Source: Acidobacteria bacterium CG_4_9_14_3_um_filter_49_7
GTDB lineage: Bacteria > Acidobacteriota > Holophagae > Thermotomaculales > Thermotomaculaceae
Direction of reading: 5' to 3'
Assembly (NCBI GenBank): GCA_002789615.1
Contig: PFTO01000166.1
Coordinates: forward strand, 7,883 to 47,691
Length of the DNA: 39,809 nt
The number at the start of each line of letters is the position of its first letter. Positions within the stretch are counted from its first letter, which is position 1. Positions 1-39,809 of the stretch are shown one piece after another. The notes below the pieces were generated by a model. The model was not told the origin of the DNA. It did not search any database and saw nothing but the letters and a program-made list of their open reading frames with translations. Made by a program: the position numbers and the translations under genes.

Positions 1-260
1 TCCACCCGCTTCTTCTCGTAGCGTTGCAAAACGTCCTGAAGTTCATCCATATCGGCGGGAATCACCATGCCGTTGTCCCGACACATCAAAAGAACACTGT
101 CCGGTAGCTCCTGCCACTTCTCACTGTGGCCGGGATCCGTCACCGAGCCAAAGTGCCGTGGCAACAGGCGCACCACAGCACCGGTCCTGGCGTTATACAC
201 AACCTGGAGTGTGCCTGCCATCTGGAAAAAGTGATTGTATCGGGACAATTTTTCCGTCAT
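1..260 (-). CDS. radical SAM/SPASM-family maturase-like protein, first 86 codons only (gene runs off the left edge)
   Basis: Not in the ORF track because no stop lies in the window. Minus-strand ATG at 260-258 opens a stop-free frame to position 1: MTEKLSRYNHFFQMAGTLQVVYNARTGAVVRLLPRHFGSVTDPGHSEKWQELPDSVLLMCRDNGMVIPADMDELQDVLQRYEKKRV. The pattern SRYN..F...G...vYN..TGA...L, then nG.v....DE...l...Y, is typical of the region before the CxxxCxxC motif in COG0641/AslB-like SPASM enzymes. The Fe-S motif itself is outside the window. Confidence 0.45.
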   Translation of the reverse strand, partial: MTEKLSRYNHFFQMAGTLQVVYNARTGAVVRLLPRHFGSVTDPGHSEKWQELPDSVLLMCRDNGMVIPADMDELQDVLQRYEKKRV

Positions 261-389
261 ATCGGCCTCACCGGACAAATCTAATGAACCGAAAGGTGTT
301 TGCGGTGCCCCCCACCACGTTCAAGTTGTACATTAGCAAAAGTATATCACAAGGATGCTGAGAAGTGTCACTGGAGGTAATGAAGAAAC

Positions 390-405
390 GTGTTCTGTGT
401 TCTGA
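390..405 (+). repeat. GTGTTCT x2 tandem heptamer (gtgttctgtgttctga); inverted copy of the TCAGAACAC core at 505-516
   Basis: Read directly from the sequence. 394-405 (tctgtgttctga) is the exact reverse complement of 505-516 (tcagaacacaga). Confidence 0.9.
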
Positions 406-501
406 AAGAAAGAAAAGAGGAGATGGGATCGTAATTTCAGGTAATTTCCAAACTATACCGCATTGATCCATTCTTGAATCTGATTCTCTCGCGTCTTTTT
501 C

Positions 502-540
502 CGGTCAGAACACAGAAAGCTGAACACTGAACACCTCTTT
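502..540 (-). repeat. TCAGAACAC-family intergenic element; minus strand reads AAAGAGGTGTTCAGTGTTCAGCTTTCTGTGTTCTGACCG
   Basis: It starts 1 nt after the stop of the minus-strand NifS-SelD gene. 520-540 is identical to 39522-39542 (21/21). 502-513 (cggtcagaacac) is identical to 10957-10968. Confidence 0.9.
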
Positions 541-541
541 A

Positions 542-2758
542 TCATTCATCATTCTTCACCCGTATCCGTCCACTTCCCGACACGAATCGGCCGATTTTTG
601 CGGCCGATTTTACCCCGGCGGATTTCAATGCAGCGACCAGCCTGTCCCCATCCGGCTCCGTCACGGCTATGAGGAGGCCACCTGAGGTCTGCGCGTCAGA
701 TAAGAGCAGGCGCTCCGTCTGGGGTATTTTCTCATCCCAATCCACACTGTTCTTCACATAAGCGAGGTTGTTCCGGGTACCGCCGGGAATCACGTCTGCC
801 ATGGCCAAATTCCGGACACCGGGGAGAATCGGCACTGCCTGCGACCAGATTTCCCCATCTACTTTTCCGTCGGTTATCATTTCAGAGAGGTGGCCCAGAA
901 GACCGAAACCGGTGACATCGGTACAGGCGTGAATCGCAAACGCCACCATTGTTTCGGCTGCCTTTTGATTCAGTTCTGCCATTGCTTCCACCGCAGGGGC
1001 AAAAGCCTTTTCGTCTATGGCACCCTGTTTCAAAGCCGTGGCGAGAATCCCAGTCCCGATGGGCTTGGTCAACAGCAGTGCGTCACCGGGTTTTGCCCCC
1101 GAGTTGGCCAGTATGCGATCCGGATGCACTGTTCCCACCACCGCCATCCCGAATTTGGGTTCACTATCATCAACAGAATGGCCTCCAAGAATACAAATCC
1201 CCGCTTCTTTTGCTTTGGCAGTTGCCCCCGCCAGTATGCGATCCAGCACGTCCACCGGCAGCCGGTCCACCGGAAAGCCTACAATATTCAACGCAAACAA
1301 CGGCTTACCGCCCATGGCGTAGATGTCGGACAGAGCGTTGGCGGCCGCTATGGCGCCAAACTGGAACGGATCGTCCACCACAGGTGTGAAGAAGTCTACG
1401 GTGGCGACCAGCGCGGTGTCGTCGTTTAGCCTGTAAACGGCTGCGTCATCTGTGGTATCCGCCCCCACAAGCACGTTGGGGTCGTCCGGAACCGGCATCT
1501 TTTTCAGAATGGCTTCCAGTACCTGGGGTTGAATTTTGCACGCGCACCCCATTCCACGGGTAAACCGGGTCAGACAAACCTTTTCTCCAGCCTTCGTTGG
1601 GACTTTCACGGTATCGCCATGGGGTTGGAGAGTTCGAACCGCTTCAAGAATTTCATCTGCCGCCTGGTCAATTTCACCCGTGGACGTCATCCGTCCGGTG
1701 GAAAATCGAACGGTTCCCATGGCATATTCCACCGGCACTCTCATGGCTTCCAGCACCGAGGACACGTCCACTCTGTCTGTGTGGCAGGCCGCCCCGGCAG
1801 AGGCCGCAACTCCTGTCAGCTCCGAAAGGAGCGTATTGGCTTCTACCCCCCGAAAGGAAATACTCAAGGTATTGGGTAGACGGTCAGTCGAATGGCCATT
1901 CACCCGGCACTCTTGAACTCCTTCCGTCAGCCTGTGCTCCAGCCTGTCCCTGAGTGCTGCCGAGTGGGCCATATCTTCTTCAAGACGGGCCATCGCCAGT
2001 TCACAGGCCTTTCCCAGCCCGGCAATTTCCAGGATGTTTTCGGTTCCGGCACGAAATCCCCGTTCGTGGTCTGCACCGTGAACTAGTTTTTCCAGCTTCA
2101 CGCCGCTTCGGATATATAGGGCTCCGATTCCCTTTGGTGCGTATAGTTTGTGTCCGGCAACAGACAGAAGATCCACCCCCGATTCATCCACATGAACCGG
2201 AATTTTACCCACTGCCTGAGCCGCGTCCGTGTGCAGGAGAACGCCCCTGTCATGGGCCAGTTTCGCGATTTTCCCAATAGGCTGAATCGTACCCACTTCG
2301 TTATTTGCCGTCATGATCGTGATGAGAGTTGTCTGTGGTGTAATGGCAGTTTCCACATCATCCACGGAAACCATCCCGGTCTCATCAACCGGCAATACGG
2401 TGACCCGGAATCCGTTTTTTTCCAGGAAACGACAGACCTCCAGAACTGCCGGATGCTCCACTGCGGACGTGATGATATGGTTTCCTCTTTCCCGGTACGC
2501 GAACGCTGCCCCTTTGATGGCATAATTGTTGGATTCGGAGCCGCCGCTGGTAAATACCACTTCGTCAGGCCGACACCTGATTAACGCAGCCACCTGCCGC
2601 CGGGCTATTTCAACCGCATGCTTCGCTTCCATGCCGAAAGAATGGGAACTGGATGGGTTCCCGAACACGCCGTCAAGGAAGGGGCGCATAACTGCCGCAA
2701 CCGCAGGGTCAATGGGAGTTGTTGCGTTGTAATCGAGATAAATCGGTTTATTTTTCAT
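542..2758 (-). CDS. selD: fusion protein: NifS/IscS-like PLP-dependent cysteine desulfurase / selenocysteine lyase (N-terminal) plus selenophosphate synthetase SelD (C-terminal)
   Basis: 738-aa ORF. The N half carries class V aminotransferase/NifS hallmarks (IYLDYNATTP, SGGSESNN, SVAGHKLYAPKGIGALY). The C half is SelD (GMGCACKIQP glycine-rich loop, DDAAVY, VDFFTPVVDDPF, DIYAMGG, TDVTGFGLLGH, SGGLL). The SelD catalytic residue is Cys (TGC at 1546-1544), not TGA/Sec. Confidence 0.9.
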   Translation of the reverse strand: MKNKPIYLDYNATTPIDPAVAAVMRPFLDGVFGNPSSSHSFGMEAKHAVEIARRQVAALIRCRPDEVVFTSGGSESNNYAIKGAAFAYRERGNHIITSAVEHPAVLEVCRFLEKNGFRVTVLPVDETGMVSVDDVETAITPQTTLITIMTANNEVGTIQPIGKIAKLAHDRGVLLHTDAAQAVGKIPVHVDESGVDLLSVAGHKLYAPKGIGALYIRSGVKLEKLVHGADHERGFRAGTENILEIAGLGKACELAMARLEEDMAHSAALRDRLEHRLTEGVQECRVNGHSTDRLPNTLSISFRGVEANTLLSELTGVAASAGAACHTDRVDVSSVLEAMRVPVEYAMGTVRFSTGRMTSTGEIDQAADEILEAVRTLQPHGDTVKVPTKAGEKVCLTRFTRGMGCACKIQPQVLEAILKKMPVPDDPNVLVGADTTDDAAVYRLNDDTALVATVDFFTPVVDDPFQFGAIAAANALSDIYAMGGKPLFALNIVGFPVDRLPVDVLDRILAGATAKAKEAGICILGGHSVDDSEPKFGMAVVGTVHPDRILANSGAKPGDALLLTKPIGTGILATALKQGAIDEKAFAPAVEAMAELNQKAAETMVAFAIHACTDVTGFGLLGHLSEMITDGKVDGEIWSQAVPILPGVRNLAMADVIPGGTRNNLAYVKNSVDWDEKIPQTERLLLSDAQTSGGLLIAVTEPDGDRLVAALKSAGVKSAAKIGRFVSGSGRIRVKNDE

Positions 2759-2766
2759 GGTCCTGC

Positions 2767-3348
2767 CTATTTCTGAAGTTTTTCGGCAAAGGTCGTCAAG
2801 AGTCCGCCGAGTTGCTCCGCCTTAGCGGCGAGACGGCTGTCTGTCAGTTTTCCTTCGGGGGAAAACACCTTGTGGGCGTGAGGAACCGCCACTTGCTCCG
2901 GAATCACCATTACCTGGAGGTTGGACAACAGCGTCCTCAGGTGCTGCAGACCCCGAACGCCCCCCAGTCCGCCGGGGGAAGCTGCCATGATGGCCGCGAC
3001 CTTACCCTTGAACGGAACCGGCGGGTTCTCCTCTGCAACGGGTCGGGACAACCAATCCAGCGTATTTTTCAACACACCGGAAAAAAAGCCGTTGTACTCC
3101 GGCGAGGCAATCAGAAAACCGTCTGCCTCGGCGAACAGCGCCTTCAGGCGGATTGCCGCTTCCGGAATGCCCTCCACCGTCTCCAGGTCACCATCGTACA
3201 GGGGCATGGGAAAATAATTCAGATGGATTTCTGTCACACGGGCACCCCTGGCCGACGCACCCTGAATGGCGTTGGAAAGCAGCATGCGGTTGAAAGAATC
3301 CGCCCTTGTACTTCCGCTGAAAGCCAGAAAGTTTATTTCGTGGTTCAT
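2767..3348 (-). CDS. NAD(P)H-dependent FMN reductase family oxidoreductase
   Basis: 193-aa ORF with AAGGAG RBS. The N-terminus FLAFSGSTRADSFN plus SPEYNG are typical of the FMN_red family. Its stop lies only 8 nt upstream of the NifS-SelD start, so it is likely co-transcribed. Confidence 0.8.
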   Translation of the reverse strand: MNHEINFLAFSGSTRADSFNRMLLSNAIQGASARGARVTEIHLNYFPMPLYDGDLETVEGIPEAAIRLKALFAEADGFLIASPEYNGFFSGVLKNTLDWLSRPVAEENPPVPFKGKVAAIMAASPGGLGGVRGLQHLRTLLSNLQVMVIPEQVAVPHAHKVFSPEGKLTDSRLAAKAEQLGGLLTTFAEKLQK

Positions 3349-3379
3349 TGCTTTCTCCTTTTCCAGGTATCGGTCGGCC

Positions 3380-4594
3380 TCAGTATATGCGGGGCGGTGT
3401 GTAGTCGGTTTTCGGGTTGACTTTTACTCCATATGAACTGCTCCAGAGATCGGCAAAGAGCTTGTCCAGTGTTTCCGCAATATTCCGGTCTTTGATTACG
3501 AGTTCCAGGTTTCGGGATGAATAGAAATAATCGTAGCCCCAGTTGCTGGTGCCCACCCAGCAGACATCATCGTCCACCCGCATTACCTTGGAATGGATCA
3601 CCCGTGCGTAGGGGATGAATCCTTCTTTTGATGGCGGAATCGTCACAAACTTAATGGTAATCCCGGGTACACCGGCCAGGGATTTTAAGTCGGCAATCGC
3701 CGGTTTCCGTTTATTCCAGTCGGATACCATCATTTGAATTCGGACACCTCTTGCAGCAGCGGCACGAAGGGCGTTGTCAATATCAAGAAACCGTGTTTTT
3801 GAACGATGACGGTAGGTCGAATAGGTGAGTAGCTGAATGGTAATCTTCTCTTTCGCCCCCCTGATAAGGTTCAGCAATTCCGGCAATGCCGAGTCAATCC
3901 CCGGCGGATTGGTTTTCCCCGGGCTTGCCACCAGCTGGAGCTTCTGGGAAAAATGAATCGGTTTCAGCTTCTTCAATTCCCGGTAGGCACCCGTATCTCC
4001 ACCTGAAAAATTCCAGTCCCCATTGAAAATCTCTGAAATTCCATCAACTACCGCAGGATCGGTAACCTTCACACCGGTTTCGTGAATATGTTTCAGGGAC
4101 CGCCAGTCAAAGTTCTGGCTACCTATGTATGCGGACGTCCCATCCACGACAAAATACTTGCCATGGAGTACTCCCCCGGTAAACTTTCCCCAGTCGAAAA
4201 TTCTCACGGGGATTTTCGCCTTGCGAAAACCGTCAATCAGGTCAACGGAATTCTTCTCCATCTTTTTATCTGTGAGAATCCGAATGGACACTCCCCTTTT
4301 TTTTGCCTGCAAAACGGCATTGACCACTCGCTTCAGCGGCATCTTGTCGCCACCGTTGAGATAAAATTCTCCGAAATCCAGTGTCTTTTCAGCGCCATCA
4401 ATCATTTTCACCCAGGTGTCCACGGCAGAGGGTGTAATTCCCCGCTTCAATGCAGTCTCCACTGGAATTGTCGTCACCACGGTGACAGAACTGAGGTGCT
4501 TTGCCGGGATCGGGACCGTCCCCGCTGACAGCCATATTGTTGATATCCCCAGCCACAGAAACAGGCTTTTCTTCAACAAGCTGGCAAACTTCAT
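3380..4594 (-). CDS. secreted phospholipase D-family protein (two HKD motifs)
   Basis: 404 aa with an N-terminal signal-like segment (MKFASLLKKSLFLWLGISTIWLSAG). Two HxK(x)4D motifs are present: HGKYFVVDGTSAYIGSQNF and HSKVMRVDDDVCWVGTSNW. GGAGGA RBS. Confidence 0.85.
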   Translation of the reverse strand: MKFASLLKKSLFLWLGISTIWLSAGTVPIPAKHLSSVTVVTTIPVETALKRGITPSAVDTWVKMIDGAEKTLDFGEFYLNGGDKMPLKRVVNAVLQAKKRGVSIRILTDKKMEKNSVDLIDGFRKAKIPVRIFDWGKFTGGVLHGKYFVVDGTSAYIGSQNFDWRSLKHIHETGVKVTDPAVVDGISEIFNGDWNFSGGDTGAYRELKKLKPIHFSQKLQLVASPGKTNPPGIDSALPELLNLIRGAKEKITIQLLTYSTYRHRSKTRFLDIDNALRAAAARGVRIQMMVSDWNKRKPAIADLKSLAGVPGITIKFVTIPPSKEGFIPYARVIHSKVMRVDDDVCWVGTSNWGYDYFYSSRNLELVIKDRNIAETLDKLFADLWSSSYGVKVNPKTDYTPPRIY

Positions 4595-4764
4595 ATCTTC
4601 CTCCAGAATTGCTCTTCCATATCACAATAACTACCACGAACCGCTACTATTGTCAAAGACTGGAGAGTATTTGCAAAACTGAATCAGGGCAAGGAATTTA
4701 CCCATTTCAACTCAACATCTGTCACCCTTCATCCTTCGCCTTTTATTCATCTTGAGTTTTCCTC

Positions 4765-4792
4765 TTGACAGTAGAGAGAAGATGGCTATAAT
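4765..4792 (+). promoter_or_regulatory. sigma70-type promoter for the initiator tRNA (TTGACA-16 nt-TATAAT)
   Basis: Consensus hexamers at 4765-4770 and 4787-4792, about 14 nt upstream of the mature tRNA 5' end. Confidence 0.6.
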
Positions 4793-4805
4793 AGGTATCC
4801 GGTGA

Positions 4806-4882
4806 CGCGGGGTAGAGCAGTCAGGTAGCTCGTCGGGCTCATAACCCGGAGGCCGTGGGTTCAAATCCCACCCCCGCTACCA
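4806..4882 (+). tRNA. initiator tRNA-fMet (anticodon CAU), CCA encoded
   Basis: A 77-nt cloverleaf was folded by hand. Acceptor CGCGGGG/CCCCGCT with an unpaired 1:72 position, D arm GAGC/GCTC, anticodon arm TCGGG-CTCATAA-CCCGG with three consecutive G:C pairs, T arm GTGGG-TTCAAAT-CCCAC, then A73 and CCA. It is close to the E. coli tRNA-fMet sequence. Confidence 0.92.
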
Positions 4883-5010
4883 ATTTTCAAATGCAACGCT
4901 CCTGAAGAGTGGGGTTTTTTGTCTTTGGTACAGGTTTTCTTGACGCCGGGACAATTGCTGTGATACAGTCAAACGCTGTGTGATGAGATTTCGAGGGAGG
5001 ATTTTGGAAC

Positions 5011-5322
5011 ATGTACGCAATAGTAGAAACCCAGGGCAAGCAGCATAAGGTAATCGAAGGCCAGATTCTCATCGTTGACCGGTTGCTGGCAGATGAAGGC
5101 AGCACCATTGATTTGGAAAAGGTAAGGCTGCTGGGAAAGGACGACAGTGTAGAAGTTGGTACCCCGTATGTGGATGGTGCCAACGTTACAGCCAAAGTCC
5201 TGGAACACAAAAAAGGCAAAAAGGTTCTTGTGTTCAAGAAGAAAAAACGGAAACAGTATAAGCGGATGAAAGGTCATCGCCAATTGCTGACTGTTTTGAA
5301 AATTGAAGGAATCAAGGGGTAA
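5011..5322 (+). CDS. rplU: 50S ribosomal protein L21
   Basis: MYAIVETQGKQHKV... is the canonical L21 N-terminus. 103 aa with a GAGGGAGG RBS. Confidence 0.95.
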   Translation: MYAIVETQGKQHKVIEGQILIVDRLLADEGSTIDLEKVRLLGKDDSVEVGTPYVDGANVTAKVLEHKKGKKVLVFKKKKRKQYKRMKGHRQLLTVLKIEGIKG

Positions 5323-5325
5323 GTA

Positions 5326-5586
5326 ATGGCTCATAAGAAAGGACAGGGAAGTTCCCGAAACGGCAGAGACAGTAACGCCCAGCGACTCGGCGTGAAACGC
5401 CAGGACGGCCAGCTGATCAATGCCGGGACCATTATTGTTCGCCAGCGTGGTACCCATTTCAAACCGGGTGAAAACGTTGGCCGTGGCAAAGATGACACGT
5501 TGTTTGCATTGTCTACCGGCGTTGTCCGCTTCCGTGACCGGGGCCGACTCGGCAAATATGTAACCATAACAGAAGCGCTTCACTAA
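5326..5586 (+). CDS. rpmA: 50S ribosomal protein L27
   Basis: [24 protein letters not shown] is the canonical L27 N-terminus. 86 aa. Confidence 0.95.
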
Positions 5587-5606
5587 TTCTGTTTTCTTGA
5601 CCTATT

Positions 5607-5634
5607 GGGGGGCCTAGTGCCCCCCTTTGTTGTT
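5607..5634 (+). terminator. intrinsic terminator/attenuator after rplU-rpmA
   Basis: GGGGGGC (5607-5613) / GCCCCCC (5619-5625) form a 7-bp GC stem with a 5-nt loop, followed by TTTGTTGTTT. Confidence 0.75.
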
Positions 5635-5647
5635 TCAGGCGGTTTTT

Positions 5648-6721
5648 ATGTTTGTAGATGAAATGAAAATGATTATCCAGGCGGGCAGCGGCGGGAACGG
5701 CTGCATGAGTTTCCGACGGGAAAAGTATGTTCCAAAGGGCGGTCCTGATGGCGGAGACGGCGGAGACGGCGGAAACGTGATTTTTGAAGGCCATGCCGGC
5801 ATGAACAGCCTGACCCGCTTGCGCCAGCGCCAGCACTACCGTGGGGAAAGAGGTGAACACGGCAAAGGGAAGGACATGCACGGACGAAACGGCCTCCCCT
5901 GTATCGTCAAGGTCCCCATTGGCACAATTGTGCGGGACGCGGAGACTGCAGAACTACTGGCTGAAATCCTCGAAGATGGCCAGCAGGTTGTGATTCAGAA
6001 AGGCGGGAGAGGGGGAAAGGGAAACGCACGGTTCTCCTCCGCAACCAACCGGGCTCCCCGGTATTCTGAAGATGGCCATCTGGTTGAACCCATTGCCATC
6101 CGGCTGGAACTGAAACTGATCGCGGATGTGGCCCTGGTGGGCTATCCAAACGCCGGGAAATCCACACTTATTTCCCGCATTTCCAGCGCCAGGCCAAAGG
6201 TAGATGAGTATGAATTCACGACGCTTCACCCCAACCTGGGTGTCGTGTCTTATGATGATTTCAAGTCTTTTCTCGTTGCGGACATCCCTGGCCTGATTGA
6301 AGGGGCCGCTGAAGGTCGGGGACTTGGAATCAAATTTCTTCGCCATATTGAACGAACCCGCATTCTCCTCCATCTACTGGACGGGGCAACGCCACACGGC
6401 TCACTGGTCGAGGAATTCCAGACCATTCGGGAAGAGGTGAAGAAGTTCAATCCCGACATGCTGAATCGCCATTTTGCCGTCGCAGTAAACAAGATGGACA
6501 GCCTTGGTTCCCAGGATGAACTGGAAGAAATCAGTCAATTCTGCCGGGAAAATCAGATCCCGCTTTTCCGAATTTCAGCTGTGACTGGAGAGGGGCTTGA
6601 AACATTGGTACAAGAACTGGGACACATGGTTGAGTCCTCCCGGCCGGCTCCCACAACGAGAGAGTTAATACAGCCAAAGGAAGAGCCAGGCCTGAAGAAC
6701 GATTTTCTGAACGAGGTATAG
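5648..6721 (+). CDS. obg: GTPase Obg/CgtA
   Basis: MFVDEMKMIIQAGSGGNGCMSFRREKYVPKGGPDGGDGG is the Obg fold N-terminus. G motifs GYPNAGKST and DIPGLIEGA are present. I prefer the ATG at 5648 over the track start at 5627, which overlaps the terminator hairpin. Confidence 0.95.
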   Translation: MFVDEMKMIIQAGSGGNGCMSFRREKYVPKGGPDGGDGGDGGNVIFEGHAGMNSLTRLRQRQHYRGERGEHGKGKDMHGRNGLPCIVKVPIGTIVRDAETAELLAEILEDGQQVVIQKGGRGGKGNARFSSATNRAPRYSEDGHLVEPIAIRLELKLIADVALVGYPNAGKSTLISRISSARPKVDEYEFTTLHPNLGVVSYDDFKSFLVADIPGLIEGAAEGRGLGIKFLRHIERTRILLHLLDGATPHGSLVEEFQTIREEVKKFNPDMLNRHFAVAVNKMDSLGSQDELEEISQFCRENQIPLFRISAVTGEGLETLVQELGHMVESSRPAPTTRELIQPKEEPGLKNDFLNEV

Positions 6722-7348
6722 ATGATCGGCTACTACGGCGGAAGCTTTGATCCCATTCACAATGGCCATGTGGAGATTGCTCGGTTTATTGCCGGCTTTG
6801 AGGCCGTCGATTCTGTTTGTTTTGTTCCTGCTGCCACCCATCCCCTTGGAAAAAAGATCTCTTCGTTTTCCCACCGCATCGAAATGACACGACTGGCTGT
6901 AAAGGGAATTGCGGGATTGAGTGTCTCGGATATGGATAACGGCAATGCTGGCCCATGCTACACGATCGATCTGTTGAATCGTCTGAAAAAGTCAGGTAAG
7001 AAACCTTTTTTCTTCATCGCTGGAATGGACAACCTGAATCAGCTCTTTGAATGGAAAGGCTGGGAACAGCTCCTTCAGACCTTTCCCATTGTCTTCACGA
7101 CACGGGCGGGATTGGATGTAGACGAAGCCGCTTTGAATCGGATTTTCAACGCAACCGGAAGAAACATCACACCATCAGAACGAATTGAAGCCGATTTTTC
7201 AGGCTCCACACTGCTGAGAGTACCGGATTATGCAATTTCTTCCAGCGAAATTCGCAAAATGATTTTGAACGGAGAATCACCATCTGGTATGATTAATTCG
7301 GATGTACTTGATTACATAGATACACATGATTTATACAGGAAGGGGTGA
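6722..7348 (+). CDS. nadD: nicotinate-nucleotide adenylyltransferase
   Basis: GGSFDPIHNGH nucleotidyltransferase motif and an ISSSEIR C-terminal motif. It sits in the conserved position after obg. Confidence 0.9.
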   Translation: MIGYYGGSFDPIHNGHVEIARFIAGFEAVDSVCFVPAATHPLGKKISSFSHRIEMTRLAVKGIAGLSVSDMDNGNAGPCYTIDLLNRLKKSGKKPFFFIAGMDNLNQLFEWKGWEQLLQTFPIVFTTRAGLDVDEAALNRIFNATGRNITPSERIEADFSGSTLLRVPDYAISSSEIRKMILNGESPSGMINSDVLDYIDTHDLYRKG

Positions 7349-7350
7349 AC

Positions 7351-7683
7351 ATGGGATTGTTGGATAACATTATCCAGGCAGCAGAGGAAAAGAAGGCCGA
7401 GAATATTTCAGTCCTGAAAGTGACTGAACTTACGACAATTGCAGACTTTTTCTTCATCACCAGCGGATCATCGGTACCACAAAATCAGGCAATCGCCGAT
7501 GAAATACTGAAAAATGCCGGGCAAAAACCGCTTAATATGGAGGGATACGACCTGGCAGACTGGATTTTAATTGATTTTGGAGATATTATTGTCCATATTT
7601 TCACCGAGGAGAAGCGGGCAACTTACAATCTGGAAAGTCTGTGGGCAGATGCCGAGAAGTTGATCCGGCGAAATGAAGATTAG
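7351..7683 (+). CDS. rsfS: ribosome silencing factor RsfS (iojap family)
   Basis: About 110 aa. The WILIDFGDIIVHIF..E.R..Y.LE.LW motif is typical of RsfS. The ATG at 7351 follows AGGAAGGGG; the track start at 7345 is a GTG two codons upstream. Confidence 0.88.
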   Translation: MGLLDNIIQAAEEKKAENISVLKVTELTTIADFFFITSGSSVPQNQAIADEILKNAGQKPLNMEGYDLADWILIDFGDIIVHIFTEEKRATYNLESLWADAEKLIRRNED

Positions 7684-8134
7684 CACGATCTGGCCGGGAA
7701 AAACCCGGAACCGTCACCTGAAGGATCTGGAAGATGATTACCTGAATCGGGTGAATCGGTTTAATCGCGTGGAGCGCGTGGCCCTTAGGGAGAGTCGGGA
7801 AACAGATGCCGTTCGCCGTACTGCAGCAGAAACTATCGGTTTTTTGAATCATCTATCCACAGGGGACGACCCGATTTTGGTGGATGAAGGGGGGAAACGG
7901 ATGACATCCCGTGAGTTTGCAAATTTCATTGAAAAAAAGCTGACCTACGGCAGTCATGATCCGTTGTTCATGGTGGGAGGAGAAAACGGTTTCGGCACGG
8001 AAATTCGGGAAAAAGGATTTGAATCCATTTCGCTTTCTCCTATGACTCTAACCCATGAGTGGGCACGATGCCTGTTGCTGGAACAGCTGTATCGGGCTTT
8101 TACTATCATCCGGAACATCCGGTACCAGAGGTAA
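7673..8134 (+). CDS. rlmH: 23S rRNA (pseudouridine1915-N3)-methyltransferase RlmH
   Basis: 153 aa of the SPOUT family, with the FMVGGENGF and LSLSPMTLTHE motifs. It overlaps the rsfS end as in many bacteria. Confidence 0.9.
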   Translation: MKISTIWPGKTRNRHLKDLEDDYLNRVNRFNRVERVALRESRETDAVRRTAAETIGFLNHLSTGDDPILVDEGGKRMTSREFANFIEKKLTYGSHDPLFMVGGENGFGTEIREKGFESISLSPMTLTHEWARCLLLEQLYRAFTIIRNIRYQR

Positions 8135-8137
8135 ACC

Positions 8138-9415
8138 ATGAAATTCCGTACCATTGTCCTGATTTCACTCATTGTGTTGATTCTGATTTTCATCAGCGCG
8201 GCAATTTACATGAACGAAGAGCTCTTGAAAACTTCGTTTCAGCTGCCTGCCGGCCTGGAATTGGATCTGGATCGGGTTCTGATTCTCATATTTTTTGCCG
8301 GGACTCTTGGTGCGTTCTTAATGTACCGGTCAATTCGCCTGGCCACCAACCTTACCTGGCGTTCCAGTCGTCACTTTATCCTCGCACTGAACCACCTGTA
8401 TGCGAACAGCTACGAAGAGGCATTTGAAGAGATCCAGAAAGCGTACCGTAAATCTGAAAATAATTATGACATTCTTATGACCATGGGCGTCATTCACAAA
8501 CGGCTGGGGCAGTTTGAAGATGCCGCAATCGCTTTCCGGAAGGCATTCCATAAGAAGGCGACGGTCCAGGCCTTCCTTAAACTGCTGGACGTGCTGCCGG
8601 AATCGAACCTGGAATCGGATCACCGTGAACTGTTAAAACTGGTGCAAAAAATACGGAAGGAATCCAGGACAACGGCGTATCGGGCTCTTTTGAATTATCT
8701 GGAACAATCCGGAGACTGGGTTCGTGCAGTCAAAGTTTACTGGAAGGGGAGAAAGGAAGATTCCGAAACTTTCCCGGAAATGGAAGGCGCTGAAATCCGC
8801 TACGAACTTGGGAAAACAAGGGAATCTGAACATATCCTGAAAGAACTGATCTCCGATTTTCCGGATTTCGCACCTGCCTACGTTCGCTATGGACAGCTGC
8901 TGCGCAAGAAGGGCAAAATCAAAGAAATGCTCGAGGTAATGAGGCAGGGATTTTCACGCACCCATATTGTTGTTTTTTTGAAGATGATTGAAGATGCCCT
9001 CCTGGAACAGGGAAATCCGGAAGCCGCAGTGGAAGAGCTGGGGCATGTTGTCCTCAATGAAAATCACCATGTCCTGGCAAGGTTTTACCTGGGAAAACTC
9101 TATTATCGGCTGGAAATGCTGGAAAAGGCAAGGGAGATTTTTGAAAATATCGAAGGGGAAGTGGCGTACATCCCGGCCCTGACCTATTATCTGGCTCGCA
9201 TTTATCACAGAAAAGGGGAACACCATACGGCGGTCCACTACCTCGAGCAACTGGTTGAGCAGGCTCATCTTCTGGAATTTCGTTTCCACTGTAACAAGTG
9301 CGAGACACCGCTCAATGAGTGGACGGAGCGGTGTCCGCAATGTGGCTGTATCAATTCAGTCCAGATGATTTTTGAGGAGCTGAAGTCTGATTCCACACCC
9401 ATTTTCATGCTGTAG
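8138..9415 (+). CDS. lapB: LapB/YciM-like TPR protein with C-terminal rubredoxin-type zinc ribbon; N-terminus resembles a fused LapA-like two-helix membrane module
   Basis: 425 aa. Two N-terminal hydrophobic helices (IVLISLIVLILIFISAAIYM and VLILIFFAGTLGAFLMY), TPR-like repeats through the middle, and a C-terminal CNKC...(13 aa)...CPQC motif. Confidence 0.7.
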   Translation: MKFRTIVLISLIVLILIFISAAIYMNEELLKTSFQLPAGLELDLDRVLILIFFAGTLGAFLMYRSIRLATNLTWRSSRHFILALNHLYANSYEEAFEEIQKAYRKSENNYDILMTMGVIHKRLGQFEDAAIAFRKAFHKKATVQAFLKLLDVLPESNLESDHRELLKLVQKIRKESRTTAYRALLNYLEQSGDWVRAVKVYWKGRKEDSETFPEMEGAEIRYELGKTRESEHILKELISDFPDFAPAYVRYGQLLRKKGKIKEMLEVMRQGFSRTHIVVFLKMIEDALLEQGNPEAAVEELGHVVLNENHHVLARFYLGKLYYRLEMLEKAREIFENIEGEVAYIPALTYYLARIYHRKGEHHTAVHYLEQLVEQAHLLEFRFHCNKCETPLNEWTERCPQCGCINSVQMIFEELKSDSTPIFML

Positions 9416-9479
9416 AGTCTTTGAGCGTATGCTAAAATTGAGAAGATAAATTGAAGGGCACCATGTAAATGGAGGAAAT

Positions 9480-10220
9480 ATGTCTGGACACAGTAAATGG
9501 GCAAATATCAAACACAAAAAAGGCCGTGAAGACGTCAAGCGCGGGAAGATTTTTACTCGCCTGATTAAAGAAATTACTATTGCAGCGAGGCTGGGTGGCG
9601 GAGATGAAAGCGCCAATCCCCGGTTGAGAAGCGCGATTGCGACCGGAAAAGCCGCAAACATGCCGGCAGATAACATCAAACGGGCCATCATGAAAGGAAC
9701 CGGTGAGCTGGAAGGTGTCAGTTACGAAGAAGCCACCTATGAAGGCTATGGTCCCGGAGGTGTTGCAGTGATTGTCGAATGCCTGACAGACAACCGCAAC
9801 CGCACCACTCCCGAAATTCGTCATCTCTTTGGAAAATACAACGGAAATCTCGGCGAAAATGGTTCAGTGTCCTGGATGTTTAATCGGAAAGGCAACATCA
9901 CCATTGAAAAAGAAAAGATTGATGAAGAAGCCCTGTTTGAAATCGTGGTGGACAATGGTGGTGAGGATGTGTTGGATGAAGGTGAAACCTGGGGCGTGTA
10001 CAGCGAAGTGGAAGAATTCGAAAACGTCAGAGAAGCACTGGAAAACGCAGGCGTCGAGATGCGGGAGGCCTGCCTGTCCATGATTCCCACTACAACCACT
10101 CAGGTTGAAGGAAAGAAATTGCAATCTATGTTAAAGCTGTTGGATGCTTTTGAAGACCATGAAGATGTGCAGAATGTCTGGTCAAACATGGATTTTGATG
10201 AGGCAGAACTGGAAGACTAG
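9480..10220 (+). CDS. yebC: YebC/PmpR-family DNA-binding transcriptional regulator
   Basis: MSGHSKWANIKHKKGREDVKRGKIFTRLIKEITIAAR is nearly invariant in this family. 246 aa. Confidence 0.95.
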   Translation: MSGHSKWANIKHKKGREDVKRGKIFTRLIKEITIAARLGGGDESANPRLRSAIATGKAANMPADNIKRAIMKGTGELEGVSYEEATYEGYGPGGVAVIVECLTDNRNRTTPEIRHLFGKYNGNLGENGSVSWMFNRKGNITIEKEKIDEEALFEIVVDNGGEDVLDEGETWGVYSEVEEFENVREALENAGVEMREACLSMIPTTTTQVEGKKLQSMLKLLDAFEDHEDVQNVWSNMDFDEAELED

Positions 10221-10700
10221 ATGAGAATTATCGGCATTGATCCCGGCACAACATGTACCGGTATCGGAATCGTGGATAGTGACCAAAGGGGAGAATGCTC
10301 CCCTGTTTTTTTTACCGGTTTTCGATTCAAGTCCAGGGACCTCTCCATAATTCTGCCTGACTTCTTCAATCGACTGAACGAAATTCTGGAAACCTACCAG
10401 CCCGGTGCTGCCGCAATTGAAGACATCTTCACCGGTGTTAATGTGAAATCAACTGTAAAACTGGCCCACCTCAGGGGAACGGCAATCGCGGTACTGGGCC
10501 TGAAAGATATTTCCGTGGCCGCCTATGCCCCCCGATCCGTAAAAAAAGCCATCGCAGGGTACGGACAGGCAGACAAGGAACAGTTGCGGTTCCTGGTTGA
10601 AACTCAGTTGGGCATCACCTTGGGAAAAGCACCGCTGGATGTATCAGACGCACTGGCAATTGCTCTCTGTCACGCCCAGCACCTGGCATTCGGAACGTGA
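10221..10700 (+). CDS. ruvC: crossover junction endodeoxyribonuclease RuvC
   Basis: MRIIGIDPGTTCTGIGIV plus AIEDIF and DALAIALCH catalytic motifs. Classic yebC-ruvC adjacency, with no ruvAB downstream. Confidence 0.9.
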   Translation: MRIIGIDPGTTCTGIGIVDSDQRGECSPVFFTGFRFKSRDLSIILPDFFNRLNEILETYQPGAAAIEDIFTGVNVKSTVKLAHLRGTAIAVLGLKDISVAAYAPRSVKKAIAGYGQADKEQLRFLVETQLGITLGKAPLDVSDALAIALCHAQHLAFGT

Positions 10701-10712
10701 TTGGAAAAGGCT

Positions 10713-10740
10713 GAGTGGAAGGTAAGGTTGAGGTTGAGTG
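10713..10740 (+). repeat. G/T-rich hexamer tandem repeat (GGTAAG GTTGAG GTTGAG) 13 nt after the ruvC stop
   Basis: Read directly: gagtggaaggtaaggttgaggttgagtg. Confidence 0.85.
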
Positions 10741-10832
10741 CCGGATACTTTTCGGGAAAGACAGAAAACCGGATACAACTGATTCTTTTCTACGCCGACA
10801 CGAAAAACGCCCACGGAGGAGGCCAGAATTCA

Positions 10833-10856
10833 ACACAAAGTCACAAAGACACAAAG
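10833..10856 (-). repeat. 8-mer tandem repeat x3 (plus strand NCACAAAG; minus strand CTTTGTGN)
   Basis: acacaaag tcacaaag acacaaag. G/T-rich on the minus strand, which is the sense of the EAL gene that ends at 11014. Confidence 0.85.
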
Positions 10857-10956
10857 GTCAGATAAAATTAAGAAAAAAATGAGGTACGGACAAGATTCAG
10901 AAGGGACGTGGAATCGCAAACTCCCTTGCTTTCCTGCTCCCACGCCCATTCTTATT

Positions 10957-11000
10957 CGGTCAGAACACGGAACACAGGTGCCGGAGGCGCACAGAACACT
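10957..11000 (-). repeat. TCAGAACAC-family element (three GAACAC cores) directly 3' of the EAL gene
   Basis: cggtcagaacacggaacacagg...cagaacac. It shares the 12-mer cggtcagaacac with 502-513. Confidence 0.85.
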
Positions 11001-11013
11001 TCTATACACAACG

Positions 11014-12996
11014 CTATTGGGCAGGTAGTTCCTCGATGGGAACCGGCGGACTGAAGTAGTTTCCCTGACCCATCTTGACACCCATAGCCAGCAGCCGTTG
11101 GGATATGCGGCGGGTTTCCACGTACTCCGGAATGGCCTTCAATCGCAAAGCATCAGACATCCGAATGATTGTATTCACCACCTTGTATGTTTCCTGGGAT
11201 TCTTCCATCTGTCGGACCATTTCTCCGTCCACTTTCAGGTAGCCCACAGCACCACTCTCGGAGAGCGAGGCCACAGTGTGCAGTGAGGAATAGCCGGTAC
11301 CGAAGTCGTCAATCGCAAAACGAATTCCATAATTTTCGTTAATAAAACGGATTACATCCACGTTTTCAAGTACCGCCTGTTCTGTTAATTCAACAGTTAA
11401 AGAAAGACCGGCACTCTTCAGCTCCCGAACCGTATTTTTCAGGATATTTCTGAAGGTGGCCGACTTCAGGGAATAGGGACTGACGTTCAGGAAAATTTTA
11501 TCCGTAATGCTTCGTATCCTGTCCTGATATTCACAAATTTTCTCAAAAACCAGGGAATCCAGTTTCAGAATCATTCCCAGATCATAAACAGTCTGGATAA
11601 AATCTTTTGCTGAAATCACCGCATCCGGTGTAACAATCCTTGCAAGTGCTTCCAGGTTGTACACTTCCCGACTTTCCATCATGACAACGGGCTGGAAATG
11701 AAGTTGAATATTCTTCTCATTCAATGTACTTTGGACAAACTGGATCTGTTGATAATTTCGGATAATTCCGCTGATTACGGCCCGTTTATCTTCCGCGTCA
11801 AGGCAATAGAACCCGTCTTCAGCCAGGGATGCCCGGGTTATAACAAAGGCCAGCACTTTCTTGATCAAATCCCTGGAGAGGTTCTCCCCCTTCCGAAATC
11901 CGACCGTTGCAACGGACACGTGGAATCCGATTGTATTCTCCTCAAAAGATATACTTTCTTCTTCCAGGCGAACCTTCAGCCTGCGTATCTGACCCTCCAG
12001 TTTCATACCGAATCGATCCGTATGAAAGATGTATAATCTGCCCGGTCGACCCTCAACGTAAAAACCTTTGGAGGATGAAGTGGCAAGGGCATTGTCAATG
12101 TGATTTTTAATCTTCTCCAGAACAATATTTTTTACCGTATCTCCCCAGATTCGGGTCAACGCGTCAAATTTTTCAACTGAAAGAACCGTGACATGGGAGA
12201 CTTCCCCCTCCGACACTGCCAGATGAAGAAAATCCACGAGACGCTTCTCTCTGTTCTGCACAAAAGAGAGATAGAGATCACCCAGCGTATGTAGAAAATA
12301 GAGAGTCTTCTTCCCCAATTCCTTTGCCAGAATAAACATCTGCAGGTAGTTCCGGGATCTCATATCCTGAGTCATGGAGACAGCCAGTTGTTGGATTGCA
12401 CGATGAAGAATCTGGACCCACTCAATCTCATCTCCAAGAAGAAGACGAGTCTCCGGTTTGGAAAGCCAGCCATCCAGCTCGGCTCGAATCGTATTATCGG
12501 TCCCTGCTGCATACCTCTTATCTTCACGTATAGACTGGATAGTGGCCTGAACCCACCTCATGTGAGGACTGATATCCATCTTGTCCTTGAATTCCGACAT
12601 GAACACATGTTCCAGTTCATCCAGGTCCTTCAGAAGGTAGCCTTTCGTCACAAAATTTTTCAGGTCGTCAAAAAACTCACCCACCTGATTCCAGTATCTA
12701 TCCAACATTCCCAGTTCAGAGAGCGCAGAGAGAAAGCCCTGGTGAAAGAAGTTCAAAACAGCAATCAAATTTGCAACCGGTGAACCGGACTGGTAGTACT
12801 GATACCCCAAACCCTGAAATTCTCTTTCCCTTCTGTCAGTGGATTGCCCGACAGCTGAAAGCATTGCTTCTTTTACTTCTGAGACAATCGCCATAGCCCC
12901 ACTCTCGGACGAGCCGTCCACAATACAGCAATCAAGGACTTCACCCGGCTGACTGGACTCTATAAATTTTCTGAAAAGGCTCTCCAGTTCTTTCAA
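11014..12996 (-). CDS. c-di-GMP phosphodiesterase: unknown N-terminal sensor region, degenerate GGDEF-like domain, then EAL domain
   Basis: 660 aa. C-terminal EAL signatures are present (EALARI, NVSP, ELTE, DDFGTGYSSL, KVDG, PEYVET, QGNYF). The position expected for GGDEF reads GRPGRLY, so it is probably inactive. The start is a TTG preceded by GGAAGG. Confidence 0.85.
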   Translation of the reverse strand: MKELESLFRKFIESSQPGEVLDCCIVDGSSESGAMAIVSEVKEAMLSAVGQSTDRREREFQGLGYQYYQSGSPVANLIAVLNFFHQGFLSALSELGMLDRYWNQVGEFFDDLKNFVTKGYLLKDLDELEHVFMSEFKDKMDISPHMRWVQATIQSIREDKRYAAGTDNTIRAELDGWLSKPETRLLLGDEIEWVQILHRAIQQLAVSMTQDMRSRNYLQMFILAKELGKKTLYFLHTLGDLYLSFVQNREKRLVDFLHLAVSEGEVSHVTVLSVEKFDALTRIWGDTVKNIVLEKIKNHIDNALATSSSKGFYVEGRPGRLYIFHTDRFGMKLEGQIRRLKVRLEEESISFEENTIGFHVSVATVGFRKGENLSRDLIKKVLAFVITRASLAEDGFYCLDAEDKRAVISGIIRNYQQIQFVQSTLNEKNIQLHFQPVVMMESREVYNLEALARIVTPDAVISAKDFIQTVYDLGMILKLDSLVFEKICEYQDRIRSITDKIFLNVSPYSLKSATFRNILKNTVRELKSAGLSLTVELTEQAVLENVDVIRFINENYGIRFAIDDFGTGYSSLHTVASLSESGAVGYLKVDGEMVRQMEESQETYKVVNTIIRMSDALRLKAIPEYVETRRISQRLLAMGVKMGQGNYFSPPVPIEELPAQ

Positions 12997-13244
12997 AATA
13001 GCCTTCCACTATCATATTTTGTAACAGTATACCAGAATTGGCCCCATGGAAGAAAAATGAGTCATAAGAAATTCCGTTCCTGATCTTACCTCTTTTTTGA
13101 TAGAGTCAAATCATTCTGTCGATATAACCCCTGATGAGCATCTTAGGGAATCCGGTTGAACACTGCTGTGATATGATAAACATGGGAATTTACCGTGGGT
13201 TTAATGATTTGTCTGAAAGGCCCAACATCGAGAGGAGGATACCC

Positions 13245-14318
13245 GTGGGGTGGTTGATTTTTTACACACTTTTGGCTCTCGTCGTGTCATTCGCATGCTC
13301 TATCCTTGAGGCCACGCTTCTCAGCATTACACCAGCATTTGTCGCCACCAGTAGTGCGAACTTCCCTCACCTTGCAGAACGATTGAAACGGCTGAAGAAA
13401 GATGTGGAAAAACCCCTGTCCGCCATCCTCAGCCTCAACACCATTGCAAACACCTTAGGCGCTGCCGGAGTCGGTGCCGAAGCCGCATTTGTATTTGGAA
13501 GCCGATACGTGGGCATCACATCTGCCATCCTGACATTACTCATACTTTATGTTGCGGAAATTATTCCGAAGAGCCTCGGGGCGAATCACTGGAAGAAACT
13601 GGCACCTGTAGCCGCTTATGTGCTGCCGGTCCTGATCACCATCCTGGCTCCCCTGGTCTGGCTTGCCATGCTCATCGCCAGGCGGTTGAGAAAGCGGGGG
13701 TCCCTGCATCATGTCACTTCCCGTGAAGAACTATCGGCACTGGCGCAAATCGGCGCCACCTCAGGCGCAATAGACAACATGGAATCTACGCTTCTTCAGA
13801 ACATGCTCCACTTTTCCTCACTGAAGGTCAGTGCGATCATGACTCCACGTACTGTCGTTTTTGCAATTCAGCAAAATCAGCTTGTATCTGACACAATCAA
13901 TTCCCATCCTGATCTACCTTTTTCCCGAATCCCAATCTTCGGAGAAGATATTGACGATACAGTTGGTTTTGTCCTGAAAAATGATATTCTCATGGCACTC
14001 ATAAAGGGCGAAGGGGATCGCTCACTGTACGAATTCTACCGTGAAATCCCCACTGTTCCGGATTTTCTTCCGCTTTTCCCTCTCTTTGAGCAATTGACAG
14101 GATCCAGAGAACATATCGCTCTGGTTGTGGATGAATATGGTGGTGTTGAAGGTATCGTTACACTGGAAGACGTAATCGAAACATTGCTGGGACTGGAAAT
14201 CATGGACGAGCTGGACCAGGAAGAGGACATGCAGAAAGTAGCATTGAAGCTGCGGGAACGACGCCGGAAACGCCTGGAGGCAAACCGCCCCGCATCCGGA
14301 AATCCGGAAACATTGTAG
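13245..14318 (+). CDS. CNNM/CorC-family (DUF21 + CBS pair) transporter-like membrane protein
   Basis: DUF21 helices (SILEATLLS, LNTIANTLGAAG) are followed by a CBS pair (IMTPRT..., ALVVDEYGGVEGIVTLEDVIE). I prefer the GTG at 13245, which is 6 nt after AGGAGG, over the track ATG at 13134. There is no CorC_HlyC C-terminal domain. Confidence 0.85.
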   Translation: MGWLIFYTLLALVVSFACSILEATLLSITPAFVATSSANFPHLAERLKRLKKDVEKPLSAILSLNTIANTLGAAGVGAEAAFVFGSRYVGITSAILTLLILYVAEIIPKSLGANHWKKLAPVAAYVLPVLITILAPLVWLAMLIARRLRKRGSLHHVTSREELSALAQIGATSGAIDNMESTLLQNMLHFSSLKVSAIMTPRTVVFAIQQNQLVSDTINSHPDLPFSRIPIFGEDIDDTVGFVLKNDILMALIKGEGDRSLYEFYREIPTVPDFLPLFPLFEQLTGSREHIALVVDEYGGVEGIVTLEDVIETLLGLEIMDELDQEEDMQKVALKLRERRRKRLEANRPASGNPETL

Positions 14319-14332
14319 AATCAGGTCAAGGT

Positions 14333-14821
14333 ATGAATGAATTCGATATTGAAATTATACAGAGAAAATTGAGAACGTGCGTCATGATATGGTTTTCTTT
14401 CATTGTCAGTATCTTATTCTATGCAGGGATCGTAGAGTGGATGCAGCGCAGGGCAACTGAAACTGTCACCGCACAAAACAACTCTCTTCATCCGATTCTT
14501 CTGGTTCTGGTTGCCATCTGTTTTCTGGCGGCGGGAATTTCAAAGTATCTTTTGTTAAGAATTCCAGCTGAAAAAATAAATCTGGATACCGAAACCCTTG
14601 CCGGTCGCCTGGTAACCGCATCCCTGGTTTCACTGGCCCTGTCGGAAGCTATCTGTCTGATGGGCTTTGCAGAGTATTTCATCTTGCGCAACTATAATTC
14701 ATTTTACCTGTTTTTCATTGTGGCAATGCTGGGAATGATCATGCATATGCCCCGCTACCCAAAATGGAAAACTTACCTGGAACAGATGACCGGAACCACT
14801 CTCCCAGAGGAACTACAGTAG
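14333..14821 (+). CDS. hypothetical membrane protein (about 4 TM helices)
   Basis: 162-aa ORF, 14 nt after the preceding gene, with four hydrophobic segments. No family recognised. Confidence 0.5.
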   Translation: MNEFDIEIIQRKLRTCVMIWFSFIVSILFYAGIVEWMQRRATETVTAQNNSLHPILLVLVAICFLAAGISKYLLLRIPAEKINLDTETLAGRLVTASLVSLALSEAICLMGFAEYFILRNYNSFYLFFIVAMLGMIMHMPRYPKWKTYLEQMTGTTLPEELQ

Positions 14822-14883
14822 GCGTCGGAAAAACAGGGAATTGGCCATCGTTTCCCGATCTTCACTTAGACTCAACCTTGTCT

Positions 14884-15237
14884 CTACTTATCTGCAGAAA
14901 GAAAACTGGCTACCGCTTCCGATTCATCGGTAAACACTTCGAAGATGGAGAAGAGTTGAGCAATTTGAAGAATATCCTGTATTTTCTGCGAGATGTTCAA
15001 CAACTTCAACTGTCCGTTTTCCCTGTGTGCTTTGATGAGACAGCTCACCAGTTCTCCGGTACCTGAAGAATCAAGGTACGACACCCTGGCCATGTTCAAT
15101 ACAATTTGACGCTGACCTTCCTCTATAAGTTTTTCAATTCGCTTTCTGAGCGTGGTGTCTCCCGAACCAATGGTAATCTTGCCTTTCAAATTCAAGATTT
15201 TAACAGTAGAAACAGATTTTTCTTTTATTTCCAGCAT
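14884..15237 (-). CDS. STAS-domain anti-sigma-factor antagonist (SpoIIAA/RsbV-like)
   Basis: 117 aa. The YLDSSGTGELV motif carries the phosphorylatable Ser, in a typical STAS layout. Confidence 0.85.
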   Translation of the reverse strand: MLEIKEKSVSTVKILNLKGKITIGSGDTTLRKRIEKLIEEGQRQIVLNMARVSYLDSSGTGELVSCLIKAHRENGQLKLLNISQKIQDILQIAQLFSIFEVFTDESEAVASFLSADK

Positions 15238-15239
15238 AC

Positions 15240-15659
15240 TTACTCCCCCCTGAAATCTCTTTCCATAATCAATTTAAAGGAACCGGGTTTCCCTTGCGTG
15301 GAAACCCGGTCCATGGCATTTTGAATAAACAGAAAACCCCGCCCCGATGAGCGAAGCAGGTTTTCCGGAGCCGTGGGGTCCGGCATATTTTCCAGAACCA
15401 CGCCTTTCCCCCGATCCGAAACCGCAAATTTCATTCCCTTGCCGGTTGCTTCAATGGTGAATTCTACTGGGACTTCAGGGTTCTCTAAGTTTCCATGTCG
15501 AATGGCATTGACAAGCGCCTCCTGAATTCCAACCCAGCACCAGTACCGAAAGTCTTCTCCACCCGCATCAACTGCATCCATGAAATTGTCAAACGCCTGC
15601 TTCGTTGCGTCCAACAGCTTCAAGTTGGAGCTCAGTGTAACTTTCAGCCCAGTCCCCAT
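15240..15659 (-). CDS. anti-sigma regulatory factor, Ser/Thr protein kinase (RsbW/SpoIIAB-like, HATPase_c)
   Basis: 139 aa with an N-box EALVNAIRHGN and a G-box DRGKG...SSGRGF. AGGAGG RBS. It ends 2 nt before the STAS gene. Confidence 0.8.
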   Translation of the reverse strand: MGTGLKVTLSSNLKLLDATKQAFDNFMDAVDAGGEDFRYWCWVGIQEALVNAIRHGNLENPEVPVEFTIEATGKGMKFAVSDRGKGVVLENMPDPTAPENLLRSSGRGFLFIQNAMDRVSTQGKPGSFKLIMERDFRGE

Positions 15660-15670
15660 GATTCCTCCTG

Positions 15671-16606
15671 TTACTTATACCGTTTCATCAACTCATAGAA
15701 TTCGCTGTCTGTGGAAAGAATCAGTGTCTGTTCCGGTGAAGCAGTTGCCTTCAGCGCTTCCAGGCCCTTCAGGAACTTGTAAAGATTCTGGTCCTGAGAA
15801 TAGGTATCCGCATAGATTTTTGTTGCCTTAGCGTCTGCCTTTCCCTTAATCTCCTCAGACTTCCGATAGGCCTCCGATTGGATTCTTTCCAGTTCCCGCT
15901 GAGTTTTACCAATTATTTCCGCCTTTCTTCCCTGGCCTTCTGAGCGATACTGCTCAGCAATCCGTTGTCGCTCACTGATCATTCGCTCATAGACTTTGTA
16001 TCGTACGGATTTTTCATAGTTCAGGCGTTTGATGCGAAAATCAACCATCTCAATTCCGTAGGTGGGCGTCACTTTCCGGATTTTCTCAAGAATCAATTTG
16101 CTTATTTTTTCCCGACCGATATCCACATGAAAGTCCTGCTGGTCAACCGGTCCTGAACCGGCACTTATCGTCAGATTCATCGGCCGGTTGGTGGTACGAA
16201 CCACTTCAATCAGGTTGAATTTCGCCACATTTACCCGGGTTTCCCCGTCAATAATATCATCCAGACGTCCCATTGCACTCACTTCGTTCGTCATGGTCTC
16301 AAAAAACAACAGAGGCTCCGAAATCCGCCATCTCGCATAGGTGTCCACCCAGATATATTTTTTGTCCTTTGTGGTGATCTGATTGGCATCTCCATCCCAC
16401 TCAAGCCAGCGCTTATCAAAGAAATTTGCCTTCTGGATCAGAGGAATCTTGAAGTGAAGACCGGCATCTTTGATTGGATCACCCACTGGTTTTCCGAACT
16501 GAGTAATGACGACCTGCTGAGTTTCGTCCACTACAAAAACCCCGCCACTGGCCACAAATAGCACAACTATGACAATCGCTACGATCAATCCACCCGCGGC
16601 CTTCAT
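15671..16606 (-). CDS. hflC: protease modulator HflC (SPFH/band-7)
   Basis: 311 aa with an N-terminal TM and an SPFH domain. ATGA overlap with upstream hflK. Confidence 0.9.
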   Translation of the reverse strand: MKAAGGLIVAIVIVVLFVASGGVFVVDETQQVVITQFGKPVGDPIKDAGLHFKIPLIQKANFFDKRWLEWDGDANQITTKDKKYIWVDTYARWRISEPLLFFETMTNEVSAMGRLDDIIDGETRVNVAKFNLIEVVRTTNRPMNLTISAGSGPVDQQDFHVDIGREKISKLILEKIRKVTPTYGIEMVDFRIKRLNYEKSVRYKVYERMISERQRIAEQYRSEGQGRKAEIIGKTQRELERIQSEAYRKSEEIKGKADAKATKIYADTYSQDQNLYKFLKGLEALKATASPEQTLILSTDSEFYELMKRYK

Positions 16607-17577
16607 TTCACCACCCCCTGTCCAAGATTCAGAAACGGCAGAACAGATTTTGCCTTCTCGTCAATCACAACAATTTTCCCGATCTTCGGAATAATGTCCT
16701 TCATAGTTTCAAAATACAACCGCTTCTTGGTAATCGCCGGGCCCTTTTTGTACTGCACCAGCACATCCCGGAACCTGGCCACGTCGCCATGGGCCTCGTT
16801 CACCCGTCGAACCGCATAGCCTTCCGCTTCCTGGATCCTCTGTAGGGCTTTCCCTTTTGCTTCCGGAATTACCTTGTTGTACTGAGCCAGAGCCTGATTG
16901 ATCATGTTTTCCTTTTCCTGAATTGCCTGGTTCACCTCGTTGAATGAGGGTTTGACAGGGTCCGGGGGATTCACATCCTGGAGTACCACCACGTTCACAG
17001 CCAGTCCTGTGTCATACTGTTTGCAAAGTTCCCGGATCATATCCAGAGCCGCCATGGAGATCTCCTCACGTCCTGTAGTGAGGACCTCATTAATAGAGCG
17101 ATCTCCCACTACTTCCCGCATAGATGCCTCGCAAATGTTACGGAACGTCCCCTGAATATTTCGAACCCGGAAAAGGTATTTCACCGGATCCTTAATTTTG
17201 TACTGGACAATCCACTCAATTTCCCCGATTCCAAGATCTCCTGTCAACATCATGGATTCTCCGGAGAAATTGCGAGTGGAATACTCGGACCGGATACCGG
17301 CCTGCAGGGTACGAAATCCAAACTCCATTTTCTGCTGGCGCTTGATTGCCACTTTTGTCACCTTTTCCACCAGTGGAATCTTGAAATGAAGGCCCGGTGT
17401 TTCTGTACGTGTAAACTTGCCAAACCGCTGAATAACACCCATCTCTTCCGGTTGAATAGTGTACCAGCTTCCCAGCACCAGAATCAGCAAGGGTACCAAC
17501 CACAGCAGATTGGCATAACGCATAATTTTTTCCTTCGGAATCTTGATCTCCGAAATGTCAAATACCTGTTGGTTCAT
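16603..17577 (-). CDS. hflK: protease modulator HflK (SPFH/band-7)
   Basis: SPFH domain with IQPEEMGVIQRFGKF and PGLHFKIP. I prefer the ATG at 17577 (GAGGAGG 7 nt upstream) over the track start at 17607. Confidence 0.9.
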   Translation of the reverse strand: MNQQVFDISEIKIPKEKIMRYANLLWLVPLLILVLGSWYTIQPEEMGVIQRFGKFTRTETPGLHFKIPLVEKVTKVAIKRQQKMEFGFRTLQAGIRSEYSTRNFSGESMMLTGDLGIGEIEWIVQYKIKDPVKYLFRVRNIQGTFRNICEASMREVVGDRSINEVLTTGREEISMAALDMIRELCKQYDTGLAVNVVVLQDVNPPDPVKPSFNEVNQAIQEKENMINQALAQYNKVIPEAKGKALQRIQEAEGYAVRRVNEAHGDVARFRDVLVQYKKGPAITKKRLYFETMKDIIPKIGKIVVIDEKAKSVLPFLNLGQGVVK

Positions 17578-17998
17578 AAGAATCCTCCTCTCTATTGTTG
17601 TTCTCATTCTATCACAGGTTTAAAAGGCAGGGTTGAGATTGAGCCTGTTTTTGAGACATGAGGACACCAGAAAAGACGCAAACTCATCAATGTCTCGTCA
17701 AATTCATTCCTACTTCCAGACCTTTATCTCCTTGCCTTTCCCTGTAGAGAATACCTCGCTGAGTTTCAATCTATTCATTCACAAAAAAGGGCGGTATAAA
17801 CCACCTTATAAGATATGAATACAATACTGAAAATCAGCGGACAGCCACAAAGCCCTGAAAAGAAGTTGCTTGTTTATTTGTTTTAGTTATGAAAGATCGC
17901 CCCACTCTATTTTTTTTGCGTCCCCACTTTCTCACTTCACAGCAATGTCTTTTCTGGTAGACTAAGATCATGAAGAAACGATTGAGAAGGAGGCAGAA

Positions 17999-19237
17999 AT
18001 GACTGCAAGAGAAACTGTTCGCCAATACTTTGAGAACCACCGGGATGAAATCCGGAAAACCATAGTGGATCTGACCCGGGAAATGTGCGCAGAAAAAACC
18101 GTGAATGTCGTTTCGGAAAAGCTGCCGGAATTTCCCTTTCTGAAAATCCGCGGAGAAGAATACCGGGTTGCGAAGATTGTGAAACGGGCAATGGATGAAG
18201 CCAAAATCCCTTACAACGAATACGCCAGGATGGAAGGCAGACCCAATATCATCGGATTACTGGGGAAAAATGCAAACGGGAAACGGCTGATGATACCGGG
18301 GCACATGGATGTGGTACCTGCCGGTGAGGGCTGGGACACCGATCCCTATGAGGTGATTGAAAAAGACGGTTTTCTCTATGGAAGAGGCGTGTTGGACAAC
18401 AAAGGTCCCCTTGCATCCATCCTTGCGGCCGCAATTGTACTAAAAGAAAGCGGCATTGACAATGAACTGGAAGGTCAGCTTCAGATTGCAGCGCTGTCTG
18501 ATGAAGAAGCGGAAGACCCGGACGGGATTGATTATGGAATCGGGTATCTCGTAGACGAAAAACTCGTGGATCCGACCATTTCGATCATTCCTGACATCGG
18601 AGAAAACATGGAGAGAATTGACATTGCCGAGAAGGGACGGACCCTGGTGAAGATTACGGCCATCGGGAAACAGGCCCACGGTTCTACGCCGGAGCTGGGC
18701 ATCAACGCGGTGTACATGATGTCAAAACTCATCAATGAGATTGAGCAACTGAAGTTTGAATACGAGTTGCATCCCGTTCTCGGTGAACCCTCTCTGAACT
18801 TGGGTGAAATCCACGGCGGTGCCGCTCCCAATATTGTGCCAGGGACCTGTTACATCTACCTGGACATCCGCACAGTGCCCGGAATGACAAAAGACAGCGT
18901 GTTAGCTCAACTCCAGGGCTGTGCGGATCGCGTTGTAGGCGGGAAGTTTGAACTGAATTGCATGTCCTGGAACGATGCCCACGGAGTGGATCCGGAAAAC
19001 GAGGTGGTGTATGCGATCCAGCGCAATGCAGAAGAGATCCTGGGATTCAAGCCGGAAACATTCGGAATGGGTGGCGGAACCTATGCCAAAACAATGAACC
19101 TCGCCGGCATCCTGGCAGTGGGCTGGGGTCCCGGAGACGACGAGGCGTATCATGTAGAAAACGAGTACGTTGAAATCAAACAGCTGGTGGACTTCGCTGA
19201 ATTAACCTGTCTTTTAGCCATTGATCTGCTCTCATAA
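17999..19237 (+). CDS. M20-family metallopeptidase (ArgE/DapE-like deacylase)
   Basis: 412 aa. Motifs HMDVVP, GRGVLDNKG and SDEE give the metal ligands and catalytic Glu pattern of M20. AAGGAGG RBS. Confidence 0.85.
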   Translation: MTARETVRQYFENHRDEIRKTIVDLTREMCAEKTVNVVSEKLPEFPFLKIRGEEYRVAKIVKRAMDEAKIPYNEYARMEGRPNIIGLLGKNANGKRLMIPGHMDVVPAGEGWDTDPYEVIEKDGFLYGRGVLDNKGPLASILAAAIVLKESGIDNELEGQLQIAALSDEEAEDPDGIDYGIGYLVDEKLVDPTISIIPDIGENMERIDIAEKGRTLVKITAIGKQAHGSTPELGINAVYMMSKLINEIEQLKFEYELHPVLGEPSLNLGEIHGGAAPNIVPGTCYIYLDIRTVPGMTKDSVLAQLQGCADRVVGGKFELNCMSWNDAHGVDPENEVVYAIQRNAEEILGFKPETFGMGGGTYAKTMNLAGILAVGWGPGDDEAYHVENEYVEIKQLVDFAELTCLLAIDLLS

Positions 19238-19241
19238 GAGA

Positions 19242-19280
19242 GTAGGAGTAGGAGTAGGAGTAGGAGTAGGAGTAGGAGGA
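19242..19280 (+). repeat. (GTAGGA)x6 + GGA perfect hexamer tandem repeat, 4 nt after the M20 peptidase stop
   Basis: Counted directly: six perfect units at 19242-19277. The artefactual VGVGVGVGVGVG in the track ORF 19221.. is its translation. Confidence 0.95.
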
Positions 19281-19406
19281 AGACCGGGAAATGAACAGGC
19301 AATTGTTCGGGCTGAAAAGCTCTCGGCAGGGGCTGGCAAATCAGCCATTCCCTGTCTTTTCTTCACCCAACCTTGCCTTCTGCTCAACCTCAAACCTGGC
19401 CCCAAA

Positions 19407-20303
19407 ATGAGTAACACAGCAATCTCTTCGTTCATCAATTATCTCATTGTGGAGAAGGGATTATCCGCCAACACCATTGAAGCGTATCGGAACGACATCG
19501 TGTTGTTCCAGAATTTTCTGGAACTGGAAAATGTGGACATGGTGTCTGTGGGGGAGGAAACAGTTACCCGCTATGTGGCTTTTCTCTTCAATGCGGGATA
19601 TTCCCCCCGTTCCATCATGCGGTTCAGTTCCAGCCTCCGCCACCTCTACCGCTTCATGGCGGAAGAGGGAATGATTCCGGAAAATCCCACAGACATACTG
19701 GAAACACCCCGGGCATTTCGCCTGCTACCGAAGTATCTGACCGATGGAGAAGTGGAAACCCTGTTGTCGCTGCCGGATGTGGAAACGCCGCTGGGCCAGC
19801 GGGACAAGGCTATAATTGAGCTGTTGTACGCCACCGGCCTTCGGGTATCGGAACTGATCAACTTGAAGGTTAACGACCTGAACATGGCCGATTGCTTCCT
19901 CATTACCTTCGGAAAAGGGGCAAAAGAACGACTGGTACCATTCACCGACACCGCCCGGAACTGGGTGGAACACTATTTGAACGATGGGCGGATTGCCACT
20001 TTGAAAGGGAAAGACAGTTATGTACTTTTTCTAAACCGTTTCGGAAACGCCCTGACCCGACAGGGGTTCTGGAAAATCCTGAAAGCTTATGGCAGAAAAG
20101 CCGGCATTGGGGACAAACTCTCTCCCCACACCCTGCGCCATACCTTTGCCACCCACCTGTTGGAACACGGAGCGGATCTCCGGGCTGTACAGATGATGCT
20201 GGGGCACTCTTCCATCACAACCACAGAAATCTACACCCACATCAGCATGGATAGGCTGAAACAGGTCTATTTCAAATTTCATCCCAGAGCAAATGAAGAA
20301 TAG
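19407..20303 (+). CDS. xerD: site-specific tyrosine recombinase XerD
   Basis: Starts MSNTAISSFINYLIVEKGLSANTIEAYRNDI. Catalytic signature ATGLRVSEL ... HTLRHTFATHLLEHGADLRAVQMMLGHSSITTTEIYTH. The true start is the ATG at 19407, not the TTG at 19221. Confidence 0.9.
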   Translation: MSNTAISSFINYLIVEKGLSANTIEAYRNDIVLFQNFLELENVDMVSVGEETVTRYVAFLFNAGYSPRSIMRFSSSLRHLYRFMAEEGMIPENPTDILETPRAFRLLPKYLTDGEVETLLSLPDVETPLGQRDKAIIELLYATGLRVSELINLKVNDLNMADCFLITFGKGAKERLVPFTDTARNWVEHYLNDGRIATLKGKDSYVLFLNRFGNALTRQGFWKILKAYGRKAGIGDKLSPHTLRHTFATHLLEHGADLRAVQMMLGHSSITTTEIYTHISMDRLKQVYFKFHPRANEE

Positions 20304-20311
20304 GGGCCAGC

Positions 20312-20331
20312 AGGGCGGCACAAGCCGCCCT
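20312..20331 (+). terminator. hairpin after xerD (AGGGCGGC-ACAA-GCCGCCCT)
   Basis: 8-bp GC-rich stem with a tetraloop, 9 nt after the xerD stop. The downstream T tract is weak. Confidence 0.5.
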
Positions 20332-20376
20332 CATCCGTCTTTCAGCGTCATTAAATCCCTGACCCTTTTGAATGAA

Positions 20377-20422
20377 CAATCGGTTCCAGCGGACGGCGTA
20401 GCGCCGCCGCTGGAACCGATTG
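20377..20422. terminator. long perfect hairpin between convergent xerD and katG (16-bp arms)
   Basis: caatcggttccagcgg (20377-20392) is the exact reverse complement of ccgctggaaccgattg (20407-20422). The loop can extend the pairing (cggcg/cgccg). Confidence 0.6.
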
Positions 20423-20469
20423 TCAGCTGACCATTTTTTCGCTTTCCTGTCAAAAGCCCTTAATGTGGC

Positions 20470-22683
<2,214 letters not shown>

Positions 22684-22806
22684 TCAGGTTTGGATTTGTA
22701 CAGCATGAACAACCCGATCGGGAATCTGTTCCCCTGCGGTCAGAGAAGTCTGATTATCTGCGACGGGTATTCCCGCAACTGTCGTTAATGTTTTGTGTTT
22801 ACTCAT
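22684..22806 (-). pseudogene. relic of a monofunctional (KatA/KatE-type) catalase: 40 codons with an internal deletion and premature end
   Basis: Hand translation of the minus strand gives MSKHKTLTTVAGIPVADNQTSLTAGEQIPDRVVHAVQIQT*, preceded by AAGGAG. It matches the catalase N-terminus consensus (..LTT..G.PV.DNQNS.TAG ... R[IV]PERVVHAKG). About 20 residues between TAG and RIPERVVHA are missing, and everything after VVHA is missing. Confidence 0.7.
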
Positions 22807-22920
22807 TTTTTGTTTTCTCCTTAAATGACTGATTATTTCTCAAAACCACCACGTACCCGGTAAGCATCCGCCGTGGAGTGATGGCTGAATATCTGTCACG
22901 CCACCCGGGCGGTAACTCAC

Positions 22921-23415
22921 CTACCGCTTCATCATGATTTCAAAGTCTTCAAAAAGAGACTGTAAATCTTCTTCGTGTTCGACTTCATCCTGAAGAATCT
23001 GCAACACGATGTTGTATGTGACCGGATCCTTCATCATGGTGATCTCGAGGATGTTTTTATACACTCCGATTGCGCATTGTTCTCCCTTGATGTTCTGATT
23101 CAGGATGGTCTCCACAAATGAGTCATCCGGTGCATCATAGCCGCAGTTGGTCATGTCGTACCACTTCTTCGGCTCAATTACAGGCGTTCCACCGAGCTGG
23201 ACAATCCGCAAAGCCAGCATGTCTGCGTGGCGCAGTTCATCCATGGCATGTTGCAGCAACTCGGCAATAACCGCCTCTTTCATTGGCCCTTTGACCACCC
23301 TTGCGCCGAGCCAGTATTGATAATAGGCAAACCACTCATCAGAAAAAGCCCGGTTGAGCAGGTTCAATAGTTCCTGAACATCCATTCCGACAATTTCAAT
23401 CCCTTTACTTCCCAT
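22921..23415 (-). CDS. ferritin-like, Dps-like (DPSL / bacterioferritin-related) protein
   Basis: 164 aa. Ferritin-like di-iron motifs are present (E..YY.YW, DELRHA, LQDEVEHEEDL), plus two Cys (TNCGY, EQCAIG) as in DPSL-type proteins. GGAGGA RBS. Confidence 0.75.
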   Translation of the reverse strand: MGSKGIEIVGMDVQELLNLLNRAFSDEWFAYYQYWLGARVVKGPMKEAVIAELLQHAMDELRHADMLALRIVQLGGTPVIEPKKWYDMTNCGYDAPDDSFVETILNQNIKGEQCAIGVYKNILEITMMKDPVTYNIVLQILQDEVEHEEDLQSLFEDFEIMMKR

Positions 23416-23499
23416 TTTATTCCTCCTTTCCTTCTTTTGCGTTCACACAGCAGTAAAATGAACGAAAATCCGGAATTTATTTATTTGTAACCTGACCTT

Positions 23500-23532
23500 A
23501 ATAAGCATAATTCTTATTTATGACCTTGTCAA
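23500..23532 (-). promoter_or_regulatory. promoter of the DPSL gene (TTGACA-17-TATGCT) with an embedded 19-bp palindrome AATAAG-N7-CTTATT; candidate Fur/PerR-family operator
   Basis: On the minus strand the -35 lies at 23532-23527 and the -10 at 23509-23504. The perfect 6-7-6 inverted repeat at 23500-23518 overlaps the spacer and the -10. Confidence 0.45.
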
Positions 23533-23647
23533 ATGATTCTTCACAATTATCTGAACCGCCTGTTGTTGAAGGCAATTATCTTTACTCTGAGGCCGGACTC
23601 AGCGTAAACCTCTGAACATGAGGACCTTCTCTTCAGTTTCTCACAAA

Positions 23648-26600
23648 TTATCTCTCATTTAGTCCGCTCTTAATGGACTGCCCCTGTTCAGTTTGTTTCC
23701 GCCGAAACGTCAGCTTCCGCCACAACCCTTCAAAACTGAACTGGCGCCATGCCCAGCCCATCCATTTAATAAGGGAATGGGCCAGCCACAACGCCCAGGC
23801 TAACATCAGGAAACGGTAAAACCATATTGAAATGGACAACACCCAGACTTCGGGAAGTCTTCCCGCCGAAAAATCCTGATACCATCGAAGATAATCCATA
23901 CTGGAGCCATTCCCGACAATGTACATTTCCGGCCGGCCCATCAGCCCGGCGTAAACAATGGCCAGCAGAATGCCAAGGGCAATGCAGGTGAGCGCCACCA
24001 GTCCCAGCTGGAGAAAATCAAATTTCCACGGGCTCAGCTCCCGGCTGTGTTCACTGCCTCGGAATGCCAGCAGAGAAAACCAGCCGACAATGAAAATGGA
24101 CTGAATCAGCCCCCCCTGGGTTAACCCCACTCCCAGCAGTATCCACTCCCAGCGGGAAAGGGGGGAACCGGGGATTGCCCCGAGAATGAAGGCAACAAGG
24201 ATCATTAACAGGAAAATACTCCAGAACCGTACAGCCGGCCCCTCAGTGGGGCCACCCACAAACAGCGGCCAGCGGTCATGGGGTAAAGAAATGTCAGTTT
24301 TAATATTTGCCGCCTCTGTGGCAAGTCCAACTGACGCCGTTCCCGTCCACATACCCAGTGTTCTCATTTCTTTCAAGTCAATTCGAATGTGCTGTTTTTG
24401 AGGTACCAACGGCAATATCAACCGCTTATCTTCCCGCTGTACCGGCACCATAGATTCATCCCTCTTTATGGTTTCCACCTTCATACCATCCGGCAACGTC
24501 AGTGAAAAATCCTGGCCCAGACTGCTGTTCACGTCCAGCTCCAGGATGGTTTTTCGCACCCGGGAACCGACGCTGATCCTCCTGGAAATTTTACTGACCG
24601 TTGCAGTGGGACCGGGAATGGCTTCCGGCCGGGTGATGTATAACACCATGGATTCCCCTGGCCAGGGCTTCCATAACGGGGTGTCCCCGTAGCCTTCCAG
24701 TTCGTAAACAGCTGTGCCCTCCCCGGTCTCCACATGCCAGACCGGAGACGCGGTAACGCCCCAGGTTTCCACCCAGCGTGCCGCGTCTGCGGCTTTCAAG
24801 TTAAGGATTGAAGTAACTGCTAACCTGCTTTCCCACACAAAAGAATCCTGGTCGGCTGACAAGCTGACAGCTATTTTTCCGTCCTTGATCTTGCTGTCGT
24901 CCGACGAAAGGACTTGCTCCCCTTCGAGAAGCGGCAGCAGCAGCGAAATCGCTTTTCCCTTCGCCGACAATCGGTAAACGGTAGTCTGAACGTGCCAGTT
25001 CATTCCCAGTTCCAGGAAACGCTGCACTGACACCAGTGGTTCTGTGGCAATCAAACCAAAATCATCCCCGGAATTTCCGGTTTTCCGTACTTTTCGGGAA
25101 AAGAATATCTGCTTTTCCGGTACATTGTTTTTCCCAATTCCAGTAACAGCCCAACCCGGGGCATGGATCGTGAGATAGTGGGGTTTCAGCAGGTAACTCC
25201 ACTCCCAGTCTGCCGCCGCGGGGATCATGCCGTCCAACTGAACGCTGTGAATTCCTTTCGGTACAAGGAGCCACAGGTAGCCGTTTTTCCGCATCACAAT
25301 GGCCTTGCCACCATCCACGGTAACAGAAACCGGAGACCATACCGGCAATTGCCCCGGCAATGGAACCGCAGTCTGGATCATGGCACTGATTTCCAGTCGG
25401 CAACGGAGGCGTCCATTTCCCACTGTCAGGGAAGCGCTGGAAATGTCCGCGCAGACCGGGTAGCAGGGTGCCGGCCTTGTCAACCGGTGTTTCAATTGTT
25501 TCAACAGGGTCTGATCGGGCATCTGAGCCCGGATGGGCAGGACAAAAAGGACAAGAATGGCTACTGCTGCGACCCGTTTCCATTTGAAGGATCGGGGCCA
25601 ACTCAGCGGCACGCCCAGCATCAGGGCCACCATCCAGCCCACAAGAATCAGCATCGTAAGCACCAGTATTTTTCTCAGAAGAGGGGGAATCAGAATGGGC
25701 CGTATCTTTTCGGAAGCCGTCACCGGGCCGCTCCACGTCAGAGACATAACGTTACCAGTCCACTGGGGAATACCAGGACCGGTTTGAATCCGGGCATCCG
25801 GCGAAAGTGCCAGGTTCTGTTGTGAATAATAATTTTGTCTCCCCTTACCTCCGGAAAACGAATCAGACACTGGCGCTGCCGCCGACACTTCCTCCATGGA
25901 CAGCTCTTGGTTCACATATTCCATTTTCTTTTTCTCTGCCGGGGGGCTTTTCAGTGCTCTCCGCATTGTTCTGTGGGACTGAATGAAAGAAAACATTGCG
26001 TGGGTCGGGTCCAGTTGGGGATAGAGAACCGACTGAATCTCCCGCCCGAAAAACGGTACAAGAATCAGAATCAATGAAAGAATCGCCAGATTCCGCCACC
26101 AAACCACCAATTTCCGCATTCGGCCCTCCGGCACAACCCGGAGCAGGGCCAGGGGCATCAGAAGGAAAAACCAGCTGTACCGTGCTGCTCCCGGTTCGTG
26201 GAAACTGAGCGCAAAGCCAAAAAAGACCACAACAGCTGATTTCACACCCCACAGCCGGTAAGCGGCCAGGGAAAAAAGCAGCAACAGGAAAAGATCCAGC
26301 AACGTCCACGCGCTGACCCAGTCTCCCCGGACCTGTTCCGCGCCGGGACAGAAAAACAATCGCCAGCCCGGGGGAAGATGCAGGCTCATAGACAACTTGT
26401 CCACATCGGTGAGCCAACCTACAGCCGGTATCGGACCCCGTTTCGGGATACGTCCAACCGCTTCCAGTTTTACCTTGTTTGTTCGAATCTCCACCCCAGC
26501 GTTCCCGGTAGCAGGATTGCGGGTAATCAATTGTCCCTTGCCGTCCATTCTTATCCGTCCTGGAATCTCAGAAGGGGACACATCCAGGCGCCGGGTCTTG

Positions 26601-27694
26601 TTCAGGTTCCCGTTCATGGTGTCCTGATAGATAAAACCATTTCCTTTTTCCCGCAACCAAAGGTTTCTTTTCAGGAAGATTTCCCGGGGAACCGCACTGC
26701 TGCTGTTTCCCTTCATCCGCTCCTTCAACACCAGGGGATTTTTGTGGTCCCATTGGTAAACCGGATAAGACTTCCATGTGGCAGGGATGCTGGTCTGACT
26801 CGGGTCAATTTGTGGTGCACCGGTGATGTCCAGCAGACGAAATGCCGGATCTCCCTCAAACGCCACGTACTCGCTGTGAAAAATCGGTGATAAATCTGCT
26901 GAAAATGAGAGAGAGGTAATGTCGTGGGTCCGAAAGGATCTTAGCTCAACGTTCCATGTACCCGACCTCACCTGGACAGTCAGTTTCCCTTCTGAATCCA
27001 CTGCAGCAGGCAGCTTGCTCATCACACTTGACAGTTGCCAGCCCGCCGGCAGTACGGTCCCCATTTTTTCTTCCCGGCTTCGCCCCGACACACGAATCTC
27101 TATATGCGTGGTCAGCCAGAGGGGGATTCCGTCTTTCAGAAGACGATATGCCTTGATCTCCATTGCATCCTTATCTGCCCGGGTCTCCTGACGTCGCTTC
27201 AACCACAACCGCCCCTGGTTGTCCAGCGCCGGGAAAGGGATATTCTTCCCTGCGACGCTCAGACGGATAATGCCTGCTGCAGGGGGGATGGTAATTTTCT
27301 GGGGAATGGCCGCCCATCTGAATTTTCCAGCTATAGTTGCCGTGCCCGGTTTCAATCGAACCATGGGGCGTCCATTGGACAACACCACCGGTACCGGTCG
27401 TCCATCCACCCTTACATCCACCGGCCAGAGTTCATCGTCGCCCGGAAGAGCCAGGCCAACATCCCGGAAAACGCGGACTTCCTGGGAGAAGATTCCACCA
27501 CGGGCTGACGCCTGAATCTTCAACGCACCGGGCCACAGACATAGATGGGTTTTCGCGTCATTGTACGGGGAGGGACAATTGGCATCAGGACTGTCCCACA
27601 TGACCCAGCCGGTCCAGGGTTTCAGCGGTTCGGGGATCGTGTTTCCCGCCATCAACGGACTCGCCGCAAGCAATAAAAAGAGTACTAGTTTCAT
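23648..27694 (-). CDS. very large (1348 aa) signal-peptide-bearing polytopic membrane protein, internally duplicated, unknown function
   Basis: Longest ORF in the window. Signal peptide MKLVLFLLLAASPLMAG. There are two large non-hydrophobic regions, each followed by a cluster of hydrophobic helices. No motif of a family I can name. Confidence 0.8.
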   Translation of the reverse strand: MKLVLFLLLAASPLMAGNTIPEPLKPWTGWVMWDSPDANCPSPYNDAKTHLCLWPGALKIQASARGGIFSQEVRVFRDVGLALPGDDELWPVDVRVDGRPVPVVLSNGRPMVRLKPGTATIAGKFRWAAIPQKITIPPAAGIIRLSVAGKNIPFPALDNQGRLWLKRRQETRADKDAMEIKAYRLLKDGIPLWLTTHIEIRVSGRSREEKMGTVLPAGWQLSSVMSKLPAAVDSEGKLTVQVRSGTWNVELRSFRTHDITSLSFSADLSPIFHSEYVAFEGDPAFRLLDITGAPQIDPSQTSIPATWKSYPVYQWDHKNPLVLKERMKGNSSSAVPREIFLKRNLWLREKGNGFIYQDTMNGNLNKTRRLDVSPSEIPGRIRMDGKGQLITRNPATGNAGVEIRTNKVKLEAVGRIPKRGPIPAVGWLTDVDKLSMSLHLPPGWRLFFCPGAEQVRGDWVSAWTLLDLFLLLLFSLAAYRLWGVKSAVVVFFGFALSFHEPGAARYSWFFLLMPLALLRVVPEGRMRKLVVWWRNLAILSLILILVPFFGREIQSVLYPQLDPTHAMFSFIQSHRTMRRALKSPPAEKKKMEYVNQELSMEEVSAAAPVSDSFSGGKGRQNYYSQQNLALSPDARIQTGPGIPQWTGNVMSLTWSGPVTASEKIRPILIPPLLRKILVLTMLILVGWMVALMLGVPLSWPRSFKWKRVAAVAILVLFVLPIRAQMPDQTLLKQLKHRLTRPAPCYPVCADISSASLTVGNGRLRCRLEISAMIQTAVPLPGQLPVWSPVSVTVDGGKAIVMRKNGYLWLLVPKGIHSVQLDGMIPAAADWEWSYLLKPHYLTIHAPGWAVTGIGKNNVPEKQIFFSRKVRKTGNSGDDFGLIATEPLVSVQRFLELGMNWHVQTTVYRLSAKGKAISLLLPLLEGEQVLSSDDSKIKDGKIAVSLSADQDSFVWESRLAVTSILNLKAADAARWVETWGVTASPVWHVETGEGTAVYELEGYGDTPLWKPWPGESMVLYITRPEAIPGPTATVSKISRRISVGSRVRKTILELDVNSSLGQDFSLTLPDGMKVETIKRDESMVPVQREDKRLILPLVPQKQHIRIDLKEMRTLGMWTGTASVGLATEAANIKTDISLPHDRWPLFVGGPTEGPAVRFWSIFLLMILVAFILGAIPGSPLSRWEWILLGVGLTQGGLIQSIFIVGWFSLLAFRGSEHSRELSPWKFDFLQLGLVALTCIALGILLAIVYAGLMGRPEMYIVGNGSSMDYLRWYQDFSAGRLPEVWVLSISIWFYRFLMLAWALWLAHSLIKWMGWAWRQFSFEGLWRKLTFRRKQTEQGQSIKSGLNER

Positions 27695-27732
27695 GGAATG
27701 CCATCCTTTTGGAGATTGGTTTACTGTTTGAA

Positions 27733-27761
27733 TGATAAAACAGTGAGAAAGCCCGCGTCAA
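27733..27761 (-). promoter_or_regulatory. possible own promoter of the 1348-aa gene (TTGACG-17-TTATCA)
   Basis: Hexamers on the minus strand at 27761-27756 and 27738-27733, about 40 nt upstream of the ATG. Pattern match only. Confidence 0.3.
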
Positions 27762-27846
27762 GTAAAGAAGCCGACCGGAAGCCGGGCGACCTACTGATTG
27801 ATGCGGTTTTGCCAGAACGATTCCAGAAGATACTCCAAATCAAACT

Positions 27847-27879
27847 AAGACGGAGCGCCATTCAGCGCTCCGCCGTCTT
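27847..27879 (-). terminator. GC-rich hairpin after the bd-like oxidase operon
   Basis: CGGAGCGC (27851-27858) / GCGCTCCG (27865-27872) form an 8-bp stem with a 6-nt loop and extra flanking pairs. It lies about 20 nt downstream of the 27900 stop and has T-rich flanks on both strands. Confidence 0.45.
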
Positions 27880-27899
27880 TCTATTTCTTTTCCATTTTT

Positions 27900-28961
27900 T
27901 TAAGCGGTCAGTGCCTGCCATGCCTTCTTCACCATCCAGACCATCACGAAAATCCCGGCCACCAGTGAAACCAGAAACAGAACCATGGGCGAATACTCCG
28001 ATGCCATTTTCAATTGATCCAGGGTAAAGAATTTTCCAAGATAACCGGTCCTGAGAAAGGCCCGCATGAAAGTCATGAGATAGACCAGCACTGTCAACAC
28101 TACGGTAGTCGCAAGCACTTTTTTGCGAAAAGAAAAGACCAGCATCAATACAACCAGGATCAGCGCCAGGACAAATAGTCCGGTTGCGAGTCCGTTCTTC
28201 CCCATGAACATCATCATCACCGGTTTCGGCTGACTGGCAAGGAACCAGATGCCAAGGAGAATGGAGATAATCGTAAACATATTGAAAACCTTCATCCCCA
28301 CAGCTTCTCCATAGGCAGCGAGCTCCGGATCACTCTTTGACTTCAACCTGGTGATGAGGGCGGTATAAAGACCTCCGACGGCGATGGCACCGATCACCAT
28401 GTGTAAGTACCGGGGCAGAAAGGTGGGATGACCGGAGGCCAGCATTGTTCCACTCATGTGTTGAAAGTAACCGGAAAACTTGTCCGGCAGCGTCATCAAC
28501 AACATGTTGTTGCTGAGAAAGTAGGCAATGGTAATGAACAGTATGAACACAATGGAAATCACCCATCCGCCTGCCTTCCCCAGCTTTTCAAAGCGAAAAT
28601 CATATAAATAAGCACCGAAATAGGCCAGGATGAGGATGGGAATAATCAGGATCCAGAAAGCAGCCATCAGGATAGAGCTGGTATAAAAAAACTGCCCGTA
28701 AAGCACTTGAACAAAGAGCAGAGGTGCCACCCCGAAAGTGACAGTAAAGGCAACCAGCAGTGGTAGAAGGATAGCCAAGAAATAGGCCAGTCTGCGATTT
28801 ACTTCGCCTCCTTTGAAGCGCTGAACCATCGAGATACCGGCTGAACCCAGCATGGCGTTCATAAAGAGAAGGTGAATGGGAAAGGTAAGGAGGAGGAGGA
28901 ATTGAAGCCAGCCCCATGCCACAGGGAGAGCGTCCGGTGTGGGAATAAATTGATCGTTCAT
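27900..28961 (-). CDS. polytopic membrane protein in the subunit-II (CydB-like) position of the bd-like oxidase operon
   Basis: 353 aa, about 8-9 hydrophobic helices. Its ATG overlaps the upstream stop (ATGA at 28961-28958). No motif recognised; the assignment rests on position and size only. Confidence 0.55.
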   Translation of the reverse strand: MNDQFIPTPDALPVAWGWLQFLLLLTFPIHLLFMNAMLGSAGISMVQRFKGGEVNRRLAYFLAILLPLLVAFTVTFGVAPLLFVQVLYGQFFYTSSILMAAFWILIIPILILAYFGAYLYDFRFEKLGKAGGWVISIVFILFITIAYFLSNNMLLMTLPDKFSGYFQHMSGTMLASGHPTFLPRYLHMVIGAIAVGGLYTALITRLKSKSDPELAAYGEAVGMKVFNMFTIISILLGIWFLASQPKPVMMMFMGKNGLATGLFVLALILVVLMLVFSFRKKVLATTVVLTVLVYLMTFMRAFLRTGYLGKFFTLDQLKMASEYSPMVLFLVSLVAGIFVMVWMVKKAWQALTA

Positions 28962-30727
28962 TTCTGACCTCCTTTCAAAGAATTCAGATAGTCCGCGAGG
29001 TCTTCTTTCTCTGCTTTCGTTCCCTCCATCGGCGGCATCTCTTCAACAAGCTGATTCAGTTTGTCCAATGCGTCCCTGATTTTTGCCCGATCCCATGCGG
29101 CAGTCTTTTCAGCAAGGTCCGAAGATGCGTGGCAAGGGGAACAGTGGTCCTCAAAAACCCTCTTTCCATCCACTGAAGGGACAACAGGTTGCACAGCTTC
29201 TTTATGATTCAGGGAATATAGGAATGCGACAAGCTGGTCCTTTTCAGCGAATGTTCCATCATACGGCGGCATCTCTTTCACAAGCTGGTTCAATTTGTCC
29301 AATGCAGTCCTGATTTTTTGTTGCTCCCAACCAGCAGTTTTTTCAGCCAGATCCGCCAGCTCATGGCAACTGGAACAGTTTTCTTCAAACAACATCTTTC
29401 CCGAATTGTTTCCTGCATTAGACGGTTTTGGCTCACTCACATCCTTGCCGTTCAAATCCCCCGCAATGAAGGCGGCCAGTGCCTGTGCTTCTTTCGGCGT
29501 CCCGGCAAATGGCGGCATGAAATAACGGACTTTGTGAATTTTCCCGATGTATTTCGCCAGTGCGGTGTAACTCATGGACCTGGTCCGGGCAATGATATCG
29601 TTGTTGAACCCGCCGATTGTGTGACAGGCATAGCACTGATTGATGAACAGCTCCCTTCCGGCGGCAGACCGATTCTCCGGTGTTATGGTTCGGTTTCGAA
29701 TCCACCTGGCTGTCTTGAGAAAGCCCTCTTCCTGCAGCATCGGCACATCACTTTTCAGGATTTCATTTGAGTACATGAACTCGTTGACAACGAAGGGCCG
29801 TCTTGCCGCTTCCCTTGTCCATTCAAATGAACCCACAATCAGAAACCCACAGATAAAGGCCAGAACCGCCACCGGTTTCAAGTTCCAGGAAGGTTTTGCG
29901 ATCCCGGCAATCAAGGTGATAATCATGATGCCCACAGCTCCCCAGAATCCCCAGCGTAAGGCTGAAGCAATGGTTGGAGACTGGCCCGTCACAAGATTGT
30001 GGGCGTGGGTCGGCAGCACTGCCACATACCATAGCCCGCTTGGAATGGCCAGGATCAGAGAAACCAGTGTCCATTTGCCGGAAAAACGCGTCATGATCTC
30101 TTTCACAGCTGGTTCTTTTGTAAATGAGGCAGTCAGATAACCGTATGCTCCCGCCAGCATCGTGGCAATGAAGGTGCGGAAAAACACCGACGGCACAAAA
30201 GACGGATTGAAAAATCCACGCCAGAAGTTGTGATGGGCCAACCATGTACCAGGTGTCAGCATAAAGTCAATAATGCCGGTAATCAGAAACAGTGATATCC
30301 ATGCGCTGATGAAGTACACCCAGCCGATGGCCACGTGGGTTCTGTCATCCATTTTGCCAAAGGTGTAGAAATAGATAAATGCGGCGGAAATTTCCAGTAT
30401 GAAAAAGACCCATTCCGTGGCCCATCCGAACACAAAGTTGTGAATCACGAGGGAAATACCGCCCGGGTTTACCAGTGCGACAATAAACCAGATTCCCACC
30501 CCGGTAATGGAACCGTATACCATGGTAAGGAGCAGGAAAAATTTGGCATGGCGTTTTGTGAAGGCTAAAATGCCAGGATCCTGTTCACGCAATCCCTTTT
30601 TTTCGGAGTATACCAGATACAGCCCGCCACCCACCGCAAAATGCGAGACAAATACGTGGGTAACGGCAATCAGGGCTATCAGAAAACCGCCACCAATCGT
30701 GGGCAAGTACCACACAGGAAAATTCAT
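28958..30727 (-). CDS. cytochrome bd subunit-I-like (CydA-like) membrane protein fused to three c-type cytochrome domains
   Basis: 589 aa. CydA-like landmarks: AVTHVFVSHFAVGGG, GWATEWVFFILEISAAF, GSFEWTREAARRPF. The C-terminal 200 aa carry CYACH, CSSCH and CSPCH, each with a downstream MPP motif. Confidence 0.8.
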   Translation of the reverse strand: MNFPVWYLPTIGGGFLIALIAVTHVFVSHFAVGGGLYLVYSEKKGLREQDPGILAFTKRHAKFFLLLTMVYGSITGVGIWFIVALVNPGGISLVIHNFVFGWATEWVFFILEISAAFIYFYTFGKMDDRTHVAIGWVYFISAWISLFLITGIIDFMLTPGTWLAHHNFWRGFFNPSFVPSVFFRTFIATMLAGAYGYLTASFTKEPAVKEIMTRFSGKWTLVSLILAIPSGLWYVAVLPTHAHNLVTGQSPTIASALRWGFWGAVGIMIITLIAGIAKPSWNLKPVAVLAFICGFLIVGSFEWTREAARRPFVVNEFMYSNEILKSDVPMLQEEGFLKTARWIRNRTITPENRSAAGRELFINQCYACHTIGGFNNDIIARTRSMSYTALAKYIGKIHKVRYFMPPFAGTPKEAQALAAFIAGDLNGKDVSEPKPSNAGNNSGKMLFEENCSSCHELADLAEKTAGWEQQKIRTALDKLNQLVKEMPPYDGTFAEKDQLVAFLYSLNHKEAVQPVVPSVDGKRVFEDHCSPCHASSDLAEKTAAWDRAKIRDALDKLNQLVEEMPPMEGTKAEKEDLADYLNSLKGGQK

Positions 30728-30764
30728 ACGTCCCCCCCGTTGTTGATTTCATATCTCAAGCTCA

Positions 30765-30793
30765 ATTATACTGAAAACGACCTTCCATGACAA
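30765..30793 (-). promoter_or_regulatory. promoter of the bd-like oxidase operon (TTGTCA-17-TATAAT)
   Basis: On the minus strand the -35 lies at 30793-30788 and a consensus -10 at 30770-30765, about 38 nt upstream of the ATG at 30727. Confidence 0.5.
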
Positions 30794-30847
30794 TGACGGT
30801 GTGGTAGAATAAAGCTGAATTTAAAGCGAAAAAGTTGGAGGTGTCCT

Positions 30848-31339
30848 TTGGGACAGGTCAATTTTAGTGATTTGGGAAAAAAGATGGCTGCTGAACCCAG
30901 CGCATCCGAAAGGCTTCAGTTGCTGGTCAGCGCTATGGGGATAACATTTGATCTCCCACAGGAAGACGTTACCGTCATGGCAGAGGGCAACGGAGTTCTG
31001 ATTTTCCGGCACCCGAAATCCCTTGCAAAATCTACAGTTCCCATCACAGCAAAGTCCATTGCCGGGCAAACCTTTCAGCAAAACAAGGTCTATGTGTTCA
31101 ATAACCTCAGTGAAATTCAACATGTGGAACTGTTTGAGCATTTTGTACCAAGGGAGGGGGGCGCATTGCCGATTCAACGGATGATTTCCTGTCCCATCCC
31201 CGGCAAATCCGGTCCCAGGGGTGTGCTTCAGGTATGCAGAAAAGGAAAGATTCGGGATAGCGTAGCCCCTTTTTCGCGGTCGGACACCGATACCATTATT
31301 TCTCTCGCAAGAGTCGCGGGACAACACCTCCTGAGATAG
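30848..31339 (+). CDS. stand-alone GAF-domain protein
   Basis: 163 aa. A GAF-like pattern is present (SIAGQTF...VYVFNN...PIQRMISCPI...GVLQV.RKG...F...D...ISLARVAG). TTG start 7 nt after GGAGGTG. Divergent from the oxidase operon. Confidence 0.65.
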   Translation: MGQVNFSDLGKKMAAEPSASERLQLLVSAMGITFDLPQEDVTVMAEGNGVLIFRHPKSLAKSTVPITAKSIAGQTFQQNKVYVFNNLSEIQHVELFEHFVPREGGALPIQRMISCPIPGKSGPRGVLQVCRKGKIRDSVAPFSRSDTDTIISLARVAGQHLLR

Positions 31340-31379
31340 CTGCTTCATGAAAGCCGGAAAATATAATATGGAGTAATCA

Positions 31380-31721
31380 ATGCTTGTAAAACCTTACACA
31401 GAACTCAAACCGGAAAAAGTGGAGATGGAAGGCACAGTAAACACTACGATTCGGTGGCTGATAGCGGAAAAAGAAGGTGCCTCAAATTTTTTTATGCGGC
31501 TGTTTGAAGTGGAACCCGGAGGCCATACTCCCTTTCACAGTCATCCAGGAGAACACGAAATTTTTATCCTGGATGGCAAGGGAAACCTGAACAGTGAGAG
31601 CGGACCGAAGTCCCTGTTGCCAGGGACATTTGCGTTTGTTCCGGGAGGAGAAAAGCACCAGTTTGAGAACACGGGCAGTCAGCCGCTAAAATTTCTCTGT
31701 ATTATCCCCTCGGATTATTAG
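31380..31721 (+). CDS. cupin-domain protein
   Basis: 113 aa. Cupin motifs G.HTPFHSHPGEHEIFILDG and PGGEKHQFEN. Confidence 0.8.
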   Translation: MLVKPYTELKPEKVEMEGTVNTTIRWLIAEKEGASNFFMRLFEVEPGGHTPFHSHPGEHEIFILDGKGNLNSESGPKSLLPGTFAFVPGGEKHQFENTGSQPLKFLCIIPSDY

Positions 31722-31734
31722 GAATATAAGAAAA

Positions 31735-31752
31735 GGTGCCTTTTCAGGCACC
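31735..31752. terminator. bidirectional hairpin between convergent cupin and rubrerythrin genes
   Basis: GGTGCC (31735-31740) / GGCACC (31747-31752) with loop TTTTCA, flanked by A-run and T-rich tracts. Confidence 0.5.
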
Positions 31753-31792
31753 CCTTCTTTAATGCATTTGTATTGTCGCAGAACGACTCAGA

Positions 31793-32389
31793 TCAGTAAT
31801 TTTCTGCCATAACTTCAAAATAAGCCTGTGGATGGGCACATGCCGGACACACTTTTGGAGCTTCAGGGCCTTCGTGAATATATCCGCACTTGGTGCATTT
31901 CCAACGGGTAGGCTGGTCCTTCTTGAAAACTTTTCCTGCTTCAATATTGGCAGCCAGTTTCAGATATCGCTGTTCGTGGGCCCATTCCACTTTCGCAATA
32001 TTGCGAAACAATGCGGCAATCACGGGAAATCCCTCTTCTTCCGCCACATCGCCGAAAGTAGGGTACAACTCAGTGTATTCCTCGTTTTCACCTGCTGCTG
32101 CAGCTTTCAGGTTCTGTAGCGTAGTCCCCAGCTGAACCGGATAATCGGCATCCACGTTCACAATTACCGCCTCGTCGGCGCCCATTCCGGCCACCATTTC
32201 CTTGTAAAAATTCTTGCCGTGGATTCGCTCGTTATCCCCGGTTTCCAGAAACAAGGCTTCAATCTGCTTGTATCCTTCTTTCCCCGCCACGGACGCATAC
32301 ATGGAATAGCGGTTGCGTGCCTGGGATTCTCCGGCAAAGGCTTTCATCAAATTTCCAAGTGTCTTTGTCCCTTTCAATGATTTTGTCAT
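31793..32389 (-). CDS. rbr: rubrerythrin
   Basis: 198 aa. The N-terminus is an erythrin di-iron domain (NLMKAFAGESQARNRY ... E..H). The C-terminus is a rubredoxin-like CTKCGY...CPAC. Confidence 0.95.
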   Translation of the reverse strand: MTKSLKGTKTLGNLMKAFAGESQARNRYSMYASVAGKEGYKQIEALFLETGDNERIHGKNFYKEMVAGMGADEAVIVNVDADYPVQLGTTLQNLKAAAAGENEEYTELYPTFGDVAEEEGFPVIAALFRNIAKVEWAHEQRYLKLAANIEAGKVFKKDQPTRWKCTKCGYIHEGPEAPKVCPACAHPQAYFEVMAENY

Positions 32390-32439
32390 TTCCCCTCCTT
32401 TTTAAAATGGCTGAACAGTTCCGAACAGCCTGATTCTCT

Positions 32440-32883
32440 TCATCTAACCTGTTTGCTCCGCGCACATTCATCACATACGGTTTCGAAAACCACCATTTTA
32501 CTCAACACTTTGTACCGGGCACTCACAGCTTTCGGCACCGGGATGCTGTCAAGCTCGGGAGATTCAAAATCCACAATCCGACCACACCGAACGCACTGGA
32601 CATGGTGATGGGGCAAAGGATTGGTGTCAAAGCGAAGGCCGTTCCCGGTGGCGGGAATCTTGTGCAGAATACCCATATCCACGAAGGTTTGAAGAGTACG
32701 ATTGACCGTGTCAAATGAAACGTTGGGTGAACGGAGTGCAACCTCTCTGGCCACAGCCGCAACGGTGGGATGATTGTGGAGCATGGACAGAATCTCGAAT
32801 ACAAGTGTACGCTGAGGCGTGACTTTCATGCCATATTCCCGACATTTTTTGACAAACCAGTCCATATCGCGTTTCTCTGTCAT
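32440..32883 (-). CDS. Fur-family transcriptional regulator, PerR-like by context
   Basis: 147 aa. Features TPQR winged helix, the HHHVQCVRCG and CDEC metal sites, and a position immediately upstream of rubrerythrin. Confidence 0.85.
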   Translation of the reverse strand: MTEKRDMDWFVKKCREYGMKVTPQRTLVFEILSMLHNHPTVAAVAREVALRSPNVSFDTVNRTLQTFVDMGILHKIPATGNGLRFDTNPLPHHHVQCVRCGRIVDFESPELDSIPVPKAVSARYKVLSKMVVFETVCDECARSKQVR

Positions 32884-32889
32884 AAAAAT

Positions 32890-32918
32890 ATCATAATAAA
32901 CCCAAAGAGATCAGTCAA
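32890..32918 (-). promoter_or_regulatory. candidate promoter of the Fur-family gene (TTGACT-17-TATGAT), placing the start site at or next to the ATG
   Basis: The hexamers lie on the minus strand at 32918-32913 and 32895-32890. Only 6 nt separate the -10 from the ATG at 32883, and no SD is present. Confidence 0.4.
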
Positions 32919-32961
32919 GAGGAAGCATGTTTAAATAAGAGCAGGTACAATTTATTTTAGA

Positions 32962-33888
32962 TCAACTTCCATACAGGCCGGAGCTTAAGTAGCGCTCTCC
33001 TGTGTCCATGATCATGACCACAATTCGTTTACCCGCATTCTCGGTTCGTTTTGCCACTTCGAGTGCCGCCCAGACAGCCGCACCGGAGGAAATCCCAGCC
33101 AAAATACCTTCCAGACGGGCCAGTTTTTGGGCTGTTTCAAATGCGTCTTCATTTTTTACCCGAATTACCTCGTCAATAATATCCCGATTCAAAACAGCGG
33201 GGAAAAAACCGGCGCCAATTCCCTGAATTTTGTGGGGGCCAGGCTGACCGCCTGAAAGAATCGCCGAGTCTTCCGGCTCCACTGCAACTGTTTTGAATTC
33301 CGGATTTCTCTTCTTCAGTTCCTCAGAAATGCCGGTAATGCTGCCGCCGGTGCCGACACCATCTACCAGAATGTCCACCTTTCCCTCCGTGTCGTTCCAG
33401 ATTTCAACAGCCGTATTTTCCCGATGGGCAGCGGGATTTGCCGGGTTCTCAAATTGCTGCAGAATCAAAGCTCCGTCAGTGTTTTCCACAATTTCGGTCG
33501 CCTTCTCAATAGCGCCCTTCATTCCCTTTGCGCCGTCGGTGAGCACCAGCTTCGCGCCCAGCGCCTGTAACAAGGCTCGGCGTTCAACACTCATGGTGTC
33601 CGGCATGGTGAGTATAAGATTGTATCCTTTTACCGCCGCCACCCAGGCCAACGCAATGCCGGTGTTTCCTGACGTGGGCTCCACAAGCACCGTATTTCCC
33701 CTGATTTTTCCTGCCCTTTCAGCCGCTTCAATCATTGAAACACCGATTCTGTCCTTGATACTGCTTCCGGGATTGGTAAACTCCAGCTTGGCCAACACTT
33801 CGGCCACTGATCCTTCGGTAATCCGGTTCAACCGTACCAGCGGTGTATTCCCAGTTAATTCAATGAGATTATTGTAAATGCGTGTCAT
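32962..33888 (-). CDS. cysK: cysteine synthase A (O-acetylserine sulfhydrylase)
   Basis: 308 aa. Motifs NPGSSIKDR (PLP lysine), [10 protein letters not shown] and GTGGSITG. Confidence 0.95.
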
Positions 33889-34153
33889 GGTTTTCTCCTG
33901 ACTAATTCGTTTTGTTGATAAAGTTTTTTAAATGAATGGATTGGATAGCATGGATCGTATGGGTCAGGGGCGACAGGTGCAGCTCGAAATGAAGATTGCA
34001 ACCCGTGTGGCGAGTTCTGGTATCTCATTTCGGACAGAAACCTCCCAAAATGCGCAATTGTCCCGGCTTCGACTGCTAATCTTTTCTGAAACCTTGCAGA
34101 AACCTGGACGTGAAGAATATTTCAACTGGCACTCCTTGTGCATTTCCATTGGA

Positions 34154-34182
34154 ATGATATGTGAACACGCTCGCCTTGTCAA
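34154..34182 (-). promoter_or_regulatory. strong sigma70-like promoter (TTGACA-17-TATCAT) about 265 nt upstream of cysK
   Basis: The hexamers lie on the minus strand at 34182-34177 and 34159-34154. I found no better promoter closer to cysK. Confidence 0.45.
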
Positions 34183-34345
34183 GGAATACTTCACAAAAAA
34201 GAAAAGTTTCCGATACACTCCTGCCTCAAGTCCGCCCCCTCCGACTTTCGAAGTTATTTCCCTTTGGGGGGTTCTTCTTTCTTACCGATCTTGTTGTTCG
34301 CAAGTCTGGCATTCCACCGTTTTGCCCATCTATCAAATGAATCCC

Positions 34346-34869
34346 TTAGTGACGCGGCACAACTGAACCAAATATGACGAAACGGACAGAAAACGCCTCT
34401 CTTGCCTCAGATGACGACTTTCCTTCCATGGCCACCTGCCACATGGCCGCTCCCAATGCAGCCCGGTCCGCACCGGATTTGCAGTGGATCAAAACCGGCT
34501 TCGGCACCTTCTTGAAGAATCTCACCAGTTTGTCCAGCATGTCCGGTGAAGCTGGCTTGCTTGCGGAAAGACCAAAATTGTAGTGTTCAATGTGTAACTT
34601 ACGACATGCAACGACCTCTTCCTGGTACCATCTCCGTTCCGGAACCTTGCTTCGAAGGTTGATGACTGAACGGATGCCATATTTGGCCGCATATTGGGCC
34701 ATGTGCTCTGGTCTGACCTGACCGGATCGATAGGCAACGCCGGGGGTAATCGCGTGGAAGTTGTCGCCAATGAGAAGGTGGGCAAACCATCCGACTGAAC
34801 AAAAAACATGAAGACGACAAGAATGAAGAGGCTCTTGAACACCCTTCGGGCCAAGTCAGATTTTGACAT
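34346..34869 (-). pseudogene. membrane-anchored protein tyrosine/dual-specificity phosphatase (HCx5R) interrupted by a frameshift in an A6/T6 run
   Basis: Frame 1 (ATG 34869) gives MSKSDLARRVFKSLFILVVFMFF. After the T6 run (plus strand A6 at 34801-34806) the homologous sequence continues in another frame: CSVGWFAHLLIGDNFHAITPGVAYRSGQVRPEHMAQYAAKYGIRSVINLR...HCKSGADRAALG. One extra T would restore a 174-aa ORF. The downstream frame has no canonical start before M at 34702. Confidence 0.7.
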
Positions 34870-35151
34870 GAACGCTCCTTTTTTGTCAGGCCATGAGTGT
34901 GAAAATGTTTGGGAAAAAACGATAAAGCACGCCTCAGTGCGAAGCTGCATAATTTTCCAAATGGCCAATGCTTAACCTATTCTATGAGTGTTTTTCGATT
35001 CTGTAAAGGAATATGCGAGTCTATGCCAGTCAAACAGCACATCTCCAAAACCTTCACTGCCATCCATCCTTTCAACTCATACACATCCTGATAGCCAACT
35101 CCCTCATCTCATGACGAAATTGCCGGGAACCATTGTTCGTACAGGAAACTT

Positions 35152-35922
35152 CTAACCCTTTTGGTAGGAACCCTGAATTTGATTTTTGTATTTCTTTCTG
35201 TTCCAGACAAATTTCAGTTTCACGGCATTGACCTTGCAGGATTCAATGCATTTTCCGCAGAGAATACATTCGGAATTCGTTATCAGCCCCTTGTTGTTTT
35301 TTATGTAATCAAGCATCGGGATTCGCAAAAGACAATCCTGTTCACATTTTCCGCAGCCCGTGCATTTTTCCACATCAACCACGGGGATAAGGCGCGAGTG
35401 ATGAGCACCTGCTGCACATAAAGTACCCATGAGGCACAGATTTCTGCACCCCCATCTTCGATCAAGCAAAAGCCCGAATATGACAGCCAGTGAAACATCA
35501 ACCATCCACGCAATCTTATAGTGCATACTGAAATCAAGTGCAAGAAAGGAAGGGATGACAGCAAAATTATGGGTGATCCCTTTCCCGGAATTCACAACAT
35601 AGAAAGCGATTGCGGAAGCGAAAAAAAGGATCAGGATCAGCAATCTCACCCATGTCTTCGGCTTGTTCCATTTTGTGGCTCTACTGGCGTGCCGACTTGA
35701 CAGATCGTAAGCCGTTCCCATAAAGCAAAACCAGCCGCAACCGATTCTTCCAAAAAGTGGTGTAATCAGGATAAACCCCATCCAGACGAGTACAACGAAT
35801 GTAACAACCCCCCAATATATTGAATGCCAGATGAAACCGAATGCAAAATACTGGAAGAAAACAGGCGTCAACAACAGAAAAACAATTCTGGAAACAGCGT
35901 TGAGTGAAAATAGTCGCTTCAT
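35152..35922 (-). CDS. membrane-bound polyferredoxin (NapH/MauN/CcoG-like 4Fe-4S binding protein)
   Basis: 256 aa, several TM helices. Motifs GRIGCGWFCFMG and RRWGCRNLCLMG, plus two ferredoxin motifs CTGCGKCEQDC and CILCGKCIESC. Confidence 0.75.
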   Translation of the reverse strand: MKRLFSLNAVSRIVFLLLTPVFFQYFAFGFIWHSIYWGVVTFVVLVWMGFILITPLFGRIGCGWFCFMGTAYDLSSRHASRATKWNKPKTWVRLLILILFFASAIAFYVVNSGKGITHNFAVIPSFLALDFSMHYKIAWMVDVSLAVIFGLLLDRRWGCRNLCLMGTLCAAGAHHSRLIPVVDVEKCTGCGKCEQDCLLRIPMLDYIKNNKGLITNSECILCGKCIESCKVNAVKLKFVWNRKKYKNQIQGSYQKG

Positions 35923-36177
35923 ATTACAACAGTCCTTATTTAAATTGGATGGTTAGCTTCAGGTGACATAAACGCACGATACCACTGCTCAAGTGATCGG
36001 AAAGATTCTTCCGATAGGCCCCTCTCTTACTTGAGTGTCAATTCGATTCCACAGATCATACGAGGACTCGCAAAGGAATGTTTCCACTGGCGTTACTGTA
36101 AGTTCAGCCCCCACAACATTCTTTTTTCTCTTCTCTCGTCAACTGTCACACGTCATTCCCTTTCCCTCACACTCTCG

Positions 36178-36222
36178 CACTCATCACTCATCACTCATCA
36201 CTCATCACTCATCACTCATCAC
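36178..36222 (-). repeat. heptamer tandem repeat, six full units (plus strand TCATCAC; minus strand GTGATGA), flanked by TTCCC-type pyrimidine tracts
   Basis: Counted directly at 36181-36222, plus a partial unit at 36178-36180. It lies in the divergent intergenic region between the polyferredoxin gene and ilvE. Confidence 0.95.
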
Positions 36223-36381
36223 TTCCTTCCCTTCCCTTTGAATCCGGGCCGGTTCAATGGTAGAATGAGTTGAAATTGATTTGAATCCACTGAGCGAATG
36301 ACATGATCATGCTAAGATCCAAAAACTTTTCAACGGGGGCCCCGCTGATTGGGGCAATCGCTCTCACAAACAGGAGGAAAC

Positions 36382-37302
36382 ATGTTTCGACCGGACCTTA
36401 AGATCTGGATGAACGGTGAATTTGTCAATCTGGAAGACGCAAAAGTCAGCATCCTATCCCACGCGCTTCACTATGGGAGTTCCTTTTTTGAAGGGATCCG
36501 TTGCTATGAAACCAAGACCGGGCCGGCGGTTTTCCGCCTGAAGGAACACACTGACCGTCTATTTAATTCCACTAAGATGTACCGAACGGAAATCCCCTTT
36601 ACCCGGGATGAAATCAATGACGCCATCCTCGAAACGATCCGCGCCAACAACATGAAATCATGCTATATCCGACCCCTTGTGTATCGGGGGTTCAAGACAA
36701 TGGGGGTCAATCCCTTTCCCTGCCCCGTGGAAGTGATGATAGCAGTGTGGGAATGGGGTGCGTATCTCGGACCGGAAGCACTGGAAAAAGGCGTGGATGT
36801 CAAAATCAGCACCTGGACAAAACTGGCACCCAACACCATGCCCACAATGGCCAAATCCGGTGCGAATTATATGAATTCACAGCTCATCAAAATGGAAGCA
36901 ATCGTCGACGGTTATGATGAAGGTATCTGCCTCAACACCCGTGGGCATGTTTCTGAAGGAAGCGGGGAAAACATCTTCCTGCTGAAAGACGACAAACTGC
37001 ACACCCCCCCCTACTCCGAATCAATGCTCCCGGGCATTACCCGAAATTCCGTTATTCGGATCGCAGACGAAGCCGGCATCCCGGTTGTGGAGACAGCCAT
37101 TCCCCGTGAATGGCTGTACATTGCAGACGAAATTTTCTTCACCGGAACCGCGGCTGAAATTACCCCCATTGCTTCAGTAGACCGTATTGCCATTGGAAGT
37201 GGCAAGCGCGGTCCGGTTACAAAAATGATCCAGGATTCCCTCTTTGGAATCTTGAACGGAGAGCTGGAAGACAGATTTAACTGGCTGACCCCGGTTTTGT
37301 AA
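36382..37302 (+). CDS. ilvE: branched-chain amino acid aminotransferase (class IV)
   Basis: Motifs [30 protein letters not shown] and GITR. The ATG at 36382 follows AGGAGG; the track start at 36349 is a TTG. Confidence 0.93.
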
Positions 37303-37332
37303 ATCGACTCATAACATATGAGGAGGTCGTCA

Positions 37333-37851
37333 ATGAACAGAAAACAGATGTTCACACTTTCCCTGGCAATCCTTACACTGCTTCTTACTCCCCAGCTTGC
37401 AGCTACGGAGCCTGCCTCGACTCTGGCTCCGCTGATACCGCTTTCGGGGAAATGGGTGAGAAGGGGAGAAGGAACGAATGGGCCATCCGTTGTGAAGCAG
37501 GTCTTTGCCTTTGCACTGGGTGAAAGCCATTTCGTGAGCAAGACAACGGCTCGGTTCAAACCAAAGGATGGAGAAAAGACAGGTCAGCTTCGAGAATCAG
37601 CCGGTTTCTTCAGTTATGACCCCGCAGAAAAAAACATCCTGTACCGGGAATTTACTTCCGATGGCCAGGTAAATCGCTACAAACTGCAAAAGGTTTCCAA
37701 AGACGGGATGACGATTACTTTCCAAAACGACAAGGGAAATGGAAATCAAGCAGAAAATCAAACCCGGTTGATTTTCCAGCTAGCAAACCAGAGCAATCTG
37801 CAGGTGATCTTCTCCCAATCCCCGGGTGGTAAAACCTTCACACCGGTCTAA
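37333..37851 (+). CDS. hypothetical secreted protein
   Basis: Signal-like N-terminus MNRKQMFTLSLAILTLLLTPQLAA, with GAGGAGG 6 nt upstream of the ATG at 37333. No family recognised. Confidence 0.55.
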   Translation: MNRKQMFTLSLAILTLLLTPQLAATEPASTLAPLIPLSGKWVRRGEGTNGPSVVKQVFAFALGESHFVSKTTARFKPKDGEKTGQLRESAGFFSYDPAEKNILYREFTSDGQVNRYKLQKVSKDGMTITFQNDKGNGNQAENQTRLIFQLANQSNLQVIFSQSPGGKTFTPV

Positions 37852-37959
37852 ACTATCCAAATGAGGCGGGTAAAGCTAAAGAAGAAGAATTGGGCTCGTC
37901 GAGAGATGAAAAACAAAGATGCTTCTGCAGACTTAAATTAGAACCATGGAGAATCAGAA

Positions 37960-39435
37960 ATGAAGATAAAACGCCTGGTATTTGTTGTTTTCTCGCTTTG
38001 CATTCTCTTTCCTCTCCCGGCCAATGAACCGGTTGGATTTGATCATTTTTTTGAAAATGCAACCCTTCGCGTAGACCTGATTCATATCGGGGACAAAACA
38101 TCAGAATTGTACGCGGTTGACCGCATGTACAAAACACCGGTCTGGGCCGGCTCCCCAGCCCATGTAATTGACACCTTTAATAACGGACGCTATTTCATCA
38201 GGGTTTTTGACAGCGTAAGCGGAAAACTGATTTTTTCCCGGGGATTCAACTCAATCTTCGGGGAGTACGCCACGACAAAACCCGCTGCCAACGGAATCAA
38301 ACGGGCCTTCCCTGAAACCGCATTAATTCCCTTTCCCCGGAATCCTGTTCGCCTGACCATCAGTGCCCGTAACCGGGACAACTCCCTGAAAGAGATTTTC
38401 CGACAGGAAATCGACCCGAAAAGCGTGGACATTCTCCAGCTTAAAAAAAATGAGGACGTGGAGATTATACCCATTGCCGGAAACACCAATCCCCACCACT
38501 CTATGGATCTGGCAATTGTGGCAGACGGTTATACCGGGGCGGAACGGAATAAAGCAGTATCTGATGCAAAGTATTTTGCCGCCAAACTGCTGAACATGGC
38601 CCCTTATAATCGCTATCGCAATCATATCAACATTGCCCTTGCGTTTCGTCCGTCGCCCGACAGCGGGTGCACAGAACCGACCCGGGGCATTTACAAACGA
38701 ACGGCGGTGAATGCTTCATTCAATTCACTGGGCCTGCCCCGATACCTCCTCACCGAAGACAACCGGGACCTCCGGGATATTGCCGGTGCGGTTCCCTACG
38801 ATATTGCGGTGGTGATGGTCAACAGTCCCCGCTACGGAGGCGGCGGCATCTACAATTTTTTCTGCGTTTTTACCGCGGACAACCCCTATCGGAACTATGT
38901 CTTTCTCCACGAATTCGGCCACGCATTCGCCGGCCTGGCTGACGAATACTATTCTTCCGCTGTTACTTATGATGACTTTTACCCCAATGGAGTGGAACCG
39001 CTGGAACCCAACATTACCGCGCTCATAGATTCAAACCACTTGAAATGGAAAGAACTGGCCAGCCCCGGTGTTTCGATTCCGACATCATGGGGGAAAGCGG
39101 AATATGACAGCCAGAATCTGGATTATCAGAAAAAGCGTCGCCTTCTGGACGGCAAAATAGCAAAACTGACCCGGGATGGCGCATCGGCTGATCAAATCAG
39201 GGAGTTGAAAGCACGTGCAGCCAAATTGTCGGCACAAAACGGTACATGGGTGAATCAATTCTTCGCGAATAATCCGGAAAGAGACAAAGTCGGCGCATTT
39301 GAAGGGGCCGGCTACATTCCAGAGGGATTATATCGGCCCCAGCTTGACTGCATCATGTTCAGCAAGGGAGAAAAGCCCTTCTGCAAGGTCTGCGCAGCGG
39401 CCATCGCCGCAAGGCTCCGCTTCTACATCGAATAA
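37960..39435 (+). CDS. M64-family (IgA-peptidase-like) zinc metallopeptidase, secreted
   Basis: 491 aa with a signal peptide. HEFGHAFAGLADEY zinc motif within the typical M64 context (PRYGGGGIYN upstream). Confidence 0.85.
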   Translation: MKIKRLVFVVFSLCILFPLPANEPVGFDHFFENATLRVDLIHIGDKTSELYAVDRMYKTPVWAGSPAHVIDTFNNGRYFIRVFDSVSGKLIFSRGFNSIFGEYATTKPAANGIKRAFPETALIPFPRNPVRLTISARNRDNSLKEIFRQEIDPKSVDILQLKKNEDVEIIPIAGNTNPHHSMDLAIVADGYTGAERNKAVSDAKYFAAKLLNMAPYNRYRNHINIALAFRPSPDSGCTEPTRGIYKRTAVNASFNSLGLPRYLLTEDNRDLRDIAGAVPYDIAVVMVNSPRYGGGGIYNFFCVFTADNPYRNYVFLHEFGHAFAGLADEYYSSAVTYDDFYPNGVEPLEPNITALIDSNHLKWKELASPGVSIPTSWGKAEYDSQNLDYQKKRRLLDGKIAKLTRDGASADQIRELKARAAKLSAQNGTWVNQFFANNPERDKVGAFEGAGYIPEGLYRPQLDCIMFSKGEKPFCKVCAAAIAARLRFYIE

Positions 39436-39441
39436 CAGTGG

Positions 39442-39470
39442 GTAGGAGTAGGGGTAGGGGTAGGGGTAAG
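39442..39470 (+). repeat. (GTAGGR) hexamer tandem repeat: GTAGGA GTAGGG GTAGGG GTAGGG GTAAG, 6 nt after the M64 stop
   Basis: Read directly. Same unit family as 19242-19280. Confidence 0.95.
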
Positions 39471-39513
39471 AAAAGACAGGGACTTATCTATTTCCTCCCT
39501 TTATCCCCCTCTT

Positions 39514-39542
39514 TCAGAACACTGAACACTGAACACCTCTTT
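39514..39542 (-). repeat. TCAGAACAC-family element (plus strand tcagaacactgaacactgaacacctcttt), 9 nt 3' of the rsgA stop
   Basis: 39522-39542 is identical to 520-540. Heptamer GAACACT/GAACACC x3. Confidence 0.9.
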
Positions 39543-39551
39543 GGCCACTCG

Positions 39552-39809
39552 TCACCCTTCACTTCTTTTCCCATCTTTTTCGGGTGATTTTCCAAATGAC
39601 TTGTGGATTCTTTTGGCGTGGCGTTTCTTCGCGATTTTCTTATCCTTTGGACTGCCGTCTTCCCGTTCCGTCACCTCTGCCTTCAGCTTCAGGTAACGGG
39701 CAACCCGCCCTGCATCCAGTTCACCGGATGATATTGCAGCCAGCACTGCGCAACCGGGTTCGTGGTTGTGTGTACAGTTCCGGAACCGGCAATATTCCGC
39801 GAATGCGAC
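39552..39809 (-). CDS. rsgA: ribosome small-subunit-dependent GTPase RsgA (YjeQ), C-terminal fragment (gene runs off the right edge)
   Basis: Extending the 39552..39746 ORF upstream in frame gives VAFAEYCRFRNCTHNHEPGCAVLAAISSGELDAGRVARYLKL. This is the RsgA zinc-finger signature C.F.(D/N)C.H..EPGCAV, followed by a Lys-rich tail. Confidence 0.8.
   Translation of the reverse strand, partial: VAFAEYCRFRNCTHNHEPGCAVLAAISSGELDAGRVARYLKLKAEVTEREDGSPKDKKIAKKRHAKRIHKSFGKSPEKDGKRSEG

Follow-up and report, generated by a model that had tools for sequence, protein, structure and literature searches.

What are the short G/T-rich tandem repeats that lie between genes at this locus, and do they mark the ends of genes? 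The window analysed here is a 39,809-nt stretch of a genome (G000) from an Acidobacteriota lineage (Holophagae-labelled). All of the repeats listed for it in a first-pass annotation were recovered by TRF and sequence inspection, at or a few bases from where they had been placed (Table 1). The annotation had also put six of them 1–13 nt past stop codons, which holds for the M20, M64, NifS-SelD and rsgA-like genes and fails for ruvC (20 nt); the distance measured for EAL was 14 nt. That each gene of a convergent pair has an array of its own was borne out. Gene identities in the window were confirmed by Pfam, except for the rsgA fragment, which gave no Pfam match. The arrays matched no Rfam 15 family when the window was scanned at gathering score, the sole match being a tRNA at 4806–4879. 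The ORF at 2..361 (+), which adjoins the repeat at 390, resembles a shadow ORF.

Table 1. Repeat arrays and accompanying elements in the window, with their position relative to neighbouring genes.
Feature	Position	Strand	Context	Basis
(GTGTTCT)2+GA array	390..405	+	distal arm of the 279–541 spacer; predicted to pair with 505–520	TRF and sequence
GTGTTCW array, G/T-rich strand GTGTTCAGTGTTCAGCTTTCTGTGTTCTGA	505..540	-	1–7 nt past NifS-SelD stop (542–544)	TRF and sequence
GGTAAG GTTGAG GTTGAG array	10721..10738	+	20 nt past ruvC stop; kept in G004, minus one copy	
(ACACAAAG)3, on the minus strand (CTTTGTGN)3	10833..10856	-	within a ∼180 nt stretch absent from the orthologous G004 site	TRF and sequence
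GTGTTCT-GTGCGCCTCCGGCAC-CTGTGTTCCGTGTTCTGA module, heptamers with embedded small GC hairpin	10960..10999	-	14 nt past EAL stop	
GGTTGAGATTGAG	17631..17643	+	start-adjacent: outside the minus-strand Band7 gene, 23 nt from its start; G/T-rich strand antisense to it	
(GTAGGA)6	19242..19277	+	4 nt past M20 peptidase stop; 2–4 copies in relatives, (GTGTTCT)4 instead in G003	
Terminator-like hairpin GGCAGGGGCTGGCAAATCAGCCATTCCCTGTC, then TTTTCTT	19325..19363	+	between the two arms	
C/A-rich arm (CACCCAACCTT..CTCAACCTCAAACC)	19364..19396	+	just upstream of xerD ATG at 19407; conserved in G002, G004 and G005	
(GTGATGA)6.6, plus-strand (CACTCAT)6.6	36178..36222	-	divergent spacer; 15 nt upstream of promoter-like TTGAAT-17-TAGAAT (36238–36266) of the aminotransferase IV gene	
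(GGGTAG)4.8	39440..39470	+	4 nt past M64 peptidase stop; predicted to pair with downstream CCTCCCTTTATCCCCCTC	
(GTGTTCA)2 GTGTTCTGA, plus-strand (GAACACT)3 at 39514–39536	39514..39542	-	9 nt past rsgA-like stop (39552–39554)	

The abundance of such arrays was assessed over the whole genome. In 225 kb of intergenic DNA, 143 arrays with a period of 6–8 were found, whereas ten dinucleotide shuffles averaged 11.2 (∼13-fold), and 55 arrays reached a score of at least 40 compared with none in the shuffles. Some 100 heptamer arrays (100 or 101, depending on the count) were intergenic and 35 coding, in a genome that is 82% coding; hexamer arrays numbered 65. The main units are GTGNNNN heptamers and the hexamers RAGTYT, GTWGGN and AGGTTR, and GTG is present in 80 of 100 heptamer arrays (∼30% expected from composition). 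A TRF-independent count gave the same 7-nt periodicity: after stops, GTG was spaced by 7 nt 81 times and CAC 5 times. The dominant units (GTGTTCT, GTGATGR, GTGACTT and AAGTTT) are devoid of G-runs, which occur only in GGGTAG, TGGGGAT and GCGTGG, and they lack G-quadruplex potential (G-tracts, four-unit preference).

Orientation was scored relative to genes called with a crude ORF model of our own. The proposed association with stop codons and strand turned out to be very strong: genome-wide, 46 of the 47 arrays lying within 30 nt of stops had the G/T-rich strand as their sense strand (46:1, p = 7e-13), and the ratio was 38:1 with high-confidence genes only. Counted for the G-rich strand, sense orientation prevailed 46:0 within 30 nt and 58:6 within 60 nt of stops. 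The polarity is, however, not specific for stops. Within 60 nt of start codons the G/T-rich strand ran 5' to 3' away from the gene in 24 arrays and towards it in 4, the reverse sense of that at stops, and the G-rich strand was antisense in 23 arrays and sense in 6. Relative to the nearest gene, 100 arrays pointed away and 20 toward, in all four gene arrangements including divergent spacers, which carry arrays at about the density of convergent ones. On the plus strand a G/T-rich array was followed by a C/A-rich one 21 times, the reverse order being seen twice. The polarity rule is centred on the spacer rather than on stop codons.

The spacers are organised as quasi-symmetrical modules, with the arrays as their outer arms. 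The gene end is followed optionally by a small GC hairpin (frequently seen between stop and array), then by a G/T-rich array and a purine-rich arm; beyond a loop, a pyrimidine-rich arm with a terminal T-tract leads to a C/A-rich array and often a promoter before the next gene. The purines (∼20 nt; AAAGACAGGGAA) lie 3' of the array and give way to pyrimidines, and many module centres hold a purine-arm/pyrimidine-arm hairpin between AAAGA and TCTTT. Promoter-like boxes were found 10–30 nt downstream of 13 of 36 start-side arrays, compared with 21% in controls. Because the module has the same layout on both strands, each gene end, stop or start, sees a G/T-rich array on its outgoing strand. Arm pairing was stronger with the array's own partner than with foreign arms; the families match in only about one third of arm pairs, and the arms of one spacer mostly differ in family. 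We are highly confident of this description as a whole. The view that hairpin terminators are absent from these sites had to be abandoned: a strong hairpin followed by TTTTCTT separates the arms upstream of xerD, long imperfect stems are predicted at 362–541 and 39436–39547, and terminator-like hairpins are at least as frequent in array-bearing spacers as in other spacers genome-wide. With a strict definition, a hairpin plus T-tract followed 27% of stop-side arrays versus 38% of other stops (not significant), and with a loose one hairpins were present in 74–89% of modules, although the central hairpins are often weak. The arrays do not take the place of hairpins; they are not hairpins themselves and on their own do not qualify as intrinsic terminators.

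Comparison with relatives showed what is conserved and what is not. Three congeners (G002, G003 and G004) have the same unit families and the same polarity (37:5), whereas the congener G001 is free of arrays, as are sister genera; any function of the arrays is therefore dispensable. The first-pass annotation had asked whether orthologous spacers show conservation or copy-number slippage, and both were observed: array positions are conserved across species (∼40% vs 2%), while at retained positions, between conserved flanks, copy number and unit sequence turn over. Slippage creates and reshapes the arrays; the units of an array change in concert, so that one and the same position can hold another copy number, or even another unit, in another species. 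Of the 301 Acidobacteriota genomes sampled, about one in three has heptamer arrays, with a patchy distribution and lineage-specific units, and the same polarity is seen in distant members of the phylum (73:9 in G114 and 15:5 in G190). Contigs of G002–G005 often end in arrays, and the arrays thus break short-read assemblies of MAGs of this genus.

The claim that no described element matches was incorrect. GGGAATC and GGGGA(C/T)T heptamers in Xanthomonas and Nostoc PCC 7120 are tandem and strongly intergenic; their G-rich strand is the sense strand in the 50 bp that follow stops and the antisense strand in the 50 bp that precede ORFs. A given locus differs in copy number and sequence among close relatives, and neither a link to phase-variable genes nor a function was found for them (Rehm et al. 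2015, PLoS One, PMC4692102). The arrays studied here belong to this repeat class, known from Xanthomonas, Nostoc and the STRR-type repeats of cyanobacteria. With the repeats of Rehm et al. they share dispersed head-to-tail 7-nt units, of which arrays of this class hold 2 to more than 20, a non-coding excess, polarity and same-locus variation. They differ from them in that many unit families coexist, hexamers included, divergent spacers are not depleted, and the host is an Acidobacteriota lineage; moreover, most units lack G-runs and G-quadruplex formation therefore cannot explain them. TAACTGA direct repeats of Beggiatoaceae, cyanobacteria and Bacteroidetes are likewise abundant intergenic heptamer arrays near gene ends, with S1, Csp and CsrA proposed as single-strand RNA-binding partners, but they consist of one unit that mostly lies a few nt upstream of start codons (MacGregor 2015, PMC4679880). 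Our arrays mostly hug stops, and start-side ones tend to lie upstream of promoter-like boxes. REP/BIME and REPIN/RAYT elements are similar in their small GC-rich hairpins near stop codons, often as inverted pairs, and in forming spacer mosaics, yet here tandem 6–7-mers are the main component, and casual inspection of the small GC hairpins revealed no conserved GTAG head of the kind that marks the 20–40 nt imperfect palindromes of REP/BIME elements. The AAAGA/TCTTT-flanked hairpins recall bidirectional intrinsic terminators (A-tract, hairpin, U-tract), except that the arrays are an added, non-hairpin component and that the central hairpins are in many cases weak. STRR (short tandemly repeated repetitive) heptamers, which Mazel and colleagues reportedly described in 1990 as tandem and dispersed in non-coding DNA of heterocystous cyanobacteria, resemble the present arrays as tandem 7-nt units scattered in non-coding DNA and differ in unit and phylum.

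The reading we prefer, at a probability of about 40%, is that the arrays are slippage-driven arms of bidirectional terminator/insulator modules that would act on outgoing transcripts. Its functional part taken alone is proposed tentatively: the arrays may act in cis on transcription leaving the gene, either sense read-out or divergent antisense, a G/U-rich tract just 5' of the A-tract, hairpin and U-tract helping a bidirectional terminator or insulator. The tract could pair with the opposite arm in a G-U-tolerant manner and so lengthen the stem, or it could recruit a single-strand RNA-binding protein. This lineage has small RRM proteins, and no cold-shock-domain (CSD) proteins were detected in it; on the other hand, RRM genes were also found in the array-free G001. 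The roles suggested earlier (termination aid, protein-binding 3' UTR module, rut-like C/A-rich strand) are possible.

Slippage may also suffice without function. Hexamer and heptamer microsatellites would then arise anywhere in spacers and survive near genes only in a harmless orientation, for instance one that puts no GTG/TTG starts or SD-like runs before genes and neither a C-rich Rho-loading tract nor an open frame after stops. The fast turnover of copy number and unit between species, a congener wholly without arrays, the patchy, lineage-specific distribution in the phylum and the published cases without a function (PMC4692102) agree with this. Against it, polarity is alike in perfect, recently expanded arrays (83%) and decayed ones (84%), a 46:1 bias would need strong selection, and array positions persist across species. 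In addition, a stop-codon filter does not hold generally, since GTGTTCT, the commonest unit, is free of internal stop codons, as is the Xanthomonas unit (taken from PMC4692102) on both of its strands. Overall, we consider such function-less products somewhat unlikely. If instead the C/A-rich strand were the functional one, it would supply rut-like loading sites at which Rho halts untranslated transcripts entering a gene by terminator read-through or as antisense from the 3' side. The polarity would give every gene-entering spacer transcript a G-poor, C/A-rich unstructured tract, and Rho is present in all relatives. A rut site is C-rich, G-poor unstructured RNA of about 60–80 nt with YC dinucleotides; the composition of the C/A-rich strand fits, but the tracts are only 15–45 nt long and the commonest unit on that strand, AGAACAC, has no YC dinucleotide. 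Furthermore, cyanobacteria, which are reported to lack Rho (PMC12642595), show the same polarity (PMC4692102), and we regard this explanation as very improbable.

The arrays could also be the arms of hairpin inserts that are or once were mobile (MITE, REP/BIME or gene-less cassette), in which case the polarity would stem from the terminal inverted repeats of the element. Dozens of ∼45-nt copies of the GTGTTCT-plus-hairpin module (the type at 10960..10999) are dispersed in G000 and G002–G005, G001 having none beyond gene matches; certain arm pairs (C64, C92, C10 and C187) have internal sequence in common, in one orientation or the other, and contigs break at these repeats. The ∼180 nt difference between G000 and G004 lies in genes that are 94–96% identical, but its edges showed no target-site duplication. 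Genes for PF05635 (23S rRNA IVS protein) were found in G001 (1), G002 (3), G003 (3) and G004 (3); however, none was found in G000, and the array-free G001 has one. No ORF enclosed by the sampled array pairs resembled such a gene by eye. Matches to the Y1 (RAYT) transposase PF01797 do not track the arrays either, with none in array-bearing G003 and G004 and a match in array-free G001. Matched left–right GTGTTCT pairs number only 10 against 203 solo ends, the arms of one spacer usually stem from different families, and units are replaced in place between conserved flanks. An origin as arms of inserts is judged unlikely.

In several phyla, many gene boundaries carry polar heptamer arrays. The polarity class itself was already reported from Xanthomonas and Nostoc in 2015 (PMC4692102); what this case adds is the spacer-centred rule and the finding that arrays stay in place while their unit sequence is replaced. 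Since the rule holds for units unable to form G-quadruplexes, the only published structural explanation is weakened. A long shot, extrapolated from the polarity, would be a general bacterial 'boundary code' in which periodic G/U-rich 6–7-nt units on outgoing transcripts are read by a multimeric or cooperative single-strand RNA-binding protein that enforces termination or insulation at weak bidirectional terminators; such a code would account for the recurrence of one polarity in Acidobacteriota, Xanthomonas, cyanobacteria and Bacteroidota, regardless of unit or G-quadruplex ability. The reader here would possibly be the small RRM proteins, the search for CSD proteins in the lineage having yielded none. 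Within this one genus, the array-free G001 and the array-rich G000 and G002–G005 provide a natural comparison in which to look for the factor responsible.

Tandem Repeats Finder (TRF) and direct reading recovered all of the repeats listed in the first-pass annotation, within a few bases. The identities of the neighbouring genes were supported by Pfam (NifS-SelD fusion, RuvC, EAL, Band7, M20 peptidase, XerD, KatG, M64 peptidase and a ferredoxin-like protein), except for an rsgA-like fragment, which has no Pfam match and carries a cysteine-rich C-terminus as expected. Two entries of the earlier gene map did not hold. The plus-strand ORF at the left edge of the window looks like a shadow ORF. It overlaps the same DNA as two minus-strand ORFs, a 21-codon ORF (MYNLNVVGGTANTFRFIRFVR) lying ahead of a longer one; the nucleotide stretch is kept in the congener G004, and the pair may code for a small peptide and a partner enzyme. 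For xerD, the long ORF call is an artefact: aligned with five congeners, the gene starts further downstream, past the repeat, the hairpin and the C/A-rich arm, which leaves an M20/xerD spacer of 169 nt. No Rfam family matched at any array locus. Coordinates are collected in the table below.

Coordinates of features in the window and in related contigs (window positions unless a genome is named; G000, the source genome; G002 and G004, congeners)
Position	Strand	Feature
2..361	+	ORF of the earlier gene map, probable shadow ORF
3-278	-	ORF, start at 278
268-333	-	21-codon ORF
362-541		Predicted fold, two GTGTTCT arms paired
10789-11008		Part of the ruvC/EAL spacer, ~220 nt, two arrays
19221 or 19293		Starts of the long xerD ORF call
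19238-19411		Predicted fold, contains the hairpin at 19325-19363
19325-19363		Strong hairpin followed by TTTTCTT, M20/xerD spacer
19407		xerD start placed by relatives
36238-36266		Promoter-like TTGAAT-17-TAGAAT, downstream of the (CACTCAT)6 array
39436-39547		Predicted fold, (GGGTAG) array as 5' half of a ~25-bp stem
39552-39554		End of the rsgA-like fragment
G000:C23:1-113		Contig end, inverted arrays (TGGGGAT)5 and (AATCCCC)8.6
G000:C142 ~2135-2157		Small hairpin past a stop; ortholog at G002 locus L167
G000:C203:13455-14267		G/T-rich and C/A-rich arrays enclosing a 211-aa lipoprotein-like ORF
G004:C11:22954-22994		Counterpart of 10789-11008, ~40 nt

The abundance of the arrays was determined over the whole source genome (an Acidobacteriota MAG, 2.11 Mb in 215 contigs, fragmented, 88% complete), using our own crude ORF-based gene model (1747 genes, 82% of the genome). 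TRF reported 180 intergenic arrays of period 6-8, a number in which arrays at contig ends are under-counted. Heptamer arrays were more frequent in intergenic than in coding DNA (101 versus 35). In the N-free spacers (225 kb), 143 arrays were observed, whereas ten dinucleotide-preserving shuffles gave 11.2 on average; for arrays with a score of at least 40 the numbers were 55 and 0. The density was alike in convergent, tandem and divergent spacers. The heptamer units include GTGTTCT, GTGATGR, GTGGATR, GTGACTT and GTGATTT, and the hexamers are chiefly AGTTTR, GTTGAG, GTAGGA and GTGGGC. Of 100 heptamer arrays, 80 had GTG on the G/T-rich strand, where composition alone would give about 30%, and none had CAC. 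A role as back-up stop codons was provisionally set aside, as the commonest unit is without an internal stop.

The strand bias at stops proposed in the first-pass annotation was strong genome-wide: the G/T-rich strand was the sense strand of the gene just ended in 46 of the 47 arrays within 30 nt of a stop (p = 7e-13), and in 38 against 1 when only high-confidence genes were used. Counted independently of TRF, GTGs in the 60 nt after stops were spaced by 7 nt 81 times and by 6 nt 35 times, compared to 5 and 5 for CAC. The bias is not specific for stops, since near starts (within 60 nt) it is reversed: of the 28 arrays there, 24 have the G/T-rich strand antisense. Within a single spacer, read on the plus strand, a G/T-rich array was followed by a C/A-rich array 21 times and the opposite order was seen twice; the former order occurs in tandem, convergent and divergent arrangements. 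Relative to the nearest gene, 100 arrays pointed away and 20 toward it. On these counts, the G/T-rich strand leads 5' to 3' away from whichever gene end is closest, be it a stop or a start; the sense-strand bias described in the first-pass annotation is the half of this rule that applies at stops. The polarity was equal in perfect (83%) and decayed (84%) arrays. One of the few exceptions is the arrangement on contig C203, in which the two types of array enclose a lipoprotein-like ORF, as if the gene occupied the centre of the module.

The anatomy of the spacers was drawn from a listing of all stop-side cases and all divergent spacers. The recurring plan starts at the gene end and continues with, often, a small GC hairpin (3-4-nt loop), the G/T-rich array, and AAAGA with a purine-rich arm (consensus around AAAGACAGGGAAT); beyond the loop follow a pyrimidine-rich arm ending in TCTTT, the C/A-rich array and sometimes another small hairpin. 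Base profiles likewise gave ~20 nt at 75-80% purines past the arrays and then a pyrimidine-rich stretch. The plan is symmetric and therefore reads identically on both strands. Pairing is better between the two arms of one spacer than between arms of different spacers. The arrays are not simple inverted repeats, as most arm pairs differ in unit family; only about a third match, and each arm is thus largely its own module. Promoter-like -35/-10 boxes were found 10-30 nt downstream of 13 of 36 start-side arrays, versus 21% in controls (p = 0.04).

The arrays had been proposed to occur where hairpin terminators are absent. The M20/xerD spacer, however, contains both, and the genome-wide counts, made with simple terminator predictors, do not support arrays and hairpins as alternatives. 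With a strict definition, a hairpin plus T-tract followed 27% of stop-side arrays and 38% of other stops (not significant); with a looser one, array-bearing spacers equalled or exceeded the others in every gene arrangement. The convergent pairs xerD/katG and cupin/rbr do have hairpins without arrays, but this does not extend to the genome as an either/or relation. The reading as a stop-codon-specific element that replaces hairpins fails.

In samples of 300-400 kb from the congeners G002, G003 and G004, the unit families were those of the source genome and the polarity was likewise shared (37 to 5). No such array was found in the 302 kb sampled from a further congener, G001, and a sister genus (G007) showed none with polarity. 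Dispersed copies of the modules of the window number dozens in the source genome and in G002-G005, and the same search in G001 gave gene matches only. Contigs of the relatives often terminate in array repeats. The position of the arrays is kept: an orthologous gene end in the source genome has an array in ~40% of cases if the relative has one and in ~2% otherwise (odds ratios 27-40, the significance of which is overstated by the non-independence of kin). The unit is often changed, as at the stops of EAL (GTGTTCT in the source genome versus GTGAAAG-like in G004) and NifS-SelD (GTGTTCA versus GAGTTT), at one site in a gene of 98% identity (GTGATGR versus GTGTTCW) and between conserved flanking hairpins (GTGGATA versus GTGATTA). 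Such differences would be expected from concerted change by slippage. A part of the ruvC/EAL spacer of about 220 nt, two arrays included, has a counterpart of only ~40 nt in G004, although the flanking genes share 94-96% DNA identity. Past one orthologous stop, one species has the small hairpin as TTCCGCCACAGGCGGAA and the other as TTCCGCCTGTGGCGGAA, the exact reverse complement; the loop is inverted in place.

Of 301 Acidobacteriota genomes sampled, about a third have heptamer arrays. A pattern of five GTGs in 7-nt phase occurred in 103 of the 301, and a GGT-phased control pattern in 98 (one genome with >2000 matches). Since the control is about as frequent, GTG is not an invariant of the phylum; heptamer arrays are common and patchy, and the GTG theme belongs to the genus of the source genome only. 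In samples of two distant Acidobacteriota the polarity was kept (73:9 in G114 and 15:5 in G190); in G114 each kb of spacer holds ~2.6 arrays, among whose units are AGGGATG, GGGTTCA, GTGGTTA and AGTCAGT. Comparable heptamers, GGGAATC and GGGGAYT, were reported for Xanthomonas and Nostoc (Rehm et al. 2015, PMC4692102). These lie nearer the 5' neighbouring ORF whatever its orientation, on the coding strand up to 50 bp past stops and on the non-coding strand up to 50 bp ahead of ORFs; they vary among close relatives, their function is not known, and the authors emphasised G-quadruplexes (PMC4692102). The inverted arrays at the end of contig C23 have a G-quadruplex-capable unit of the GGGGATT type, as reported for Nostoc. 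Nostoc heptamer repeats are reported to affect recF and recO expression (preprint), and for TAACTGA repeats S1, Csp or CsrA were proposed as binders (MacGregor 2015, PMC4679880). The observation is sound and the statistic strong, and the arrays belong to a class of repeats already known and still unexplained.

Three rival explanations are that the arrays are function-less microsatellites subject to a filter on orientation, that they are inserts of mobile hairpins, or that they act through the C/A-rich strand as rut-like sites. RAYT/Y1 transposases did not co-occur with the arrays across genomes, and a link to them was rejected; loss of Rho as the cause was also rejected, Rho being present in all 14 relatives searched. 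Neither the Y1 transposases nor the presence of Rho separates these rivals. Cold-shock proteins were dismissed as array binders, as no cold-shock domain (PF00313) was found in the nine genomes searched of the source genome's family. Small RRM_1 proteins number 1-3 in each of these nine genomes, one of the genes lying at G000:C43:3747-3959; three genomes of a sister family gave three cold-shock-domain matches each and no RRM. As binders the RRM proteins are only a lead, because array-free relatives have them too. Genes for PF05635 (23S rRNA intervening-sequence protein) number one in G001 and three each in G002, G003 and G004, and none was found in the contigs of the source genome.

Overall, the data show the arrays to be slippage-prone arms that point to the centre of the spacer, placed around a purine/pyrimidine hairpin where one transcription unit borders on the next. 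Their inferred role is in a bidirectional terminator or insulator that works on transcripts leaving a gene; the array may extend the stems by G-U pairs or, alternatively, may bind a single-strand RNA-binding protein.

Follow-up and report, generated by a model that had tools for sequence, protein, structure and literature searches.

An OR-C1-type gene pair of the cytochrome bd superfamily in an acidobacterial genome: a CydA-like subunit with three cytochrome c domains and a paralogous partner in the position of CydB

The minus strand of the DNA analysed here (the window, 39,809 nucleotides from a Holophagae/Acidobacteriota-like genome) carries at positions 27900-30727 a gene pair of the published OR-C1 kind, the exact architecture of which has already been tabulated, and which probably forms a bicistronic operon, its product being a two-subunit enzyme of the cytochrome bd superfamily that works independently of quinol. 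OR-C1a and OR-C1b are cytochrome bd subfamilies described by Murali, Gennis and Hemp in 2021 (bioRxiv 10.1101/2021.01.16.426971), and that work names a three-haem OR-C1a protein of Desulforhopalus together with an OR-C1b partner that is free of haem c. The product of the first gene, which we refer to as subunit a, is 53.2% identical over 592 amino acids to the OR-C1a protein of Desulforhopalus singaporensis DSM 12130 (L083), and the product of the second, subunit b, is 47.4% identical to the OR-C1b protein listed for this organism. His24, Glu105, Glu112, Ser145 and His131 of subunit a agree in both residue and number with the OR-C1a reference in Table S6 of the same paper, as do Tyr119, Tyr121, Val77, Trp80, Phe183 and the count of eight transmembrane helices (TMH), and the OR-C1a assignment is based on these diagnostic residues together with the identity to a listed member.

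In the description of Murali et al., OR-C1a proteins have the same eight-TMH core, the same equivalents of His19, Glu99, Glu107, Ser140 and His126, the same lack of a Q-loop and of His186 and Met393, and the same C-terminal periplasmic CxxCH domains, and OR-C1b is the same adjacent paralogous 'b' subunit without the glutamate pair. There is no essential difference between OR-C1 and the window pair, although the number of helices given there for OR-C1b is eight, as against nine in the AlphaFold model of subunit b. The initial annotation of this DNA held that CydA-like clades with fused c-type haems are known only from bioinformatic surveys, and this agrees with our finding no biochemical characterisation of OR-C1 in the literature up to 2026. 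The hosts of OR-C1 are mostly anaerobes, a point that tells against an O2 reductase, and carriers of the pair include Desulfopila, Desulfosediminicola and Trichlorobacter thiogenes.

The two genes are coupled by an ATGA overlap of the subunit-a stop and subunit-b start codons, and in related loci (from the genome scan the best 80 were retained) the junction is mostly a 4-nt or 1-nt overlap. Subunit b adjoins subunit a in 83 of 85 such loci, the remaining two ending at contig edges. Subunits a and b are the only genes common to the neighbourhoods, with no third conserved gene in 82 loci and no conserved CydX-like small ORF 3' of subunit b in 75 loci. The ATG of subunit a is directly preceded by a GGGGGGA ribosome-binding site and lies about 38 nt downstream of a promoter-like site (Table 1), the -35 element of which, together with TTTTCAGTATAAT, is unchanged in three relatives (L007, L008 and L009), even though the surrounding intergenic DNA has diverged in L009. 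About 25 nt past the subunit-b stop codon there is a terminator-like hairpin with a weak T tract after it, and the gene that follows has a promoter-like site of its own (27761-27732). We regard the operon as a two-subunit unit because of this adjacency, the restriction of the common genes to a and b, the conserved promoter and the terminator-like hairpin. A 1348-aa downstream gene was considered as a further part of the module and rejected, since it is common only to the window and a 94% relative.

Table 1. Features of the operon and its products in the window (all on the minus strand)
Feature	Position	Strand	Basis or remark
Promoter-like site, TTGTCA-17 nt-TATAAT	30765..30793	-	11/12 consensus positions matched
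Subunit a (OR-C1a), CydA-like core and three cytochrome c domains	28958..30727	-	ATG start, 589 aa
CydA-like core, aa 1-315, 8 TMH	29783..30727	-	PF01654, 5doq_A alignment, AlphaFold, Foldseek
His24	30656-30658	-	subunit-a core
Glu105-Glu112	30392-30415	-	subunit-a core
Phe183/Arg184, His186 site	30176-30181	-	subunit-a core
GSFEWTREAARRPF motif	29792-29833	-	subunit-a core
Cytochrome c domain 1, aa 345-428	29444..29695	-	PF13442/PF00034, best stretch aa 355-421
Domain 1 CYACH, aa 365	29621-29635	-	haem-c motif
Domain 1 MPP, Met404	29510-29518	-	Met ligand
Cytochrome c domain 2, aa 437-510	29198..29419	-	Pfam, conservation
Domain 2 CSSCH, aa 451	29363-29377	-	haem-c motif
Domain 2 MPP, Met486	29264-29272	-	Met ligand
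Cytochrome c domain 3, aa 515-589	28961..29185	-	Pfam, conservation
Domain 3 CSPCH, aa 529	29129-29143	-	haem-c motif
Domain 3 MPP, Met564	29030-29038	-	Met ligand
Subunit b (OR-C1b), 353 aa, 9 predicted helices, no Cys	27900..28961	-	CydB position
His30	28872-28874	-	subunit b, invariant
Arg184..His187	28401-28412	-	subunit b, invariant residues
Met296..Arg304	28050-28076	-	subunit b, invariant residues
Terminator-like hairpin	27849..27874	-	11 pairs, 8 G-C

By its sequence, subunit a is a member of the CydA family that has kept the ligand of haem d/b595 and the residues of the proton channel. The initial annotation read this ORF as a CydA-like protein with three c-type haem domains, and searches with PF01654 and with cytochrome c models both gave matches. 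PF01654 (Cyt_bd_oxida_I) matches with an E-value of 2.3e-10 and 40.1 bits, the cutoff being 26.2, pairing amino acids 17-204 with profile positions 6-199, and the N-terminal half alone scores 37.4 bits. The CydA-like core was thereby confirmed, its extent being nearer 315 amino acids than the roughly 390 first proposed. Two landmarks that had been picked out by eye were borne out by alignment with solved Geobacillus CydA (5doq_A) and with E. coli CydA: His24 in THVFVSHF corresponds to His21 of Geobacillus CydA and His19 of Escherichia coli CydA, and Glu105 and Glu112 in ATEWVFFILE correspond to Glu101 and Glu108 of Geobacillus and Glu99 and Glu107 of E. coli. Ser145 and His131 are the equivalents of E. 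coli Ser140 and His126. In Foldseek comparisons the top 14 matches are all bd oxidase chains, at low TM-scores of 0.24-0.42. An hhalign comparison of the subunit-a profile with the single E. coli CydA sequence returned a negligible probability, yet it paired His24 with His19, Glu105 with Glu99 and His131 with His126; a family-specific profile searched against the PDB lost the CydA match and retrieved cytochrome c chains only, the profile being too narrow.

A third landmark, GSFEWTREAARRPF, had been equated with the GWxxxExGRQPW motif of CydA. The position is consistent with this, as an unconstrained local alignment places it on E. coli 443-458 with Glu306 on Glu445, Arg309 on Arg448 and Pro311 on Pro450, and the best Pfam match of the C-terminal half alone is PF01654 at co-linear profile positions 314-380. 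Statistically the match is weak, the local alignment and the C-terminal-half match having E-values of 0.034 and 0.019 respectively when taken singly, with 158 of 1772 shuffles doing equally well. Among 82 sequences from Acidobacteriota, Desulfobulbales, Geobacteraceae and Desulfuromonadales, Glu302, Glu306, Arg309, Arg310 and Pro311 are invariant, as are His24, Glu105, Glu112, Ser145, His131 and Arg184, and the Glu306-x-x-Arg-x-Pro element at the end of TM8 probably supplies the second high-spin haem ligand. In Table S6 Glu445 is scored as absent ('-') for the OR-C1a reference (bioRxiv 10.1101/2021.01.16.426971). His96 and Met156 were considered as a possible new haem site and rejected, since they align with E. 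coli His86 (by hhalign) and Met146 (a pairing read by eye). To our knowledge neither of these E. coli residues is a haem ligand.

What subunit a lacks is the machinery for quinol. Its TM6-TM7 loop is of about 16 amino acids as compared with about 140 in E. coli, so that there is no Q-loop, as had been noticed at the outset; Phe183 and Arg184 occupy the His186 site, in keeping with the arginine reported there, and there is no Met393 equivalent, leaving the protein without ligands for haem b558. That the operon encodes an ordinary quinol-oxidising CydAB to which cytochrome c domains have been added, a reading for which the PF01654 score above cutoff speaks, is on these grounds very hard to credit, the more so since Pfam does not recognise the partner as CydB (the CydA and CydB models match none of 92 subunit-b family members, the window protein and 91 relatives) and no CydX-like small ORF accompanies it. 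The canonical CydAB(X) enzymes (qOR1-3; PDB 6rko, 6rx4 and 5doq) share with the window pair the fold of each subunit and a pseudo-symmetric two-subunit design, along with the His19-type ligand and the Glu99/Glu107/Ser140/His126 proton channel. They differ in having the Q-loop and haem b558 ligands, a TM9 where subunit a has its three cytochrome c domains, a haem-free CydB where the window has a CydA paralog with His/His/Met ligand positions, and a small subunit (CydX, CydS or CydH), no gene for which was found beside the window pair.

The AlphaFold model of subunit a has eight helices, the number initially counted, and is of moderate confidence (pLDDT 72.7, falling below 50 over amino acids 81-125). 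Lysine and arginine are distributed as 11 per 55 inside residues against 1 per 58 residues of the short outside loops. This bias and the eight helices fit an N-out/C-out topology, and the haem-c domains are therefore placed in the periplasm, where the initial annotation had them. PF13442 (Cytochrome_CBB3) matches this region in three stretches with an E-value of 8.6e-27, and each of the CYACH, CSSCH and CSPCH motifs is followed by an MPP methionine, as described initially. The CxxCH motifs and methionine ligands are invariant in the 82 homologs wherever the domain occurs (Cys365, Cys368, His369 and Met404 in domain 1), although the number of haem-c motifs among relatives is variously two, three or four, and domains 2 and 3 are a tandem duplicate, being 64% identical. 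Judged by these motifs, the three are His/Met class-I domains. The invariance of core residues, CxxCH motifs and methionine ligands in 82 sequences leads us to predict a working enzyme rather than a relic.

His/Met class-I domains that are fused to or dock on oxidases serve as input modules of high potential, examples being CcoP of cbb3 and subunit II of caa3. There, as here, such domains are tethered to a membrane oxidase as its point of electron entry, and domain 1 has weak matches to cytochrome c6 and CcoP in the PDB, with weak CcoP matches of the subunit-a c domains also in NCBIfam, but the catalytic superfamily of those enzymes is haem-copper and unrelated to bd. For the OR-C1 pair, the likeliest function in our view is that of an O2 (or peroxide) reductase driven by periplasmic cytochrome c and using cytoplasmic protons, a reading to which we would give rather more than even credence; what the sequences show directly is the family, the architecture, the charge bias of the loops, the conserved residues, the obligatory pairing of the two genes and the limits of the operon, and the cofactor content, electron donor and substrate are what we infer. 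Subunit a would be inserted N-out with eight helices, its c domains hanging in the periplasm directly after TM8, and its first four helices would hold the haem site (His24) and a complete cytoplasmic proton pathway (His131, Glu112, Ser145 and Glu105). Periplasmic c-type cytochromes would pass electrons to the c-haem chain, the membrane-proximal haem of which would stand in for haem b558 as donor to the buried haem site, and this site would reduce O2, possibly H2O2 or NO, with protons from the cytoplasm. Because protons would be taken up from the cytoplasm, we propose that the reaction would be electrogenic without proton pumping. The conserved features of the bd O2 site do not discriminate between O2, H2O2 and NO.

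Subunit b has been easy to overlook, as its gene is annotated as 'hypothetical' everywhere and its product belongs to no Pfam family; the initial annotation named 27900-30727 for expression but left this partner gene (27900-28961) without analysis. From profile and fold comparisons we assign it to OR-C1b, as a paralog of CydA over its full length that takes the place of CydB. BLASTP of subunit b against subunit a is not significant (E-value 0.11), so that profile-profile comparison was required, and hhalign then gave probabilities of 92%, 96% and 97.5%, the last in a global alignment to the subunit-a core with an E-value of 2.5e-11. Its profile found no match in the PDB, being too narrow, and hhalign of either subunit's profile against single E. 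coli CydA or CydB sequences gave negligible probabilities. The AlphaFold model (pTM 0.76) has nine long helices, including one at amino acids 326-352, and the top 11 Foldseek matches are all CydB or CydA, with TM-scores of 0.64/0.67 to 9r2g_D. TM3 has no acidic pair, the equivalents of Glu99 and Glu107 being absent, but His30, His187, Met296 and Arg300 are unchanged in all of 92 diverse relatives. Since E. coli His19 and His186 are the counterparts of His30 and His187 in the alignment, subunit b is probably haem-binding, with one or two b-type haems as its probable complement. Met253 was rejected as a Met393 equivalent, being conserved in only 46 of the 92; the invariant methionine is Met296. 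The accessible passages of Murali et al. do not describe these four residues of subunit b or the Glu306-x-x-Arg-x-Pro element of subunit a.

A similar arrangement is known from the archaeal CydAA' enzymes (qOR4a and qOR4b), in which the second subunit is also a duplicated CydA that has lost the proton-channel glutamates and kept the His19 equivalent. CydA of that pair retains His186 and Met393 and still oxidises quinol, whereas in the window pair the His186 equivalent resides in subunit b rather than a, and electrons would enter through the fused c haems. A simple oxidase driven by cytochrome c leaves the invariant haem-type ligands of subunit b unexplained. We tentatively consider, while thinking it doubtful, that in OR-C1 two paralogs form a heterodimer and divide between them the haem ligands of one ancestral CydA, giving a second redox arm: subunit a may keep the site of the His19/Glu99/Glu107/Glu445 type and gain the c haems, and subunit b may keep the histidines of the His186 and His19 types with Met296 and Arg300, and with them one or more b haems of its own.

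The same ligands figure in a different proposal, that the complex exports electrons from quinol to cytochrome c, or links the two pools reversibly. The His/His/Met-ligated haems of subunit b would exchange electrons between the menaquinone pool and the c-haem domains, feeding periplasmic acceptors in the manner of CymA, and the flow might go the other way, or turn to the reduction of O2 once oxygen is present. The invariance of His30, His187, Met296 and Arg300 at haem-type positions would suit such a role, as would the enrichment of the family, among the best 80 loci, in organisms with extracellular or long-range electron transfer (Geobacteraceae, Desulfuromonadales and Desulfobulbales) and the multihaem cytochrome (PF11783) directly downstream in nine Geobacteraceae-type loci, and the same or a dual role has been proposed for the CydA homolog in the cable-bacteria literature. 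We nevertheless hold it to be unlikely, as no quinol site, Q-loop or otherwise, is recognisable in either subunit, the c haems have His/Met ligands and so are predicted to be of high potential, as opposed to the bis-His haems of CymA and NrfH, and the invariance in subunit a of the whole proton channel, His24 and Glu306 is hard to fit to a pure electron conduit.

The surroundings of the operon raise a further possibility. Catalase and peroxidase activities accompany the main reaction of canonical bd oxidases, which also show a strong interaction with NO, and near the window operon there are genes for KatG, a Dps-like protein, rubrerythrin and a PerR-like Fur-family regulator; in a close relative (80%) rubrerythrin and the ODP diiron protein adjoin the operon. 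The complex could on this evidence be a membrane-bound cytochrome c peroxidase or NO reductase serving the oxidative or nitrosative stress response of an anaerobe, but such a neighbourhood is limited to the clade of the window, rubrerythrin and CysK recurring in only 6 of 82 loci, and what is conserved is the bd O2-reducing site, which is silent on the choice of substrate, so that we judge this quite improbable. The reductase driven by periplasmic cytochrome c remains our preferred reading, with which the same neighbouring genes also agree.

The assignment has a bearing on cable bacteria, in which a distant CydA with a C-terminal periplasmic cytochrome domain has been described, CydB being reported as missing and the role of the homolog as unresolved (bioRxiv 10.64898/2026.01.20.700514; PMC10030654). 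By description alone that protein is similar in architecture to subunit a, and it comes from Desulfobulbales, like many of the homologs found here; in contrast to the reported absence of CydB, however, the loci compared here have an unannotated partner in the CydB position (83 of 85, with two at contig ends). The functional unit is one of two genes, the second of them invisible to Pfam, called 'hypothetical' and bearing invariant haem-type ligands, and expression or knockout work, as well as surveys that score 'CydB absent', need to account for subunit b.

Among bd-type oxidases, those of the OR-C type alone would be run by cytochrome c rather than quinol. Hundreds of species, most of them anaerobic, carry these enzymes, with 547 GTDB species genomes in the OR-C1 subclade alone in our genome scan. 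Their function bears on oxygen handling by sulfate reducers, metal reducers and Acidobacteria, and on the reduction of O2 by cable bacteria, in which no terminal oxidase has been recognised. If the ligand set is indeed split between the two subunits, a haem-bearing partner of the 'CydB-less CydA homolog' would have been overlooked in cable bacteria and their relatives. The complex would then have a second redox arm, leading either across the membrane or to the quinone pool, and could join this pool to O2 and to the cytochrome pool of the periplasm.

The larger gene of the pair, subunit a, encodes the CydA-like core with cytochrome c domains that the initial annotation placed at this open reading frame, exactly as described. 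Pfam assigns residues 17-204 to cytochrome bd subunit I (PF01654, E 2.3e-10, 40.1 bits against a cutoff of 26.2) and, over the last 240 aa, recognises three cytochrome c domains (PF13442, E 8.6e-27, in three stretches), which carry the expected three CxxCH motifs (aa 365, 451 and 529), each with its MPP motif (aa 404, 486 and 564); these matches and motifs are far beyond chance. A phmmer search of the PDB matched aa 8-163 to CydA of Geobacillus thermodenitrificans (5doq_A), pairing His24 with His21 and Glu105/Glu112 with Glu101/Glu108, and alignment with E. coli CydA equates His24, Glu105, Glu112 and His131 with His19, Glu99, Glu107 and His126, so the landmarks first recognised by eye around His19 and Glu99/Glu107 hold. 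The reading of GSFEWTREAARRPF as GWxxxExGRQPW is weaker than the other three: the TM7-TM8 profile, aligned locally and without constraint to full-length E. coli CydA, did settle on the same position, residues 443-458 (Glu306=Glu445, Arg309=Arg448, Pro311=Pro450), but with weak statistics (E 0.034, equal scores in 158 of 1772 shuffles). Of all Pfam families, the C-terminal half of the core alone still matches PF01654 best, co-linearly at positions 314-380 of the profile (E 0.019), and on sequence the equivalence is probable, not proven.

Features of the window, with window-based coordinates
Feature	Position	Strand	Details
Subunit a ORF	28958-30727	-	ATG start, 589 aa
Subunit b ORF	27900-28961	-	353 aa
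Promoter-like site upstream of a/b pair		-	consensus match 11/12
Hairpin downstream of a/b pair	~25 nt past subunit b stop	-	11 bp, GC-rich, then weak T tract only
1348-aa ORF	23648-27694	-	directly downstream of operon; GC 0.54, above its flanks
Promoter-like site of 1348-aa ORF	27761-27732		
Dps/ferritin-like protein	22921-23415		oxidative-stress cluster around operon
KatG catalase-peroxidase	20470-22665		oxidative-stress cluster around operon
Tyrosine recombinase	19221-20303	+	phage-integrase family, XerC/D-like; adjoins KatG
738-aa fusion	542-2758	-	NifS/IscS-like cysteine desulfurase (aa 6-378) and selenophosphate synthetase SelD (aa 392-732, above NCBIfam cutoff)
163-aa ORF	30848-31339	+	divergent from operon; no Pfam match
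ORF overlapping 163-aa ORF	30821-31348	-	
Cupin	31380-31721		oxidative-stress cluster around operon
Rubrerythrin	31793-32389		oxidative-stress cluster around operon; above NCBIfam cutoff
Fur-family regulator	32440-32883		oxidative-stress cluster around operon; best matches PerR models
256-aa membrane ferredoxin	35152-35922	-	weak NapH/MauN-family similarity; Fer4_5 and two 4Fe-4S motifs

Across 82 subunit-a sequences His24, Glu105, Glu112, Ser145, His131 and Arg184 are invariant, as are Glu302, Trp303, Arg305, Glu306, Arg309, Arg310 and Pro311, and so is every haem-c ligand (Cys, His or Met) in sequences that have the domain concerned. Of the three cytochrome c domains, the second and third are tandem duplicates (64% identical), and relatives have two, three or four copies of the domain (two at loci L035, L059, L060, L080 and L084; four at L004, L014, L051 and L082), the differences reflecting gains and losses of the repeat unit that domains 2 and 3 represent.

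The AlphaFold2 model of subunit a, of moderate quality (pLDDT 72.7, poor at aa 81-125), has eight long helices within its first 308 residues and three small helical domains after them. Compared with the PDB by Foldseek, it finds nothing but cytochrome bd subunits among its best 14 matches, with low TM-scores. With the N-terminus outside, as in CydA, lysine and arginine account for 11 of 55 residues in cytoplasmic loops and 1 of 58 in the short periplasmic loops, which places the haem-c domains in the periplasm, where c-type haem maturation must occur; the eight helices and periplasmic C-terminus originally counted are thereby upheld. The TM6-TM7 loop is ~16 aa, so that the Q-loop, the periplasmic quinol-binding loop of canonical CydA, is absent as had been noticed, the His186 position is Phe183/Arg184, in keeping with the Arg first read there, and Met393 has no equivalent. 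A canonical quinol oxidase is contradicted by the tested features and is excluded.

The bd superfamily has been divided into qOR, OR-C and OR-N (Murali, Gennis & Hemp, bioRxiv 10.1101/2021.01.16.426971). In that preprint OR-C1a is an 8-TM CydA with no quinol site and a C-terminal periplasmic haem-c extension, and OR-C1b is a paralog encoded beside it. The OR-C1a reference residues of its Table S6 (His24, Glu105, Glu112, Ser145, His131, Tyr119, Tyr121, Val77 and Trp80, with Phe183 in the His186 position) are identical in the window protein, down to the numbering. In Table S7 a Desulforhopalus singaporensis protein with three haems is entered as OR-C1a and the gene after it as a haem-c-free OR-C1b, and this pair (our locus L083) is 53.2% and 47.4% identical to subunits a and b over their full lengths. 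Because of these residues and identities, membership of OR-C1a and OR-C1b can be regarded, from sequence comparison, as established short of a phylogeny. Full-length homologs of subunit a number 6759 matches, and relatives occur in 547 GTDB species genomes; among the matches listed Holophagae/Acidobacteriota MAGs come closest (94%, 90% and 80%), which makes that group the probable source of the window, and the remainder are Desulfocapsaceae, Desulfobulbaceae, Geobacteraceae and Desulfuromonadales.

Neither subunit b nor 91 diverse relatives match any Pfam or NCBIfam family, and by HMMER they form a compact family (1628 clusters at 50% identity). Profile-profile comparisons with subunit a were co-linear over the full length, with probabilities of 92%, then 96.2% and then 97.5%, the final alignment spanning 301 columns (E 2.5e-11). 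The AlphaFold model (pTM 0.76, nine helices) has exclusively bd oxidase subunits as its top 11 Foldseek matches, the best being M. smegmatis CydB (TM 0.64/0.67). The profile relationship and the matches of the predicted model indicate that subunit b is a paralog of CydA that takes the place of CydB. Only eight columns are invariant in 92 sequences 30-56% identical to the window protein, four of them being His30, His187, Met296 and Arg300; Arg304 (91/92) and Arg184 (89/92) are nearly so. His30 aligns with His24 of subunit a (E. coli His19) and His187 with Phe183, which the preprint equates with E. coli His186. These alignments, with the absence from subunit b of the Glu pair and of any cysteine, show a division in which subunit a keeps the catalytic and proton-channel set and subunit b the haem b558-type histidine lost by a. 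Subunit b may thus, in contrast to canonical CydB, bind haem of its own, which the residues suggest without proving it, a point not found in the accessible part of Murali, Gennis & Hemp.

The start of b overlaps the stop of a (ATGA), and a subunit-b homolog directly follows subunit a in 83 of 85 loci, the two exceptions stopping at a contig edge. A comparison of 82 neighbourhoods found no other neighbour that recurs from one lineage to another, and no conserved CydX-like small ORF comes after subunit b in 75 loci. The -35 and extended -10 of the upstream promoter-like site are invariant in relatives whose surrounding DNA has diverged. The two genes form an obligatory unit, which, with the putative haem-ligand signature of subunit b, is what we add to the known family.

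Electrons from periplasmic c-type cytochromes would enter the His/Met c-haem chain of subunit a. Domain 1, on a tether of ~35 residues after TM8, would lie above the TM5-8 bundle, the site of the Q-loop and haem b558 in CydA, and would most likely replace haem b558 as donor to the buried haem site His24/Glu306. Protons would be drawn from the cytoplasm via His131, Glu112, Ser145 and Glu105, and turnover would thus be electrogenic. The most probable substrate would be O2, since bd oxidases use every conserved feature to reduce O2, with H2O2 or NO as possible alternatives. A rival role, proposed for the cable-bacteria homolog, is quinol:cytochrome c export or transfer in both directions; the host range and the haem-type ligands in subunit b keep it alive, whereas the lack of a quinol site and the invariance of the proton channel speak against it. 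A candidate periplasmic redox partner in the Geobacteraceae-type lineage is a ~494-aa multihaem cytochrome (PF11783 Cytochrome_cB plus c7-like motifs) encoded directly downstream of subunit b at nine loci (L042:6538-8022 and eight others). Desulfobulbales loci (L052:449-1501, L027:1524-2201, L027:3496-3930) frequently have a sigma-54 activator (17 loci) and PspA (9 loci) close to the operon, with a NifU-N-like 144-aa protein immediately upstream in 15 loci, an association that is lineage-specific synteny.

The neighbourhood in the window's own clade fits a role in oxygen or peroxide defence, and in the 80% relative (L001) rubrerythrin and an ODP diiron protein adjoin the operon; this setting is not kept in other lineages, rubrerythrin and CysK occurring in 6 of 82 loci. 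The gene order shared with L001 is lost between subunit b and the tyrosine recombinase, so the block of KatG, Dps and the 1348-aa ORF may be an insertion. The latter, with a signal-like N-terminal segment and hydrophobic clusters at ~aa 459-726 and 1152-1255, matches no sequence in Pfam, NCBIfam or the PDB, and is present in the 94% relative (L007) and absent from L001. A 161-aa gene is called in L001 at the position and orientation of the 163-aa ORF, and thus the plus-strand frame, rather than its minus-strand overlap, is probably the real gene.

A literature search up to 2026 found no biochemical work on OR-C, and a paper of May 2026 cites its phylogenetic classification and nothing beyond. 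The pair belongs to a family already known, defined bioinformatically and biochemically uncharacterised, as the initial annotation had supposed in pointing to bioinformatic surveys only; its observation is confirmed and its interpretation supported. Papers on cable bacteria describe a 'CydA homolog with a C-terminal periplasmic cytochrome domain', leave its role unsettled and report CydB as absent (bioRxiv 10.64898/2026.01.20.700514; PMC10030654). Since the unannotated partner is universal at the loci compared here, that reported absence merits a second look for an unannotated subunit b.
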